Below, one piece after another: positions 1-64,000 of a stretch of DNA of 64,000 nucleotides. The stretch covers positions 1 to 64,000 of the forward strand of contig JBDRRP010000064.1 in assembly GCA_043825735.1 (NCBI GenBank), in the 5' to 3' direction. Each line of letters begins with the position of its first letter. Position 1 is the first letter of the stretch. A program made the position numbers and the translations under genes. The notes beneath the pieces are model-generated. The model saw only the letters and a list, made by a program, of their open reading frames with translations. It made no database searches and had not been told where the DNA came from. The DNA is from Pseudomonadota bacterium. GTDB lineage: Bacteria > Desulfobacterota > Desulfobacteria > Desulfobacterales > JBDRRP01.

Positions 1-138
1 ATCGATTGCGATTCATTGGATCCTATTGCCAGAAAACGTTCGAGGCCTTTTTCTATGTAGCCATGGATGTGACCATGAATACTTTGGGCCTCGTGAGAAA
101 CAGAAATATCAGCTTCTCAACGAATCCCGAAAGTTGAG

Positions 139-558
139 TTAGTAGTATTTACAATCCTCAATTGACGTAATTTTTTCATCATCTATGTCTTTTCCATACA
201 GCTTTTTGAAATCGATATCTTTGGAATCCATAAAAGCGACCTTTGTAGTCCAAGTACCATCATCATTATTTGAATGTTCTATAGATGCAAAATATTTTGA
301 ACCGCGTATCTTGGCAATTTCACAATAGCAATGCACTTCAAAGGAAATGGATGCAAAGGCAGCCCCTTCAATATGCTTGATCTTGCATAAAGAATAGTGT
401 TCGGTTCGCTCGATTTCCTCAAACTCCATTATGAGCGGTTTACCACACACTTTTTCTTTGTTTATTGAATTCTTATACAGATCGGCCGCGTAAGATTGAA
501 CTGTGCATAGCAGGATTATGAAAAACACATACATGCATTTTATGAATCTGTCGTTCAT
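139..558 (-). CDS. Integron cassette-like gene; hypothetical exported protein (139 aa)
   Basis: Visibly AT-rich compared with the window. The start is more likely ATG 558 (GGAGA RBS, MNDRFIKCMYVFFIILLCTVQSYA signal-like) than 582, which overlaps the GTTAAGT core. The TAA stop lies in CTACTAAC, an inverse-core-like sequence. Confidence 0.75.
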   Translation of the reverse strand: MNDRFIKCMYVFFIILLCTVQSYAADLYKNSINKEKVCGKPLIMEFEEIERTEHYSLCKIKHIEGAAFASISFEVHCYCEIAKIRGSKYFASIEHSNNDDGTWTTKVAFMDSKDIDFKKLYGKDIDDEKITSIEDCKYY

Positions 559-573
559 AGAAAAATCTCCGAA

Positions 574-614
574 ACTTAACATTTAAATTATGCAGATGGC
601 TTCTTTTTGATAAA
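574..614 (-). other. Candidate attI recombination site (cassette-proximal)
   Basis: Minus strand reads TTTATCAAAAAGAAGCCATCTGCATAATTTAAATGTTAAGT. It contains a perfect GTTRRRY core (580-574) 16 bp upstream of the cassette ATG. Confidence 0.6.
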
Positions 615-768
615 TCAGGCCAAAATAAGTTTTTAGTGTCTCACTTTTGATACAGCTTGCATCCGTGTTCACCAGATTCCCCAATCTCACGTAATCCTTT
701 ACTTTATCAGAGCTAACGCCGCAACTCATTTTTTAGCGTTTGGCAAGAAATGGCTTCTTTTTGATAAA
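596..768. repeat. 19-bp exact direct repeat ATGGCTTCTTTTTGATAAA (596-614 and 750-768)
   Basis: Both copies read directly. Each precedes a GTT core on the minus strand (GTTAAGT 580-574; GTTAGCT 717-711). Confidence 0.9.
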
Positions 769-806
769 AAACAGTGGATATACAGCCGGCTGCATATGCA
801 ATATTT

Positions 807-2051
807 TCAATATTCGCTCCCATCGTCTATCGGGCTTCTGACTCCGAGGCGATTCGTTTTGGCCACATGTGTATATATCATCGTCGTTTGAATGTTCGCA
901 TGCCCTAGGAGTTCCTGTATCATTCTGACATCACTACCGTTTTCCAGCAGATGTGTCGCAAAACTGTGTCGCAACACATGAATGGTCACCCTTTTATGCA
1001 ATCTTGCGAGGACCGCCGCTTTGCGGACCGCTTTCTGAAGACATGTCGGATGGACGTGATGCCTTCGTATAACTCCCGATACCGGATCCTTGGAGATAGC
1101 ATCCGACGGAAATGCCCAAAACCAAGCCCACTCTTTGGCAGCGTTCGGCATTTTCCGCTGCAAGGCATCAGGTAACGCCACCCCCGGCAAATGACTCGCC
1201 CTGTCTCGCTCATGAATCTTCCGGATTTCATTCAAATGCAAATTCAAATCATGTTTTACGGCACCGGCCATCATTGTTTCCCTGTCTTTATCACCTTTTC
1301 CGCCTCTTACCACAATCGTGTTCCTCTCAAAATCAAGGTCCTTTATCCTTAACCGGAGGCATTCGCTCAACCGTAAACCCGCGCTGTATATCACACGGGC
1401 CATGAGAAGGTTGACGCCGCTCAATTTGCTGAACAACGTGGCCATTTCCTTTTGCGTCAAGACTGTGGGGAGTCTCCTGGTTCGCTTAGCTCTGACCGCT
1501 TCGCTGATATCCTCAACCTCCTTGCCGATGGCATGGCGATAAAAATAGAGCAGCGCATTGAACGCCTGATTCTGTGTTGACTTTGATACGCGACCTTCTA
1601 CAGCCAATTTGGTCAAAAAATCCTTCAAATGGGTGCTTGAAAGTTCATTTGGGGCGGTGCCATTAACAAACCGATAGAAACGACGAACCCATTGCAGATA
1701 CGTTTTCTCCGTTCTCAGCGACAGGTGTTTCAATCGCATCACTTCACGCATCTCCTGCCCGCAGATTTTCCACTGCGCTTTCGCATCCGAGGCTTCAAGG
1801 AGAACCGTTGGCGATCGGCGGTTCAACCAGAAGCGATAAATTTCAATAGCCTCCTGGGCCTGTTTGAGCTGCCAGTCCTGCCGTCGCTTTTCTTCAGATT
1901 TGATAAATCCAGCGACATCGGCTGATGGAATTGGATCGCCCGGCCGCTTTCCTGTATGATTCAAGCACCGGAGCACCCAATGAATATAGAAAACGACCTG
2001 TTTGGGCGGTATGATTCGTTTTTCTAAGAGATAGTCTTTGAACGCTTCCAT
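807..2051 (-). CDS. intI: Integron integrase (tyrosine recombinase)
   Basis: Motifs GLRLSECLRLRIKDLDF, RGGKGDKDR, the IntI-specific patch LPDALQRKMPNAAKEWAWFWAFPS...RRHH, HVLRHSFATHLL and LLGH...TTMIYTHV. GGAGG RBS upstream. Confidence 0.95.
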   Translation of the reverse strand: MEAFKDYLLEKRIIPPKQVVFYIHWVLRCLNHTGKRPGDPIPSADVAGFIKSEEKRRQDWQLKQAQEAIEIYRFWLNRRSPTVLLEASDAKAQWKICGQEMREVMRLKHLSLRTEKTYLQWVRRFYRFVNGTAPNELSSTHLKDFLTKLAVEGRVSKSTQNQAFNALLYFYRHAIGKEVEDISEAVRAKRTRRLPTVLTQKEMATLFSKLSGVNLLMARVIYSAGLRLSECLRLRIKDLDFERNTIVVRGGKGDKDRETMMAGAVKHDLNLHLNEIRKIHERDRASHLPGVALPDALQRKMPNAAKEWAWFWAFPSDAISKDPVSGVIRRHHVHPTCLQKAVRKAAVLARLHKRVTIHVLRHSFATHLLENGSDVRMIQELLGHANIQTTMIYTHVAKTNRLGVRSPIDDGSEY

Positions 2052-2129
2052 AAGGGAGACCTCCGGGGTGTCGTGAATCCGCTAAAAACCGCCTCCCTAT
2101 AAATGGCATAAACCGCGCCAAATCACTGC

Positions 2130-2153
2130 TCCTGTAAAATCAATCGGTTAGGC
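2130..2153 (+). other. Candidate canonical-side attI-like site
   Basis: CCTGTAAAATCAATCGGTTAGGC contains a perfect GTTRRRY (2147-2153). It lies 5' of intI on the opposite strand and resembles the attI1 simple site. No cassette follows. Confidence 0.35.
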
Positions 2154-2162
2154 GCTCGACAA

Positions 2163-2211
2163 ATCAAAAAATGCACTGTTTCCAGTGCATCGTGCACTGT
2201 ATACAGTGCAC
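2163..2211 (-). terminator. Intrinsic terminator of the radical SAM gene, and/or tandem palindromic operator
   Basis: Minus strand ATGCACTG-GAAA-CAGTGCAT-TTTTTG (2190-2165), preceded by the perfect palindrome GTGCACTGTATACAGTGCAC (2192-2211). Confidence 0.6.
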
Positions 2212-2235
2212 CGGGCACCGTTTTGCGCCGTGATG

Positions 2236-4200
2236 TCATTTCCTTTCACGCTCTGAGATTTTCCCGTGGCCACGTGGTTTCACCACCGGCAGTGCGGCGG
2301 CCAACCGGGCGTACAGGGCCGGGCTGACGGCGCGCCGCTCGTGGATGAGATGGTGCCAGATGCCGGCTTCGTTTCGGTAGGTCGTTTCCGCCATGCGTCG
2401 GGCATCGTAGGGGCCTGCGGGGGCTTTTTTTCGCAGGGACGCTGTGACGTTTCTGCGGGTGCCGGCCTGCTTTTTGAACGCCTCGGGCCCGCGCTTTGCG
2501 TAATACAGCAGGGTGTGCGCCGTGGACAGCGCCCCGGCCCAGGGGTAGTCGTGAAGCCACCAGCCGGCCGAGAGGATTTCAATGTTCCGGTCGATCTTAT
2601 CGCTGTCGCCTTCCGTCTTTGCCGCAACCCGCTCCCTGAAGAAAAGACCGGTCTGCCACGTATCGCCATCCAGGTGCCAGATCTCTTCGATACCGAACGC
2701 GTCCGGCTCGGCAGCCACTCGCGATCCGTGACTCAAGCCGAAGCGCCCGCTGATGAACAGCGCAATGTCCCCACGCATCTTTCGGATCCAGGCCAGGGTA
2801 TCCTGGGCGTCTTTCCGGCTTTCAGTGGGAAACTCGGTAAAGCACATGGCCTCCACCGCAATGCCGGCCGCTGCGAGATTTCTGACTGCCGTTGTCATTT
2901 CTTCCAGATTGACGCCCTTGTCGATGAGGCGGATCACCCGCGGTGAGGCCGATTCGATGCCCAGCGCCACCGAAAGCGCGCCGCCGGCCTTCAGCTCACG
3001 GCAGCACTCGGGCGTCAGGGCCGATTCCGGGCGCATGTCCGTGCCCCACCGGATATCGGCCCCGGTTTCCTCCAACGCCGCGGCGACCTGCCGGGCAAAG
3101 GCCGGCGCGAAGGCGTCCTGGGAGAAATAGACGGTGCGCGCCCCCCACCGGTCCGACATCTGTTTCAGGTGCGCTGTCACCTCGCCCGCCGGACGCTGGC
3201 GATAGGCGGCCGTGCCGCGGTGGCTGAGGCCGTAATGGCAGAAGGCGCATTTGCCCCAGTAGCACCCGCGGGTGGGGTCGTATGGGAAGACCACTTCAGG
3301 GGCAAAATATTTTTCCAGTGGCAGCCCCTCGAAATCCGGGGCCGGCAGCCCCGCAAGATCCGCGGCGCGGCTGCCGTGAATCACCGGCGGCGGGGTTTTG
3401 CCGGCCGCCAGCATGCCGGTCAGGTCCAGCAGGGCCGTCTCGCCTTCGAAGAGCACGACCGAGTCGAAGGGCCCTTTCATCTCAGCGATCCGGGCATCGT
3501 CAAATCGGCCCATCAACTGGGTGACCGCCGGGCCGCCCACGGTGACGTGAACCTGCGGCAGGCACTTTTTGATGGCATAGGCAAGGGAAAAGCCGGGCTG
3601 GATCTGCCCCGGAAAAGCCATTGAAATGCCCACCAGGTTGACGCCGGCATCTGCCAACCGGCCCACGAGCGCACCGGTGAAATAGTCGTGAAAGGGGTTG
3701 TTTTCAGAGCGGGCATCGGCGCGGATCTGCGCCTCGGAAAGCAGGGAAAAGGGGGTTCGATAAGCGGTAAAGTCCATGTTCAGGGGGCTGTAGGCGGCGC
3801 TAATGATCCTTAAGGCGGCCATGATGGTCTGGACGGCCTTTTCATATTGATCCGGGTCAAAGAACCGGCGCCCCGAAGGGTCCCTGAGGACAGCGGCGGC
3901 GTCTTCGATACCGGCCGGCACCCAATCGAGGTCGGGCAGCACATCGCTGAGGCGCAGATACAGGAGCTGGTCGGTGTGCCCCAGGGCCGGTTTTCGCTGC
4001 AGCCGCGCCAGGCGTTTTTGGATACGGCGGGCCATGACCGTCAATGGCCCTTTTCTCAAAAGACCGTCAAAGGCCTCCACGTTTGCGTCCACCGGCAGCA
4101 CCGCCACGCCGCGGCTGCGCAGCACCCCGGTGAGCAGGGGCACCGACAAGTAGGGGGCCGTGGGATCGCAGGCCGGCGGATAAATGAGGGCAACAGTCAT
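2236..4200 (-). CDS. B12-binding domain radical SAM protein
   Basis: N-terminal LIYPP...PYLS..LL and GISMAFPGQ/VGGP cobalamin-binding features, plus CYWGKCAFC (CxxxCxxC). Start is 4200 or 4215. Confidence 0.85.
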   Translation of the reverse strand: MTVALIYPPACDPTAPYLSVPLLTGVLRSRGVAVLPVDANVEAFDGLLRKGPLTVMARRIQKRLARLQRKPALGHTDQLLYLRLSDVLPDLDWVPAGIEDAAAVLRDPSGRRFFDPDQYEKAVQTIMAALRIISAAYSPLNMDFTAYRTPFSLLSEAQIRADARSENNPFHDYFTGALVGRLADAGVNLVGISMAFPGQIQPGFSLAYAIKKCLPQVHVTVGGPAVTQLMGRFDDARIAEMKGPFDSVVLFEGETALLDLTGMLAAGKTPPPVIHGSRAADLAGLPAPDFEGLPLEKYFAPEVVFPYDPTRGCYWGKCAFCHYGLSHRGTAAYRQRPAGEVTAHLKQMSDRWGARTVYFSQDAFAPAFARQVAAALEETGADIRWGTDMRPESALTPECCRELKAGGALSVALGIESASPRVIRLIDKGVNLEEMTTAVRNLAAAGIAVEAMCFTEFPTESRKDAQDTLAWIRKMRGDIALFISGRFGLSHGSRVAAEPDAFGIEEIWHLDGDTWQTGLFFRERVAAKTEGDSDKIDRNIEILSAGWWLHDYPWAGALSTAHTLLYYAKRGPEAFKKQAGTRRNVTASLRKKAPAGPYDARRMAETTYRNEAGIWHHLIHERRAVSPALYARLAAALPVVKPRGHGKISERERK

Positions 4201-4239
4201 AGCGCAATCATTCAACCTATTTCAAAAACGAGATTTTTC

Positions 4240-4576
4240 ACCGCAGAGGCGCAGAGAAGGCAGAGAATTATCCGAAATATCAATAATGGATCATCTCCCA
4301 TAAAGTTGATCGATGGATACGGTTCTAAGATCCTATGGCCCGAGTGTCCGAGTTAAAAACAAAACGGCACACTGTCTTCGAACCGTAAAACTTTGCGCCG
4401 CTCTCAGTGGAAGTACGTTTTGAGCGAGTTGCAACTTGCTGCCTATGCCGGCTGCCAACCGGTCAGGATACCGCATGACGCTCAACGCCGTCGCTTGGCC
4501 CCTTGAACCCTTTTATCCAACTATATGGGAGACAACCCTTAACAATTTACCTCTGCGCGCTCTGCGCCTCTGCGGT
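4240..4576. mobile_element. MITE-like element with 26-bp terminal inverted repeats (CGCAGAG family)
   Basis: ACCGCAGAGGCGCAGAGAAGGCAGAG (4240-4265) matches the reverse complement of 4551-4576 at 23/26 positions. The interior is non-coding. Confidence 0.65.
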
Positions 4577-6203
4577 AAGTCCGGGGTTTTAAGGCAGGTT
4601 ATGCTTTGCCGTATTTTTTTGAAGTGTTTTTACACCGGCGGCCATGCCCGGCACGCCGAGAAGCCCTTTTGCTATTCGATCAGCCTTTCAAGTTCGGAAA
4701 CGGGCAATACACAGACGTCTTTGGTCAAGGGATAGAACTCCTCGACCGGGGCGACGACAAAACCGCGTGCTCGAGGCAGGTCCTTCAACGACGACCAGAA
4801 GCCTTTGGATGGGGACGGCGCCTGGCTCAGTTTGATTTCTACGGCCACCAACGGTTTCCTGCCGGAGGGCTCGATGAGCAGGTCTATTTCGGCGCCGGCA
4901 CCGGTGCGATAGAACCAGAAAGGCCAGGATGCCGGCAGCATGGAAATAATCTGCTCAATGACAAAACCTTCCCATGAAGCACCGGCTGAAGGATGCCCCA
5001 GAAGGTCATCGATAGATTCCAGACCTATCAGGCTATGCAGCAGCCCGCTGTCCCTGACATAGACTTTCGGCGTTTTCACGAGTCGTTTTTTTATGTTGGC
5101 ATGGTAGGGAAGCAATTGACGAACCATGAAGGTGTCTTGGAGAATGTCCAGATAATGCCTGACAGTCGGGCCGCTGATGCCCAGGCTATTGGCGATTTTC
5201 TGACCGTTCCAGAGCTGGCCGTGGAGATGGGCCAGCATCATCCAGAAACGCTGAAGGGCGGTTGCAGGTACACGCAGCCCAAGGGCCGGAATATCCCGCT
5301 CCAAGTGCGTGCGAATAAACGCATTGCGCCAGGTAACAGATTGATGGTCGGAATGCGAAAGCAGGCTATCGGGAAATCCGCCGCGTACCCACAGTCGACG
5401 GATCTGGTCGCCGGATCTCTTCAGCTCGGACAGACGCAGGGGAGAAAGTTCATGGTAAATAATCCGGCCCGCAAGGCTTTCGGCCGACTGGCGAATGAGT
5501 GCCGGTGAAGCGGATCCGAGGATCAAAAATCTCCCGCTGTGGCGATCTCTATCGACAAGGGAACGCAGCACGGGAAACAGCTCCGGCATCCGCTGGATTT
5601 CGTCGATGATCACCAGTTTCTCGGTATGCAACTCGAGATAGAGTCCGGGGTTTTCGAGCTTGGCCGCATCTGCGATGCTTTCGAGGTCAAGGTACAGTCC
5701 GGCGTTTCCAAAGCCCTGCAACAGGTGTTTGGCCAGAGTCGTCTTGCCCACCTGACGGGCACCGATCAAGCCAACGATGGGGAAGTTTTTAAGGGAATTC
5801 AAGATATCTGTTTCGATTTGGCGTCGAATCATGAACGATCCTTTCTCACGAACGATAGAAACCATATCGAAAAGCCAAAAACCTTGCAATATTAAAGGCA
5901 GACTTTCACATAACAAGGCAAGGCGGTGCGCCGGGAGGCCACGAGGTTTTATCCTGTGGCCCTGCGCGCAGCGCTGGGTGTCCAAGGAAAAATTGCCAAT
6001 CGGGGATGATCGCAAATTAACGCCGCGCCCGCTGCGCCTTCTCGTCAGGGCATAGCTCTCAGAGCGACTTGTGCGGCGTAGCCCTTTGGGCGAAGACATA
6101 AACCTGATGCGGTGAATCCGGGGTTTGGGACAGGTTATTCCTTCCGGTGTTTCTTTTGAAGTGTTTTTACGCCGAAGGCCACCCCCGCCACCACAAGCAG
6201 CCC
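4571..6203. repeat. Diverged ~96-bp direct repeats (4571-4666, 6108-6203) flanking the AAA ATPase gene
   Basis: Shared blocks TGCGGT..TCCGGGGTTT..CAGGTTAT..TTTTGAAGTGTTTTTAC.CCG..GGCCA..AGCCC. Confidence 0.85.
4672..5832 (-). CDS. AAA+ ATP-binding protein with DUF4143-type C-terminus (386 aa)
   Basis: Walker A GARQVGKT, Walker B IIDEIQ, LGSAS, KRLVKTPKVY.RDSG, GASWEGFV and EIDLL...VEIK. The start is ATG 5832 with an AAAGGA RBS; the ORF-track extension to 6309 is spurious. Confidence 0.9.
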   Translation of the reverse strand: MIRRQIETDILNSLKNFPIVGLIGARQVGKTTLAKHLLQGFGNAGLYLDLESIADAAKLENPGLYLELHTEKLVIIDEIQRMPELFPVLRSLVDRDRHSGRFLILGSASPALIRQSAESLAGRIIYHELSPLRLSELKRSGDQIRRLWVRGGFPDSLLSHSDHQSVTWRNAFIRTHLERDIPALGLRVPATALQRFWMMLAHLHGQLWNGQKIANSLGISGPTVRHYLDILQDTFMVRQLLPYHANIKKRLVKTPKVYVRDSGLLHSLIGLESIDDLLGHPSAGASWEGFVIEQIISMLPASWPFWFYRTGAGAEIDLLIEPSGRKPLVAVEIKLSQAPSPSKGFWSSLKDLPRARGFVVAPVEEFYPLTKDVCVLPVSELERLIE

Positions 6204-6335
6204 CGTCAGCCAAGCCCACCAGGGCAGTACATCGAAGCTGCTGCCCATGAGCACCATGATGATGGTAATCGGCAGGATGCCGATCCCGGTGGTCCACGAA
6301 AACGTCCACCGATGGATGACCCGTTAAAATGCCGG
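6135..6335 (-). pseudogene. 3' remnant of a TVP38/TMEM64 (VTT/DedA-like) membrane protein gene
   Basis: Frame 6317-6135 reads IHRWTFSWTTGIGILPITIIMVLMGSSFDVLPWWAWLTGLLVVAGVAFGVKTLQKKHRKE*. There is an in-frame stop or frameshift at about 6324 and no 5' part. Confidence 0.55.
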
Positions 6336-6361
6336 GATTACCTCAGAGGGCTCCGAGAACG

Positions 6362-6397
6362 CTGGATCCCCGCCTTCGCGGGGATGACAAAAATGAG
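6362..6397 (+). repeat. REP-like palindrome CTGGATCCCCGCCTTCGCGGGGATGAC
   Basis: Hairpin ATCCCCGC-CTTC-GCGGGGAT. A degenerate second copy lies at 10221-10256. Confidence 0.75.
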
Positions 6398-6571
6398 AAA
6401 ATACCATCGTATTAGAGCATACCTGATCCGTTCGTTTGCTTCAATTGCCTACCTGAGTAGTGCTTCGCGCCGGACGCCGAAACTTGCCATTTCGATCCGT
6501 TGTTCTTACACTGACCGGCATGAGCAAGACAGCGGCAGCGGGATTTTCGCCCTGATTAAAGGAGCCCTCCC

Positions 6572-7297
6572 ATGACCCCGACAGATGAGAACACTGTGCT
6601 GATCATCGAAGATGACGCCAACACGTCCGCCTTGGTGGCGCTGTATCTCGAGCGGGAAGGGTTTAAGCCCGTGACCGCGGCCGACGGGGAGGCCGGTCTT
6701 TCGGCGGCTGAAAAGCATAGCCCGGTTCTGGTCATCCTGGATCTGATGCTCCCCCGCATGGACGGGTGGGACGTGTGCCGACGCCTGCGACAACGCACTG
6801 AGGTGCCGGTCATCATGCTCACGGCCCGGGGCGAGGAAATCGACCGTGTTTCAGGGCTGACGCTGGGGGCCGACGACTACGTGGTCAAGCCCTTCAGTCC
6901 GCGGGAGCTGGTGGCGCGGGTCAAGGCCGTCCTGCGACGCGCCGGCACCCCGGTTGCCGGCGGCCGCCGGCTGGTTTACGAAAACATCCTGCTGGACCTG
7001 GACCGGCACCAGCTCAGCGTCGACGGTCTGCCCGTGCCGCTCACCCCCCATGAGTTCACCCTCATAGAAACCCTCATGGCCGCGCCGGGCCGCGCGTTTT
7101 CGCGCGACGCCCTCCTGTCGGCCCTCTACCCCCAGGGGGAGGCCATGGTCATCGAACGGGTGGTGGATGTTCACATCGGCAAGCTCCGCCAAAAAATCGA
7201 ACCGGACCCGTCGGCGCCGCGCCGCATCCTCACCGTTCGGGGAATCGGATACCGGTTCGCCGACCCGGCCCATGGCCCCACGGGGGCATCCCGATGA
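6572..7297 (+). CDS. OmpR/PhoB-family response regulator
   Basis: REC domain (IIEDD, LDLMLP, MLTA, KPF) plus a winged helix (RVVDVHIGKLRQKIE, TVRGIGYRF). Confidence 0.95.
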   Translation: MTPTDENTVLIIEDDANTSALVALYLEREGFKPVTAADGEAGLSAAEKHSPVLVILDLMLPRMDGWDVCRRLRQRTEVPVIMLTARGEEIDRVSGLTLGADDYVVKPFSPRELVARVKAVLRRAGTPVAGGRRLVYENILLDLDRHQLSVDGLPVPLTPHEFTLIETLMAAPGRAFSRDALLSALYPQGEAMVIERVVDVHIGKLRQKIEPDPSAPRRILTVRGIGYRFADPAHGPTGASR

Positions 7298-8373
7298 TCC
7301 GGCACCTCATCATTAAATTGCTGCTCGTTCATCTGGTCATCATCGCATTTGTGATGGTGGTGGTCTGGATCAGCATCGACACGCTGGCCGCCGGGTATTT
7401 CGTCACGCTGATGGAAAAGTACAACATATCCCCGGGGCCGGCCCACGCCATGTTCGTGGGGGCGGTGCACCGGTACCTGCTCTGGGCAAGCCTCGGGGCT
7501 GCGGCCCTGGCCGTGGTGCTCAGCTACGTCATGATGGGCCGGGTGCTGGCCCCGCTCACGCGGATGACCGGCATCACCCGGGAAATCGCCGCGGGCAATT
7601 TCGGTGTCCGGGTACCGGCAGCCGCCGCGGACGAGGTGGGGCAACTGGCCCGGGCATTCAACCGGATGGCCGAAAGCCTCGAGCAGCTCGAAACCCTGCG
7701 CCGGCGTCTCATGATCGATGTGGCCCACGAACTGCGCACCCCGCTCACCAATATCCGCGGTTACCTGGAAGCCCTCGAAGACGGGGTGGTGCCCCCGTCG
7801 GCCAGTACCATCGGCCTGCTTCAGGACGAGACCCTGCGGCTGGCGCAGCTCGTTGAAGACGTCCTCCAACTGGCCCGCGCCGATGCCGCCGGCGCCAGCC
7901 TCCGCCATGACCACGTGGATCTGGCGGAAACGATCCGCACGGTCATGGCCCCCTTTTCGCCGGCCTTTGCCGAAAAATCAGTAGTTGTCGCGGTTCACCT
8001 GCCGCCGGAACCGGTGATTATCGTGGCCGATCAGGACCGCATCGCCCGGACGCTGCGCAACCTTGCCGCCAACGCGGCCCGCTACACCCCGATCGGGGGC
8101 GCGGTGGCGATCCGCCTGGAGGCCGCGCCCCGGTCAATCCGGATCGATTTTGCCAACACCGCGCCCGACGTGGTGCCCGATGACCTGCCGTACCTCTTCG
8201 AGCGCTTTTATCGCGGTGAGAAATCCCGCTCCCGGGATCACGGCGGGGCCGGCATCGGTCTTTCCATCGTCAAGGAGCTGATCAGCGCCCATGGCGGCAC
8301 CGTGGGCGCCTTTCTCGAAGAAGGCCGCCTGCGCATCCGGCTGGAAATCCCCGCATCCCCCCCACCGGTGTAA
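7294..8373 (+). CDS. HAMP sensor histidine kinase (BaeS-like)
   Basis: Two TM helices, HAMP, H-box AHELRTPL, N-box NLAANA, FERFYRG and GAGIGLSIV. ATGA overlap with the regulator. Confidence 0.95.
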   Translation: MIRHLIIKLLLVHLVIIAFVMVVVWISIDTLAAGYFVTLMEKYNISPGPAHAMFVGAVHRYLLWASLGAAALAVVLSYVMMGRVLAPLTRMTGITREIAAGNFGVRVPAAAADEVGQLARAFNRMAESLEQLETLRRRLMIDVAHELRTPLTNIRGYLEALEDGVVPPSASTIGLLQDETLRLAQLVEDVLQLARADAAGASLRHDHVDLAETIRTVMAPFSPAFAEKSVVVAVHLPPEPVIIVADQDRIARTLRNLAANAARYTPIGGAVAIRLEAAPRSIRIDFANTAPDVVPDDLPYLFERFYRGEKSRSRDHGGAGIGLSIVKELISAHGGTVGAFLEEGRLRIRLEIPASPPPV

Positions 8374-8497
8374 GTTTTCCCGGCCAGGAGCGACAGTTGC
8401 TCGGTGTCGTTCCAAAAATGGCGCCTTTCGTCCCCCGGCGACGGTCGCGGCACTTTGCCGTTCGGCCATGGTAGGGACGGGCGTCTGCGTCCGGCAC

Positions 8498-8525
8498 TCT
8501 TTATGAAATCTTTACCGTTTCTTTA
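8498..8525 (+). promoter_or_regulatory. Three TCTTTA direct repeats at 11-bp period (probable OmpR-family binding site) upstream of msrAB
   Basis: TCTTTA at 8498, 8509 and 8520. Confidence 0.6.
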
Positions 8526-8629
8526 AACATGCAAAAATTCGCTGTCTTATGTTCCGTATGACTTGAAGCGGCCACGGGACGACCCGTAGCGACGCGCTCG
8601 CAACCCAGCGGAACATAAGGAGGTGCCCA

Positions 8630-9925
8630 ATGAAAAACTTATTCTGGATCACGCTGTGCAGTGCCGCCATCCTGATCGGTGTCCATCAGGTGAGCAGCAT
8701 GGAAAAGAAAATGGAGAAGCCCATGGAAAACCCCATGATGAACGAATCGATGAACACCCAATCGGCGGTCTTTGCCGGCGGCTGCTTCTGGTGCACGGAA
8801 TCGGATTTCGAAAAAGTGGCCGGTGTGCTCGAAGTCATTTCAGGATACACGGGCGGCCAGTTGAAAAACCCCACCTACGAGCAGGTGTCGGCCGGCGGCA
8901 CGGGCCATATCGAGTCTATAAAAGTGGTCTACGACCCGGAAAAAATCACTTACGACGAGTTGCTCGACGTCTTCTGGCGGCATGTGGACCCCACCGACAG
9001 CGGCGGCCAGTTCGTGGACCGCGGCAGCCAGTACCGCAGCGCCATCTTCTATGCCACTGCCGAGGAAAAACACCTGGCAGAAGTGTCCCGGGACCGGCTG
9101 GCCGAAACCATGCGCTTTGGCAAACCCATCGTAACGGATATCCTGCCGCTGGGAACATTCTACCCGGCAGAGGAGTACCACCAGGATTACTACAAGAAAA
9201 GCGCTCTCCGATATAAATACTACCGCTACAATTCAGGCCGCGACCAGTTCCTGGAAAAATCGTGGACCGGCGCGCCGCCCCCTATGGCGCCCAAAGGCAA
9301 AATGGGAAAAGACGGCTCCTCGGGTATGGCACCCGCGAAGCAGACCGGTATGGCCTCCGATATGGAAATGCCCCCCATGACGGGCTGGAATGCGGCGACC
9401 ATGCACCCTGACAGTGAGAAATCAACCATGAAAGAAGACATGAGTATGAAGGAACCCACCGGCATGGCGATCGGCGGTGCGGGCGGCACCTACATGCGCC
9501 CGGACGAGGACACACTCAAGCGCACCCTGTCGCCCATGCAATATAAGGTCGCCCGGAAAAACGGCACTGAACCGCCCTTTAACAACACCTACTGGAACAA
9601 CCACGAAGCCGGCATCTACGTGGACATCGTGTCCGGCGAGCCGCTGTTCAGCTCCGCCGACAAATTCGACTCGGGAACCGGATGGCCGAGCTTCACCCGC
9701 CCCCTGGATAAGGAAAACGTCGTGGAACGCCAGGACCGCAGTTTCTTCATGGTCCGTACCGAGGTCCGCAGCAAGCACGCGGACAGCCACCTGGGCCACC
9801 TGTTCAACGACGGGCCGGCGCCCACCGGGCTGCGCTACTGCATCAATTCGGCTGCCCTGCGGTTCATTGCCGCCACCGACCTTGAAAAAGAAGGCTACGG
9901 GCAGTACCGCAACCTGTTTCAATAG
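8630..9925 (+). CDS. msrAB: Secreted bifunctional methionine sulfoxide reductase MsrA/MsrB with Met-rich segments
   Basis: Signal peptide, MsrA GCFWC and AEEYHQDY, MsrB GWPSF, HLGH and [16 protein letters not shown]. Confidence 0.95.
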
Positions 9926-10220
9926 GGTCAACCGGCGTACCAAGGCCGGGGCAGCCGGTCCGAGCGGGTCCATCGGATGACCGCCGTGCGGCGATAAGGC
10001 CTCGTACAGTTACCGTCCCGCAGGGCCTCTGCGCCCTACAGGCACCCGGATCTCCGTGGAAGAAGATGGCATCCGCGCTCAAAAAGGCCGGCACCTATCG
10101 CGGCACTGCCGACCGATAAAAATTGCAGATCGTGCCATGCCGTCGCTGGTCGGCGCTTTTCGTCTGGAGCCCGATGCTTCGCATCGGGTTCCCACGACAG
10201 TCCTGAGATGCCTGAAATCT

Positions 10221-10256
10221 CTGGGTTCCTGCCTTCGCCGGGGAGACAGAAATGAG
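10221..10256 (+). repeat. Degenerate copy of the 6362 REP-like repeat
   Basis: CTGGGTTCCTGCCTTCGCCGGGGAGACAGAAATGAG versus CTGGATCCCCGCCTTCGCGGGGATGACAAAAATGAG. Confidence 0.6.
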
Positions 10257-10467
10257 GAGAAGGCCCACTTTTTACAAGCTCATCGATACAGCGCCCTGAC
10301 GGTGTTGAGGTTATCCCCTATTCTGCTATGATAGTGGCTGCGTGCAGGTTGAAAGCCTGTTCACGGGGCCGCCGCACCGATGCCGCCCATTCCGGATACG
10401 GCTCTCCACCGAAAGCACTGATCGCACGCCCTTCGACCAGACCTACAAAGCAGCAAAGAGGCATCCT

Positions 10468-11592
10468 ATGAGTACACCCGACAGATCTGCAGCACCCCCA
10501 TCCCCCATGAGCCTTGCCGTTGATATTGCGGTGCGTCTATCCATCATTGCCCTCCTTGGTGCCTGGTGCTTTCAGATCCTGCGTCCCTTTGTGACACTGA
10601 TGATCTGGGGCACCATCATCGCAGTGGCCTATTTTCCGCTGTGCACCCGGCTCGCCGGCATGCTCGGCGGCCGCATGAAACTGGCGGCCGCCGTCATGAC
10701 CGCGACCACCCTGGTCGTTCTCATCCTGCCCGGCATCCCGACGGTCGACTCTCTGGTGAAGGGGGTGGCGTTTCTCAACGACAGGGTGCAAAACGGGGAA
10801 TTGAAAATACCGCCGCCGCCGGAAGGCGCCCATCGCTGGCCGATCATCGGTACCCTCATCACGGATCAATGGGCTGAGGCCTCGCTCAATGCAAAAGCGA
10901 CACTGAGCCGGTATGCGCCGCAGATCAAGGCGCTGAGCCTGAAACTGCTGGATGCGGCGGTGAGTGTGACAATCGGAGTAATCCAGTTTGCCGCCGCGAT
11001 CCTCATCGCAGGCATCCTCATGGCCCATGCGAAACAAGGCGGTGAGATGGTAGAGGGCATGATCGAGCGGCTGGCCGGGGCCCGCGGCCCCGAACTGGTG
11101 CGCATGATCACCGTGACGATTCGCAATGTGGTCAAAGGCATTCTCGGAGTCGCCGTTATCCAGGGCCTGGCGGCCGGCATCGGATTCATGGCCGCCGGGG
11201 TCCCTGGTGCAGGCGTTTGGGCCTTTATTTCTTTGATGCTGGCCATCATTCAAATCGGCATCGGCCCGGTGGCCATCCCCGTGATCATCTACATGTTCTC
11301 CCACGCCAGCGCCCTGACGGCCGGACTGCTCACGGCCTGGCTTATTGTGGTCATGCTCTCGGACAATGTACTCAAACCGATTCTACTGGGCCGCGGCGCG
11401 CCCGTGCCCATGCTGGTCATCTTCCTGGGCGCCATCGGCGGATTCATGGCCATGGGGTTTGTCGGTCTCTTTGTCGGGGCGGTCGTCCTGTCACTGGGAT
11501 TCACACTGCTTTTGGCGTGGCGCGACGCTGCCTCGGGCGGAAAGAATACGCAAGGGGCTTGTGTTTCTTCAGAAAAAATCGCCGCAGACTAG
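10468..11592 (+). CDS. AI-2E family (YdiK/PerM-like) transporter
   Basis: Multi-TM protein with DNVLKPILLGRG..PM.VIFLG.IGG...GFVGLFVG. Start ATG 10468 with AAAGAGG RBS. Confidence 0.9.
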   Translation: MSTPDRSAAPPSPMSLAVDIAVRLSIIALLGAWCFQILRPFVTLMIWGTIIAVAYFPLCTRLAGMLGGRMKLAAAVMTATTLVVLILPGIPTVDSLVKGVAFLNDRVQNGELKIPPPPEGAHRWPIIGTLITDQWAEASLNAKATLSRYAPQIKALSLKLLDAAVSVTIGVIQFAAAILIAGILMAHAKQGGEMVEGMIERLAGARGPELVRMITVTIRNVVKGILGVAVIQGLAAGIGFMAAGVPGAGVWAFISLMLAIIQIGIGPVAIPVIIYMFSHASALTAGLLTAWLIVVMLSDNVLKPILLGRGAPVPMLVIFLGAIGGFMAMGFVGLFVGAVVLSLGFTLLLAWRDAASGGKNTQGACVSSEKIAAD

Positions 11593-11617
11593 TGGAAGAA
11601 GAAAGGACTCAGAAAAG

Positions 11618-13321
11618 ATGCCCCGCCTGACGCATCGCTGTTGTCACCATGCCCGCAGCGGCGCCCTGATCGCAGCCCTTCTGATAACTGTCATGGCCAC
11701 GGCCCCGGCGATCGCCTCACCGACGGCCAAAAACGTCATCATGATGATCCCCGACGGGTGCAGCTTCGAGCAATACACTCTCGCCCGGTGGGTCAAAGGG
11801 GCGCCGCTGGCACTGGATGGGATCCTCACCGGCGCTGTAAGAACCTACATCGCCGATTCGGTGGTGGCCGACTCGGCTCCAGCGGCCTCGGCCTACGCCA
11901 CCGGCCGGCGGACCAGCGACAAACTCATCAGTGTCGCCCCGAAAACAGAAGGGTTGCTTCCGGGCGTACTCGCCCCCCCGGGCGAGGCCGCCTACCGCCC
12001 CCTGGCCACCGTTCTGGAAGCAGCAAGGCTCGCCGGCAAGGCGGTGGGCATCGTCGCCACCTCCCGAGTCTCCCACGCCACACCGGCGGCCTTTGTCTCT
12101 CATGTTTCCCGCCGGGACCTGGAGTTCGACATCATGGAGCAGGCCGTCTATCAGGGCGTTGACGTGGTGCTGGGCGGCGGCGGGAGCTATCTGCTGGGCG
12201 CGGGGCAACACTTGCCGGGCAGCGGCTGGGCCTGGCAGGGGCGGCGGCCGGACGGCGAAAACCTCACCGACGTATTGCACGCTCGCGGCTATGGCATCAT
12301 CACCACCCGCAAAGAGCTCCTAAACGTCCGGAACCGGCGGGTATTCGGACTGTTCGCATCCGGACACATGGCCCCCGACATCGACCGGCACCGGACGGCG
12401 CCCGAAGAACCGAGCCTGGCGGAAATGACGGCCGCCGCCATCGGCATCCTCTCGGCCGATCCCGACGGGTTTTTCCTCATGGTGGAAGGCAGTCAGGTCG
12501 ACTGGGCCGATCATGCCAACGACCCGGCCCACCTGGTGAGCGATCTGCTCATGTTCGATGCCGCCGTAAAAACCGCCATGGACTTTGCCCACACCGATGG
12601 ACGCACCCTGGTGCTGGCCATGCCAGATCACAACACCGGCGGCATGACCATCGGCAACAGCGCCACCAACGGCCGTTACTCACAGATGCCCGTTGCCGAT
12701 GTGGTGGCGCCCCTGAAGCGAATGACGGCCTCCTCGGGCGCCATCGTTCAGCAACTGGGCAAAGACCGGCGACCGGCGTCTCTCATAACGGCTATCGCGC
12801 GCGACTGGGGAATCCGCATCACTGTTGACGACGCCACCGATGTGCTTGAAAAAATGGCCGCCTATTCAGACACACCGCATTACGCCATCGGAGAAGTGCT
12901 ATCTCCCCGCTACCTGGTCCTGGGGTGGACCACCCACGGCCATTGCGGTGGAGACGTCCCGCTCGGCGCCTTTGGACCCGGCCGCCCCGCCGGACTCCTC
13001 GATGCGCCCGATATCGGCAGGACCGCGGCCGCGGCGCTGGGCCTTGATCTGGAAAATACGACGCTACGGTTGTTTGTGGATGCAGCCCGTGTTTTCGGGG
13101 CAGATAGCGTTTCCGTGGCCACCGACAGCCCGGAAAACCGCCTTGCCCGGATCGACTACAAAGGGAAAACGGCGATGCTCGCCGTCAACAAGAATCTTCT
13201 CCAAATGGATGGCCGGACCCATGAGTTGGAGGGGGTAGTGGTGTTCATCCCGGAAACGGGAAAACTCTACCTGCCTCAAGACGCTGTCGCATCTTTGAAA
13301 ACGACTCGGTTTCTGCCCTGA
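11618..13321 (+). CDS. phoA: Alkaline phosphatase (PhoA family)
   Basis: KNVIMMIPDG, DSAPAASA (catalytic Ser), HATPA, VEGSQVDWADH, DHNTGG and THGHCGGDV, with a signal-like N-terminus. Start is 11618. Confidence 0.9.
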   Translation: MPRLTHRCCHHARSGALIAALLITVMATAPAIASPTAKNVIMMIPDGCSFEQYTLARWVKGAPLALDGILTGAVRTYIADSVVADSAPAASAYATGRRTSDKLISVAPKTEGLLPGVLAPPGEAAYRPLATVLEAARLAGKAVGIVATSRVSHATPAAFVSHVSRRDLEFDIMEQAVYQGVDVVLGGGGSYLLGAGQHLPGSGWAWQGRRPDGENLTDVLHARGYGIITTRKELLNVRNRRVFGLFASGHMAPDIDRHRTAPEEPSLAEMTAAAIGILSADPDGFFLMVEGSQVDWADHANDPAHLVSDLLMFDAAVKTAMDFAHTDGRTLVLAMPDHNTGGMTIGNSATNGRYSQMPVADVVAPLKRMTASSGAIVQQLGKDRRPASLITAIARDWGIRITVDDATDVLEKMAAYSDTPHYAIGEVLSPRYLVLGWTTHGHCGGDVPLGAFGPGRPAGLLDAPDIGRTAAAALGLDLENTTLRLFVDAARVFGADSVSVATDSPENRLARIDYKGKTAMLAVNKNLLQMDGRTHELEGVVVFIPETGKLYLPQDAVASLKTTRFLP

Positions 13322-14430
13322 TCCTTGGCATCGTAAAGGGCGCTGTCGGCAATGGCGATAAGATGCACCGGAGCCACGCCGCCGGAGGGCACCCGTGTGG
13401 CGACGCCCAGGCTCACCGTGACACGGGGCGCCACAGCAGAAGCCGCGTGGGCGATATTCAGCCCGCTGATCGCCTGCTGAATGCTTTCGGCCAGGTGCAT
13501 CGCGCCTTCCACCGGCGTGTTGGGCAAAAGGACGACAAACTCCTCACCGCCATAGCGCGCCACCAGGTCGCCGGGACGGTGGAGCGCACTGCGGATGGCG
13601 GTGGCGACCTGCTTCAGGCAGGCATCGCCCGTGAGGTGGCCATAGGTGTCGTTGTAGGCCTTGAAATGGTCGATATCGCACATGATCAGTGACAGCGGGT
13701 TTTCTTCCCGCATCATTCGCCGCCACTCCAGATCGAGCAGTTCATCGAAGCGCCTGCGGTTGGCAACGCCGGTAAGCCCGTCGATGGCGGCTTGGCGGGC
13801 CAATATTTCGTTGGCCTCGGAAAGCGCACGCTCGACCGCTTTCCGAGGGGTAATGTCCTTGACCGATTCGACGATACCGATCATTTTCCCGTCAAGTCCC
13901 AGAAAGGGTGTGGCGGTGAGGATGTAGGAGAAGATCGCGCCGCCGTCATGGCCGGGTTTCTCCATGTCACACTCGCAGCGCGCCTGCCCGCGTTTCACCG
14001 AAACCATGGGGCAGGCCGCGCCATTGCAGACACTGCCGGACATCAACTCGTGACATTTCCTCCCGATGACATCCTTTTTGGCCATTCCCAGCAGACCCAG
14101 GAGCGTATCGTTGACCCGTTGCACGGTATAGCTCTCATCAATCACCCACATGCCGTCAGCGGAGGAATTGAATGTCTGCATGAGCTCGATTTCCACGAGC
14201 TCTCCGTCAACCACCAGCTGGTTGAGCCGCAGCATCTGGCCTTCGTATTCGCGGTGGGTATCTTCGAGTTCCCGGCGAAGTCCGGCCTCGGCGGCTTGGC
14301 TCTCTGCCAGGCGCTGTTCGAGCGTCGCGATGCGCGCTTCAAGCCGCGTGATGTTCGGATGTGGCGTCATATCGGCCGGTGACTTTTGGAAATGGTGGTC
14401 GTTCGCGAACCTGTGCGCCCGCGCCCTCAC
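13276..14430 (-). CDS. PAS-domain diguanylate cyclase
   Basis: Coiled coil, PAS, DGLTG.ANRR, RPGD I-site and ARYGGEEF. The 3' end overlaps phoA by 46 bp; the start is uncertain (14430 or 14370). Confidence 0.9.
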   Translation of the reverse strand: MRARAHRFANDHHFQKSPADMTPHPNITRLEARIATLEQRLAESQAAEAGLRRELEDTHREYEGQMLRLNQLVVDGELVEIELMQTFNSSADGMWVIDESYTVQRVNDTLLGLLGMAKKDVIGRKCHELMSGSVCNGAACPMVSVKRGQARCECDMEKPGHDGGAIFSYILTATPFLGLDGKMIGIVESVKDITPRKAVERALSEANEILARQAAIDGLTGVANRRRFDELLDLEWRRMMREENPLSLIMCDIDHFKAYNDTYGHLTGDACLKQVATAIRSALHRPGDLVARYGGEEFVVLLPNTPVEGAMHLAESIQQAISGLNIAHAASAVAPRVTVSLGVATRVPSGGVAPVHLIAIADSALYDAKDQGRNRVVFKDATAS

Positions 14431-14529
14431 GCAGAGGCCCCCCCTGTCCCTGAAACCATCATCGGCCGTTTCTCTCAGGACTTGAGGGTGTGGTGCGTGT
14501 CAAGACGTCGACGATGGGACACGCGGGGC

Positions 14530-15318
14530 TCAGGCATCCATGCCGGGCGGCAGGTCGCTGCCGGGAATCTTGGCGCGCACGGCAACCATGCGGTCTGAAA
14601 AGAGCTTGGCACATGTGGGGCAATAGCGGTGGTGGGTTTTTACATCGGGGTGATGGGACAGGGTCCGCTGCTGGACATGTTCGATAAACCGGGGCGTGGC
14701 AAACAGCTTACCGCACCCTTCGCAGCGTGCCAGCGGATGACGACCGATGACCTCGTCGCGAATGGCGATGGTGCGCACCCCATCGGAGTCGGCGACACGG
14801 ATGGCCCCGGTGGGACAAAGATTGGCGCAGGTACCGCAACCGATGCAGCGGCCCTCCACGGGCACCACATATTGGCCTTCGATGCGCTTTTCCATCTTGA
14901 GCGCGGCAGGCCCCACGATCTCCTTGCACACCCGGATACAGAGCCGGCATCGAATACACCCGTCAGGCCTCGGGCCGATGGGCACACCGTGGTCCTCGGC
15001 CAGTTGGCGGATGCCGTCGGCGGCCGGGGCCAGCCGAATCAGTCGCTCGAATGCCAGGATGCGTGCCTTGGCCACCGCCTCGCTGCGGGTTGTCACCGTC
15101 ATGGCAGGCTTGGCCTTGAGGATGCAAGACAGCATGATGGTCGTTTTGCTGCTGGTGGAAGTCACCTCGACAGCGCACAATTTGCAGGTGCCAGAAGGCT
15201 TGAGCGCCGGATGGTAACAGAGAGTGGGAATATTGATGCCATAGGCTCTGGCCACATCCAGAACGCTCTGACCGTCTTCAGCCATCAATGCCCTGCCGTC
15301 GATAAATATTTCAAACAC
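14530..15318 (-). CDS. 2Fe-2S/4Fe-4S protein (NuoG/HydA N-terminal-like)
   Basis: IPTLC..GTCKLC..SC (2Fe-2S), CIRCRLCIRVC and CIGCGTCANLCP (4Fe-4S), and C-terminal CEGC...CPTC. GTG start with GGAGA RBS. Confidence 0.85.
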   Translation of the reverse strand: MFEIFIDGRALMAEDGQSVLDVARAYGINIPTLCYHPALKPSGTCKLCAVEVTSTSSKTTIMLSCILKAKPAMTVTTRSEAVAKARILAFERLIRLAPAADGIRQLAEDHGVPIGPRPDGCIRCRLCIRVCKEIVGPAALKMEKRIEGQYVVPVEGRCIGCGTCANLCPTGAIRVADSDGVRTIAIRDEVIGRHPLARCEGCGKLFATPRFIEHVQQRTLSHHPDVKTHHRYCPTCAKLFSDRMVAVRAKIPGSDLPPGMDA

Positions 15319-15328
15319 GTCTATCTCC

Positions 15329-15772
15329 TTAATCGTCTCTCGCCGCGTGCATATCAGCGATATATCCTTCGAGCGTCTTCATTTCGCCCTGCAGGGCGTC
15401 GATGACCGCAGCGGCGATATCCGCCAATCGCAACACACCAACCACCACACCCCCGTCCATGACCGGCAGGTGGTGAATCCCCCGGCGCATCATGTCGTCG
15501 GCGGCCACCATTGCCGGCTTGTCCACCCCCGCTACCAGGGGATTTTCACTCATGACGCTGCGCACCGGGATGCCCCCGAGAGATCCGCCCTTCGGCAGAC
15601 ACCGTATCAGGTCGCCGGCGGTGAATATACCGACAGGGCTGCCATTGTCTATCACCACACAGGCGGATCGACCGCCGGTGGTCATGGACAACACCGCTGC
15701 GGCGACGGTACCGTCGGCAGCGGCGGTGCAGGCGGCATGCCGCTGCGGGTCCAGTACGTCCCTCAAGCGCAT
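15329..15772 (-). CDS. CBS-domain protein
   Basis: VGIFT.GDL, VRSVM and IHHLPV...VVGV. Confidence 0.85.
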   Translation of the reverse strand: MRLRDVLDPQRHAACTAAADGTVAAAVLSMTTGGRSACVVIDNGSPVGIFTAGDLIRCLPKGGSLGGIPVRSVMSENPLVAGVDKPAMVAADDMMRRGIHHLPVMDGGVVVGVLRLADIAAAVIDALQGEMKTLEGYIADMHAARDD

Positions 15773-15814
15773 TCCCCCTCCCATTGAGCGGTGCCGGAGC
15801 GATGGCTGCAGGCT

Positions 15815-16024
15815 TCAATCCAGCAGGCGCAGACAATCCTGTGGCAGGCGATGGGTCCCTTTGTCCTGAAGGCTCACCTCCACCAGGGCATCCGGGTCAT
15901 TGATAGCGGTATCCGGGTCTGTGATAATGCCGTGAAGCCCTACAAAAGCGTCCATGTAAGGCTCCCAACTATCGTCGGCCGACAACCGGAAAACCTCGAC
16001 TTTCTGGCCCCTGCGAAAGGACAT
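15815..16024 (-). CDS. Small hypothetical protein (69 aa), possible SH3/KOW-like beta-barrel
   Basis: AGGAGG RBS, in operon order, with the pattern MSFRRGQKVEV...VGLHGII...VEV...HRLPQDCL. Confidence 0.65.
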   Translation of the reverse strand: MSFRRGQKVEVFRLSADDSWEPYMDAFVGLHGIITDPDTAINDPDALVEVSLQDKGTHRLPQDCLRLLD

Positions 16025-16089
16025 TGTCGTCCTCCTGTTCTGCAAACGGGTTTCTTAAATTTGTGTTTCTAAGGCGGCACTGGATGTAT

Positions 16090-16146
16090 ACCACGAAGAA
16101 AAGCTAAAAACAGTTGGCTTAAAAAAATCTTCGTGCACTTCGTGGT
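16090..16146. repeat. Short inverted repeat ACCACGAAG...CTTCGTGGT (related intergenic repeat family)
   Basis: Arms at 16090-16098 and 16138-16146. Confidence 0.5.
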
Positions 16147-16181
16147 TATTCGCCTTCCGCGGTGTCCAGTTTCCCGCAAAC

Positions 16182-18365
16182 TCAGGGTTTGACGCCCGGC
16201 ACTGACGGCACCCGGGTTGGTGTGTTGTCGGCATGGCTGGCGGCCGAAGATGCGCGGGCGCAGGCTTCGCAGAGGTTCCGATCCGCCTGCACGGGACTCA
16301 CCGCCGCGGTCCGCTTCCTGACAAAATCAAGATACCGGGCCGGGCCGAGGGTCTTGCCGCAATCCCGGCAGATCACCAGCGGCTGCCGGTTCAAAATTGT
16401 GCCGCACAAAGACAGGATCCGCTCTCCGTCGCGGTCTTCGATGCGAATGGCATCGTTGGGACAGTTGGCAGCACAGGCCCCGCACAAAATGCAGCGCTCC
16501 TCGGTGATGCGAAAATCCGTCGAACCGGGATGATCGAAATCAAGATAACCCATCCGGAGGGCATCGATGCCCATTTTATCACGGCAGATCCGCACGCAGG
16601 TGCCGCACCGCAGACACACATCGCAGCGCAGGCAGCGCCGGGCCTCTTCCCGGACCATATTTTCCGTATAACCCAGTTCCACCTGCTGGAACGTGGTGCG
16701 CCGGCGTTCGATGTTGAGCAGCGGCATTTCGGGCCGCTTGATCACCATTTTGGTGGTGGCGGGCACTTCCAGCCACCGCGTCCGGCGGCGGCGCACCGGC
16801 ACCGGGGGCATTTGAGGCTGCGGGATGCCGGCAAAGTATCGATCGATGGCTTCCGCCGCCCGCTTGCCGCCGCCGATGGCCTCCACCACCGTGGCCGGTC
16901 CGGTGACCGCGTCGCCGGCGGCAAACACCCCCGGAATCGTGGTTTCCATGCTCACCGAATTGGTCTGGATGGTTCGCCGCCGGGTCCAGGCCATGTCACA
17001 GACGCCGCCCACGCATTCCATATCCACCTGCTGGCCGATAGCGCAGATCACGGCATCGGCCGGCAGGGTGAAATCGCTGCCGTCCACCGGCACCGGAGCC
17101 ATGCGGTCACTGCCTTCCTTTTTCACCAGTTCGGCCCTCAGGCAGCGCAGCCCCTCTACGTGTCCATTGCCAGTCACGGCGATGGGCACCGTAAGAAAGG
17201 CCATGTGGATGCCTTCCTCCTCGGCCTGCTCCACTTCCTCGGCGTCGGCTGGCATTTCGTTGCGGGTGCGTCGATAGGCGATGGTGACCGATTCGCTGCC
17301 CAACCTCAGACAGGTGCGGGCCGCGTCAATAGCCACGTTGCCGCCGCCGATCACTACCACGTGGCCTCCCGGGTGTTTGCGGTCACCGAGGGCGACGCGG
17401 CGCAATAAATCGATGGCATCCAGCACCTGGGGGTAGTCTTCCTCACCGGGGATTCCCAGCTTGAATGCCTTGTGGGCCCCGATGGTGAAGAGAAAGGCCT
17501 CGAAGCCCTCCTCGCGGAGCCGGTCCATATCCACATCCACGCCGTAGCGGGAGTTGAAACAAAATTCCACGCCCAGTGACGCGATCATCGCGACTTCTCG
17601 ATCGATGACTTCCCGTGGTAGCCGGTAGCGGGGGATTCCCACCATCATCATGCCGCCGGCCACAGGCTGGGCCTCGATCACCCGCACGCCGTAGCCCTTC
17701 AGCGCAAGATAATAGGCCGCACTCATGCCCGCCGGGCCTGCGCCGATCACCGCCACGGATTTCCCCTTGTCCGGCGCCTTGGGCGGATTGATATAGCGCC
17801 GGTCGGAAAGGGCCTTCTCCGCGGCGTAGCCTTTGAGAAACTTGATGGAGATCGGGGTGTCGATGCGGCCGCGCACGCACATGAACTCGCAGGGCCGCGT
17901 GCAAATCAGGCCGCAAACCCAGGGAAAGGGGTTGTCCTGCCGGATCACCGCGATGGCCTCGTCGTCGCGGCCCATGGCAATCAGGTTGACGTAGCTGGGA
18001 ACGTCGATGCCGGCCGGACAGGTCATCTGGCAGGGTGCCGGCACCAGGCGGACGCAATCACCGGTGGCGCAGTTGTGGGTGGCCACGTGGCTGACAAACG
18101 TTTCCCGGTGGGTGTCGATGCGTCCGGCCACGTCATCGGCGAGCATCCGGGACGGCGCGTCGGTGGGCTCGATGCGAAGATCGGCCACCAGATGGGTGAT
18201 GGCCGGCAGGTGATCATCACCGCCGCGGCCCCAGGCAATGTCACGCAGCAGATCGCGCACTTCCTCCGCCAGCCGCCGGCAGCGAGGGACCGCCAGGCGC
18301 CCGCTTTCCACCGTCTGGGCCACATCGTTGTACAGATCGTTCACCGGGCAGGTGTTTTTCTTCAT
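16182..18365 (-). CDS. FAD/NAD(P)H-dependent Fe-S oxidoreductase (GltD/SudA/NfnB-like) with C-terminal ferredoxin domain
   Basis: APCQMTCP, CGLICTRPCE..C, GAGPAG, GIPRYRL, GGGNVAIDAAR..YRR, GDAVTGP, EARRCLRCDVCLRCGTC and CILCGACAANCP. Confidence 0.9.
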   Translation of the reverse strand: MKKNTCPVNDLYNDVAQTVESGRLAVPRCRRLAEEVRDLLRDIAWGRGGDDHLPAITHLVADLRIEPTDAPSRMLADDVAGRIDTHRETFVSHVATHNCATGDCVRLVPAPCQMTCPAGIDVPSYVNLIAMGRDDEAIAVIRQDNPFPWVCGLICTRPCEFMCVRGRIDTPISIKFLKGYAAEKALSDRRYINPPKAPDKGKSVAVIGAGPAGMSAAYYLALKGYGVRVIEAQPVAGGMMMVGIPRYRLPREVIDREVAMIASLGVEFCFNSRYGVDVDMDRLREEGFEAFLFTIGAHKAFKLGIPGEEDYPQVLDAIDLLRRVALGDRKHPGGHVVVIGGGNVAIDAARTCLRLGSESVTIAYRRTRNEMPADAEEVEQAEEEGIHMAFLTVPIAVTGNGHVEGLRCLRAELVKKEGSDRMAPVPVDGSDFTLPADAVICAIGQQVDMECVGGVCDMAWTRRRTIQTNSVSMETTIPGVFAAGDAVTGPATVVEAIGGGKRAAEAIDRYFAGIPQPQMPPVPVRRRRTRWLEVPATTKMVIKRPEMPLLNIERRRTTFQQVELGYTENMVREEARRCLRCDVCLRCGTCVRICRDKMGIDALRMGYLDFDHPGSTDFRITEERCILCGACAANCPNDAIRIEDRDGERILSLCGTILNRQPLVICRDCGKTLGPARYLDFVRKRTAAVSPVQADRNLCEACARASSAASHADNTPTRVPSVPGVKP

Positions 18366-18469
18366 AGCTGTGTCCTAACCGAAAAAGAAAGCGGCGCCAA
18401 CGGCACCGGCGCGGTGCCGGATAGGGGCTCGGCGCCGATGCACAGGAGAGGATTGTCATCCGGTATCGC

Positions 18470-18976
18470 TTACTCCAGAGAAGCTACTGCCTGGGCATGC
18501 CGGTCGCGCTTCACCCGGGTCAGTTCATCGACTGCGGATCCAAACGACAGGCAATGGGTGGTGCATACCGTCACGCAGGCGGGCTTTAGCCCATCATCAA
18601 TCCGGTCCTTGCAGTAGTCGCACTTGACCGCCTTGCCGGTCTCCGGGTTCCACTGCGGCGCCCCCCAGGGACAAGCGGTGATGCAGGCCTTGCACCCCAC
18701 ACACATGCCGGCATCGATGAACACGATGCCGTCCTTGGTGCGTTTTTGCATGGCACCGGTCGGGCAGGCGGCCACACACCAGGGGTCTTCGCAATGGAAA
18801 CAGGGCATGAAAATATAGGCCGCTTTAGGTTTGCCGTTTATGAGCTTGGGCCCGACCTGCACGATCTGACTGATCTTGGGGCCCACCGGCAGATGCTTGT
18901 TGCTTTTACACTGCACCGTGCAGGTGTGGCAACCGATGCACTTCTTGGTATCCTGAAAGAGATAGTATTTGCTCAT
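18470..18976 (-). CDS. 4Fe-4S dicluster electron-transfer subunit (PhsB/PsrB/DmsB-like)
   Basis: CIGCHTC...C, CFHC..P.C..ACP, CVGCKAC..ACP and KCDYC...PACV..C. Confidence 0.92.
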   Translation of the reverse strand: MSKYYLFQDTKKCIGCHTCTVQCKSNKHLPVGPKISQIVQVGPKLINGKPKAAYIFMPCFHCEDPWCVAACPTGAMQKRTKDGIVFIDAGMCVGCKACITACPWGAPQWNPETGKAVKCDYCKDRIDDGLKPACVTVCTTHCLSFGSAVDELTRVKRDRHAQAVASLE

Positions 18977-19006
18977 GTCGATCTCCTGAAAATCTTAATA
19001 GGCCCC

Positions 19007-21091
19007 TTAGAGCGAATTGACCGTAACAAAGGTGTCGTGGAGTGCCGGGCTGCCGCCGACCATGTCGGTGATATTCTCCTGGAGCACGCTGTCGGAAACC
19101 CCGCGGTTGAAGCAGCGGGTGGCGAGCCGGGCCTCGTGGCCGAAACCGTGCACCATGAATACGGCCTCCGGGTGGATGAGCTCGGAGACGTAAGCCTTCA
19201 AGCGGCCGCTGCCGACTCCGGAGGTGATTTCAACAAGGTCCCCGTCTTTGATCCCCAGAGACGCGGCCGGTTTGGCATTCATCCACAGGCGGTTTTCCGA
19301 AAACAGCTCGTTCAGGTAGGGGTTGTTCTGGGTGGACACATGGGTGTGCATCACCACCCGCCCCACGGTGAGACGGAATGCACCTTTGGTGGGCGCGGGC
19401 ACCGGCGTGTAGGGCAGAAACGACGGCTGACCGGCGGATTCCAGCAGGGAGGAGACAAACTCGATCTTGCCCGAGGGTGTCTTCAGGGGCAGGCCGTCGG
19501 CCCGGTCGCAAAAAATGGGATCCTTGCAATAGGCCACAAACCCCTTGGCGTCGAAGTCTTCCAGGGTAAACCCGGTGCCTTCCAGCTGCCAGCGCACCAG
19601 ATCGTCCATGGTCTCGTAGGGGAAAAACTCGCCGTGCCCCAAGCGTTCGGCAATCTGCTTCATGATGACGGCGGCCTCCCGGGTGTCGTAGCGGGGCGAT
19701 ACCGCCTGCCGGCGCAAAAACATCTGGGGCTTCAGGCCGTTGGCCTGCTGGAGGCAGTCGGTGCGCTCAAAATAGGTGGATTCGGGCAGCACGACGTCGG
19801 CATACCAGGCCAGATCGCTGAAATTGACATCGATGGCCACGACCAGATCCAGTTTTTCCAAAGCTTCCTTGAACTGATTGGTGTTCGGAATCGATTTCAT
19901 CGGGTCGAACCGGTTGATGATCAGTGCCTTGATGGGATAGGGGTCCTCGTTGAGGATGGCTGGTGCCAGTATCTGGGCCACACCGTGGGCCGGATCGGGC
20001 AGCGGAAAATCCGGCGTGCCCACCTTGTCGAAGCGAATATCAGCAGGCTTGGGCAGCTTCTGGTCCACTAATTTGCGGGCCGCTTTGCCGCCGGCGACGC
20101 CGGGGCCTTTTTTGAAGAAGAATCCCCCCTTGTGCTCCACACTGCCCATGAGCGTGTTGAGGATCATGATGCCGCGGCGCAAGTAGACTTCGTAAGCGTG
20201 GTGCGCGCCGCGATAACCGAAATGGAAAATCACGGCAGGGGCGGCCTTGGCCACCTCCCGCACGAAATCGACGATTTCCGCCGCCGGCACCCCGGTCTCG
20301 CCTTCGGCCCACTCGGGCGTGTAGGGCTTGATGAAATCCTCCAGCGCGGCCAGGCCGTGAACCCAGCGGTTGACGTAGACGGCGTCATAGAGACGCTCCT
20401 TGAGCGCTACGTGCGTCATGGCATAAATGAGGGCCAAATCGGTGCCGGGCCGGATCATCCAATAGCGGTCGGCCTTGGTGGCGGTCACCGTCACCCGGGG
20501 GTCGATGTAGGTCATCTTGGCCCCCTTTTCCATGGCATCGGTCAGGCTGTTGACTTCCTTGACGGACACCGACTCGAAAATATTGCGGCCGAACAGCACG
20601 ATGTGCTTGGTGTTCTTGTAATCCATCCCCATCTCGGCGTCGGTGACACCGAAAAGGCTCCGGCACGCCGTGTTCACCGAACCTTTGCACAGGGCATCGT
20701 GGGAAAAATGGTTGGGAGAACCGATGGCCTTCATCAGCGTCTTGCTGACATGGGTGGCCAGGTTGGCCCGCTCGCCGAAGGCCACAGCGCGGCCGCCGTG
20801 GTCCTTGATTATGGCGCCGAGTTTCTCGGCCACAGTGTCCAGGGCCTCATCCCAGGACGCTTTGCGCCATTTTCCCTCGCCACGCGCGCCGTCGCGGATC
20901 ATCGGGTGTTGAAGGCGCTCGGCATCGTACTGCATTGAAATGCCGGCGGCACCCTTGGGACAAAGGCTCCCTTCCATTCCGGGCACGAGAGGGTTGCCCT
21001 CCACCCAGGTAACCTGCCCGTTCTTAACCGACACTTTGATGGGGCATCGGACCGAGCACATGAAACACAGGCTATAGACCGCTTTATCCAT
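19007..21091 (-). CDS. Molybdopterin oxidoreductase, PhsA/PsrA (thiosulfate/polysulfide reductase)-like, no Tat signal
   Basis: Starts MDKAVYSLCFMCSVRC...LCPKG (FS0 cluster) after a GGAGG RBS. Also SWDEAL, NHFSHDALC, IDPR, RPGTD, ADVVLPE.T..ER and HGFG. Confidence 0.88.
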   Translation of the reverse strand: MDKAVYSLCFMCSVRCPIKVSVKNGQVTWVEGNPLVPGMEGSLCPKGAAGISMQYDAERLQHPMIRDGARGEGKWRKASWDEALDTVAEKLGAIIKDHGGRAVAFGERANLATHVSKTLMKAIGSPNHFSHDALCKGSVNTACRSLFGVTDAEMGMDYKNTKHIVLFGRNIFESVSVKEVNSLTDAMEKGAKMTYIDPRVTVTATKADRYWMIRPGTDLALIYAMTHVALKERLYDAVYVNRWVHGLAALEDFIKPYTPEWAEGETGVPAAEIVDFVREVAKAAPAVIFHFGYRGAHHAYEVYLRRGIMILNTLMGSVEHKGGFFFKKGPGVAGGKAARKLVDQKLPKPADIRFDKVGTPDFPLPDPAHGVAQILAPAILNEDPYPIKALIINRFDPMKSIPNTNQFKEALEKLDLVVAIDVNFSDLAWYADVVLPESTYFERTDCLQQANGLKPQMFLRRQAVSPRYDTREAAVIMKQIAERLGHGEFFPYETMDDLVRWQLEGTGFTLEDFDAKGFVAYCKDPIFCDRADGLPLKTPSGKIEFVSSLLESAGQPSFLPYTPVPAPTKGAFRLTVGRVVMHTHVSTQNNPYLNELFSENRLWMNAKPAASLGIKDGDLVEITSGVGSGRLKAYVSELIHPEAVFMVHGFGHEARLATRCFNRGVSDSVLQENITDMVGGSPALHDTFVTVNSL

Positions 21092-21172
21092 TTGAACCTC
21101 CAGACTGAAATATGATTGCTCCGGAAAGCGCCAGGCTTCCCGCAGGGGGGAATCCGAAACTGCGTAGCACAA

Positions 21173-21188
21173 AGCAAATTCCATACCA
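21173..21188 (-). promoter_or_regulatory. sigma54 (-24/-12) promoter of the Mo-enzyme operon
   Basis: Minus strand TGGTATGGAATTTGCT (GG-N10-GC). Confidence 0.75.
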
Positions 21189-21367
21189 CAGCGGCCGGCT
21201 CCCCGGCAGGGGCCTGCACCGCCGTCGGGACGGCAGCAGTTGTATTTTCGGCGGGTTATGCCCACTGGCCTGAATTTCACCGCCCCCGTGGCCCCTGTCG
21301 GAACGACCGCAACCGCCTGTTTCGGGATAAAACTATTGCGGTGAACAATTTTTACTGCACCACAGTC

Positions 21368-21380
21368 CAACATACTGATA
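21368..21380 (-). promoter_or_regulatory. Candidate IHF site between divergent sigma54 promoters
   Basis: Minus strand TATCAGTATGTTG matches WATCARNNNNTTR. Confidence 0.45.
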
Positions 21381-21575
21381 ACACACTTTTTATTTTTATT
21401 GCCGGGCAACGCGACCTTCCGGCCTGCGACGCCTGGCCCCCTCGACGAAAGCATCGCGCGTCCCCGGTGCTCTCATAGAGCGATGACGCTGAAGTCGGCA
21501 CAACTTACCGTTATTATACATTAATTATAGCTATCCAGTGCCAATAACAGGCCAAGTACGTCACCCCCCCCGGCA

Positions 21576-21591
21576 TGGCATGTCTCTTGCT
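21576..21591 (+). promoter_or_regulatory. sigma54 promoter of the TauE operon
   Basis: TGGCATGTCTCTTGCT (GG-N10-GC). Confidence 0.85.
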
Positions 21592-21719
21592 GGGAATACA
21601 TCCAATCGAATCATCGTCTGTTTCATCATCCCTCCGAGGCCGGGGGGCAAGCCGTTAGTCTGGTGTTCAGGACGGAAGCGACCGTTCATAATCTTAATTT
21701 ATCTTTTCGGAGGAGGTTC

Positions 21720-22874
21720 ATGAGAAAACAATCGGTTACCATTCTTCTACTGTGCGCACTCGTTGCCGTTGCGGCCCTGACCCTGGTGGCGGCCGACGTC
21801 ACCGTGGCGCACGCCGACAAACTGGCCGAGGCCATCGCCAAGGCCCCCCAGGGCACCGCTAAAGGCCAGATCGACCCCAGCGGTGCGCCGGGTTACTTGG
21901 GTATCCCCGGCGGGCCGCAGCTCAACCCGCTCATCGGCTTCCTGTGGGCCATCTGGGTGGGCTGGATCTTTTCGACGGTCGGCGCGTTCGGGGGCATCAT
22001 GGCCGGCGTGGGGCATATGACCATCTACGGCCTGGGCGCCTACGCGAAAACCTTCAAGGATTCGGCCCCCATGCTGAACAAAACCATCACCGACAGCATC
22101 CGCGTTTCCAACCAGTGGCTCGTGGGGCTTTCGGCGTTGGTTTCCAGCATCAACTACGGGAAGCAGAAACGACTGGTCACCTCCCTGGGGTTCTTCCTGG
22201 GCATCGGCGCCCTGTTCGCCACCCTGTTCATCGTTTTCACGACCGCCGGCAAGATCAAGTTCTCCCAGTACCAGGGCTATTTCGGGCTGATCGTGTTCAT
22301 CATCGGCGGCTTCATGGTCTATGAGATGACCCCCAAGGGGCAGGCCTCCAAGAAGGCGGCCAAGGCTGCCGCCAAGGCCTTCGAGGAAGCAGCCAAGGCT
22401 AAGAAGGCCATCGAGGACATGGGCGTCAAAACTGTCAAATGGAGCCTGACCAAGACTGAAATCGCCTTCTTCGGCCAGACATTCAGTTTCAGCCCCATCT
22501 GGGCCTTCGCCGGCGGCTTCTTCATCTCGGCGCTGGCCTCCTTCCTGGGCATCGGCGGCGGCTTCCTGTACGTGCCATTCCTGACCAGTATCGTGGGGCT
22601 GCCCATGTTCGTGGTGGCTGGCACCTCCGCCCTCTCGGTGCTCATCGGCATGATCTTCGCCATCTTCAACTTCATGGTCCTCAAGGGGGTCCAGGTGCAC
22701 TGGGCCCTGATCGGAGTGGAACTGGTCGGGATCTTCATCGGCTCCATGATCGGTCCGCGGACCGGCAAATACATACCCGAAAAAGTGCTCAAGGGGATCT
22801 TCATCGTGTTGGCAGTGTACATCGGCGCGAAATACTCCCTGGCGGGATTCTTCGGCATCAAACTGCCCATCTGA
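21720..22874 (+). CDS. TauE/SafE (DUF81) sulfite-exporter family membrane protein
   Basis: GWIFSTVGAFGG, FLGIGGGFLYVP, VAGTSAL and GSMIGP. Start 21720 with GGAGG RBS. Confidence 0.88.
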   Translation: MRKQSVTILLLCALVAVAALTLVAADVTVAHADKLAEAIAKAPQGTAKGQIDPSGAPGYLGIPGGPQLNPLIGFLWAIWVGWIFSTVGAFGGIMAGVGHMTIYGLGAYAKTFKDSAPMLNKTITDSIRVSNQWLVGLSALVSSINYGKQKRLVTSLGFFLGIGALFATLFIVFTTAGKIKFSQYQGYFGLIVFIIGGFMVYEMTPKGQASKKAAKAAAKAFEEAAKAKKAIEDMGVKTVKWSLTKTEIAFFGQTFSFSPIWAFAGGFFISALASFLGIGGGFLYVPFLTSIVGLPMFVVAGTSALSVLIGMIFAIFNFMVLKGVQVHWALIGVELVGIFIGSMIGPRTGKYIPEKVLKGIFIVLAVYIGAKYSLAGFFGIKLPI

Positions 22875-22982
22875 TCGGGCCTTCCGGCCGCGCCGGCGCC
22901 TTCCAGTGCCGGTGCGGCCAAAACACCCCCGCCGGCGGGCAACCGCAGCGCCGGCGCCCTCAAAAAAGGCAAGCTGACAACA

Positions 22983-23573
22983 ATGGAAACCGTGTTTCAC
23001 CACCTATACGTCATCATGGACCAGTACCTGATCTTCTTCTTCAGGCTGTCCGATGTCCCCATCGTCGGCTTCCTGCTCGGATCGTTCTGCCTGGCCTTCT
23101 TCAGCGTCATCCCGGGCGAGCTGACGGTCTCCCTGGCGGTGAAGTTCAACAAGCGCTACACGGACGCCATGGCGGCTGAAATCAACGAAAAGGAACGGCT
23201 GTCCATGGCAGCCTACGGCGCCGGGGACAAAACCAGCTACAAGGCCCTGAACAAGGACGCCACGGACGCCTGGGGCAAGCACTTCTTCACCATGGCCGCC
23301 TACTCGGCCGGTATGCTCTGGCCGGTACCCTTCGCCCTGTCCTGGTTGCACGGCCGGTTCGCCGGAGTCGATTTCGCCCTGGCCTGGCCGCTCGACCGGC
23401 TGCTGACCCCGTCGGTGAGCTACGCGTTCGCATTTATCCCGATCTACATCCTGGCACGGATGGCCTTCGGGCGGCTCCGCCGGTATCTGCCCTACTTCAA
23501 AAATGTCCAGACGGCACTCGACGCGGCCGGCAACCACGCCGTCACCGGCCCTGCCGCCGTTTCCGGCATCTGA
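22983..23573 (+). CDS. Hypothetical membrane protein accompanying TauE
   Basis: 196 aa with hydrophobic segments; codon usage matches neighbours; in operon position. Confidence 0.75.
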   Translation: METVFHHLYVIMDQYLIFFFRLSDVPIVGFLLGSFCLAFFSVIPGELTVSLAVKFNKRYTDAMAAEINEKERLSMAAYGAGDKTSYKALNKDATDAWGKHFFTMAAYSAGMLWPVPFALSWLHGRFAGVDFALAWPLDRLLTPSVSYAFAFIPIYILARMAFGRLRRYLPYFKNVQTALDAAGNHAVTGPAAVSGI

Positions 23574-23691
23574 AGGCATCCCTTCCGGTTTGTCACAGTG
23601 GCCTCCGCGACCCGGACCGTCCTTTGCGACACCCGGTCGCCGGAACATCCGCTTGACACGCGCAAAGAAGGCTTTCATCATTGAGCCTATC

Positions 23692-24183
23692 ATGAGACCG
23701 CGCCCTTACCATATGGCCCTCGCCGCGCTGCTGGCGCTCCTGCTGGTGGCCCTCAGCGCTCAGCCGTCCCTGGCGACCCAGACCCACGGCGAACCCGAGG
23801 GGCTCGTGGTGCATCAGCTCGCCCACGTGTTTTTCTGCCTCTCCATGGGCATATTCGTGTTCTGGCTCCACCGCCATCGCCTCACCGGGGCCTCCGGCTG
23901 GCGGCTGATCCAGTACGCCGCCCTGCTGCTCATCCTTTGGAACCTCGATGCCATGGTCGCCCACTTTCTCGATGAACAGGTCCGCCTGCTCACGGTCACG
24001 CAGGTGGATACCTGGCACATCCGTATCGACGCCCTGCCCGGCTATGAATCGCTGGGCTCCTGGTACTACATGGCCAAGCTCGACCATCTGATCAGCGTCC
24101 CGGCCTTGTTGCTGCTCTATCTCGGGCTGCGGCGGCTGACCGCGGATATCCAGCGCCCCCCTGGCAAGCGGGAGCAGCCATGA
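23692..24183 (+). CDS. Hypothetical His-containing membrane protein coupled to the kinase
   Basis: Signal-like N-terminus, THGEPEGLVVHQLAH, WNLDA..AH and KLDHL. ATGA overlap with the kinase. Confidence 0.75.
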   Translation: MRPRPYHMALAALLALLLVALSAQPSLATQTHGEPEGLVVHQLAHVFFCLSMGIFVFWLHRHRLTGASGWRLIQYAALLLILWNLDAMVAHFLDEQVRLLTVTQVDTWHIRIDALPGYESLGSWYYMAKLDHLISVPALLLLYLGLRRLTADIQRPPGKREQP

Positions 24184-25682
24184 TCTTCTCCTCTGTGCCC
24201 ATCCTGGCAATAGACCTTGCCGGCTCAGTACTCATGATCGTGCTAAGCTTTCTGTGCCTGCACCTGGCTTTCTGGCTCAAGCGCCAGGAGCCGGACAACA
24301 TCATCTGGAGCTACCTTCAGTTTCTCTGCCTTGGACTGGCAGGGTTCGCCATCTCGCGGTCTGCCGGGCACATCCTGAGGCAGATCCTGGTACTCAGCGA
24401 CAACGGTGCCACCTGGAAGGTCATCAGCCCCTACAGCGGCGCCTTCAACTCGGTGATGTTCGCGCTCGTGGGGGCCGTCACCCTCTTTTTCGGCACCATC
24501 TGGCGCACTTACCGCCAGATCGCCTTGGACCGCGAAGCGCTGCGAACCGCGCACGGCGAGCTGGTGTTTCTCAATCAAAATCTGGAGCAGATGGTCGATA
24601 CGCGCACCGCGGCGCTGAGCCGCTCGGAGCGCCGCTACCGGCGCATCTTTGAAATCTCCCGGGACGTCATCCTCGTCACCGACGCCCTCGGCGATATCCT
24701 GGACCTGAACCCACTGGGAATGACCACCTTTGCCGGCATGAGCGAGAGGGAGACGCCCGCGGGGAAAAACTTTGGATCATTCTTTTGCAAGCCCAAGGAC
24801 TGGGACGCCGTTTTGCGCGACATCACCTCAGAGGGCTTTGTCATCAGCAAGGAGCTGCTGCTGCGCCGGCTGGACGGGCGCACCCTGCACGCCCTGATCA
24901 GCGGGAGCCTGGACCCTGCGACCGACGGCGAGCCGGCCACCATCCACTTTCTGGTCAAGGACATCGAGCAGCTGCGCCAGATGGAAAAGCAGATGGCCCA
25001 GGCCGACAAACTCGCCTCCATCGGAGAGCTCTCGGCGGGCATCGCCCATGAGATCAACAACCCGCTGGGGGTCATCCTGGGGTACACGCAGCTGCTGCTC
25101 CGCAAGGAGACCGGAGACGACGAGCGGCGGGAAGATCTTAAAATCATCGAAAAGCATGTGCGCAACTGCAAGACCATCGTGGAAGACCTGCTCAACTTTG
25201 CGCGCAGCTCACCGACGGTGCGCGAGCTCGCCGACATCAACGTGCTCGTCGAAGATGTCGTCACCTTCATCACCCATCACGCCAAAATGGGGAAAACGAC
25301 ACTGGCGGCCCACTACGACCGTCAGTTGCCCAGAATCCGGATCGATGATAAAAAAATCCGTCAGGTCGTCATCAACCTCGTCATGAACGCCCTGTATGCG
25401 GTGGGCGGATCGGGCAGCATACGGATCGATACCGAACTGGCGGCATCGGAAAACCGCGCGGTCATCAGCGTTTCCGACGACGGGCCCGGTATCGACCCGG
25501 TTCACCTGCCCCGTGTTTTCGACCCGTTTTACACCACAAAACCGACCGGCGAGGGCACGGGGCTGGGTCTGTCGGTGAGCTACGGCATCATCACCAACCA
25601 CGGCGGCGACATTCAGGTGGAGAGCGTCCCCGGCCAGGGGACGGTGTTTCGGGTATCGTTGCCCCTGGCGTCCGATTCCTGA
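24180..25682 (+). CDS. PAS sensor histidine kinase (NtrB-like)
   Basis: Three TMs, PAS, AHEINNPL, NLVMNA, DDGPG, FDPFYTTK and GTGLGL. Confidence 0.93.
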   Translation: MIFSSVPILAIDLAGSVLMIVLSFLCLHLAFWLKRQEPDNIIWSYLQFLCLGLAGFAISRSAGHILRQILVLSDNGATWKVISPYSGAFNSVMFALVGAVTLFFGTIWRTYRQIALDREALRTAHGELVFLNQNLEQMVDTRTAALSRSERRYRRIFEISRDVILVTDALGDILDLNPLGMTTFAGMSERETPAGKNFGSFFCKPKDWDAVLRDITSEGFVISKELLLRRLDGRTLHALISGSLDPATDGEPATIHFLVKDIEQLRQMEKQMAQADKLASIGELSAGIAHEINNPLGVILGYTQLLLRKETGDDERREDLKIIEKHVRNCKTIVEDLLNFARSSPTVRELADINVLVEDVVTFITHHAKMGKTTLAAHYDRQLPRIRIDDKKIRQVVINLVMNALYAVGGSGSIRIDTELAASENRAVISVSDDGPGIDPVHLPRVFDPFYTTKPTGEGTGLGLSVSYGIITNHGGDIQVESVPGQGTVFRVSLPLASDS

Positions 25683-25767
25683 CGGATGAAAGGCGCTCAG
25701 CGCCTCCCTGCGCCCTCGACGCACCGGGAGAGTGTTGCCGGGTCAACCGCCCGCAAAAGGAACGACC

Positions 25768-27177
25768 ATGACCAACCGGACCATCCTTGTGGTGGATGAC
25801 GAACAGGACATGCGCCAGCTGCTCAAACGCAGCCTGGAGCCCGATCTCCAATGCCGGGTGGATACGGCCCCGGGCGGAGAAACCGCCCTGCAGATGATCG
25901 CGCAGAACGGATACGATCTGGTGCTGGCCGACATTAAAATGCCGGGCATGGACGGCCTTGAGCTGCTCGACCATATCAAACACCTGCAGCCCGATCTCAC
26001 GGTCGTGATGATGACGGCCTACGGCCAGGTGGACACCGCCGTCGCCGCCATGAAAAGCGGCGCCTACGATTTCATCACCAAGCCTTTCGAACACGACACG
26101 CTCCTCATACGCCTGAAAAAGGCCCTGGAGCGCAGCGATCTGCTCCGGGAAAACCGGCGGCTTCAGGTCGCGTGCAATGGCAGCAGTGCCTTTGAAAGCA
26201 TGGCGGGCAAGAGCGCGAAGATGAAGCAGGTCTTCGAAACCGTCCACACCGTCGCCAAAACCGAGCTGACCGTCCTCATCACCGGGGAATCCGGTGTGGG
26301 AAAGGACCTCACGGCCCGGGCCATCCACGCCCTGAGCAACCGGTGCACCGGCCCCTTCGTGGCGGTCAACTGCCCCACCGTGCCCGAACACATCCTCGAG
26401 AGCGAACTGTTCGGTTACAAAAAAGGGGCGTTCACCCACGCCACTCAAAACAAGATCGGCCTGTTCCAGGAAGCCCACGGCGGAACGATTTTTCTCGACG
26501 AAATCGGGGACATCAGCCCCACGATTCAGACCAAGCTGCTGCGTGTGCTTCAGGACAAGGTGATCAAGCCGCTGGGCGACACCAAGGCCATTTCGGTGGA
26601 TGTGCGGATCATCGCCTCCACCAACCAGGATCTTCAGAAGAAAATCCGTGAGGGTGAATACCGGGAGGACTTTTTCTATCGTCTCAACGTACTGCCCATT
26701 CGGCTGCCCGCTCTCAGGGAACGGCCGGAAGACATCCCGGTGATCGTCAATCACCTGCTGAAAAAGCACTGCCAGGAGATGGACCGGGAGCTCAAGCGGT
26801 TGAGCCCGGCCCTCATGGAACGGTTTATGAAACACCGATGGGTTGGCAATGTTCGGGAGATGGAAAACCTCATCCTCCAGGGGATCATTTTTTCAACCGG
26901 TGATACCATCCACCCCGTCGACGTGGGTCTGGACGGCGAGCCGGCGGTGGATTGTGCCCCCGCAGCCTCCCACTGGCACAAGCTGCCGTACAAAACGGCC
27001 AAGGAGCAGGTCCTCCAGCAGTTTAACGAATCGTTTATCGCCGGTCTGCTCAGCGCGACCGGCGGCAACGTCACCCAGGCCGCCCGAGAGTGCGGAATAG
27101 AGCGCCAGGCCCTGCAGCAGATCATGCACCGGTACGGCATCACCGCCGATCCGTTCCGCAGCACAAAAAATGAATAG
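25768..27177 (+). CDS. sigma54-dependent response regulator (NtrC family)
   Basis: REC domain, GESGVGKD, ESELFG..KGAFTHA, FLDEIG, FYRLNV, GNVRE and a Fis-type HTH. Confidence 0.95.
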   Translation: MTNRTILVVDDEQDMRQLLKRSLEPDLQCRVDTAPGGETALQMIAQNGYDLVLADIKMPGMDGLELLDHIKHLQPDLTVVMMTAYGQVDTAVAAMKSGAYDFITKPFEHDTLLIRLKKALERSDLLRENRRLQVACNGSSAFESMAGKSAKMKQVFETVHTVAKTELTVLITGESGVGKDLTARAIHALSNRCTGPFVAVNCPTVPEHILESELFGYKKGAFTHATQNKIGLFQEAHGGTIFLDEIGDISPTIQTKLLRVLQDKVIKPLGDTKAISVDVRIIASTNQDLQKKIREGEYREDFFYRLNVLPIRLPALRERPEDIPVIVNHLLKKHCQEMDRELKRLSPALMERFMKHRWVGNVREMENLILQGIIFSTGDTIHPVDVGLDGEPAVDCAPAASHWHKLPYKTAKEQVLQQFNESFIAGLLSATGGNVTQAARECGIERQALQQIMHRYGITADPFRSTKNE

Positions 27178-27222
27178 GGCCGCGCCACCACGGAGAACAC
27201 GGGAAAACACAGCAGATACATG

Positions 27223-27463
27223 TTCTCGCGCAGAGACGCGGAGACGCAGGGAACACCAATTGTATTTCTCAAACCAAGGAGCATATTGAAATCAACAATG
27301 GATTATTTTACCCTCCCAATGAGTCGCCCCCTCAGGGAGGGGCAGCAATGAGCCGCAAAAGGACCCAGACCTGCCGCTCTCATGGCGGAAGGAGACCTAT
27401 CGGAGGGTGATTTAGCATTTACCATTACGCTTTTCTCTGCGCCTCAGCGTCTCTGCGCGAGAA
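27223..27463. mobile_element. MITE-like element with 31-bp inverted repeats (CGCAGAG family)
   Basis: 27223-27253 matches the reverse complement of 27433-27463 at 28/31 positions. The interior shares ATCAAyAATGGAT with the 4240 element. Confidence 0.65.
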
Positions 27464-27493
27464 AATTGAACACCGCATCAGGAGATAATTGTC

Positions 27494-28366
27494 ATGCCCA
27501 TGCGCAACACTTTACTTCTATTAGCAATTCTGCTGACCGTCAGCATCTCGCCGTTTGCCGTTGCCGCTGATCCTTCTGCCAAGGCGGTCGAAAACAACCC
27601 TGTCGCCGTCATCGCAACGAGCATGGGCGACATCACGGTGGAACTCTTCGCCGATGCGGCACCCAAGACCGTCGCCAATTTCGTGGGCCTGGCCGATGGC
27701 ACCAAGCCTTTCAAGGACCCGAACACCGGCGAGATGCTCCAGCGCCCTTACTACGACGGGCTGGTCTTTCACCGGGTCATCAAAAATTTCATGCTTCAGG
27801 GGGGTGATATCCTGGGCACCGGCACCGGCGGCCCCGGCTATGTGTTCGAAGACGAAATCGACGGCACCGGCCTGGGGCTCAACATCATCAGCGCCATGGA
27901 CCCCAAGACCGGCCCCCACCCCTGGCTGGGAATCCGCAGCCAGCAGGACTTCCAGCAGCAGATTCTCATCCCCCTTTTAAACCAGATGGGCATCCATAAT
28001 CAGGCCGAACTGGACGCCCGGCGGGAAGAAGTCGATCAGAAGCTGCGCATCCTGACCCTCATGGAAGCCTTCGAGAACATGGGCTACAAATACAACGCCA
28101 AGGGCTCGGCGCACAAACCGGTGCGCGGCGCGCTCGCCATGGCAAACGCCGGGCCCAACACCAACGGCTCACAGTTCTTCATCAACCTGATCGACACCGA
28201 TTGGCTCACCGGCAAGCACACGGTCTTCGGAAAGGTCATCGCCGGCATGGACGTGGTGGACGCCATCGGAAAAGTCCCCGTGGACGCCGGCAGCAAACCG
28301 CTGACCCCGGTTGTGATCAAAAGCATCCGCCTCAAAGATGAGCGCGACCAGAAGCCGGCGTCCTGA
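27494..28366 (+). CDS. Cyclophilin-type peptidyl-prolyl isomerase, exported, with internal insertion
   Basis: APKTVANF, YYDGLVFHRVI..FM.QGGD, AMANAGPNTNGSQFFI and WLTGKHTVFG, plus a signal peptide. Confidence 0.93.
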   Translation: MPMRNTLLLLAILLTVSISPFAVAADPSAKAVENNPVAVIATSMGDITVELFADAAPKTVANFVGLADGTKPFKDPNTGEMLQRPYYDGLVFHRVIKNFMLQGGDILGTGTGGPGYVFEDEIDGTGLGLNIISAMDPKTGPHPWLGIRSQQDFQQQILIPLLNQMGIHNQAELDARREEVDQKLRILTLMEAFENMGYKYNAKGSAHKPVRGALAMANAGPNTNGSQFFINLIDTDWLTGKHTVFGKVIAGMDVVDAIGKVPVDAGSKPLTPVVIKSIRLKDERDQKPAS

Positions 28367-28471
28367 GGCGACGGCAAGCATCAACCCGCAGAAATACAGC
28401 TCGTTTGCGGACTTGATGCGCGGCTTTATCGCTGATAGAGACCAAAAAGACTTTTTTGAGATAGGTTCTAA

Positions 28472-29470
28472 CTATACCACGATCTTCCAGCAGCGGTGGA
28501 TCGTCTTTCTTTTGTGGACGTAGTCTTCGGGGATGGTGCGCGACGTGATCTCTTCTACCGCCGTCACGCCGAGAAGATCAAGTCTCGGCAGAAAAGCCTG
28601 ATGGTTCGTGGAAAAGAAAACGATGCCGCCGGGCTGCATGACGGCCGTCACCGCTTCGAGAAGCGCGACGTGGCCGGTGAGAACGTCGAAGGCGTCGCCG
28701 CGGCTTTCGGTGGTGGAGTAGGACGGCGGGTCCACCACCGCCAGATCAAAGCGCCGGCCCTGCCGCCGGGCCCGCTCCAAAAAATCGTCGGTGTGAACCT
28801 TGATGAGCGTGTTGTTTTCAGCAGAAATTCCGTTCAAGACCATGTTTTCACGGGCCCAGACGATGGCTGTTTCAGAGCGGTCGACGGAGACGGTGGTACG
28901 CGCGCCGCCCAGGGCAGCATAGCAAGAAAAAGTGGCCGTGTAGCAGTAGAGATTGAGAAAATCCTTGCCGCCGACCATCTCCCGGATCATCTGCCGGGTA
29001 TCCCGATGATCGGAGAACAGCCCCGTATCCACATAGTCCCGCGGATTGACAAGAAACTTCAGGTCCCGCTCTGAAACGACGATCTTCTTGTCGGTATGAT
29101 CGATCCGCTCGTAGCGCTTGCCGCCCTGGCGGCCGGCGCGCCGCTCCTTGAGGTGGAGCATCGCCCCCGGCACGTCCAGGACCTCGGCAACGGCCGCGCC
29201 CATCATGGGCAACCATTCGGGCACCGACTGCCGCCGGGTGTACTCCCCCACCACCAGGTGCCCCGCATACCAGTCCACCACTGCGCGGATTTCAGGAATG
29301 TCCCAGTCGTAGAGACGGAAGACCTCGATGTGCTGCCGTGCGAAACGCTTGCTCAGATGCATGAAGCGTTTCTGCACCCGGTTGGCCAGCATTTTCGCCT
29401 GCCGCTCGAATTTTCTGGCTGTTTTGGCATCCAGCATGGTTGAAGGGACTCTTTGTTTAGGTTCCGTCAC
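28472..29470 (-). CDS. Class I SAM methyltransferase, stand-alone RlmK-like (C-terminal half of RlmKL)
   Basis: MLANR, RLYD.DIPE, DY.DTGLF.DHR, FLNLYCYT and DPPS. Start is 29470 or 29437. Confidence 0.8.
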   Translation of the reverse strand: MTEPKQRVPSTMLDAKTARKFERQAKMLANRVQKRFMHLSKRFARQHIEVFRLYDWDIPEIRAVVDWYAGHLVVGEYTRRQSVPEWLPMMGAAVAEVLDVPGAMLHLKERRAGRQGGKRYERIDHTDKKIVVSERDLKFLVNPRDYVDTGLFSDHRDTRQMIREMVGGKDFLNLYCYTATFSCYAALGGARTTVSVDRSETAIVWARENMVLNGISAENNTLIKVHTDDFLERARRQGRRFDLAVVDPPSYSTTESRGDAFDVLTGHVALLEAVTAVMQPGGIVFFSTNHQAFLPRLDLLGVTAVEEITSRTIPEDYVHKRKTIHRCWKIVV

Positions 29471-29562
29471 TGCACCGTGTTGCCATTACCGGAGATTGCG
29501 CGTCTTTGCAAACCCTGCGTCAAACGATCGTCGGAAGCCGTTGCAATCGGAAAAAATGGATA

Positions 29563-29640
29563 TCACCATGGAGAACACGGAGAAACGAAAAAACAGTCGA
29601 TTTCGAGTAAATAATCTCCATATCCTCCGTGACTCCGGGA
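29563..29640. repeat. Short decayed member of the CACGGAG/CGCAGAG repeat family
   Basis: CACCATGGAGAACACGGAG ... CTCCGTGACTCCGG; resembles 27186-27202 (CACCACGGAGAACACGG). Confidence 0.5.
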
Positions 29641-29745
29641 TTCATACTGCGGTTTGGTTTTCCCTGCGCCGGAGCGTCGCCTTGTCGGACGAAGCTCGCA
29701 GAGCGAATCCTGATACGCGATACCCGTTTTATTTAAATCGAGGCT

Positions 29746-31122
29746 TCAGCCCGACGCTGCGGCCATATTTCTGGCCGCGATCAGGCGGCGAATCTCTTCA
29801 TGGGTGTTACGGTCCAACTTATAGGCCAGGGCAATGAGTATGGCCAGAAAGCTGCATATGCTGGGCACCAGTGCGTAGGCCACACGGAGCGTCATGAGTA
29901 CCGTGTCGGACTGATTGGCATTGGGCTCATAGCCTGCAACGCCCAGGGCCCACAGCCCGCCGCCGAGACCGGCAGCGGCTGCGGCCTTTTTGGCCACCGA
30001 CCAGATGCCGACGTAGAGGCCTTCGCGGCGGCGGCCGGTTTGCCATTCATCGTAGTCGATGACATCGGCTTGTATGGCCGACGGGAGCGCCAATGACGCC
30101 CCGAATCCAAGCCCCGACAGACTCACCAGGAGACCGTAAAGGAATTCGTCTCCCGCCCCCAGGAAGAAAACACCGCTGAAAGCGCCGGTATTGAGCGCCA
30201 TTGAAACCAGCCAGACCCGCTTCCGGTCGAAGCGGCCGGCCGCCAGGGTCCACGCGGGCAACGCGATAATGCCGGTCACGAAATACAGCATGAGAAACAG
30301 ATCGGCCCGTTGGGACTGAAGCACGTGCTCGACATAGAAAAGAATCAACGTGGCCGGCAGGTTGCTGCCCACGGCGCTCACCGTATAGGCCGCCAGCAGA
30401 ACAATGAACGGACGGTTGGAAAGCACGGAGCGCAGGTCTATGCCGGCGGGTGCGTGAGGGGCTTTCCGCGGTGGCGGCGGCTCCCTGACGATCAGGGTGC
30501 ATCCGATGCAGGTTAGGATGAGCAGGGGCGCATACAGGACCGCCATCCCGGCAAAGACACTCCGCTGGCCGCTATCCATCCCGGCCGCATCCAGCAGAGT
30601 CGACACGATTCTCGGAGCGGCCGCGGCGGCCACGGTGCCGGCGATGAGAAGCCCGTCCCGGACGGCGAAGACCGCCGTCCGCTGCCGGTAGTCGAAGGTG
30701 ATCTCCGGGCCCAAAGATTCGTAGGGGACGGTGACAGTGGTCCAGAAGAAAAACAGCAGAAACATCCAGGTCCCGAACCACAGGGTTGCATTGGCGCCGG
30801 GATGCACCGGCGGCATGAACAAAAACGCCACCGCCAGCGCCACCAGCACCCCGCCGGCGGCGATGTAAGGTCGGCGGCGACCGAACGGCGAGCGGGTCCG
30901 GTCGGAAGCCATCCCCACAAGGGGATCGGTCACGGCATCAAAGAGCCGCACGGCCAGGAGTACGGCGCCGACAGCCGCCACGGGGACCCCCACCACATCG
31001 GTGTAAAACTTGGGGATGAACACATAAATGGGAATGCCGACCACGGCCAGCGCAAAGGCCGGTGCGCCGTAGGCCAGGCGGATTCGCCAGGGGACACCCA
31101 TCGCGTTCTCGGCCACCGTCAT
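29746..31122 (-). CDS. MFS transporter, GPH (MelB-like) family
   Basis: RLFDAVTDPLVG..SDRTRSPFGRRRPY and ADVIDYDE..TG.RREG.Y. Confidence 0.9.
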   Translation of the reverse strand: MTVAENAMGVPWRIRLAYGAPAFALAVVGIPIYVFIPKFYTDVVGVPVAAVGAVLLAVRLFDAVTDPLVGMASDRTRSPFGRRRPYIAAGGVLVALAVAFLFMPPVHPGANATLWFGTWMFLLFFFWTTVTVPYESLGPEITFDYRQRTAVFAVRDGLLIAGTVAAAAAPRIVSTLLDAAGMDSGQRSVFAGMAVLYAPLLILTCIGCTLIVREPPPPRKAPHAPAGIDLRSVLSNRPFIVLLAAYTVSAVGSNLPATLILFYVEHVLQSQRADLFLMLYFVTGIIALPAWTLAAGRFDRKRVWLVSMALNTGAFSGVFFLGAGDEFLYGLLVSLSGLGFGASLALPSAIQADVIDYDEWQTGRRREGLYVGIWSVAKKAAAAAGLGGGLWALGVAGYEPNANQSDTVLMTLRVAYALVPSICSFLAILIALAYKLDRNTHEEIRRLIAARNMAAASG

Positions 31123-31688
31123 GATCTCCCCAGGAGCGCGGCCTTGAAATCCTCATCGATGGGATTGGCGCCCAGCCAGATGGCAAAAACAGCGGCGGCA
31201 AAATCCGCGCCGAAAATACGCCCCAGAGAGGCACCGTTAAGGGTCAACTCGGTGCCCTCCCCCGGAACGTAGTTGAGTGCGTAGCGATCACCGGGCCGGA
31301 CGTCACGGTACATCGCCCCGAACCGGTCCAGACGATCCGCCAGCCGGGCGTAGACGGCCGCATCCACGTTGTCAGCCACCTTCTTCCGTGTGGCCTTGTC
31401 TAAATCCTCGGCCTTGATGGCACGATAGTAAGATAGTTCAAGCCGGCAGGGGACCGGGCTGCCGCCCTCCCAGGAAGGGGACTCCGGCGGCAGATAAAAT
31501 GCCCCCGCGTAGGCCCTGAACACCGCCAGGTAGCGAAGCACCGCCGCACCTTTCAGTTTCAGGGCGGTGTTTGAAATGGTCATGTTCTCAGGGAAGACAA
31601 CGTCTCCCACGGTAACCGTACCGGCCGCGCCGGCCGGTACGGTTACCAGAATCAGCATCACGATGATGGATCTGTTGAGTATATTCAT
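31119..31688 (-). CDS. Chalcone-isomerase-like protein (exported)
   Basis: Signal peptide, LKG...RY..VFRAYAGA.Y, DV.PGDRY and F.IWLG..P.D...K..LLG. Confidence 0.85.
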   Translation of the reverse strand: MNILNRSIIVMLILVTVPAGAAGTVTVGDVVFPENMTISNTALKLKGAAVLRYLAVFRAYAGAFYLPPESPSWEGGSPVPCRLELSYYRAIKAEDLDKATRKKVADNVDAAVYARLADRLDRFGAMYRDVRPGDRYALNYVPGEGTELTLNGASLGRIFGADFAAAVFAIWLGANPIDEDFKAALLGRS

Positions 31689-31768
31689 ATCGATGACTCC
31701 CGAACCGTGTTGACACGCTGAGCCGCAAGCATCAACGTAAGGGGTAAACCGTGAAAGGAAAGCGCGCC

Positions 31769-33175
31769 ATGTGGCACACCGCTGAAATGATTTCCGTACA
31801 CTGCGGGCAGTCGGCCGTTTTCGACTACCTCGCGGATATGACCAACATTGTGGCCTGGGACCCCAGCGTCGCCTCGTCGAGACGACTTACCCATGGCCCC
31901 TTGGCCGTAGGCAGCCGATTTCACCTGATTGTCGCCTTCGGCCCCCGCCAGGTCCCCATGGACTATGAGGTCGCCGAAATGGCCTCCCCCGATCGGCTGG
32001 TCCTCATAGGCAGAGGAGCGGGATTCACCGCCACAGACGACATTACCCTGACCACGGCCCAGGATATCACCCGCATCGACTACCGGGTCACCCTGACCTT
32101 CGACACCGCCCCCCCCGCGCCGGCGGCCGGCATCATGCGGCAGCTCTTTTTGAGAAGCGTCCGACGGGCGGCCCGCCGATTGGCCGCGGTGTTCAACGGC
32201 ACCGAGCCGCTGCCCCGGGTGACCTTGCCGGTCTTCACCGCCGATCATGCCATCGTGCCGGGCCTTGCAGGCTTTACCCGATGGGGCTACCACTGGGCGC
32301 GCCACCACCGACCGTTTGCCGCCGCCCTGCTTGAAAACCGCACCATTGTCCTCACCGGCGCCACGGGGGGCATCGGCCTTGCCGCGGCCCAAACGCTCCA
32401 CCGGCTGGGGGCAAACCTGATCCTGGTGGGACGCAACCGTGAGAAGACCGAAACCACCCGGGAGACCCTGCTCAAGGACGGCGGCGCAGGGTTCATCCAT
32501 TGCGAGATCGCCGACATGAGCCTTATGGCCGATGTCCAGCGGCTGGCGCAACGGCTTCTCGATGGCGGTCGCCCCATCCAGGTACTGGTCAACAACGCCG
32601 GGGCCCTTTTCAATGCGCGGGAGGAGACGGCCGAAGGGGTCGAAAAAAGTTTCGCCGTCAATCTGCTGGGGCCGTATTTCCTCAGCCGTCTTCTTCTGCC
32701 AAGGCTCAGGGAAAACCGTCCGGCGCGCATCATCAATGTCGCCTCCGGCGGGATGTACACCCAGAAGCTTGCCGTAGATGACCTGGATTCGGTACAGACG
32801 CAATACGCGGGGCCCGATGCCTATGCCAGGGCCAAACGGGGATTGGTGGTGGCCGGGCGCCTGATGGCAAAGGCCCTTTGGAAAGACGGTGTCTGCATCC
32901 ACGCCATGCACCCGGGCTGGGTGGACACGCCGGGGCTGCGCACGGCGCTGCCTGGTTTTTATAACCGTCTGCGCCCGTGGCTGCGATCGCCGTCTGAAGG
33001 TGCTGACACCATTGTCTGGCTGTGTGGTGCTGCTGAAGGCGAATTGACCTCCGGTTTTTTCTGGCGGGACCGCCGCCCCCGCGTGGCATACGTATTCCCC
33101 GGCACCCGGGAGACGCCGTCAGACGCCGGCCTTCTGATGGCCGCGCTGAAGCGGCGTCTCGACACCGTTTTGTGA
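31769..33175 (+). CDS. SRPBCC (START-like)-SDR fusion, DHRS12-like dehydrogenase
   Basis: N-terminal VFDYLADM....WDP, then TGATGGIG, NNAG, SGGMY, YARAK and MHPGWVDTPG. Confidence 0.88.
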   Translation: MWHTAEMISVHCGQSAVFDYLADMTNIVAWDPSVASSRRLTHGPLAVGSRFHLIVAFGPRQVPMDYEVAEMASPDRLVLIGRGAGFTATDDITLTTAQDITRIDYRVTLTFDTAPPAPAAGIMRQLFLRSVRRAARRLAAVFNGTEPLPRVTLPVFTADHAIVPGLAGFTRWGYHWARHHRPFAAALLENRTIVLTGATGGIGLAAAQTLHRLGANLILVGRNREKTETTRETLLKDGGAGFIHCEIADMSLMADVQRLAQRLLDGGRPIQVLVNNAGALFNAREETAEGVEKSFAVNLLGPYFLSRLLLPRLRENRPARIINVASGGMYTQKLAVDDLDSVQTQYAGPDAYARAKRGLVVAGRLMAKALWKDGVCIHAMHPGWVDTPGLRTALPGFYNRLRPWLRSPSEGADTIVWLCGAAEGELTSGFFWRDRRPRVAYVFPGTRETPSDAGLLMAALKRRLDTVL

Positions 33176-35203
33176 CTGCACCCCGGGCTTGGCCGCTGCG
33201 CCGGCAGGGTCCTCATCAAATTGGCTCAGCGCCGAATTCCCCTCCCGGGTCAGCACCAGCTGGACATCTCCCAGGACCCGCTCTCTGAACCCCGCTTCAC
33301 AGCTGGCCAGATAGTAAAGCCATTTGCGCTGGAACACCCGGTCGAATCCCATGGCCGCCACCCGGTCCAGACGGGCGAGAAACCGCCGCCGCCAGTGCTT
33401 CAACGTCTCCGCGTAATGATCGCCGATGTTTTCCACATGCTCCACCATGAGTTGGGAATGGCGCGTCATGGCCGAAGCGAGCACCGTCAGCGAGGGGAGC
33501 AGCCCTCCGGGGAAGATGTGCTTCCGAATCCAGTCGCTTTCCTTGCGGTAGCGCTCGTAGCGCTGATCGGGGATGGTGATGGTCTGGATCACGGCGACGC
33601 CTTCCGGCTTGAGCAGCGCCTCCAGACGCTCGAAATACCGGCCGTAGTATTCATGGCCGACTGCCTCAAGCATCTCGACGGACACGATCTTGTCGTATCG
33701 GCCGGCCACCCGGCGGTAATCCGTCAGCTGGATGTCGATGCGATGCTCAAGCCCTGCCGCACGCACCCCCTCACGGGCAAGCACGTACTGCTCCTTTGAG
33801 ACCGTGATGCCGGTCACCCGGCACCCGGTCTTGCGCACGGCAGCCATGGCAAATCCGCCCCACCCGCAACCGATTTCCAGTACATGGTCGTCCTCGGTGA
33901 TCCGGGCCTTGTCGATGATGCGGTCAAACTTGGCCCGCTGGGCCGTCTCCAGATCGTCTTCGGGGCGGTTGAAGACGGCGGCAGAATAAGCCATGGTCGG
34001 GTCGAGAAAAAGCTTGAAGAAATCATTTGACAGATCGTAGTGACGGCGGATGTTTTTGCGACTGCCCAGCAGCGTGTTCCGCTGGATCCGATGGCGGATT
34101 GTCTCCAGGAGTCGGCTGGCCACCGCCGTTGAGAACCGCCCGTCCTGAACATGATCCCTGTTTTGGATGAAAAACCGCACCACCCCCACCACATCGTTGC
34201 TGTCCCAGTCGCCATTCATAAAGGATTCACCGAATCCGATGTCGCCGCCCAACACCACCCTGCTGAAAAACCGGTAATCATTGATGCGCAGATCCGCCGG
34301 GGCCACGGCGCCCGGTTCGCCGAACAGCCGAAGCGTGCCGTCGGGCAGCTGCAGTTCGAGGGCGCCGCGATCGCTGCGCGCCAGAAAATCCATCACCATG
34401 GCCATTGACCGTTTCTGGATAAAGGTCGGTGGATTGCGCCGCAACGTCATCGCGTCGCCGGGCACCGGTTTGTCGTAGTAAAATAGTTTCTTTTCGAAAT
34501 GCAGCTTGAATGCTTCCTTGTAGATGCGGGGAACGGTCAAATAGGGGAGCACCGGGTGGGCGACAATGGTCTTGAGCTGCTGCCACGCGGTGAGTGGCCT
34601 TTTCTCCCCTTTGAGCCGCGCTTCGAGTATGGGCCTGCCGTCACGCTCTAATTTGATCCCGATGTCGAGCGTCTCACGGATGTCATTGAAGACAAACCGG
34701 TAGACGCCATCAACGGTGTTGAAGGGGGAGACATGGAATTTCTTCTCTGTGGTGAACTTTATGGGAAAGGTCTGCCCCTCCGAGTTTTCCACCGGAAGCA
34801 CATAGGCATGCCGTTCACCGAAGGTGTTGTTGACCTCGGCCACCATGACGAGCGGTGCACCCTCGGCATCGAAGCAGAAGTAGAAGCTCACCGGGTTGAA
34901 GATATAGCCCATGTAACGCGGCGCCGTCACCAGGATAGCCCTTTGGACGGTGTCAGGGGCCACGTGGGGGGCGAGCAGGCGGTCGAGCTTGCGCCGCAGG
35001 GGCGCACGGCCCCGGGCCAGGTAGTCCGCGTCACGGATGGATACCGGCCGCCACCGATTGTACCCGAAGAGCGGCAGGCGTCGATCCAGCAGTGGCAGAT
35101 CGTCCAGATCGATGGCATAGACATAAATCCCGTAGTTCAATTGGTGATCCACCGGGTGAAAACGGGTATGCTCGACAATCCCTTCGTAGAGTAGACTATT
35201 CAT
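33119..35203 (-). CDS. Fusion of DUF1365 (UfaO-like) and cyclopropane-fatty-acyl-phospholipid synthase-type methyltransferase (UfaM/Cfa-like)
   Basis: N-half H.RF.P..H, GY.FNPVSFY, EVNNTFGERH.Y and K.FHVSPF. C-half NI..HYDLSNDFF, LEIGCGWG, VSVEMLEAVG and IFPGG. Start 35203 overlaps the upstream stop. Confidence 0.9.
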   Translation of the reverse strand: MNSLLYEGIVEHTRFHPVDHQLNYGIYVYAIDLDDLPLLDRRLPLFGYNRWRPVSIRDADYLARGRAPLRRKLDRLLAPHVAPDTVQRAILVTAPRYMGYIFNPVSFYFCFDAEGAPLVMVAEVNNTFGERHAYVLPVENSEGQTFPIKFTTEKKFHVSPFNTVDGVYRFVFNDIRETLDIGIKLERDGRPILEARLKGEKRPLTAWQQLKTIVAHPVLPYLTVPRIYKEAFKLHFEKKLFYYDKPVPGDAMTLRRNPPTFIQKRSMAMVMDFLARSDRGALELQLPDGTLRLFGEPGAVAPADLRINDYRFFSRVVLGGDIGFGESFMNGDWDSNDVVGVVRFFIQNRDHVQDGRFSTAVASRLLETIRHRIQRNTLLGSRKNIRRHYDLSNDFFKLFLDPTMAYSAAVFNRPEDDLETAQRAKFDRIIDKARITEDDHVLEIGCGWGGFAMAAVRKTGCRVTGITVSKEQYVLAREGVRAAGLEHRIDIQLTDYRRVAGRYDKIVSVEMLEAVGHEYYGRYFERLEALLKPEGVAVIQTITIPDQRYERYRKESDWIRKHIFPGGLLPSLTVLASAMTRHSQLMVEHVENIGDHYAETLKHWRRRFLARLDRVAAMGFDRVFQRKWLYYLASCEAGFRERVLGDVQLVLTREGNSALSQFDEDPAGAAAKPGVQSQNGVETPLQRGHQKAGV

Positions 35204-36468
35204 AGCGTCGCTCCAAAGTCGGCCGCCACCGCCGCACCGGCGGTGACCGCATCTTCGTGAAACCCATAGTTGAAATAGCTGCCGCAAAAGTGGGTGTGAC
35301 GCGCGCCGTTGAGTACGGGCAGGTGGGTCTGGGTGACCATGCTGGAAAAGGTAAATACCGGATGCGTATAGACCAGACGCCGGATCACATGGGCAGGGTC
35401 AATGTCTTCCGGGGGGTTCAATGTAACGAAATACTGCCGGCGCGTCTTAAGACGCTGCAGTCGGTTCATGTGGTAGGTCAACACCACCGGGTCACTGCTT
35501 GCGCCTGGTTTTCGGAGGTAGTTCCAGGAAGCCCAGGCGCGCGGGTTGCTGGGCATCCAGGCGGCGTCCGTGTGCACGACCACCTGGTTGCGGCTGTATT
35601 GCCAGGGGCCCAGCCACCGGCGCTCTTCGGTGGACGGATCGGCCAGCAGGGCCAGGGCTTCATCGGCATGGGTGGCTATCACCACATGATCGTGGCGCCG
35701 ACGGGTTCCGTCGGAGAGCGTGACCGTGGCCCCCTCGGCATCCCTCGAAATGGCTTTAATGGGCGATGAGGTGTGGATCTCGCCGCCAAAACCGCGGCAA
35801 AACGCATCGACGTAGGCGCTGCTGCCCCCCTCGACCACATACCACTGGGGCTGGTCGCGGATGGTCAACAGCCCGTGGTTATTGAAAAACCGAGCAAATG
35901 TCTGCATGGGGAAATCGCCGGCAGTGTCGTGGGGCGCCGACCAGATGGCCGAGACCATGGGCAGCACGTAGCGCTGCCGGAAGGCGTCCCCGAACCGGTA
36001 TTGCTGCAAAAATGCGCCCAATGTGCGATCCCCCAGGAGGCCGTCTTGCATCTGCCGGCGCACCAAACGATTGAAACGCAGGATATCGCCGATCATCCGG
36101 AGGTGGGCGGTATTGAGCAGGTTGCGCCGCTGGGCGAACAGACCATCGAGGTTTCGGCTGGCATACTGGTATCCGCTGCGTTCGTCAAAATAGCTGAAAG
36201 ACATGTCGCTTTTGAGGGCGGTGGCGCCCAGGCGCCCCAGCAGCTTTTGGAAATTGGGGTAGGTGCGATCGTTGAACACGATAAACCCCGTGTCCACGGC
36301 AGTCCCGGCATCCGGTCCGTTCGGAATGGCGATGGTGTGGGTGTGCCCCCCCACGTAGTCATTCTTCTCATACAGCGTCACCCGATGCCCCGGGTCCAGA
36401 AGGTGCGCTACGGTGATTCCCGACACGCCCCCACCGACCACTGCAATGCGCTTTTCTCGTACCGACAT
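35200..36468 (-). CDS. FAD-dependent oxidoreductase COG2907 (UfaD-like fatty-acid desaturase)
   Basis: GGGVSG, GGH.HT, VDTGFIVFN..TYP, AWASWNY, Y.HP and CGSYF.YGFHED. Confidence 0.88.
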   Translation of the reverse strand: MSVREKRIAVVGGGVSGITVAHLLDPGHRVTLYEKNDYVGGHTHTIAIPNGPDAGTAVDTGFIVFNDRTYPNFQKLLGRLGATALKSDMSFSYFDERSGYQYASRNLDGLFAQRRNLLNTAHLRMIGDILRFNRLVRRQMQDGLLGDRTLGAFLQQYRFGDAFRQRYVLPMVSAIWSAPHDTAGDFPMQTFARFFNNHGLLTIRDQPQWYVVEGGSSAYVDAFCRGFGGEIHTSSPIKAISRDAEGATVTLSDGTRRRHDHVVIATHADEALALLADPSTEERRWLGPWQYSRNQVVVHTDAAWMPSNPRAWASWNYLRKPGASSDPVVLTYHMNRLQRLKTRRQYFVTLNPPEDIDPAHVIRRLVYTHPVFTFSSMVTQTHLPVLNGARHTHFCGSYFNYGFHEDAVTAGAAVAADFGATL

Positions 36469-36864
36469 GTTTCCACCTGTTGGGAGTCCTGAAATGACGT
36501 TTGCGCGGGCGCTGGAGGACGCGACTGTTCCAGCAACAACCCGATGGACAAAAATAGGGGCGGGAGCCCAAGATACAACGAGGTATAAATGAGGTTATAG
36601 TAAGGGCAATATACTATTATTTTTGGCCATATTGTCACCTGAATCATACTGATCGGCCATTGGAAAGCGCTGTATCAGCAGTGGGCGCTGGTCACGAAAG
36701 ACGGCTCCCGGACAACGAAAGAATTTTGTAGATGATCCGGGCCGTATCTTGTCGCTCAAGGGGGGATGCGCTTGGGAGTGATTACTTACAAAGATAGCAC
36801 GCGTGCAGAAAAATGCAACCAGGCAGGAAGCTTGCAACCGGCATCCGCCTTGCGGACACGCGTC

Positions 36865-37767
36865 TCAGGCGCCAAGGGCGCCCGGATACCTGGAAAACGG
36901 ATAGCCGCTGCGACTTTGCTCCATGCCGTCAACGATCTGGGAAAACACGGCGAACGGAATGCCGATTCCCATAAGATCGCCCCCGTAGCGGGCAACGAGG
37001 CGAGCCCCCAGGCAATAGGGGGACACGTTTATATCGCCGGTGAGATAGGGCCGGGCGATGAGATCGGAATCCACCGCGCGGACCGGATGCATCACGGCAT
37101 GAACCGATTTGCCGGTAAGATACTGGTAACCCTGAAGGATTCGGGAGAGCACTACCGGCCGTACCGCCAGGACCACCACATCCGGCGCGAGGGGAACCGC
37201 CGTGAATCCCACCGGTGTAAACAGCACAGCCGCCATCACCGCCGGCTGGATCGCCGCCATACCGGCGATGGCCTTGCGGGCAACCGCCGGAGTGGCAAAG
37301 CGGCCGCTGTCACCCGGCCCAAACAGACCGAACTCGGGGCGGCCGGCTTGGTGGCAGGCGTAGACTTGGCCGTCGGTGAACTGTCGAGGGGATGGGGGCG
37401 TGAAATCCGGGTGCGCCGCCTGCCGGCGCATCATCTCCGTGTAATGCCGCGGTGGCGCGGCAGGGCGAGGGTCATCCTGATCCAACAGACCCAAACTGAT
37501 GCCTGCGGCGATGCAGCCGATGGTCTCTGAGGTGAGCAGCACCGGCTCGCCCCCGGCGGCGTGCCGAACCGCCTGGCAGCACATCACCGTCTCCGAGTCA
37601 GGGGTGAATTGTAACAGGCCCCGAGGCGGAGGGGTGTCCTTTTTGAAAAACGTCACCACCGTGGCGGGAATATCGCCAAGGGGCGCATCAAAGGCGGTCT
37701 GCAAACGACGGTAAAGCCGCTCTGCCGGCGCGGCCCCCGCATCAAGCGGCGGCACGGTGCACTTCAC
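36865..37767 (-). CDS. DUF169-like protein
   Basis: MCCQAV..A..G, GC.AAG..LG, PDVVV and N.S.YCLGAR. The GTG start overlaps the upstream gene by 26 bp. Confidence 0.75.
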   Translation of the reverse strand: MKCTVPPLDAGAAPAERLYRRLQTAFDAPLGDIPATVVTFFKKDTPPPRGLLQFTPDSETVMCCQAVRHAAGGEPVLLTSETIGCIAAGISLGLLDQDDPRPAAPPRHYTEMMRRQAAHPDFTPPSPRQFTDGQVYACHQAGRPEFGLFGPGDSGRFATPAVARKAIAGMAAIQPAVMAAVLFTPVGFTAVPLAPDVVVLAVRPVVLSRILQGYQYLTGKSVHAVMHPVRAVDSDLIARPYLTGDINVSPYCLGARLVARYGGDLMGIGIPFAVFSQIVDGMEQSRSGYPFSRYPGALGA

Positions 37768-39691
37768 TTCCCGCCAGCAGATGGTCGATGTTCAGCAACT
37801 GCCGGACACGGCCTTCCACCTTAGCCATGGCCAGAATGTGCCGGGTGTCGATGGCGGTTCCGAAAAACGGGGTTGCCACAATGTCATTGGCCCGAATGGT
37901 GAGCACCTCCGAAACCGAGTCCACCGCCAGACCGATGAGATTCATCGCGCCTGCATGGCCGGTCTCAATAACGATAATACAAGTGCGCACATCGCCGGAC
38001 ACCGAGCCGATGTTAAAGCGCCGTTTGAGGTCCATCACCGGAACGACAGTGCCCCTCAGGTTGAACACGCCGGTGATGTAATCGGGGGACTGGGGCATGG
38101 ATCGGGTCTTCTGGGCGCCAATGATCTCTTTGATTCTTAAAATGTCGATGCCGTATTCCTGGGCCCCCAGACCGAAGGAAAGGTATTTCCCCTCCAGTCC
38201 GAGGTTGGACTTATCCCCGTCCAGCCTGATCGATGCTGACCGGTCGAGCAACTCGGCGGCACGCGCGTCACGGTCGTGAAGCACCGCAGCCGTGAAGCCA
38301 TTGCCTCTCCCCTCGCAGGCCGCGTCGGCAAAGCGGGTATCCACAAAGGCGTCCATATCCACCTGCGAGCCGATCCCCATGCGCCGGAACATATAGTCGT
38401 TCATCTGCTTGAGGCTCTCCACATCGGGATAGAGGTCACCGGTGCGGATCCCCCGGCGCTCTCTGAGCACATTTTTCAGGATAGGCACTTTGAGCCCCAG
38501 GGTCCCTTGAGGATCGAGAAACCGTACGGCGATTTCCGCCGCCATGTCCGGCTTTTTTTCCACGAACTGGCCGGCATCCACCAAAAGGTGCGTAAACTCG
38601 TGTGTGGCGGCGGCATATGGACCGATGAAATCCTCCCGCATGGCCACCACGCAACAGGGATGAGATTCCCACAGCTCGCTGGAAAGAAACTGTAGCTCGG
38701 CGATGCCGCCGGCGATCGCCTTGGTCCCCAGAGGCTCGGCCACCATGAATCCACCGGCCGAGGGGGTGGCCGCCAGAAACTCGGGCATCTTGATGGGCGC
38801 CACGATTTCAAAATGGACGTCACTCTCTCCCTCGCCCACCATACCGGGATTAAGACCGATATTGCTGAAAAAGAGGTGGGCCAGCATGTGGTGGACGCTC
38901 ATCTTGTGGGGGATGTAAAAAGTCTTGCCCTTGAAAAATTCGGCATAGGGCGCCCGGAAATCACCGGTCCGGTTGCGAACAAAAATGCTGCCGCTCTTGT
39001 GCGCCAGCAGAGTCAACCGGATGGGCGTGCCCACACTGAAAAGATCCATGGCGATGGGGGCCAGAATAAAGGCGGCATCCACGGCTCCGGTTTCCAGGGC
39101 ATTTTGCACCGGGTTCCAGCCGGCCATGCAGACCGTTTCGAGTTCGAAGTGCTCCGGGGCCACCAGCCCCTTTTCGATGTGGTGCTTTAAGGCGCCTAAA
39201 ATGATGTGGTCGGTGATCTGGATATGGGCCACTCGAAGCTTCACCTTGCCGTCGGCTGTCGTTCGTGGCCCACGGTCCACGATTGGCGCCCCGGCCCCCT
39301 CATCCCGGCCGAATGCCTCCTCGATCTTTTGCCGAAGCTCTTCCTCGTTGAACGGCTTGGCGACAAAGCTGCTCACACCGGCGTCAACGGCCTTTTGCAC
39401 CTGCTTCTTGTCGCCCTGCCCCGTCGCCATGAGAAACGGCAGCTCCGGCCATCGGCTTTCCGTCCGAAGCCAGGTGAGCAGCTCCAGGCCGTCGCGGTTG
39501 GGCATATTCCAGTCGCTGATGATGAGGTCTACCGGCGCGCCGCCCTCCAGATGGGTGATGGCCCCGTTACCGTCGCTGGCTTCGGCGATGTTCACGAACC
39601 CCAGCTTGCGCAGGGTCTTGATTTCAATTTTGCGCATCACGGGCGCATCTTCCACCAACAGGATACGTGCGGTCTTCGGATCGACGGTCAT
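37742..39691 (-). CDS. CheY-like receiver + NrtA/CmpA/NasS-type substrate-binding domain + CheW fusion
   Basis: REC: ILLVED, ISDWNMP, MATG, KPF. NrtA-type: QITDH, W......L..G.VDAA.ILAP, SVHHML, MVAEP, W..HPCC. CheW: YLSF.LG..EYGI.I..IKEI, GV.NLRG.VVPV.DL. Confidence 0.88.
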   Translation of the reverse strand: MTVDPKTARILLVEDAPVMRKIEIKTLRKLGFVNIAEASDGNGAITHLEGGAPVDLIISDWNMPNRDGLELLTWLRTESRWPELPFLMATGQGDKKQVQKAVDAGVSSFVAKPFNEEELRQKIEEAFGRDEGAGAPIVDRGPRTTADGKVKLRVAHIQITDHIILGALKHHIEKGLVAPEHFELETVCMAGWNPVQNALETGAVDAAFILAPIAMDLFSVGTPIRLTLLAHKSGSIFVRNRTGDFRAPYAEFFKGKTFYIPHKMSVHHMLAHLFFSNIGLNPGMVGEGESDVHFEIVAPIKMPEFLAATPSAGGFMVAEPLGTKAIAGGIAELQFLSSELWESHPCCVVAMREDFIGPYAAATHEFTHLLVDAGQFVEKKPDMAAEIAVRFLDPQGTLGLKVPILKNVLRERRGIRTGDLYPDVESLKQMNDYMFRRMGIGSQVDMDAFVDTRFADAACEGRGNGFTAAVLHDRDARAAELLDRSASIRLDGDKSNLGLEGKYLSFGLGAQEYGIDILRIKEIIGAQKTRSMPQSPDYITGVFNLRGTVVPVMDLKRRFNIGSVSGDVRTCIIVIETGHAGAMNLIGLAVDSVSEVLTIRANDIVATPFFGTAIDTRHILAMAKVEGRVRQLLNIDHLLAGSEVHRAAA

Positions 39692-39845
39692 GACATGCCC
39701 TTCGGGTACGGCGGTGGTTTATTGGCAGTTGACGACCACAGAGGGTGGTCTACGCTCGGGATGTCCCGGATAATCATCCATGTTCAGAAGGATTATCGGC
39801 GCCGCAGGGGAAGACTTTAGCCAAACCGTGCCGTGGTGATCACAA

Positions 39846-42128
39846 TCAGCCGATAGGGACCGATTGTTGCCGCAACAGCTGCTGCATGCCGCCAAGCGTG
39901 GTTTCAGCCAAAAGCGCGTGGGCCCGCGACCGTGCATCGGCGAGGGACAGGTTGGCGATGGTCTTTTGCACCGCCGGCAAAAACTGGGGATCCACACTGA
40001 GGCTCCGGATCCCGATGCCGAGGAAAAAAGGTATAAATCGGATGTCATGAGCCATTTCGCCACAAACAGAAATGGGTGTGCCCGCTGCCATAGCGGCTGC
40101 GGCGATACGATGGATGGCGCGCAGCACTGCCGGGTGATCGGCCCTGTAGTATGCCGCCACGGTGTCGTTGGACCGGTCCACACCCAGGAGGTACTGAACA
40201 AAATCATTGGTTCCCACTGAAAAAAAATCCACCTCGGCGGCAAAGGCATCCATCAGTTCGACAACGGCCGGCAACTCCACCATCATCCCGAGAGCCGGTC
40301 GCGGGTGATGGAGAAACCCCTCGCGGTCGAGTTCCATAGCCGCGTCAGTCACGGCCTGGCGTGCAGCACGAAAATCGTCCAGGGAACCGATCATGGGAAA
40401 CATGATCCCCAGTTCAGCCGTGGGGGGTGCCGCCCTCAAAATGGCCCTCAGTTGCTGGCGAAAGAGATCCGGCATACTCAGAGAAAACCGGATGGAGCGC
40501 AGCCCCAGTTCCGGATTGTTTTCCTTGAAGCTGTTCAGATAGGGCAGGACTTTTTCGCCCCCGATGTCCAGGGTGCGAATAGTCACCGGCCGTCGTTCCA
40601 TTCGGTCGAAGAGCTTGCGGTAGACCTGCACCTGCTCTTCCTCCGAAGGAAACGCCGCACGCACCAGAAAGGGAAACTCCGTGCGGTAGAGCCCGACGCC
40701 TTCGGCCTTCAGCTGAAGGGCGGTATCCAGCTCAGCCAGCAAGTTGATATTGGCCATGAGGTGGACCCGGTGCCCGTCAGTGGTACGGGTTTCCGGCAGC
40801 GTGTCACCGGCATGACGCACGGCATCGCGTGCCACGCGATCCTTGCCCTCGAACTGGCGGATCGTCTTTTCGGTTGGACGAATGTAAAGATTGCCCATGT
40901 CTGCATCCATGAGCACAGAGGTCCCCTCCGGCAGGGTCAACAGCTCCGGCCGGTGGGCGATCACCAGGGGAATCTGCAAAGAACGCGCGATAATGGACAC
41001 ATGGGAGGTAATCCCCCCGCTGACCAGAATGATGCCTTCCACCTGATCCACGGCTAGTTTGAGAATATCGGAGGGAAAAAGCTCCCGGGCGATGACGATG
41101 TGCCCCACGGCGGCGGTATCGACGGAGGTCGCATCCGCCTTGAGGTTTCGCAGCAGTCGCCTGGCCAGGTCTTCGATATCCTGCGATTTCTCTCTCAGGT
41201 AAGCATGAGCGCTGGCAGTAAACCGTGCCATGTAATGACGGGCCACGGTAATTACGGCATTGGCAGTGGCCTCGCCGTCCGCGATCCGGCGCTCGATCTC
41301 CGCAGTGAACCGAGGATCTTTTAAAATCATGAAATGGGCTTCAAAAATGAGGGCTGCCGATTCCGGCAGTCGCCGCGTCAATTGGGACTGCAGGTGGCGC
41401 AGCTGGGCTTGCGTTTCCGACAATGCCCGACGCAGCCCGTCGACACCGGATACATAGTCGGTCAGCGAAGCGTCAACGTCCAGGGGGGGATGGGCCGTGG
41501 CATAAATTAGAACCGGCGCTCGGGCAAACCCCGGGGCGGCTGATTCTCCCCGAATGAACAGCATGTCCCCGTCCATGGACTGGACCGGGTCAGGCTGGGA
41601 AATCCGTGCAAAGTGCATGACGAGCCGGGCATTTTCGATAGCACCGGCCATTTGGGAGGCGATGGCCTTGAGCGCCATGGCGTCCATCTCGCTGAAATAT
41701 TCCGGGTCCGCTTTTTGAACCACCAGCACACCGATGTTCTCCGCGCCCCGACGGATAGGGACGGAGAGAAAACTGTCGAAACGGTCTTCGCCGGCTTCTT
41801 CGAAATATTTGAATGCCGGATTCAGGTGCGCCCGCCCCTCCCGGACCGGCCGGGCGGTTTCCATGGTTTTGCCCACAAGCCCCTCGCCCATGCGCATGCG
41901 CACTACGCCCACCGCTTCGGGATTCAACCCCACTGTCGCCCTCAGCACCAGTTCATCCGCCGACGGATCCAGCAGGTAGATGGAGCCCACGTCCGCCTCC
42001 AGATGGCAGGCCACCAGCGCCACCGCCCGGTTGAGAAACTCCAGGATATCCGTCGTACCGGCAACCAGATCCGATAAGGCACCGATATCGCAAAGCAGGT
42101 TGAAATGTCCGTTTCGTTCATCGTTCAT
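39846..42128 (-). CDS. ptsP: Phosphoenolpyruvate-protein phosphotransferase with GAF domain (EI-Ntr)
   Basis: N-terminal GAF, GITSH phospho-His, GVGLYRTEF, RTLDIGG.K, FSVGTND and VCGEMA. Confidence 0.92.
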   Translation of the reverse strand: MNDERNGHFNLLCDIGALSDLVAGTTDILEFLNRAVALVACHLEADVGSIYLLDPSADELVLRATVGLNPEAVGVVRMRMGEGLVGKTMETARPVREGRAHLNPAFKYFEEAGEDRFDSFLSVPIRRGAENIGVLVVQKADPEYFSEMDAMALKAIASQMAGAIENARLVMHFARISQPDPVQSMDGDMLFIRGESAAPGFARAPVLIYATAHPPLDVDASLTDYVSGVDGLRRALSETQAQLRHLQSQLTRRLPESAALIFEAHFMILKDPRFTAEIERRIADGEATANAVITVARHYMARFTASAHAYLREKSQDIEDLARRLLRNLKADATSVDTAAVGHIVIARELFPSDILKLAVDQVEGIILVSGGITSHVSIIARSLQIPLVIAHRPELLTLPEGTSVLMDADMGNLYIRPTEKTIRQFEGKDRVARDAVRHAGDTLPETRTTDGHRVHLMANINLLAELDTALQLKAEGVGLYRTEFPFLVRAAFPSEEEQVQVYRKLFDRMERRPVTIRTLDIGGEKVLPYLNSFKENNPELGLRSIRFSLSMPDLFRQQLRAILRAAPPTAELGIMFPMIGSLDDFRAARQAVTDAAMELDREGFLHHPRPALGMMVELPAVVELMDAFAAEVDFFSVGTNDFVQYLLGVDRSNDTVAAYYRADHPAVLRAIHRIAAAAMAAGTPISVCGEMAHDIRFIPFFLGIGIRSLSVDPQFLPAVQKTIANLSLADARSRAHALLAETTLGGMQQLLRQQSVPIG

Positions 42129-42459
42129 AAAAGAAACTCCTATCTGATCACGGGCAATAGTAGGATATGCCGCACTTATGGCATCTCTTCAGCACAAAGC
42201 GTACCGAAATAAGCAAGCACTCGCCAGCGCGGATGACAACAGGGTTTGCAGGGGGCTCCGGCGAAATCCCCGGCAAAGAACCGAGAGCGGCCTCCCAACA
42301 TATTTCAAATATGCAATTTATAAGACATACAATAACATATTTGTATTTTATATTTACCTCACTGTTAACGCCATTGCATATGGAATCAACCGGCGGGGAA
42401 TTATTTTCAATAATAATTACAATTCCATAAAATGGAAATCGGCATGCACGGCGCGCCGG

Positions 42460-42475
42460 TGGCACGACCATTGCG
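42460..42475 (+). promoter_or_regulatory. sigma54 promoter of the first PII gene
   Basis: TGGCACGACCATTGCG. Confidence 0.85.
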
Positions 42476-42493
42476 CTACCGTTGGCATTGTAA

Positions 42494-42877
<384 letters not shown>

Positions 42878-43308
42878 AAAGAAGTGCCGATTCGCGTGAC
42901 GCCGGCGGGACGATAGAGATCGTCGTCCCGTCGGTGGATTTCGATGCGAACAAGCAAAAAATACACTATTGTATTTTTCCAAAAAGAGCCCGCCCTTCAC
43001 GCCTTCAAGCGCGGATATGCCCCACTGGCATTGCGCAAACGCCGATAACTGTCAGCGAAGGCACACCATCGTGCACTGGCCCGTTTAATTCAGCAAGATA
43101 CCCGAGTAGCGCGCGGTTAGCGCGCAATGGCGCTTCCAACACGTGACGCGTAACAGGATGTGCCCAAAAATCAGTTAAAATACTATTGCCGCGCAACCCC
43201 ATTATCAACTAGAATAAAGAACCAATGATACAAATATGTAATTTATTCCCGGTGTTTTATTACTGAATTGTCATAATACAGCACCCCGCCGGCAACCGTC
43301 GGAATTTA

Positions 43309-43366
43309 TAACTGACTGATATATAACAATATTTTAACATATTTGCGGTCTGGCATGTGATTTGCC
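43309..43366 (+). promoter_or_regulatory. sigma54 promoter of glnD-amtB-glnK-glnA with a candidate IHF site
   Basis: TGGCATGTGATTTGCC at 43351-43366; minus-strand TATCAGTCAGTTA at 43321-43309. Confidence 0.8.
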
Positions 43367-43417
43367 ATTACTTTGGCTAATCATACAGAATACACAAAAA
43401 CCCATTTAGGGTCGGGA

Positions 43418-46075
43418 ATGACACCACAACAAGCTATAATAGCACCGCTCAATGCGAAAGCGCCCACGGAATTGGCTCAGCATCGATCCCTACTGGTGGC
43501 ATCATTTCTATCCGGGGATACGTCTGGCTTCCTTCAAAAATGCGCCCGCCAGCTGGATGATTATTTTCGTGAAAGCTTTGCCGAAAGCATGATCGGCCCC
43601 CGCATCGGTCTTACCCGAAACCCCTATGCCATTATCGCACTGGGGGGCTACGGCCGGGAGGAACAATGCGCGCACTCTGACGTTGACCTGCTGTTTTTAT
43701 TTGACCGCCAGGTCCCTCCGGCAGCCGAAGAATTGATCCGCGAAGTGGTCTACCCGCTCTGGGATATCGGGCTGGAGGTGGGGCATGCCACCCGATCTTT
43801 CAAAGAGTGCATGGCCCTGGCATCCAAAGACTACGAGGTACTCACCTCCGTGCTGGATGCCCGGTTCATCTGCGGCGTCTCTCCGCTTTACACCAAACTG
43901 ACAGAGCACCTGAGACAAAAACTCCTCGCGCGCCAGTCGCGGAAAATCATCGACTGGCTCATCGAAACCAATACCCTGCGTCATGAGCGCTTCGGTGACT
44001 CGGCCTATTTGTTGGAACCCAATCTCAAAGAAGGCTGCGGCGGCCTCAGGGATTACCATACGATGCTGTGGATCGCCCGGATCCGGGCAGGGATCAAGCA
44101 ACCCCGGGATCTTGAATACCTGGGGCTCCTTTCTCACGAAGAATACACGCGTCTTTCCGGCGCCCTCGAATTCATCTGGCAGGTGCGAAACCACCTGCAT
44201 ATCAGGGCCGCTCGCAAATGCGACCAACTCCAGTTTGATCATCAGACCGCCATCGCCGATATCATGGGTTTTACGGCCCAGAACGACCAGCAGCCAGTCG
44301 AACGGTTTCTGGGACGGCTCCACAGACACATGGAAACCCTTAAACTGCAGCACCTCATGTTTCTCTATGAAATGGGGCACGTGAAATCGCGGCGTTTTCT
44401 CAGAAAACGGCAGAAACACACCGCGGTGGAAGGTCTCACCATCGCAGGAGACAATATTCTGCAGTTCGTATCGCCGGAAGCCATCCGTGACAACCCGAAA
44501 CGGCTGATCTGGATTTTCGAAGAAAGCGCCCGGTTGAAAATTCCACTGGGCACCGAAGCCAAACGACTGGTGCGCGATTTCGGAGAACGCGTCGATGAGG
44601 CGTTTCGTACCGACCCGGAAGTCATCCAATCATTTGAACGCATCCTTGCCACACCGGTCCCTGAATTCAACGTACTCAACGAGATGCACAACACCGGTTT
44701 TCTCTTTAACCTGATACCGGAAATGAAGGCCATCGAAGACCGCATCCAATATGACGAGTACCACCTGTTTCCGGTCGACAAACACTCGCTGCGTGCGGTT
44801 CAGACCCTTAAAACCTTCGGCACCCCGGAAAGCCTGGCCAAAGACCCCCTGTGCGACACCATCTACAAAGAGCTCAAGCACCGCAAGCGACTCCTGTGGG
44901 CCACGCTGCTTCACGACATCGGCAAAGGTGTGCCCGGTGGCGGTCACTCGGAAAAAGGGGCGGCCATCGTCACCGACCTGATGACGCGACGAGGCTACAA
45001 CACCACGGACATCGACACGGTCACTTTTCTGGTCCGCCAGCACCTGCTGCTGGTGAAAGTGGCTACCCGGCGGGATATCAACGATGAGGAAACCGCCATC
45101 GTCTGCGCGCGGACCATCAAGAGTGTGGACCGCCTCAAAATGCTCTACCTGCTCAGCGTCGCAGACTCTATTGCTACAGGCCCCAAAGCATGGAATGCCT
45201 GGATGTCTGCACTGATCAGGGCGCTCTTTTTAAAAGTGCTCAACATTCTTGAAAACGGGGAGCTGGCCAGCCAGGAGACGATGAAATCCCTGGAGCGCAA
45301 GAAAAACTATATTGCGGATACCGCTACGACACCGGAAGAACGCGCCGACATTGAGCGGTTATTATCGGTCATGTCGCCGCGATATCTCATCTATGCCGAC
45401 CCCGGTCAAATGGCAGATCACATTCGCCTTCACCGCGAGCTGGGTGACCGGGATTTTGTCTGGCAGGTCGACCGCTCCAGCGGTGTCGGCACCCGGACGG
45501 TGACGGTCTGCGCGAAGGACCGCCCTGGCCTGTTTTCAAAAATCGCCGGTGTGTTCACCCTCCACAACATCAACATCCTGGACGTCCAGGTCTTCACCTG
45601 GCGAAACAACGTTGCACTGGACATTTTTGAGGTCGACCCGCCGCCGGACCCCATCTTTGAATACGAGCGATGGGCCAAGGCGGAAAAGAGTCTGGCAGAT
45701 GCCTTGGCAGGACGACTCGATTTGGCAACGGCACTGACTGAAACCCTCAGCCAGCGCATTCCGCGCCTGCCGGCAGCCATGGATCGACCGCTGCGGGTGA
45801 CCATCAACAATGACAGCTCGAGTTTTTTTACGATCATCGAAGTCTTCGCCAACGATTTCCCGGGATTGCTGTTCACCATCACCGACGCGCTGTTCCGGTG
45901 TCGACTGGATGTCTGGGTGGCCAAGATCGCCACACGGGTGGATCAGGTCGTAGATGTCTTCTACGTGAGGGATTTCGATGGGCAAAAAGTCGACGCTCCG
46001 GAGCAGGTAGCTTCCATTAGAACCATTATTGAAGAAGTCCTTGGTGGTGCGGCCATGCGACCCGGCCGGGCGTGA
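43418..46075 (+). CDS. glnD: PII uridylyltransferase/uridylyl-removing enzyme
   Basis: ALGGYGR..SDVDL, LEPNLKEG.GGLRD, HD domain LLHDIGKG and two ACT domains. ATG 43418 is preferred because it lies downstream of the sigma54 promoter. Confidence 0.93.
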   Translation: MTPQQAIIAPLNAKAPTELAQHRSLLVASFLSGDTSGFLQKCARQLDDYFRESFAESMIGPRIGLTRNPYAIIALGGYGREEQCAHSDVDLLFLFDRQVPPAAEELIREVVYPLWDIGLEVGHATRSFKECMALASKDYEVLTSVLDARFICGVSPLYTKLTEHLRQKLLARQSRKIIDWLIETNTLRHERFGDSAYLLEPNLKEGCGGLRDYHTMLWIARIRAGIKQPRDLEYLGLLSHEEYTRLSGALEFIWQVRNHLHIRAARKCDQLQFDHQTAIADIMGFTAQNDQQPVERFLGRLHRHMETLKLQHLMFLYEMGHVKSRRFLRKRQKHTAVEGLTIAGDNILQFVSPEAIRDNPKRLIWIFEESARLKIPLGTEAKRLVRDFGERVDEAFRTDPEVIQSFERILATPVPEFNVLNEMHNTGFLFNLIPEMKAIEDRIQYDEYHLFPVDKHSLRAVQTLKTFGTPESLAKDPLCDTIYKELKHRKRLLWATLLHDIGKGVPGGGHSEKGAAIVTDLMTRRGYNTTDIDTVTFLVRQHLLLVKVATRRDINDEETAIVCARTIKSVDRLKMLYLLSVADSIATGPKAWNAWMSALIRALFLKVLNILENGELASQETMKSLERKKNYIADTATTPEERADIERLLSVMSPRYLIYADPGQMADHIRLHRELGDRDFVWQVDRSSGVGTRTVTVCAKDRPGLFSKIAGVFTLHNINILDVQVFTWRNNVALDIFEVDPPPDPIFEYERWAKAEKSLADALAGRLDLATALTETLSQRIPRLPAAMDRPLRVTINNDSSSFFTIIEVFANDFPGLLFTITDALFRCRLDVWVAKIATRVDQVVDVFYVRDFDGQKVDAPEQVASIRTIIEEVLGGAAMRPGRA

Positions 46076-46146
46076 GCGCTCCACCTATAAAAGAAACCTG
46101 CCGCGATTTCACCCGCGGTAAAAACAATGGAAAGGTAGCTTGTGAT

Positions 46147-47816
<1,670 letters not shown>

Positions 47817-47882
47817 GAACAGAAGCGATAACCATGTTTATGGATCACGTTAATTTTACATTAGGTTAAAGGAGGCATGCAC

Positions 47883-49295
47883 ATGACACCCGAACAAGTA
47901 TTAGATTTTGCAAAGGAAAACGGCGCCAAGACGGTCGATATCCGGTTCATGGACTTCCCGGGCATCTGGCAGCATTTCACTGTCCCCGTGAACGAGCTGG
48001 AGGCGGGCTCCTTCGACGACGGGTTCGGCTTCGACGGCTCCAGTATCCGGGGCTGGCAGCCCATCAACGCCAGCGACATGCTGGTGGTCCCCGACCCCAC
48101 TACCGCTGTCATGGATCCCTTCTTCGAAGTCCCCACCCTGGTGCTCATCGGCAACATCGTCGATCCCATCACCCGGGAGTCCTATTCCCGGGATCCCCGT
48201 CATATCGCCCAAAAAGCGGAAGCCTACCTTAAAAACACCGGCATCGGCGATACCGCGTACTTCGGCCCCGAGGCCGAGTTCTTCATTTTCGACGATATCC
48301 GTTTCGAGTCTAGTACCAATGGGGCTTTCTATGCCATCGACTCGGTGGAGGCCGCCTGGAACACCGGCAGGGACGAGTGCCCCAATCTGGGCTACAAGAC
48401 CCGCCACAAGGAAGGCTATGTTCCGGTGCCGCCCACCGACAAGTTCCAGGATTTGCGCACCGAAATGATGCTGACCCTGGAGAAGATCGGCATCGCCGTC
48501 GAACGCCAGCACCACGAGGTGGCCACCGCCGGACAGGCCGAAATCGACATGCGCTTCAAATCGCTGGTGCAGATGGGCGATCAGCTCGTGTGGTTCAAGT
48601 ATATTCTCAAGAACGTGGCCAACCGAGCCGGCCATACGGTCACCTTCATGCCCAAACCGTTGTACGGGGACAACGGCACCGGCATGCACACGCACATCAG
48701 CATCTGGAAGGATGGAAACCCGCTGTTCGCCGGTGACAAATACGCCGGTGTCTCCCAGATGGCCCTCTGGGCCATCGGCGGCATCCTCAAGCACTGCAAG
48801 GCCATCTGCGCCATCACCAACCCCACCACCAACAGCTACAAGCGTCTGGTACCGGGCTTCGAGGCGCCGGTGAATCTCGCCTACTCCAGCCGGAACCGCA
48901 GCGCGGCCATCCGCATTCCCATGTACTCCCCCTCGCCCAAGGCCAAACGGATCGAATTCCGCACGCCCGATCCGTCGTGCAATGGCTACATCGCATTTGC
49001 CGCAATGCTCATGGCCGCCATCGACGGCATCGAAAACAAGATCGACCCGGGCGATCCGCTGGACAAGAACATCTACGATCTGCCGCCTGAAGAGCTTGCC
49101 GGCATCCCCTCGGCACCGGGCTCCCTGGAAGAGGCCCTCGCCGCCCTGAAAGAAGACCATGAGTTCCTGCTCAAGGGCGATGTCTTCACCAAGGATGTCA
49201 TCGACATGTGGATCGACTACAAGACGGAAAATGAAGTCAACCCGGTCCGGCTGCGCCCGCATCCCCACGAGTTCTTCCTCTACTACGATATTTAA
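47883..49295 (+). CDS. glnA: Glutamine synthetase type I
   Basis: [48 protein letters not shown] and the adenylylation site NIYDLPP. Confidence 0.97.
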
Positions 49296-49319
49296 TCGAC
49301 CTCCGGCCGACTAAATAAT

Positions 49320-49360
49320 AAAGCCTGTGCGGGCAATGCCCGCACAGGCTTTTTCTTTTT
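49320..49360. terminator. Intrinsic terminator after glnA
   Basis: AAAGCCTGTGCGGGC-AAT-GCCCGCACAGGCTTT followed by a T-rich tract. Confidence 0.9.
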
Positions 49361-49402
49361 CATAAAAATCGTTACCCGGGGCTGTTTCCGGGCAACGATT
49401 TT

Positions 49403-50731
49403 TTATCGGCGACGCCGGAGCCGTTCGATGGCCATGCTGAGGCTGGTCTGCATGCGGCCGATGGCCTGTGCCAGATTGCCGATTTCGTCCTTGGACTTCA
49501 CTTTGATCTCGATGTTCAACTCGCCCATGCTCATGCGCTCGGCGATGTCCGTCAGCTCGTTGATGGGCCGGGTAATTGAACGCCCAGCCAGATAGGCGAC
49601 AAACAATACCAGCAGCACTGTCAAACCGAGCAGGTAGAACGCAAAACGTTCGGCACTGCGGTGGGCGGCAAATACTTCCTCGGCCGACTGCTGCATGGCC
49701 AGTATCCAACCATATTTGTTGCCCCGGACATGCCCCTGATACGCGGTCCCATCTCCGTCGGTAAACGAAACGGATTCCGATCGCTTGTTTTGCTTGAAAT
49801 GCATGATAAGAGGATGATCGTTGAGCTTCTTTTGAGTCAGGACGTACTGGGGGATCTGGTGAGCCACCACCTTGCCGGTTTCGTCCACAAGAAAAGCATA
49901 ACCCGTGCTGCCTTTTCTCCAGGCCGCCACGGTTTTTGAAATATCGTCGATACTCATGGCTGCTGCCATCACGCCCACAAGCCGATCGCCTTGCTTGATG
50001 GGCACGGCAAGCACGAGCGCCGGCTTCTTGGATGTTTTCCCGATCAGTGTCTGCCAACTGACGTCCTTGCCGGCAGCGATTTCCTTATAATAATCCCGGT
50101 CGGCGTAATTGGTGAGCGGCTTTCCATCGTTGCGCGCAACATTCATGCCCTGGTCATCAAGCGTGAAAACCAGGTACATGTACGGATATGCTTGCTGAAA
50201 AGCTTTGAGAATCGGTTCCTGCATTTGGGAATTCATTGACTGAATGCCGGGGATATTGGAAGCCGCTTTCAAGGCGCTCAAATTCTTATCAAGCCACTCA
50301 TCGACCTGCTGCCCAAGACCTTGAGCCGTCTCACCCATGATGATCTCGGTATCGCCCAGGATGCGGTCCCGGGTCGACTGAAAGGTCAGGCCCAGAAATA
50401 AGACGAAAGGCAGCAAACTGACCAACAGCATGATGGTCACAACTTTAAAGGTCAGTCCGAAACGCACTTTTTTCGCGCCGATGGCCCGAGCTGCCGGTGA
50501 AGGCGCGGTCGGCTCAGGAGAGGGCTCAGGAGACGGCTCAGGAGGCGGCTCAGGAGGCGGCAGCGGGGACAATGGTGCGGCAGCCGGCTCATCCACTGGG
50601 TCTTGACCCGGCTTGATGACGGTGATGGCATTGTCGCAGGCCTTGCATTTTAGATTACTGACCCGTTTCCTGAGCTTGGTGTCGTCGATGCGATATTGCT
50701 TACCACAGTTGCCACACGTAATTTCCATCAT
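49403..50731 (-). CDS. Zinc-ribbon - Pro-rich linker - TM - dCache - TM - HAMP protein with no output domain
   Basis: CGNC...CKAC, PEP repeats, YADRDYY, GYAFLVD..G.VVAH and C-terminal HAMP (PI..L...A..MS.G.L...DEIG.LA.A..RM), then a stop. Confidence 0.85.
   Translation of the reverse strand: MMEITCGNCGKQYRIDDTKLRKRVSNLKCKACDNAITVIKPGQDPVDEPAAAPLSPLPPPEPPPEPSPEPSPEPTAPSPAARAIGAKKVRFGLTFKVVTIMLLVSLLPFVLFLGLTFQSTRDRILGDTEIIMGETAQGLGQQVDEWLDKNLSALKAASNIPGIQSMNSQMQEPILKAFQQAYPYMYLVFTLDDQGMNVARNDGKPLTNYADRDYYKEIAAGKDVSWQTLIGKTSKKPALVLAVPIKQGDRLVGVMAAAMSIDDISKTVAAWRKGSTGYAFLVDETGKVVAHQIPQYVLTQKKLNDHPLIMHFKQNKRSESVSFTDGDGTAYQGHVRGNKYGWILAMQQSAEEVFAAHRSAERFAFYLLGLTVLLVLFVAYLAGRSITRPINELTDIAERMSMGELNIEIKVKSKDEIGNLAQAIGRMQTSLSMAIERLRRRR
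50511..50558. repeat. 4 x 12-bp tandem repeat GGCTCAGGAGRS encoding a Pro-Glu-Pro linker
   Basis: Units start at 50511, 50523, 50535 and 50547. Confidence 0.9.
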
Positions 50732-50773
50732 AATAAGCACTCCTTGGGTTTCCCGTTATCAATGGCGGTGTCA

Positions 50774-51238
50774 TTACCCTTTGGGGATAAGCCGAATCAT
50801 GGATCGCTCGAACGCCAGTCGCCGCGTCTCGTCAGAGATTTCCCTGGCAAGGTTGACGATAAGATCAGGCGCACGACTTATGGGAATGGTGTTCGCGTCG
50901 AGTCCCATCTCGGCTGCGATATCTTCCACGAGAAACTCGCCGATGGGGCCGACCGCACTGGTAATATGGTTGCGCAGTTCCGCCAGAAATTGTTTATCAA
51001 GCACCGGCCCTCCCATCGCAACGGATTCGATGAGACCGATATCCAGCAGCTTGCCCAAAGTCTGCCGCAGTGCGGCCATGTTCATACCGACTTCGGCAGC
51101 GACCTGGGCAACCGTCTTTCGTTCATCAATGGCCATTAGCAGCCGGACCATGCCGGCGTCCATGGATACCTCCCCCTGGTTCTGGTGAATTGATTTTCGA
51201 AAGTACATGTTGGGTAGATCTGGAGAATGTATATCCAT
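50774..51238 (-). CDS. Hypothetical protein with a winged-HTH-like segment and helical C-terminal domain (154 aa)
   Basis: Start ATG 51238 with GGAGG RBS; LL.AID..KTVAQVA..GM...L..TL.KL...GLIE and AVGPIGEFLVED. Confidence 0.75.
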   Translation of the reverse strand: MDIHSPDLPNMYFRKSIHQNQGEVSMDAGMVRLLMAIDERKTVAQVAAEVGMNMAALRQTLGKLLDIGLIESVAMGGPVLDKQFLAELRNHITSAVGPIGEFLVEDIAAEMGLDANTIPISRAPDLIVNLAREISDETRRLAFERSMIRLIPKG

Positions 51239-51512
51239 AAAGATGCCTCCCGTTGTCGCAGTACCGTGTTCATCCGATAGGCTCCCTCCAAATGGTTTGC
51301 TCGAGGACGTTCCCCGAGGAGCAGGGTAAGGGCGTAAATATCGTAAATTCACACGGTTTCAATTGGGATGTTTACGAAGTTGGCTTTCAGGTTGTCAAGG
51401 ACAATTCACCACAACCCCCAAGCGATTGCGGTACCCGCTCGCAGAAAACACGGACGCAAGCTCCGGTACAGCGCCCCACGGCCTACGGCTCCCACCTCAC
51501 TGAGAAAAGGCC

Positions 51513-51541
51513 TTGACTTTCAATCAGAGAGTCCATAGGGT
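51513..51541 (+). promoter_or_regulatory. sigma70-type promoter of the aro operon leader
   Basis: TTGACT-N17-TAGGGT. Confidence 0.65.
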
Positions 51542-51566
51542 GGCCGTCGAAAGGAAATTATATCCG

Positions 51567-51644
51567 ATGGAACAGTGCTTTTCCAGCAGCAACTATTATT
51601 ATTTCAGCTATTATTTTCAGGCCGTTCTGCCTGGGATGCGCTGA
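51567..51644 (+). CDS. Tyr/Phe-rich attenuator leader peptide MEQCFSSSNYYYFSYYFQAVLPGMR
   Basis: AAAGGA RBS at 51550-51555. 25 codons including 5 Tyr and 3 Phe, directly upstream of terminator hairpins and DAHP synthase. Confidence 0.88.
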   Translation: MEQCFSSSNYYYFSYYFQAVLPGMR

Positions 51645-51671
51645 CCGTCACAATCTGACATAAAAGTGCTT

Positions 51672-51711
51672 AAGCCGCGGGCAGAACCAAACGCCCTGCG
51701 GCTTTTTTTTT
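51672..51711 (+). terminator. Attenuator terminator 1
   Basis: AAGCCGCGGGC...GCCCTGCGGCTT followed by a T9 run. The left arm can alternatively pair with GTTCTGCCTG (51624-51633) in the leader. Confidence 0.88.
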
Positions 51712-51716
51712 CTCCG

Positions 51717-51751
51717 GGCCGCGGGCGTCGACAGACACCGCGGCCTTTTTT
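51717..51751 (+). terminator. Attenuator terminator 2
   Basis: GGCCGCGG...CCGCGGCC followed by T6. Confidence 0.8.
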
Positions 51752-51816
51752 CAGCATATCGGCCATTTCGGCCCGATTAACGCCCATCCCGGAGAAAAAA
51801 TTAAGGAAACAGCGGA

Positions 51817-52899
51817 ATGAAAGAGACACAGGATCTTCGCGTAAAGGGGTACCGGCCGCTCATGACACCGGCCGCTTTGAAAGAAAAGATGCCGCGCCCC
51901 CCGGAGGCATCGGAAACGGTGATCACCGGCCGCAAACAGATCGAACAGGTGCTTCGAGGCCAGGATCGACGCCTGATTGTCGTGGTAGGGCCCTGCTCCA
52001 TTCACGATCCGGTTGCCGCTCTGGACTATGCCCGGAGGCTCGACCGATTGCGCCGTGAGGTGGCACAGACAATCATTGTGGTCATGCGGGTGTATTTTGA
52101 AAAACCGCGTACCACCATCGGCTGGAAGGGGCTTATCAACGATCCTCGCCTGGATGGGTCCTGCGACATGGAGGAAGGGTTGAAAAATGCCCGCGGCCTC
52201 CTGCTGGACATCGTGGGCATGGGGCTGCCAACAGCCACCGAGATGCTCGACCCCATCACGCCCCAGTATGTCGCCGATCTCGTAAGTTGGTCGGCCATCG
52301 GCGCACGCACCACCGAATCCCAGACCCACCGGGAGATGGCCAGCGGCCTGTCCATGCCAGTCGGGTTTAAAAACGGCACCGACGGTAACCTCAAATCGCC
52401 GATTAACGCTATTCTGGCCTCCCGGGCACCCCAGGGGTTTTTAGGAATCGACCAGCAAGGGCGCACCAGTATTGTCCAAACCAGCGGAAACCCCTTCGGT
52501 CACCTGGTGGTCCGTGGCGGGGCCCGGCCCAATTATGATGCCATCAGTATTGAATCAGCACGAATGAGTCTGATAGAAAAAGGGCTGCCGGAGCTGATCA
52601 TGGTTGACTGCTCTCACGCCAACTCCATGAAAAAGCACCAGGGGCAGGCAATCGTCTGGCGAAACGTGTTGGAGCAGCGGGTTCATGGCGACGAAACCAT
52701 CATCGGCATGATGCTGGAGAGCAACCTGTTCGAGGGCAACCAGAAATTCACCGGCGATATGAAACAGTTGAAATACGGCGTATCGATCACCGATGAGTGC
52801 ATCTCCTGGGAGTCAACGGAAACGCTGCTCAGGGAGGCCCACGAAAAACTGTCACCGTGCCTTGGCCTTGCCGGCGGCCAAAGGAAGATAAGCGCTTAA
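51817..52899 (+). CDS. aroF: DAHP synthase, class I-alpha (AroF/G/H type)
   Basis: [38 protein letters not shown] and YGVSITD.C. The isoenzyme symbol is tentative. Confidence 0.93.
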
Positions 52900-53051
52900 C
52901 AGCGCTGCTGGATGGCCCCATGCCTGGGCGCTGTCTCAAATAATAGTGCCGGTGGCGTCAGGACGCGGCGGGTTTTCCGCCTTCACCCAAATGGCGCGGG
53001 TATGGGCCCCGCCGTCCGAGCGCCGCGTGCCATCACCCATGGACAGGCGAT

Positions 53052-53912
53052 ATGGAACCAACGAGCATAACATCGAAAACCCGGCTTTACGCCGTGATCG
53101 GCAACCCGGTGGCCCATAGTCTGAGCCCTCTCATGCACAACACGGCGTTTGGCCAACTATGCATCGATGCCGTATATTTGGCATTTGAGGTCGCCGATGT
53201 GGCGGCGGCGGTATCAGGCATCCGTGCCATGGGCATCCAGGGGCTGAGCGTGACCATTCCCCACAAGATCGCCATCATGGATCACCTCGACGAAGTCAGT
53301 CCGGAAGCCCGCGTCATCGGGGCCGTTAATACCATCATCAACCGAAATGGACGTCTCTTCGGCGACAATTCCGACGGTCGTGGTGCCGTGGCTGCCCTGA
53401 AGCGACACACCAGATTGAAGGGACGGCACCTCACCATCCTCGGCGCCGGCGGAGCGGCCCGGGCGGTGGCATTTGCAGCTGCAGCCGAAGGCAGCCGGGT
53501 GACCATCGTCAACCGAACACCATCCACTGGTGAGGCGCTGGCATGCGCCGTCGGCGGCCGCTATCGTCCCCTCACCGACGCGTATATCGGCGACTGTGAT
53601 ATCCTGGTGAACACGACACCGGTGGGGATGACGCCTCACGATAGCGTCAGCCCCGTTTCTTCATCGGCATTAAACCCCGCCATGATCGTCATGGATGCGG
53701 TGTATTCGCCGCTGGATACACGCCTGCTGCAGGACGCACGCCGCGCCGGGTGCCACACCATCGACGGACTGGACATGTTCGTCGAGCAGGGGGTGCTCCA
53801 GTGTGAATGGTGGACCGGACACCGCGCGCCGGCCCCCCTCATGAAATCGACCGTGGCCACCGCCTTGATGCGCCGCCAGACAAAACAGACTGGAGAAAAA
53901 TCCAATGGCTGA
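53052..53912 (+). CDS. aroE: Shikimate dehydrogenase
   Basis: HSLSP.MHN, VTIPHK, GAVNT, GAGGAA, NTTP.GM and GLDM.V.QG. Confidence 0.95.
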   Translation: MEPTSITSKTRLYAVIGNPVAHSLSPLMHNTAFGQLCIDAVYLAFEVADVAAAVSGIRAMGIQGLSVTIPHKIAIMDHLDEVSPEARVIGAVNTIINRNGRLFGDNSDGRGAVAALKRHTRLKGRHLTILGAGGAARAVAFAAAAEGSRVTIVNRTPSTGEALACAVGGRYRPLTDAYIGDCDILVNTTPVGMTPHDSVSPVSSSALNPAMIVMDAVYSPLDTRLLQDARRAGCHTIDGLDMFVEQGVLQCEWWTGHRAPAPLMKSTVATALMRRQTKQTGEKSNG

Positions 53913-55191
53913 AACACCTTGGCGTAACATCCGCCCGCTGACAAGGAGACCATCGCCCGTTTCAGTGTCTGTTCCGGGATCAAAAAGCTGCACGCACCGG
54001 ATGCTGATCGCTGCGGCCCTGTCCAACGGCGCGTGCCGCGTGTTTAACCCTCTGGACAGCGACGATACGCAGCTGACCCGCCAGGCACTGGGGCAGATGG
54101 GTGCGGTAATCACCGGGACAGACCCCCTGCACATCACCGGCACCGGCGGCACCTGGACGGCCGCCAGGGAGGCCATCTATCTTGGCAATTCGGGTACGTC
54201 CATGCGTCTTCTGGCCGGGCTGACCGCCCTGGGTGACGGAGTGTATCGACTCACCGGAAGCCCGCGCATGTGCGAGCGTCCCATCCAGGACCTGCTGGAC
54301 GGGCTTGCCCAGATCGGCGTCCCGGCCCGCAGCGTGGCGGGTACCGGCTGCCCCCCGGTGGACATCACTGGCGGGGTGACCTTTGGGGGCCGCACGCGGC
54401 TGCGCTGCCGGGACAGCAGTCAGTACCTCAGCGCCATGATGCTTATGGCCCCGTGCACCCGCGACGGTCTTGACATTACGGTCACTGAAGGTCCCGTATC
54501 GAAGCCCTATATCGATCTGACCATTGACATCATGCGGCAGTTTGGCATCACACTGTCACACGAGCATTACACTGCATTTCACATCCCCGGAGCCCAGCAA
54601 TACCAGTGCGGAACGTATTACGTGGAACCTGACAGCTCCCAGGCCGGTTATTTCTGGGCCGCCGGCGCCATCACCGGCGCCAGCATCACCGTTTCCGGCA
54701 TCCACCGCACTTCCCGGCAAGGAGACACGGGGTTTTGCGACATCCTGTCGCAGATGGGATGCACCGTTTCTGATGGCGCCGCTGGGATCACGGTCACCGG
54801 GGGACGGCTCACCGGCATATCTGTGGACATGGGGGCAATGCCGGACATGGTGCCCACACTGGCGGTGGTGGCGGCATACGCCGAGGGCATCACGGACATT
54901 GGCAACGTCCGCCATTTACGGATCAAGGAAAGCGACCGCTTGGAAGCCGTCGCCTGTGAACTGCGTCGCATGGGCGTTCGGGTGGAGACCCGCGATGATG
55001 GACTGCGCATCCATGGGGGGGGGCCTCAGGCTGCCGATATCCAAACCTATGACGATCACCGGATGGCCATGAGTTTTGCCGTAGCAGGGCTGCGCACACC
55101 GGGCGTGCGCATCGGCGATCCGAGCTGCGTAAACAAAAGTTTCCCCAATTTCTGGAAGGTTTTCGACAGGCTTTACGGGGAGGCGGCGTGA
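53905..55191 (+). CDS. aroA: EPSP synthase
   Basis: PGSKS, GNSGT.MR, SSQY.SA, R.KESDR, DDHRMAM and KSFP.F. Confidence 0.96.
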   Translation: MAETPWRNIRPLTRRPSPVSVSVPGSKSCTHRMLIAAALSNGACRVFNPLDSDDTQLTRQALGQMGAVITGTDPLHITGTGGTWTAAREAIYLGNSGTSMRLLAGLTALGDGVYRLTGSPRMCERPIQDLLDGLAQIGVPARSVAGTGCPPVDITGGVTFGGRTRLRCRDSSQYLSAMMLMAPCTRDGLDITVTEGPVSKPYIDLTIDIMRQFGITLSHEHYTAFHIPGAQQYQCGTYYVEPDSSQAGYFWAAGAITGASITVSGIHRTSRQGDTGFCDILSQMGCTVSDGAAGITVTGGRLTGISVDMGAMPDMVPTLAVVAAYAEGITDIGNVRHLRIKESDRLEAVACELRRMGVRVETRDDGLRIHGGGPQAADIQTYDDHRMAMSFAVAGLRTPGVRIGDPSCVNKSFPNFWKVFDRLYGEAA

Positions 55192-55841
55192 GCCCTCATA
55201 GCCACCCCTGCAGACGGCCCCTGCCGCCGGGCAACCTCTATCTCGTTGGGTACCGGTGCACGGGTAAAACCAGCATTGGCCTCAGACTGGCGCAACGGTT
55301 GAATCGGGTATTCGTTGACTGCGATCAGCGGGTGACGACCACTGCCGGAATGACCGTCACCGATATCGTGTCTCGTGAGGGGTGGGCCGGTTTCCGGCAG
55401 CGGGAATGCCGTGTTCTGAAGGACATCGCACGCACCGAAAACAGGGTAGTGGCCACCGGCGGAGGTATTGTTGGCGACGTTGCCAATCGGTGGAATATGC
55501 GTCGCAGCGGCATCGTTGTCTGGCTGACTGCCTCGGTGCCGGTCATTGCCGCCCGCATGACGGCCGATCCAATAACCGGCGACCAGCGGCCCGCCTTGAG
55601 CCAGGCCCCCCTGGAAAAAGAGATTGTCCAGACACTGACCGCTCGCATCCCGCTGTATGCCAACACCGCGCATTTTCATGTAATCACCGACAACCGGTCC
55701 TTTGAAGGCATCTGCGACGAGATCCTGCACCGCCTGACCGCAAGGATCGCCCGTTGTGAAAAGCGTTTTGAACCGCGGCGTTCTCTGCGTCTCTGCGCGA
55801 GAACCCGTTTTGGGTTGCGGCAAAGCCGAGCGATGCCTTAA
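55188..55841 (+). CDS. aroK: Shikimate kinase (C-terminus extended by a repeat)
   Basis: GYRCTGKT, D.D, GW..FR..E, ATGGG and RP.L...R.PLY. Confidence 0.9.
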   Translation: MSPHSHPCRRPLPPGNLYLVGYRCTGKTSIGLRLAQRLNRVFVDCDQRVTTTAGMTVTDIVSREGWAGFRQRECRVLKDIARTENRVVATGGGIVGDVANRWNMRRSGIVVWLTASVPVIAARMTADPITGDQRPALSQAPLEKEIVQTLTARIPLYANTAHFHVITDNRSFEGICDEILHRLTARIARCEKRFEPRRSLRLCARTRFGLRQSRAMP

Positions 55842-55875
55842 ATGGTAAACATCACCATTGGCCAAGGAGTATGAT

Positions 55876-56955
55876 ATGTCCAGCACCTTCGGCACCCTTT
55901 TTCGGGTCACCACCTTTGGCGAGTCCCACTGCAAGGGCGTCGGCGTTGTCGTTGACGGATGCCCGCCACGATTGGCCCTGACCGAATCCGACATCCAGCG
56001 TCAGTTGGACCGTCGGCGTCCCGGCCAAAGCAGCCTGTCCACCGACCGGCAGGAGTCCGACACGGTGACCATTCTCTCCGGCACGGAAAACGGGCTCACG
56101 CTGGGAACCCCCATCGCGCTGATGGTCCCCAACAAGGACCAGCGCCCCGGCGACTACAGCGATATGGCCGCCATCCCCCGCCCCTCCCATGCCGATTTTA
56201 CCTATCAGCTCAAATACGGCATTCGCGCCGGCAGCGGTGGCGGACGATCCAGCGCCCGGGAGACCATCGGCCGGGTGGCCGCCGGTGCCATCGCTGAAAA
56301 GATCCTGCGAGAGCGCTATCAGACGGAAATCATAGCCTGGGTCGACAGCGTGGGCGCCATCGACGGCCCGCCGGTGAATACGGACAGCATCAGCCGGGAT
56401 ATCGTAGATCGCCAGATCGTGCGATGCCCGGACGGCCCTACCGCCCGGAAGATGGCTGATCTGATCGCTGAAACCAAAGCCCAGAAAGATTCCATCGGGG
56501 GCGTCGTGGCCTGCGTCTGCCGAGGCGTGCCGCGGGGCCTCGGAGAGCCGGTCTTCGACAAGCTCGAAGCCAAGCTGGCACAGGCCATGCTGTCCATTCC
56601 GGCGACCAAGGGGTTTGAAATCGGCTCCGGGTTTGCCGGCACACGGATGCGGGGCTCTGACCATAACGACCCGTTCGTAGCCAAGGCCGGCGGACTTGGA
56701 ACCGCCAGCAACAACAGCGGCGGCGTTCAAGGCGGCATCTCCAACGGCGAGCCGATCCTTTTTCGCGTGGCGTTCAAACCGGTGGCCACCATCGGCCGTG
56801 CCCAGCAGACCGTGGACTTCGACGGGCGGCCGGTGACCCTGGCGGCCAGCGGCCGTCACGATCCGTGCGTGCTGCCCCGGGCCGTGCCAATTGTGGAGAG
56901 CATGGCCGCACTGGTGTTGCTGGATTTGGCCCTGCGGCAGGAGGCGCGGCGATGA
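55876..56955 (+). CDS. aroC: Chorismate synthase
   Basis: TFGESH, RRRPGQ, PRPSHAD, RSSARET, GGISNG and GRHDPC..PRA. Confidence 0.97.
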
Positions 56956-58088
56956 GACCGGTTTCTCAGCGCGTGAGCAGGGTGACCCCGTCCCAGACCA
57001 CCGCGTTCACAGCACTCGTGGCTGCAGAGCGCCTGAAGGGACGCGAGATTATCGACCTGGCCGTGGGGGAATACCCAGGGCCGGCACCGGCCGCGGTCAT
57101 TGCCGCCACCCAGGCAGCCCTGGCCGAAGGCCGGTACCGCTACGGGCCGGTAGCCGGCCTGCCGGCGCTACGAGACGCGCTGGCCCGCCGCTACCCCGGC
57201 ACTGGCGCCGATAATGTCATCATCACCAACGGCGCCAAGCAAGCCCTTTTTCATATCTTCCAAGCCCTATGCGACCCCGGGGCGGAAGTCATCATTCCCA
57301 CCCCATGCTGGGTGAGTTTCCCCCAGATGGTGCGCCTGGCTGGCGGCCATCCGGTCATGGTCCCCTGTGACCGTCGCCATCAGCCGGACATCGAAGGAAT
57401 CCGCAGTGCCGTTTCCGAGAGGACCTGCGCCATTCTGGTCAACTCTCCCAACAATCCCACCGGGGCCGTCTATCCTGAGGCGGCAATGGTCGCGCTGATG
57501 GAAATCGCCCGCACTGAAGGGCTCACCCTGATCAGCGACGAAACTTATGCCGAATTGGTCTATGACGATTGCCGTCACAGCAGCGTTGCGTCGCTGACCG
57601 GCAGCGCCGACCACGTGATTCTGGTCGGCAGTTTTTCCAAGTCCTTTACCATGACCGGCTTTCGCGTTGGCTATGCCATCGCGCCGGCCCCGGTCATCAC
57701 GGCAATGACCGTCATCCAAAGCCATGCCTGCGGCAATGTGTGCACCTTCGCCCAATATGGCGCCCTGGCGGCCATGGAACTGCCCGAGGCAAGCCGACGG
57801 GAGCTGCGCGCGACACTGGCCGCCAACCGCGATGTCGCCCTGGAAATAATCGGCAACGTGCTGCCATGCACACCCCCTCAAGGGGCGTTTTACCTCTTTC
57901 CAGAGATTTCAAGCCACCTGCGCCCAGGCGCATCGGCCAGCGACTTTTGCACCGACATGCTGCGCCTGGCGGCGGTGGCGCTGGTGCCCGGAGAGGCGTT
58001 CGGCGTGCACAACCACATCCGCATCTCATTCGCCGTTGACGGCGACGATCTGCGCGAAGGACTTGGAAGGATGATGGCCCACCTATGA
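56952..58088 (+). CDS. Class I PLP aminotransferase (aspartate/prephenate aminotransferase-like)
   Basis: [18 protein letters not shown] and SFSK...[11 protein letters not shown]-coupled to aroC. Confidence 0.9.
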
Positions 58089-58879
58089 TTGGACTGATTG
58101 GATTCGGGCGTTTCGGACGATTGACAGCGCGGTATCTGGCCTGCGATCTGGACGTATATGTTTACAACCGCAGCGGCAAAGAAAACGCCATTGCTGCGGT
58201 GGGGGCTGTCGCTGCGGATCTGAAGACGGTCTGCGCCCAGCCCCTGGTGGTGCTGTGCGTGCCCATCTCACGAATGCGGGAGACGCTCCGTGCCATTGCG
58301 CACCGGCTGGCGCCCTCGGCGGTGGTAGTGGATGTGTGTTCGGTGAAAACCCTTCCGGTGCAATGGATGCGCGACATTCTGCCCACCGAGGTGTCGATCC
58401 TGGCCACGCACCCCATGTTCGGGCCTGACAGCGCTGCCGATTCACTCGTCGAAAAAAAGATCGTCCTATGCCCGACAAGGATCTCCCAAAAGCGCTACGC
58501 CTGTATCCGGGACTACCTCGCCGGCAAGGGCCTGGTACTCATGGAGACCACCCCCGAAGCCCATGATCGGCAGATCGCCATCACCCTGGCGCTGACCCAT
58601 TTTATCGGTCGCAGCCTTTCCAAATTCGGCGCTCCGGCGCTGGACATCGACACGGAGGGGTACAAGCGGCTGCGTCACATTCTGGGCGTGGTGGAAAATG
58701 ATAGCTGGGAGTTATTTCAAGACATGCACGGCTACAATCCTTTTGCCGCGCAGACCCGGCGGGCTTTCGTGTCCGCCATGTCGGATATCGAAGCGGAACT
58801 GACTCAAAATGAAAACGCCCCGGCCAAACGGGCCGGAGCGCTGCCGTCAGTATCCCCGATAATAACGGACACGGATTAG
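58085..58879 (+). CDS. tyrA: Prephenate/arogenate dehydrogenase
   Basis: GLIGFGRFG, DVCSVK, HPMFGP and HD..IA....LTH. Confidence 0.9.
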   Translation: MIGLIGFGRFGRLTARYLACDLDVYVYNRSGKENAIAAVGAVAADLKTVCAQPLVVLCVPISRMRETLRAIAHRLAPSAVVVDVCSVKTLPVQWMRDILPTEVSILATHPMFGPDSAADSLVEKKIVLCPTRISQKRYACIRDYLAGKGLVLMETTPEAHDRQIAITLALTHFIGRSLSKFGAPALDIDTEGYKRLRHILGVVENDSWELFQDMHGYNPFAAQTRRAFVSAMSDIEAELTQNENAPAKRAGALPSVSPIITDTD

Positions 58880-59022
58880 GGGCTGTTTCTAAATTGTCTT
58901 TTGTTCCAATCTCGGCGTTGGGCTTTCGGTTTCAATCCTCGAAATACGTGAGTATTCCTCCGGTTGAATCCTCTCGCCCGCGGTGACCTTGAACCAAAAT
59001 CCTAATTTATAATCAGCCCCTA
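58877..59022. mobile_element. 146-bp palindromic MITE-like element
   Basis: Terminal inverted repeats TAGGGGCTGTTTCTAAATT / TAGGGGCTGATTATAAATT (17/19) with nested internal inverted repeats, filling the whole intergenic space. Confidence 0.8.
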
Positions 59023-59607
59023 TATCTTATAGATAATCCGGTTTTCCGTAATGATGATGTCCACATGCTTGTCATGGGATTCCATGGGGACCTGGGGCAC
59101 GATCTGCGCCTCCATGGCAAGCGTTACCTTCCGGGTGGTCATGGGCAGCTTTGGAATCAGCCGGTCGTAAAGTCCTTCCCCGGTACCGATGCGGCCGCCC
59201 TTTTCATCCAGCGCGACCGAGGGAATAACGGCGATATCGATACAGTCAATGGGCACCTTTTTGCACTGCTGCGGATTGGGCTCGAGGATCCCGCGCAACC
59301 CCATGGCAAGACCGGTGGACAGATTCTCCACCTTGAAAAGAAACACTTTCAGTTTTTCCATATTGAAACCGGGCAAAACAACCATTTTATTAAAATCGTA
59401 ACACCTTTTTAGCATACTGGACGTATCCACCTCACCGTCCGTGTTAATGTACATCATGACGATGCCCGCTTCCAAAAAATTGGCGAATTCAAACAGGCGG
59501 GTCTCAATGGCCAACGTTTTTTCCTTCACCTCATCTGTTGACATGTTGGCGATTGCAGCTTTGACAGTGTTGCGGATGTCGCGTTTGGTAACCTGGATCT
59601 CCTCCAT
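59020..59607 (-). CDS. fau: 5-formyltetrahydrofolate cyclo-ligase
   Basis: K..IR, EVDT, GILEP, P.VA.D..G.RIG.G.G.YDR and E.HD..VD.IITE. Confidence 0.9.
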   Translation of the reverse strand: MEEIQVTKRDIRNTVKAAIANMSTDEVKEKTLAIETRLFEFANFLEAGIVMMYINTDGEVDTSSMLKRCYDFNKMVVLPGFNMEKLKVFLFKVENLSTGLAMGLRGILEPNPQQCKKVPIDCIDIAVIPSVALDEKGGRIGTGEGLYDRLIPKLPMTTRKVTLAMEAQIVPQVPMESHDKHVDIIITENRIIYKI

Positions 59608-59817
59608 TCGTCACTCTCCCCGTTCTCTGTGGGACCGTTTCAATTCCAGACTCGCCATCGGGATAATCGTCAACATTCAATAATCATTGACAAAATAGGC
59701 CTTCCGTACTACACACGAATCGAAAAAAGGCTATCAATTATGGGCATTTTCGGATCAGCTCGCGCCCAGTTAACATAACCGACAAATTTATATTAAACGT
59801 GTAATATAGGTACTTTC

Positions 59818-61092
59818 ATGTTTGAAATCAAGTTTCTCAGAGAGAATCTCGATCTTGTAAAAAAAACGATGGCTGACCGTGGTGAAACCATCGATTTTGA
59901 GGCCTTTACAGAAAACGATGCCACCCGGCGCCGCGTGTTGGGTGAATCGGAAGCCCTGCGCCACCAGCGCAATGTGGTGTCTGAAAATATCGCTGCATTG
60001 AAAAAATCCGGACAAGACGCCGAGGCCATGATCCTAGAAATGCGGGATGTCTCCGAGCGGATCAAGTCGCTGGAAAAATTGCTTAACGACTGTGATGCGG
60101 CACTAGGCACCCTGCTGTTGAGCATTCCCAATATGCCCCATGCCAGTGTACCGGTGGGCCGCGACGAAACCGACAACCCGGAAGTGAAGCGGGTGGGCAC
60201 GCCGCCGGTCTTCACGTTCACGACAAAAGCCCACTGGGACATCGGCAAGGACCTTGGCATCTTCGACTTCGACCGCGCGGCGAAAATTACAGGGGCACGC
60301 TTTCCGCTTTACTTGGGTACCGGCGCTCTTTTGGAGCGGGCCCTGATCAACTTCATGCTGGACCTGCACACCACGCAGCACGGCTACACCGAGGTCCTTC
60401 CACCGTTCATGGTCAACCGCACGGCCATGACCGGCACCGGTCAGCTGCCGAAATTCGAAACCGATCTGTTCAAACTGGAAGGCTGGGACTATTTTCTCAT
60501 CCCCACGGCGGAAGTTCCCGTCACCAACATCCACCAGGGAGAGATTCTCGACGAGGCGCAACTGCCGCTGCGCTACACGGCCTATACGCCCTGCTTTAGA
60601 TCGGAGGCCGGCTCCCACGGCAAGGACACCCGGGGTCTTATCCGTCAGCACCAGTTCAACAAGGTGGAACTGGTGAAGTTCACGACCCCCGAAAGCTCCT
60701 ACGACGCCCTGGAGACGCTGCTGGCCGATGCCGAATCGGTGCTTCAGATTCTTGAGATTCCCTACCGGGTGATCACCCTGTGCACCGGTGACATCGGTTT
60801 TTCCTCAGCCAAGACATACGATATCGAAGTGTGGATGCCCGGACAGGACACCTACCGGGAGATCTCGTCGTGCAGCAACTTCGAAAACTTTCAGGCGCGT
60901 CGTGCCGATATCCGGTTTCGTCGAAAAGGGAAAAAGGGCACAGAACTGGTTCATACCCTCAATGGTTCCGGCCTGGCCGTGGGGCGCACCGTCGCCGCAC
61001 TGTTGGAAAACAATCAACAAGACGACGGGTCGGTCGTCATCCCTACCGCGCTTCGGCCGTATATGCGGGGAATGGAAGTCATCGCCAAATGA
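59818..61092 (+). CDS. serS: Seryl-tRNA synthetase
   Basis: [36 protein letters not shown] and [11 protein letters not shown]. Confidence 0.97.
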
Positions 61093-62600
61093 AACTAAGT
61101 GATTTTCCAAAGGATGTACAACCCCATCTGATCCCTGCCCCCGCCGGCCATCTGAGCTATCGCTGTTTAGGCTGCCAGTTGACCGCGGATATCGACCGAC
61201 TGCTCTATGTCTGCCCCGACTGCGGCAGCGTATTATTGATCGAGGATGAATCCTTCGATCGCCTGAAGGAAATCCCGGGCCCGCTGTGGCATCGCATTTT
61301 CGACCACCGGAAGATGACATCAGAAACGGCCCTGAAGGGTATTTACCGCTATCATGAATTCATCGGACCGGTGATGCCGCTAAATGCCATCGTCTACCTG
61401 GGTGAAGGCCACACACCGATGATCGCCGCCAACACGCCGCTTCAGCAGCAGGTTGGCATGCCATTTTACTTTAAAAACGACGGACAGAATCCGAGCGCCT
61501 CATTCAAAGACCGCGGGATGGCCAGCGCGCTGAGCTATATCAATTTTCTGCTCACCACCGGCAGCCTCTCGAAGGTGTTGGCCGTCTGCGCTTCCACTGG
61601 AGACACGTCGGCAGCAGCTGCCCTCTACGGCGCGTACCTCCAGCCTCATGTCACCTCGGCGGTGCTGCTGCCCCACGGCAAGGTCACCCCGCAACAGCTC
61701 TCGCAACCGCTGGGCAGCGGCGCCAGCGTTTTTGAAATCCCCGGGGTGTTTGATGACTGCATGAAAATCGTTGAGCGGCTCTCGGAGACCTACACGGTAG
61801 CGCTGCTCAACTCCAAGAACGCATGGCGTATTCTCGGGCAGGAGTCCTACTCATACGAGATTGCCCAGGATTTTGAATACCGCCTCGAAGACAAGGTCGT
61901 TGTGGTCCCCATCGGTAATGCCGGCAACATCACGGCGGTCATGAACGGTTTTATCAAGTTCTACCGCACGGGCATCATTACAGCGCTGCCCAAAATCATC
62001 GGCGTCCAATCCGCCCATGCTGATCCGGTCTACCGATACTATCAGGAGCCCGATGCCAAACGGCGCCGGTTCTCACCGGTCCATGTCAAGCCTAGCACGG
62101 CCCAGGCCGCCATGATCGGCAACCCGGTCTCCATGCCCCGGGTCATCCATCTGGCTCAAGAATACGAACGGTTGGCCGGCGGGCGCCGCATGTTTGTCGT
62201 TCAGGTGCGCGAGCAGGACATCATGGACTGGCAACTTCGGGCCAACCGCAACGGGCATGTGGCCTGCACCCACGGTGGGGAATGCCTTGCCGGTCTGATC
62301 AAAGCCCGGGAAGCCGGGATGATCGATCCGGGCGAATCCGCGATCCTCGATGCCACGGCCCATGCCATCAAGTTTTCAGGCTTTCAAGACATGTATTTCA
62401 ACGATGCGATGCCCGACGCTTACGAGGTGGTGCCAAACCCGGCGCTCGTCAACAAACCTGAGCTGGTGCGCCCCACCGACGGGTCACCGATCCCCACGCC
62501 CGAAACCCCGCTCGCCGATGCGGCGCTGGAGCACTACGTGACCCAGATTTCCGGTATCATCGCTCAGCGGCTGGCTCTGAGTAAACAGCCGCCGGGGTAG
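61089..62600 (+). CDS. thrC: Threonine synthase
   Basis: Start ATG 61089 (ATGA overlap with serS). N-terminal CxxC...[29 protein letters not shown] and VPIGNAGN. Confidence 0.92.
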
Positions 62601-62704
62601 TATTGCGGCCATCGGCAGCGCCCAGAGGCGCTTTGCCAACTTCAGGACCATTCGCTTTTCGATCCCAAGCGAGGGTTCTCAGCAAAAATAAAAGGCCATA
62701 TTGG

Positions 62705-64000
62705 ATGCCTCTTTTGAGTAGACGAAAATGCACAATGGCCGCAGCAGTTGTCGTACTATCGGCTTGCCTGCTGTGGCCGCCGACCGCCCGCACCGCCCTT
62801 GTGTATAAAAACTACATCGTCCAGCAGGACAGCGGGATGGACATCCTTTGCGCCCCCTATACGGTGCAGCCGGGCGACTGGGTCATCAAAGTCCTCAAAC
62901 TGAGAGGCGAAATCGCGTCCCAGGATTTCCCCTACTTCCTTCAGATCTTCGCCCGCATCAACCCGCACGTCAAAGACGTGAACCGGATTCGCCCGGGCCA
63001 GCAAATCTTTATCCCCTTGCGGGAGATGCCCACGGGCACATACCCGGCTCAGCAAAGCGGTCTGGTGACGATCCCCTTTGTGGATTTATCATCCAAGGCC
63101 ACTGTTTCTCTGGAAGCCGCAGCAGCCTACCGTGTCCGCCCCCGGGACAGCATATCCAAACTGGTGGCGAGCCGGTATGGACGCTATGGCAGCGCCGACT
63201 ATCAAGAAGGCATCAGACAGCTCCAAGCCCTCAATCCCCAAATCAAGGACCTGGATCTCATTTTCGTAGATCAAGTGATTTTTTTACCGACACAGCGGTC
63301 TCGGTCCGCACCCGTCGAAGTGCTGGCCAGCGCACCCGTCACCACCCGCGCCATTCCCAGAACGCCGGCCCCGTTGAAAAAGGATTTTGGTGACGGCCCG
63401 GGAGGCGGATCATCTGACGAAAGATCAGCGCCGTCGGATGTATCGCCCTTGTCTGAGGCCGCCGCCATGATGGAGGCCAGCCTTTTGGACAAGGGCACCT
63501 ATATCTTCCCCGGTGACAACAACCGCGCTGTGCGCATCGATTTATCGAAGACCCCGGTGATTGACCTGCCAGAAGGTCAAAAGATTTTGCTTTCAGGTGA
63601 AAAACCAATTGAAGACGCGGATCTCGCCGCGATCAAAACACAGTGGAAGCACTTTCGCCAGCTTAAGCTGCCGGCCAACGCATCCTTGGAACAGGTCCTC
63701 GACGCCGTGCTGGATACCCCCGAGAAGGGCGCTCCGCGTCAGAAAACCGTCCAGCTGAGCACCGGCGGAGCGACATTCAGTATTCGCCCCAAATGGCTGC
63801 TGAACGGCCCGGATACGGAAATGAACCCCATCCGGCACATCTGCATCACCCCCATTGATACCGGCGACCAACGGACCCCGTCGGGGGTGGTGCGATTTTT
63901 AGCCGGTCATGGCATCCGCATTCGAGAGGTCATCCGTGGCGGGACCAGCACCGCCGGCCGGACACCGGCTCAGCCACAACACTCCCGGCAGTCGACAACC
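62705..64000 (+). CDS. Exported LysM-domain protein (runs off the window end; absent from the ORF track)
   Basis: Open frame from ATG 62705 to the window end, with a signal-like segment, YTVQPGDWV...INP.V.D.N.I.PGQ.IFIP and YRVRPRDSISK...LNP.I.D.DLI. Confidence 0.85.
   Translation, partial: MPLLSRRKCTMAAAVVVLSACLLWPPTARTALVYKNYIVQQDSGMDILCAPYTVQPGDWVIKVLKLRGEIASQDFPYFLQIFARINPHVKDVNRIRPGQQIFIPLREMPTGTYPAQQSGLVTIPFVDLSSKATVSLEAAAAYRVRPRDSISKLVASRYGRYGSADYQEGIRQLQALNPQIKDLDLIFVDQVIFLPTQRSRSAPVEVLASAPVTTRAIPRTPAPLKKDFGDGPGGGSSDERSAPSDVSPLSEAAAMMEASLLDKGTYIFPGDNNRAVRIDLSKTPVIDLPEGQKILLSGEKPIEDADLAAIKTQWKHFRQLKLPANASLEQVLDAVLDTPEKGAPRQKTVQLSTGGATFSIRPKWLLNGPDTEMNPIRHICITPIDTGDQRTPSGVVRFLAGHGIRIREVIRGGTSTAGRTPAQPQHSRQSTT

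Follow-up and report, generated by a model that had tools for sequence, protein, structure and literature searches.

A putatively cytoplasmic, anchor-less Psr/Phs-type molybdoenzyme encoded beside an NADP(H)-type flavoprotein under candidate divergent sigma54 control

Thiosulfate represents a key junction in the sediment sulfur cycle. The closest described systems to the operon presented here are, on the one hand, PhsABC of Salmonella and PsrABC of Thermus thermophilus (PDB 2VPW), with which it shares a Mo-bisPGD A subunit featuring FS0 and a Cys ligand as well as a four-cluster B subunit, and, on the other hand, the cytoplasmic PhsAB-like proteins without PhsC of Dissulfuribacter thermophilus (DITHS69_2027/2028) and Desulfolithobacter dissulfuricans (GF1_30490/30500), which were compared by description and lengths only (PMC13490349, PMC9751629). 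For these disproportionators, cytoplasmic thiosulfate cleavage by the PhsAB-like proteins was proposed, the electron donor was left open and biochemistry was called for (PMC13490349, PMC9751629). PhsAB pairs lacking both Tat leader and PhsC have thus been described before, with no donor named, and we found no paper linking a flavoprotein to Tat-less PhsAB.

Gene organization and catalytic subunit

The window, i.e., the whole stretch of 64,000 nucleotides analysed, contains two divergent operons. Their initially annotated gene order was borne out on both strands by gene calls and profile matches: subunit A, a 168-aa four-cluster protein, a 727-aa FAD/Fe-S protein, a 69-aa ORF, a CBS protein, a 262-aa 2Fe-2S/4Fe-4S protein and a PAS-GGDEF protein in the enzyme operon, and TauE, two membrane proteins, a kinase and a sigma54 activator in the other. 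The enzyme operon comprises (basis in brackets):

19007..21091, minus: catalytic Mo/W-bisPGD subunit A, 694 aa, leaderless (profile matches, PDB match, tree)
18470..18976, minus: four-cluster Fe-S subunit B, 168 aa, PhsB/DmsB/WorS type (profile matches, homolog alignment)
16182..18365, minus: NADP(H)-type FAD/Fe-S subunit, 727 aa (alignments, domain matches, complex model)
16090..16146, no strand: REP-like inverted repeat, a genome-wide copy that is not operon-specific (repeat search)
15815..16024, minus: 69-aa acidic SH3-like (PetP/KOW-fold) protein (structure comparison, synteny)
15329..15772, minus: CBS-pair protein, optional (profile match, locus survey)
14530..15318, minus: 262-aa WorA (short BfuA)-like protein, optional (9MQX_A match, locus survey)
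13276..14370, minus: PAS-GGDEF diguanylate cyclase, co-oriented (profile match, locus survey)

Subunit A carries the Pfam trio of Mo/W-bisPGD enzymes, the FS0 cluster motif, a Cys metal ligand (Cys135, aligned to PsrA Cys173) and the PhsA-like segment G-Y-R(294)...E-x3-RR. The PhsA profile scored 609 bits (next family 260, ArrA model 195), which is below the NCBIfam cut-off of 694 bits, the model's first 40 positions being unmatched. Its closest PDB match is PsrA (E 1e-111), identity to Salmonella PhsA amounts to 36.5%, and it is the sole PhsA-like gene found in the genome; matches were obtained in 17 of 40 sampled relatives. A DMSO-reductase-family phylogeny, put forward as a check by the initial annotation, placed subunit A inside the Psr/Phs lineage: in this FastTree of 24 rows, with long outgroup branches and SoeA, bSreA, SrrA and ArrA absent, the Tat-less group forms a single clade (support 100) within Psr/Phs (93) and sister to Salmonella PhsA (87), apart from Ttr, Dms, Fdh and acetylene hydratase. 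In clade I, the segment past the Mo ligand and the motif G-[YH]-R..E..RR are closer to Salmonella PhsA than to PsrA-type proteins. A second subclade combines other active-site motifs with the same electron module, and the module consequently does not fix the substrate. Annotation pipelines label subunit A as periplasmic phsA.

That the protein begins at the FS0 cysteines without a twin-arginine leader, as annotated at the outset, was confirmed. From the ATG at 21091 (minus strand), preceded by GGAGG at 21101-21097, it reads MDKAVYSL-C9, with the FS0 motif CxxCxxxC at residue 9; in the window, as in the relatives shown, a Met lies 6–10 residues ahead of the FS0 Cys. The open frame extends 121 codons further to an ATG at 21454; this extension contains no Tat motif and, since transcription from the minus-strand sigma54 site would begin downstream of its ATG, would be off that transcript. 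A Tat motif scan of subunit A flagged only L052 and not the window protein. With L052 as positive control, which gave a match, tblastn with 8 anchor queries detected a membrane anchor (PhsC/PsrC, NrfD) in none of 51 related loci. Consistent with the anchor-less arrangement first noted, neither the NrfD/PhsC nor the TorD family is represented among the 12 genes of the locus, and each of the 5 NrfD genes of the genome adjoins its own four-cluster gene. The basic C-terminal segment of subunit B is retained in most homologs. Sequence features hence support subunit A as a cytoplasmic, anchor-less member of the Psr/Phs lineage.

The flavoprotein and the downstream genes

The flavoprotein appears to be composite. 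Residues 1-104 represent a BfuB/NuoF helical remnant (C6, H93, C99 and C104 invariant) that lost the FMN domain and B1 cysteines, residues 105-581 form a GltD/NfnA/DsrL-type core, and residues 584-702 hold a WorA-like 2x[4Fe-4S] part plus CxxC..CxxC, which is predicted to dock on subunit B. Residues E160, R248 and YRR 364-366 are invariant in 23/23 aligned sequences. As YRR is indicative of NADP(H) in both DsrL-2 and NfnB (PMC7596348), the motif points to NADP(H) rather than NADH, narrowing the NAD(P)H suggested at first. The E160/R248/YRR set also matches the NfnSL large subunit and is not diagnostic of bifurcation.

The proposal that this protein feeds electrons to the enzyme is supported by synteny and by a complex model. 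Its gene occurs in 45/52 loci overall and in all 12 named loci, and its adjacency to the B gene spans two phyla. The modelled WorA-like C-terminus on subunit B scored 0.64 versus 0.00 for the best control, a mark attained by 116/157 solved and 2/215 mismatched pairs; at least 77% of contacts agree between runs, and partner pLDDT is 82. WorA itself docks on a four-cluster subunit via its A4 cluster and C-terminal helix (PMC12318220), and a resemblance to the solved WorA-WorS pair may account for the score.

Further downstream, the 69-aa protein resembles PetP (Z 8.2, rmsd 2.8, 64 aligned), in a tie with KOW, and follows the flavoprotein gene in 20/20 loci chosen by the 69-aa gene itself; this small marker gene is present in 31/401 genomes of the phylum and, together with the subunit A matches, shows the operon to be common. 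The 262-aa protein features a 2Fe-2S, two 4Fe-4S and a C-terminal four-Cys site, and matches WorA (9MQX_A) over residues 3-238 (E 4e-39), i.e., it is a BfuA-type Fe-S subunit of full WorA length. Its gene is present in 21/52 loci and missing from 31/52, some of which end at a contig edge; the CBS gene accompanies it in each of the 11/52 loci where CBS occurs. The diguanylate cyclase, initially listed in the operon, is not conserved there: none of the 52 loci shows a GGDEF gene downstream of the operon in the same orientation, the one match (L059) lying on the opposite strand.

Divergent promoters and the transporter/regulator operon

Between and beyond the two operon starts, the following features were assigned:

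21173..21188, minus: sigma54 -24/-12 site, enzyme operon (promoter scan)
21323..21360, no strand: tandem imperfect palindromes of GCA-N~10-TGC type, a candidate enhancer site of the activator (intergenic comparison)
21368..21380, minus: IHF-consensus match beside the candidate enhancer (consensus scan)
21576..21591, plus: sigma54 -24/-12 site, transporter/regulator operon (promoter scan)
21720..22874, plus: TauE/SafE (TSUP) permease, 384 aa (profile match, genome search)
22983..23573, plus: membrane protein M1 (locus survey)
23692..24183, plus: membrane protein M2, signal-peptide-like start (locus survey, alignment)
24180..25682, plus: membrane PAS histidine kinase (profile match, alignment)
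25768..27177, plus: NtrC-type sigma54 enhancer-binding response regulator (profile match)

The back-to-back sigma54 sites were correctly placed from the beginning. The plus-strand site is the top match in the window, jointly with one at 42460, both sites are retained in 9 relatives, and a site at most 250 nt from the start was found in 17/39 upstream regions (window included) versus 3.2% of shuffles. In 10 intergenic regions picked by hand, no block between the promoters is better conserved than the palindromes. The annotated IHF-like match does exist, but is weakly conserved (6/39 regions, a count without chance control). Altogether, divergent sigma54 control of both operons is supported by these motifs. 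The TauE protein is the single match in the genome, and M1 (23/52 loci) invariably co-occurs with it. M2, with conserved H32/E36/H41/H45/H91/D131/H132, is followed by the kinase gene in 15/16 loci (none seen in L072) and is probably a sensor accessory, not PsrC/PhsC; in the kinase, the membrane-domain motif S59-R60-x2-G63-H64 is conserved.

Possible function and comparison with known systems

The explanation we favour, whose chances we judge to be balanced, is an inducible cytoplasmic NADPH:thiosulfate oxidoreductase (A-B-flavoprotein) feeding sulfite to DsrAB. Kinase and activator would turn on both sigma54 promoters upon a putative signal, and TauE/M1 could import thiosulfate or move sulfite across the membrane. 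NADPH would, judging from the motif, reduce the flavoprotein FAD, and electrons would run through its clusters into subunit B at the Cys92-102 cluster, which we take to be FS4, on the modelled face that a PsrC/PhsC anchor would occupy. From there they would reach FS0 and the Cys-ligated Mo/W, where thiosulfate, as the lineage suggests, would be cleaved to sulfide and sulfite. The host genome, that of a sulfate reducer, has dsrA (contig C68) and aprA; sulfite kept low by DsrAB would render the thiosulfate step downhill without bifurcation. Nernst estimates from E0' values place the thiosulfate couple at -225 to -334 mV versus -320 to -367 mV for NADPH, the drive being small at the -334 mV end, i.e., at low thiosulfate and high sulfide. 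NADPH could stem from a separate NfnAB, as an NfnS-domain gene adjoins a GltD-like gene in this genome.

In D. thermophilus, the Tat-less PhsAB, TauE and the TauE partner go up during thiosulfate disproportionation (PMC13490349). Counting against the favoured reading, PhsAB of D. dissulfuricans is low under this condition (PMC9751629), the Psr/Phs lineage also includes polysulfide, selenite and sulfur reductases (PMC10100899), identity to PhsA is modest and its profile score sub-threshold, and relatives have other donor modules, namely Rnf at locus L043 and, as published, Nuo (PMC5165239; PMC9751629 supplement), nuoA following GF1_30500. A far-reaching extension, which we consider very doubtful, would see A-B as a plug-in sulfur-bond reductase of the cytoplasm that may form a WorSL-like Fe-S nanowire via the B C-terminal helix, capped by the NADPH-flavoprotein or by the WorA-like protein, which would recruit a bifurcating BfuBC core in trans. 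Thiosulfate cleavage could then be switched between NADPH and NADH/ferredoxin and would supply the reductive step that thiosulfate disproportionation still lacks in Desulfobacterota and Desulfofundulus.

The same soluble NADPH-fed build could act on another substrate, e.g., polysulfide/persulfide, tetrathionate, trithionate or a selenium oxyanion, for detoxification or as electron sink, which appears fairly unlikely. TSUP permeases have a broad range, and one electron module is common to two active-site subclades. The PsrA/PhsA/SrrA/aSreA lineage covers such substrates (PMC10100899), whereas the PhsA-like clade-I motifs and the response of the D. thermophilus PhsAB to thiosulfate (PMC13490349) argue against this option. 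Electron bifurcation within the locus, as first suggested, is unlikely from its gene content, since neither the FMN domain nor the B1 cysteines are left in the BfuB-like part; neither an NfnS nor a BfuC gene is found in the locus (PF10418, NfnS: 3 matches in the genome, 0 on this contig). A wider version, in which an NfnL-like FAD, or the WorA-like protein docking BfuBC encoded elsewhere, would let ferredoxin and NAD(P)H drive reduction, is quite unlikely as well: E160 and R248 match NfnL-type ligands, but Glu and Arg are also typical of non-bifurcating GltD. Glu replaces the Lys of NfnA in NfnL (PMC12018979), yet it is found in DsrL, too (PMC7596348). The full-length WorA homolog, complete NuoE/NuoF-like genes (full BfuBC) in just 2/52 loci, the window's not among them, and 6 strong NuoF-type FMN-domain matches elsewhere in the genome favour this version; however, the WorA-like gene is missing from most fetched loci, and energetics do not require bifurcation.

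Highly improbable is the oxidative direction, i.e., a Soe-like sulfite:NADP+ oxidoreductase in the oxidative branch of disproportionation supplied with sulfite by TauE. SoeA is a cytoplasmic relative with a Cys ligand (PMC10100899), a passage of PMC3949148 cites TauE as sulfite exporter, and sulfite to NADP+ is downhill by estimate (about -400 to -430 mV versus -320 to -367 mV); the bSreA/SoeA lineage, however, stands apart from Psr/Phs (PMC10100899), with subunit A grouping with PhsA, and YeeE/YedE (YTD marker) was not found in the host genome. A shade less probable still, AB could work alone with ferredoxin or reversed-AprAB electrons, the flavoprotein being merely co-regulated, in line with the model published for D. 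thermophilus (PMC13490349), with orphan A genes (L050, L051; G281, G306) and with two loci holding the electron module without adjacent A. Against this stand the B-flavoprotein neighbourhood in two phyla and the defined interface predicted by the complex model. Both genomes whose module has no adjacent A also encode a lone A at another position (45-46% identity), as would be expected if it acted in trans.

Should the favoured NADPH:thiosulfate reading hold, many sulfate reducers would reduce thiosulfate with a soluble enzyme that consumes NADPH instead of through a quinol-linked reaction in the periplasm. The operon suggests a route for cytoplasmic thiosulfate reduction in sulfate reducers; NADPH as donor, the flavoprotein as third subunit and its docking site can each be tested directly.

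Several assignments to described complexes were rejected: a PhsABC/PsrABC respiratory complex (no Tat leader, no anchor, profile score below cut-off), a MOLY cluster (MolyABC), which is defined by the TorD-type chaperone MolyC and export (PMC12998232; no TorD family among the 12 genes, no leader), a BfuABC enzyme (B1 cysteines lost, no BfuC, only the BfuA-type subunit present) and the NfnSL (NfnAB) transhydrogenase (large-subunit motifs present, NfnS partner absent from the contig). The flavoprotein was likewise not assigned to DsrL: the order Fd-FAD/NAD(P)-linker-Fd is similar, but it has extra domains, PRK12771 scored 499 against a cut-off of 516, and dsrA lies on another contig.

Compared with PhsABC and PsrABC, the enzyme is predicted to be cytoplasmic, without Tat leader and C anchor, and an NADP(H) flavoprotein would replace quinol. 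The leaderless state is shared with D. thermophilus, where TauE and its partner are co-induced (PMC13490349), and the D. dissulfuricans proteins measure 701/168 aa (PMC9751629 supplement) versus 694/168 here, lengths only being compared; for neither organism is a flavoprotein partner described. PsrAB-Nuo of Thermodesulfovibrio sp. N1 likewise places a Psr/Phs AB pair on a non-canonical electron module, there a membrane Nuo core and here a soluble NADP(H) flavoprotein (PMC5165239). NSR of Thermotoga maritima has measured cytoplasmic NAD(P)H-dependent thiosulfate/polysulfide reduction and, unlike the operon enzyme, is flavoprotein-only, with no molybdenum subunit (PMC9431562). WorABCSL of Acetomicrobium mobile (PDB 9MQX; PMC12318220) has in WorA a counterpart of the 262-aa protein and of the flavoprotein C-terminus, but belongs to another catalytic family (WOR), and its bifurcating WorBC core is absent from the locus. 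Finally, DsrL-2, for which NADPH is modelled to donate to the sulfur reductase (PMC7596348), and NfnA/StnC of Nfn-Bfu (PMC12018979; PDB 8OH5, 9N5U) share the GltD-type FAD core, YRR and flanking ferredoxin domains, to which the flavoprotein described here adds a BfuB-like N-terminal remnant, a C-terminal four-Cys site and, in place of dsrAB, a molybdoenzyme as putative partner.

Gene content and phylogenetic position of the catalytic subunit

The genes proposed in the initial annotation were recovered in content and order on both strands of the locus:

19007–21091, minus strand: A, molybdopterin catalytic subunit of 694 aa (ATG start codon at 21091, GGAGG 5 nt upstream)
18470–18976, minus strand: B, four-cluster Fe-S subunit of 168 aa
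16182–18365, minus strand: FAD/Fe-S flavoprotein of 727 aa
15815–16024, minus strand: small ORF of 69 aa
minus strand, next in order: CBS protein
14530–15318, minus strand: Fe-S protein of 262 aa
minus strand, last in order: PAS-GGDEF protein
plus strand, first in order: TauE permease
22983–23573, plus strand: membrane protein M1
23692–24183, plus strand: membrane protein M2
plus strand, next in order: kinase
plus strand, last in order: sigma54 activator

The closest family of A was PhsA (609 bits at a cut-off of 694; next family 260), and the closest structure was PsrA of T. thermophilus; Cys135 of A aligns with Cys173, the ligand in that protein. In a 24-row FastTree, built without SoeA, bSreA, SrrA and ArrA, A fell into the Psr/Phs group (support 93), as first assumed; here, 17 Tat-less A proteins formed a single clade (support 100) with Salmonella PhsA as sister (support 87; 36.5% identity to A). 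The clade comprises two subgroups differing in active-site motifs, and A belongs to the more PhsA-like one. A candidate SoeA reference, a plasmid match, was dropped as it was not soeABC. The reading frame of A stays open for 121 codons upstream of the ATG. This extension lacks a Tat motif and begins on the far side of the promoter, upstream of it, and homologs measure 684–707 aa in the best 120, with those annotated elsewhere mostly at 694–696 aa; it was therefore rejected as a Tat leader, and A retains its initial description as leaderless.

The host genome (6.8 Mb, 100% complete) contains dsrA and aprA, both above cut-off, and no PhsA-like gene other than A was found in it. Its named close homologs belong for the most part to Desulfobacterales. 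The flanks at 8630–9925 and 11345–13321 hold a methionine-sulfoxide-reductase-like fusion, recognized by eye, and an alkaline phosphatase, neither of which appears to be linked to the locus. A REP-like inverted repeat at 16090–16146 has 122 genome-wide matches, both strands counted, and further short repeats lie at about 27190–27250 and 27440–27465. Promoter matches in a sigma70/terminator scan were near chance, and a clear operon-end signal was not found. RNA runs contained at most 0.06 of words; their contigs are mostly <95% alike and unfit for showing transcripts or their levels.

The flavoprotein and its predicted contact with B

The flavoprotein core has its best matches among StnC/NfnA-type proteins, and Y364-R365-R366 is invariant in all 23 aligned sequences. 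This YRR motif is described to bind the NADP phosphate in NfnB and to mark NADP(H)-only DsrL-2 (PMC7596348). A profile of residues 1–105 gave matches only to its own family and to proteins of the NuoF/BfuB type, at E values of 1e-5 to 1e-12. In this N-terminus, the B1/N3 cysteines are largely lost and C6, H93, C99 and C104 are invariant, corresponding to the Cys3His Zn site B2 reported for BfuB (PMC12018979); an FMN domain is absent from the flavoprotein. Its C-terminus and the 262-aa protein are both WorA-like, and WorA is reported (PMC12318220) to use the A4 cluster together with the C-terminal helix for docking on a four-cluster subunit.

A complex model of flavoprotein and B scored 0.64, a mark attained by 116 of the 157 solved pairs and by 2 of the 215 mismatched ones, compared to 0.00 for the best of three controls; at least 77% of contacts agreed between runs, at a partner pLDDT of 82. 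In the predicted interface, flavoprotein residues 593–715 would lie on B, with 628–630 facing B 93–95. The B cysteine group located there presumably comprises the FS4 ligands, i.e., the anchor-proximal cluster in DmsB/PsrB. Likeness to the solved WorA-WorS may be the source of this pass, and the model is not proof of binding.

The small ORF is predicted to fold as an SH3-like domain (pLDDT 83; PetP with Z 8.2, tied with KOW domains). A role as ferredoxin dock was not adopted, as the protein is SH3-like but acidic (13 D/E vs 7 K/R) with middling Z scores. The flavoproteins of Desulfofundulus carry an extension that brings them to about 930 aa (L004:12628-15411, L006:12646-15441); the extension in locus L004 is an MCP signalling domain, and a chemoreceptor gene comes after it, for which thiosulfate or energy taxis is possible. 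The same two loci carry a second B-like gene near the operon on the opposite strand (L004:6153-6656, L006:6141-6737).

Conservation, regulation and transport

We compared 52 loci (12 named ones and 20 relatives chosen by A, and 20 of 31 small-ORF matches), which are mutually related and non-independent, several of them stopping at contig edges. Tat-less A occurred in 48, B and the flavoprotein in 45 each, the small ORF in 35 and a TauE-family gene in 31, followed by WorA-like (21), CBS (11), NuoE plus NuoF (2) and Rnf (1) genes. The GGDEF gene, initially counted as an operon member, is not conserved. An anchor homolog of the PsrC/PhsC/NrfD type was found in 0 of 51 loci, as anticipated, with a match in the Tat-bearing control L052; the five NrfD genes of the host genome each stand beside their own Fe-S gene. 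Among the 52 loci, M1 co-occurs with TauE and M2, present in only 16, with the kinase, and both were rejected as hidden anchor.

The divergent sigma54 sites proposed before are preserved as a pair in nine relatives, and 17 of 39 upstream regions carry a site at most 250 nt from A, compared to 3.2% of shuffles. The accompanying IHF-like site is present as a match, but recurs in 6 of 39 regions, a count without chance control. In four Bacillota regions tested, no sigma54 site was found near the start; Crp-type genes are present in Bacillota loci. A tandem palindrome at 21323–21360, not contained in the initial annotation and common to ten intergenic regions (chosen for having sites), is a candidate enhancer.

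For M2, Atlas returned no family, and its profile comparison with the kinase membrane domain (probability 2.9%, E 0.015) is too weak to count. M2 (23692–24183) has seven conserved His/Asp/Glu located within membrane helices or close to them, and SRxxGH is conserved in the membrane domain of the kinase (24180–24550); the two chains could perhaps constitute a sensor for a metal or an anion that belongs to no known family. YeeE was not found in the host genome. Compared with the same-genus locus L038, B, flavoprotein, small ORF, kinase and activator are 78–94% identical and both sigma54 sites identical, with lower identity within 19007–23573 for A (70%), TauE (61%; 82–87% in other families) and M1 (42%). 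This mosaic suggests a swap of catalytic and transporter genes.

Proposed function and relation to known systems

Based on the observed gene content, motifs, synteny and lineage, we give about even weight to an inducible, NADPH-fed thiosulfate cleavage by A, B and the flavoprotein. A sulfur anion, as presumed signal, would induce the operon and TauE/M1 would mediate uptake; electrons would pass from NADPH, the presumed donor, via FAD and the Fe-S chain across the modelled docking site to B and Mo, where thiosulfate, as assumed substrate, would be cleaved in the direction of sulfide and sulfite, the latter being passed on to DsrAB.

The same kind of enzyme acting on another substrate is unlikely, and somewhat less likely again is electron bifurcation. 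The flavoprotein retains NfnL-type Glu160 and Arg248, but the Bfu site is reported to require FMN, B1 and C1 (PMC12018979), none of which is encoded at the locus, and no NfnS-domain gene is present on the contig; bifurcation within the locus, as initially considered, was consequently not borne out. It may occur in trans or in two relatives with NuoE/NuoF, where the flavoprotein is found together with NuoE/NuoF-like BfuCB and a BfuA-like gene (L002:3824-9983, also with FdhD; L065:4638-9945) as candidate bifurcating forms. In an estimate from E0' values, NADPH lies at –320 to –367 mV and the thiosulfate couple, for four sets of assumed conditions, at –225 to –334 mV, so that direct coupling would be enough while sulfite is low. 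The reverse use of the enzyme, in sulfite oxidation, we consider very improbable. Least probable is that the flavoprotein is not a partner. A and B are followed by an Rnf operon in its place in L043:3117-10835, A stands alone in L050 and L051, the flavoprotein is truncated in L034 and split in L009, and L056 and L066 carry the module without A, with a lone A elsewhere in both genomes; A, B and flavoprotein are combined in every one of the 12 named loci, among them those of two Desulfofundulus species and of further Bacillota.

Related arrangements of the proposed thiosulfate-cleaving core have been described. In D. thermophilus, PhsAB without Tat and PhsC, as well as TauE and its partner, are reported to increase under thiosulfate disproportionation, with reversed AprAB proposed as electron source (PMC13490349). 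D. dissulfuricans is described to encode a C-less PhsAB (701/168 aa) followed by nuoA, at low abundance (PMC9751629), and Thermodesulfovibrio N1 a PsrAB-Nuo (PMC5165239); phsA of Desulfofundulus was tied to disproportionation through annotation only (PMC11206085). The C-less PhsAB of Desulfurella is counted as different because it is reported as Tat-bearing (PMC6378623), unlike the Tat-less A described here. In the literature covered, no Psr/Phs subunit was found described as having a partner of the GltD-type NADP(H) kind, with subscription papers, including older Desulfovibrio thiosulfate reductase biochemistry, mostly outside its scope, as were some supplements. The operon is real, widespread and uncharacterised. 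Lacking Tat and anchor, it falls outside PhsABC/PsrABC, although its proposed working is PhsAB-like, and it is a member of neither Bfu nor NfnSL; its core is partly in print already, and the operon makes the question of the electron donor directly testable.

Follow-up and report, generated by a model that had tools for sequence, protein, structure and literature searches.

We found that positions 51513-51751, upstream of an aro-tyrA operon in the 64,000-nt stretch of DNA analysed here (the window), almost certainly encode a classical ribosome-mediated attenuator, as judged from the sequence. The full model, in which two working terminators are joined by a relay hairpin and the leader senses both Tyr and Phe, is probably correct as well; it draws on the sequence and on analogy with known systems.

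The leader and the operon behind it

The predicted elements of the attenuator all lie on the forward strand:

51513..51541, +, predicted sigma-70-type promoter (-35 box TTGACT at 51513-18, 17-nt spacer, weak -10 box TAGGGT at 51536-41)
51551..51555, +, Shine-Dalgarno-like AAGGA of the leader ORF, called from sequence, 11 nt before the ATG
51567..51644, +, leader ORF of 25 codons; control codons Tyr10-12, Phe13, Tyr15-16 and Phe17 at 51594-51617
51566..51593, +, segment 1 (protector or pause arm), the partner of segment 2
51624..51635, +, segment 2, the 5' arm of antiterminator 2:3, within the last leader codons
51672..51711, +, terminator 1 (3:4), with segment 3 at 51672-87 (also used by 2:3), segment 4 at 51693-704 and a T9 tract at 51703-11
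51693..51726, +, relay hairpin 4:5 (51693-704 with 51716-26), which excludes both 3:4 and 5:6
51716..51751, +, terminator 2 (5:6), with segment 5 at 51716-26, segment 6 at 51738-46 and a T6 tract at 51746-51

The promoter TTGACT-N17-TAGGGT and the ribosome-binding site proposed in a first-pass annotation of this DNA are both present, with a -10 box that matches the consensus at only 3 of 6 positions. A scan for consensus promoters and terminators listed neither this promoter nor terminators 1 and 2, the latter because their loops are larger than its pattern. In 124 of 133 homologous leaders, the 140 nt upstream of the leader start contain a -35 box of the form TTGAC(A/C/T), and the promoter prediction depends on this conservation. 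GGA-type motifs at a similar distance from the start codon were seen by eye in most of the homologues displayed.

The 25-codon ORF and its NYYYFSYYF motif (codons 9-17) also proved to be as first described. Codons 10-17 read Tyr-Tyr-Tyr-Phe-Ser-Tyr-Tyr-Phe, that is five Tyr and two Phe in eight codons, and among 37,253 short ATG ORFs of the genome the leader ORF is the only one with at least 7 Tyr/Phe per 8 codons. We compared the folding energy of each helix with 200 shuffles. Antiterminator 2:3, which contains the proposed pairing of 51624-33 with 51678-87, reaches -29.2 kcal/mol (z -4.7, 0/200 shuffles), terminator 1 -19.1 kcal/mol (z -3.8, 0/200), terminator 2 -23.9 kcal/mol (z -4.8, 0/200) and the relay hairpin -18.9 kcal/mol (z -2.3, 7/200). 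The T9 and T6 tracts had been placed correctly, as had the 9-mer of segment 3 (51674-82) that is repeated exactly in segment 5 (51718-26). Folding additionally revealed helix 1:2 (51566-93 with 51624-49; -26.7 kcal/mol, z -2.9, 2/200), which the first-pass annotation lacked. At the level of sequence, the ORF, its codon bias and four helices are established.

Several other features of the region were considered. A perfect 13-bp inverted repeat (51706-18 / 51788-800) encloses terminator 2 and ends just before the aroF ribosome-binding site; it is strongest in this genome and relatives do not share it in register, and we left it out of the model. A mobile or repeated element was rejected, since BLAST and a covariance model each find a single copy in the genome. 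At gathering score, Rfam has no match at this stretch or at 10 homologous loci (Phe_leader, Trp_leader and His_leader included), and around the leader it returned only two chance-level matches (E ~8).

Seven genes follow the leader on the same strand:

51817..52899, +, aroF, DAHP synthase class I-alpha (TIGR00034, 480 bits)
53052..53912, +, aroE, shikimate dehydrogenase (TIGR00507)
53905..55191, +, aroA, EPSP synthase (TIGR01356)
55188..55841, +, shikimate kinase, aroK/aroL (NF002988)
55876..56955, +, aroC, chorismate synthase (TIGR00033)
56952..58088, +, aspartate-aminotransferase-like PLP enzyme (class I/II aminotransferase models, mostly under cut-off)
58085..58879, +, tyrA-like prephenate/arogenate dehydrogenase (NF006409, E 7.5e-36, below cut-off)

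By its context, the product of 56952..58088 would be a prephenate or aromatic aminotransferase. The first-pass annotation spoke of a whole shikimate-to-tyrosine operon. The series aroF-aroE-aroA-aroK-aroC-aminotransferase-tyrA is indeed there, but aroB, type II dehydroquinase (aroQ) and prephenate dehydratase (pheA) lie on other contigs of the genome, and the operon covers most, not all, of the aromatic pathway. No aromatic-rich short ORF precedes the genome's pheA, aroB, aroQ (a locus cut by a contig end) or second aroF. The latter encodes a class I-alpha DAHP synthase that is 51% identical (G000:C9:28114-29190, L026). A search for the TrpR family gave no match in the genome. Further upstream in the window, genes for an ammonium transporter, P-II and glutamine synthetase stand consecutively on the forward strand (46072-49295), preceded by a long ORF (43373-46075) that we take to resemble glnD. 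A 138-aa ORF on the reverse strand (50774-51190) is divergent from the aro promoter; it matches no NCBIfam or Pfam model at the thresholds applied and possibly encodes a small regulator.

Predicted switching of the two terminators

In the model that we favour, the six segments would gauge how much charged tRNA-Tyr and tRNA-Phe is available. With both tRNAs in good supply, the ribosome would pass codons 10-17 and mask segment 2 down to the stop codon; with segment 2 masked, 3:4 would form and polymerase would stop at T9. Polymerases that leak through would find segment 4 already taken, hence 5:6 would form and impose a second stop at T6. When either tRNA is short, the ribosome would halt on segment 1 at codons 10-16, 2:3 would form before segment 4 exists, and terminator 1 would fail. 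Segment 4, left free, would then pair with segment 5 some 20 nt before segment 6 emerges, so that terminator 2 would fail too and the operon would be transcribed. One upstream decision would in this way set both stops, which would lower basal leak and barely reduce induced output. On the trp, phe and his model, we expect the leader to be translated, the ribosome to stall, transcription to end at either tract, the helices to fold in this order and the dynamic range to widen; that the leader senses Tyr is likewise inferred.

Stalling had been proposed to let segment 4 pair with segment 5 and thereby disable both terminators. This holds for terminator 2 in our model, but 4:5 cannot act on terminator 1, since polymerase reaches segment 5 only once it has passed the T9 tract. 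The related proposal that stalling at Tyr/Phe codons allows 2:3 pairing was examined in a snapshot of the transcript before segment 4: P(2:3) is ~1 as long as the ribosome stands no further than codon 16, 0.35 at Phe17 and 0 from codon 18. Stalls as far as about codon 16 would therefore free segment 2, but Phe17 would do so only in part. At the same stage and with no ribosome, 2:3 beats 1:2 (0.999).

Folding with ribosome-footprint constraints, a check suggested by the first-pass annotation, switches in this snapshot, but at full-length equilibrium the RNA never leaves the terminated state; the terminators win at every ribosome position, and the highest P(2:3) is 0.28. Applied to E. coli leaders, the equilibrium test failed for trpL and hisL and worked for pheL. 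We therefore count it as uninformative rather than refuting, because the calibration failed for two of three known E. coli attenuators.

For the relay, we forced 2:3 in the 70 homologous loci that have both terminators (described below). With segment 5 out, 4:5 forms in 70/70. Once segment 6 is complete, 4:5 wins in 40/70 loci and 5:6 in 29; at this locus, 4:5 stands at 0.54 to 0.97, depending on the stretch folded. Because 4:5 wins in only 40/70 once segment 6 is complete, the relay would need kinetic trapping and the switch would depend on the order of folding. The 29 loci in which 5:6 prevails at equilibrium speak for a reading in which only a four-segment attenuator is at work and 4:5 is a by-product of duplication; the second hairpin would then be a copied terminator, a constitutive stop of low strength or a hairpin that affects RNA stability. 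The exact 9-nt repeat of segment 3 in segment 5 points the same way. We consider this reading unlikely in view of the comparisons given below. Translational control by terminator 2 was rejected, as 22 nt or more separate the end of the hairpin from the aligned aroF start in 70/70 double loci. No RNA contig over 51543-51823 was found among four metatranscriptomes, one of which holds a small share of its words; such contigs are silent on transcript ends and levels.

Distribution of the leader family and comparative tests of the relay

A search of the order with AroF matched 141 of 401 genomes at E <=1e-130, yielding 142 loci for analysis (set A; the better of two aroF copies was taken at one locus, and weaker hits were omitted). 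An aromatic-rich leader with terminator 1 is present at 133 of the 142 orthologous loci. Among the nine leaderless loci, one is a second aroF copy inside a leader-bearing operon, and in one genome the leader lies further upstream, before a chorismate mutase-prephenate dehydratase gene. Terminator 2 occurs in 70/133 leaders by a strict criterion, which overlooks a few cases evident by eye.

In 105/133, the distance from the end of the leader stop codon to the segment-2 anchor is 15 nt. Alignment A1 comprises 58 of the 133 leaders, at most three per family, with irregular or mis-anchored leaders excluded. Helix 2:3 has 92.9% of cells paired and two-sided changes in 6/10 pairs (0/500 shuffles on paired cells), and 1:2 reaches -21.3 in the homologues vs -12.0 for shuffled 5' parts, both shuffle tests disregarding kinship. 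The attenuator reading of the first-pass annotation is thus borne out by a conserved aromatic run, a fixed spacing to segment 2 and covariation in 2:3; the alignment of related aroF leaders that it had recommended finds covariation in 4:5 as well as in 2:3. Sequence comparison establishes selection on both helices.

A covariance model of the leader has one copy in this genome, matches in 137/151 genomes of the order and matches in 75/151 genomes of the phylum (weak matches partly inspected). An AroF scan of named genomes, mostly with distant homologues, found the leader in 5/80, all of them in records titled as deltaproteobacterial (e.g. Desulfococcaceae, Desulfobacter); these five were kept out of the statistics. 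Besides aroF, the leader precedes genes for ADH synthase and DAHP synthase I-beta as well as aroK, aroD, aroA, aroE and chorismate mutase-prephenate dehydratase (pheA), and on predicted gene content it tracks the aromatic pathway, not one gene. We assembled a second set (set B) of 124 out of 149 loci, mostly before other genes, after dropping 7 without a leader and 18 with failed anchoring. ADH synthase, recognised by its N-terminal motif, is downstream at 81 of the 124.

The family includes a number of variants. Phe-rich versions stand before genes for periplasmic binding proteins (PF13458 in the three scanned) and before a phenylacetate-CoA ligase-like (PaaK-like) gene (L278, L281, L289, L388, L383); Phe or a similar compound may be what the binding proteins help to import. 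Locus L396 carries four consecutive Trp codons and two terminators on the same scaffold, before a TrpB-like gene. Two complete aromatic leader ORFs in series, each with its own hairpin, are found in three families (L288, L294 and L299 of f97; L277, L283 and L287 of f104; L279 of f90), and such serial ORFs are a second route to double control. At L013, L159, L183 and L009 the leader ORF ends right behind the aromatic run and the downstream RNA segments are retained, so that segment 2 is non-coding there.

The 133 aroF leaders contain on average 4.7 Tyr, 3.3 Phe and 0.5 Trp codons, and all synonymous aromatic codons are in use (TAT 479, TAC 140, TTT 351, TTC 86, TGG 73). The same RNA switch might be controlled by a single amino acid, Phe or Tyr, or the peptide might arrest the ribosome in response to a free amino acid; TnaC is an arrest peptide of this type. 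An arrest peptide would fit a C-terminal GLPxVR-like tail that looks conserved within the order. However, the Leu codon before Pro is CTG in 97/101 leaders within the order, and the segment-2 motif is in a different reading frame in 24/44 cases found outside it. Selection is therefore on the RNA rather than on the peptide tail, and this use of codons and frames makes an arrest peptide unlikely. Control by one amino acid has a precedent in the Corynebacterium aroR leader, which answers to Phe and not to Tyr according to the available part of its description (PMC11802643). Against it, Tyr codons outnumber Phe codons per leader, and codon make-up follows the target, with Phe-rich runs before periplasmic binding proteins and PaaK and a Trp run before the TrpB-like gene. 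We regard single-amino-acid control or an arrest peptide as very unlikely.

Segments 3 and 5 are alike, so a certain amount of 4:5 pairing would arise from their similarity alone. Our control was 3:6, a pairing that mere duplication would favour equally and that no model uses. In set A, 4:5 has -15.9 kcal/mol vs -11.3 kcal/mol for 3:6, and is the stronger in 61/70 loci and in 20/20 families; permuting partners with one locus per family gives a median z of -3.9 for 4:5 vs 0.05 for 3:6. In an independent MAFFT alignment (A2) of 69 of the 70 double loci, 4:5 is 95.3% paired (0/500) vs 82.9% (313/500) for 3:6. In the second set, 4:5 beats 3:6 in 70/75 loci and 43/47 families, with one-per-family z values of -6.8 vs -1.8. 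The first-pass annotation had made the relay hinge on conservation of 4:5, and the helix surpasses its symmetric control in both locus sets. A single-column independent-pairs test was underpowered, with only 5 supported pairs (p 0.25).

These results speak against the duplication reading introduced above, which predicts that 3:6 is as favoured as 4:5. So do the inner stem positions, at which segment 5 pairs better with segment 4 than with its own partner (Watson-Crick in 64 vs 47 of 70 loci at position +3, and 56 vs 34 at +4), and several clades on the tree in which a change in segment 4 that breaks 3:4 is compensated in segment 5. In favour of that reading, the second hairpin is missing in 63/133 leaders, and its presence changes state 16 times on the AroF tree (gain and loss not told apart). 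The U-tail after 5:6 is also weaker, with a mean of 5.8 T of 8 vs 6.5. Terminator 2 is dispensable, because 63/133 aroF leaders are without it by the rule used.

Twelve of the 75 second-set loci have a 3:4 hairpin with 3 or fewer T in its tail and keep 2:3, 4:5 and a U-tailed 5:6. They all precede ADH synthase (L280, L286, L292, L301, L302, L304, L344, L357, L358, L373, L374, L379). On the ADH synthase tree, the loss of the first U-tract takes 4 changes, at least 2 of which are forced by well-supported branches. Since their first hairpin is without a U-tract, these loci could switch only through the relay, which also counts against duplication as the sole origin of 4:5. That all 12 carry terminator 2 is partly a detection effect, as a U-less leader lacking it would score poorly.

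The same 12 relatives lend some weight to a different reading, in which the relay is real and 3:4 is mainly a his-type intermediate hairpin, with nearly all termination at 5:6. In keeping with it, 3:4 is less stable in double leaders than in single ones (-15.9 vs -17.5 kcal/mol, p 0.0008), has a mismatch at +2 in 21/70 double vs 2/63 single leaders, and is followed by 6.5 T in double vs 7.0 T in single leaders. At this locus, however, 3:4 has -19.1 kcal/mol and a T9 tail. At least 5 T of 8 follow 3:4 in 70/70 double aroF leaders, a figure partly imposed by the way terminator 1 was detected, and 63 of the 75 second-set loci keep the tail at a cut-off of more than 3 T. We regard a mainly intermediate role for 3:4 as very unlikely here, and retain the model with two working terminators.

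Relation to known attenuators and significance

The leader shares the defining features of classical trpL/pheL/hisL-type attenuators. A short ORF with a ribosome-binding site precedes a biosynthetic operon, codons for pathway end products are clustered (7 Tyr/Phe in 8), and 1:2, 2:3 and 3:4 are mutually exclusive, with a U-tract after the terminator. In snapshot folding, a stall frees segment 2 and a ribosome at the stop codon covers it, whereas full-length equilibrium folding gives no switch. Like E. coli pheL-pheA and trpL, the leader has a cognate codon run in segment 1, competing 2:3 and 3:4 helices and a U-tract; unlike them, each with one amino acid and one terminator, it has two predicted terminators and would sense two amino acids.

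The six-segment layout, with 1:2, 3:4 and 5:6 opposed to 2:3 and 4:5 and an extra pair that relays to the distal terminator, resembles hisL, onto which we presume the segments map one by one. In E. coli and Salmonella hisL, the extra hairpin between the pause hairpin and the terminator has been proposed to minimise basal read-through (PMC1183508). The part of that source available to us calls only the last hairpin a terminator, whereas the middle hairpin here carries T9. The his layout itself is seen in the 12 relatives that lack the first U-tract.

A close counterpart is the aroR leader of Corynebacterium glutamicum (Neshat et al. 2014, PMID 24910972), which likewise places Phe and Tyr codons before a DAHP synthase (aroF) operon. 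As far as the accessible parts of its descriptions go, it encodes Phe-Tyr-Phe, its attenuation was tested with no Tyr effect, and a double terminator is not mentioned (PMC11802643, PMC4046766). In the present leader, by contrast, the eight control codons include seven aromatic ones, five of them Tyr; aroR belongs to another phylum. Short upstream ORFs or attenuators with a terminator have also been predicted before aroF in other lineages, as the uORFC-13-1 motif of Acholeplasma (PMC8632094) and an aroF leader attenuator of Shewanella (PMC2659441). The excerpts of these reports that we could consult give a Phe run only for Acholeplasma and describe no second terminator or relay. Tandem terminators and an antiterminator share one 5' leader in gammaproteobacterial rimP (PMC2965389); its stems carry inverse motifs rather than near-copies, and the available part of that report mentions neither a leader peptide nor amino-acid sensing. 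Desulfobacterium autotrophicum potentially uses pheL before pheA, according to an excerpt of a pheL survey (PMC3082878). This pheL may be a member of the present family, because the family leader also precedes chorismate mutase-prephenate dehydratase genes.

The first-pass annotation did not recognise the design as described. We found no precedent for the coupled terminators, but Phe/Tyr aroF leaders and extra-hairpin relays are each precedented. Lopatovskaya et al. 2010 is said to be a survey of attenuators in delta-proteobacteria. Our literature searches turned up no account of the leader family, nor of a leader-peptide attenuator with coupled terminators; that survey and Vitreschak et al. 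2004 may list members. The coupled double terminator, kept across the whole order, seems to be undescribed. The principle of ribosome-mediated attenuation, the Phe/Tyr aroF leader and the extra hairpin of the his leader were already known; new are the coupled terminator pair, the signature of selection on it, and the presence in one uncatalogued family of forms with one terminator, with two, and with a his-like layout.

More broadly, we lean towards a joint reading in which this is an uncatalogued, phylum-wide family of aromatic leaders with three working forms: one with a single terminator, as in trp; one with two terminators coupled via 4:5, as at this locus; and one resembling his, whose first hairpin serves as a relay only, its U-tract having been lost on at least two independent occasions. 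These leaders would truly sense tRNA-Tyr, and would have moved between three unrelated pathway entry enzymes and been re-tuned by codon content. If so, the three forms would be a living series in which a six-segment attenuator arises from a four-segment one.

The leader family is one that Rfam lacks, and its natural variants make two matters testable: tyrosine sensing by ribosome-mediated attenuation, which failed in Corynebacterium aroR, and the role of the his-type extra hairpin. If the full model is right, one stalling event would switch two intrinsic terminators in series, a compact way to reduce leak without a repressor and a ready part for wide-range synthetic switches. It would also fill a gap by accounting for the control of aromatic amino-acid synthesis in most of the genomes sampled from this sulfate-reducing-type deltaproteobacterial order.
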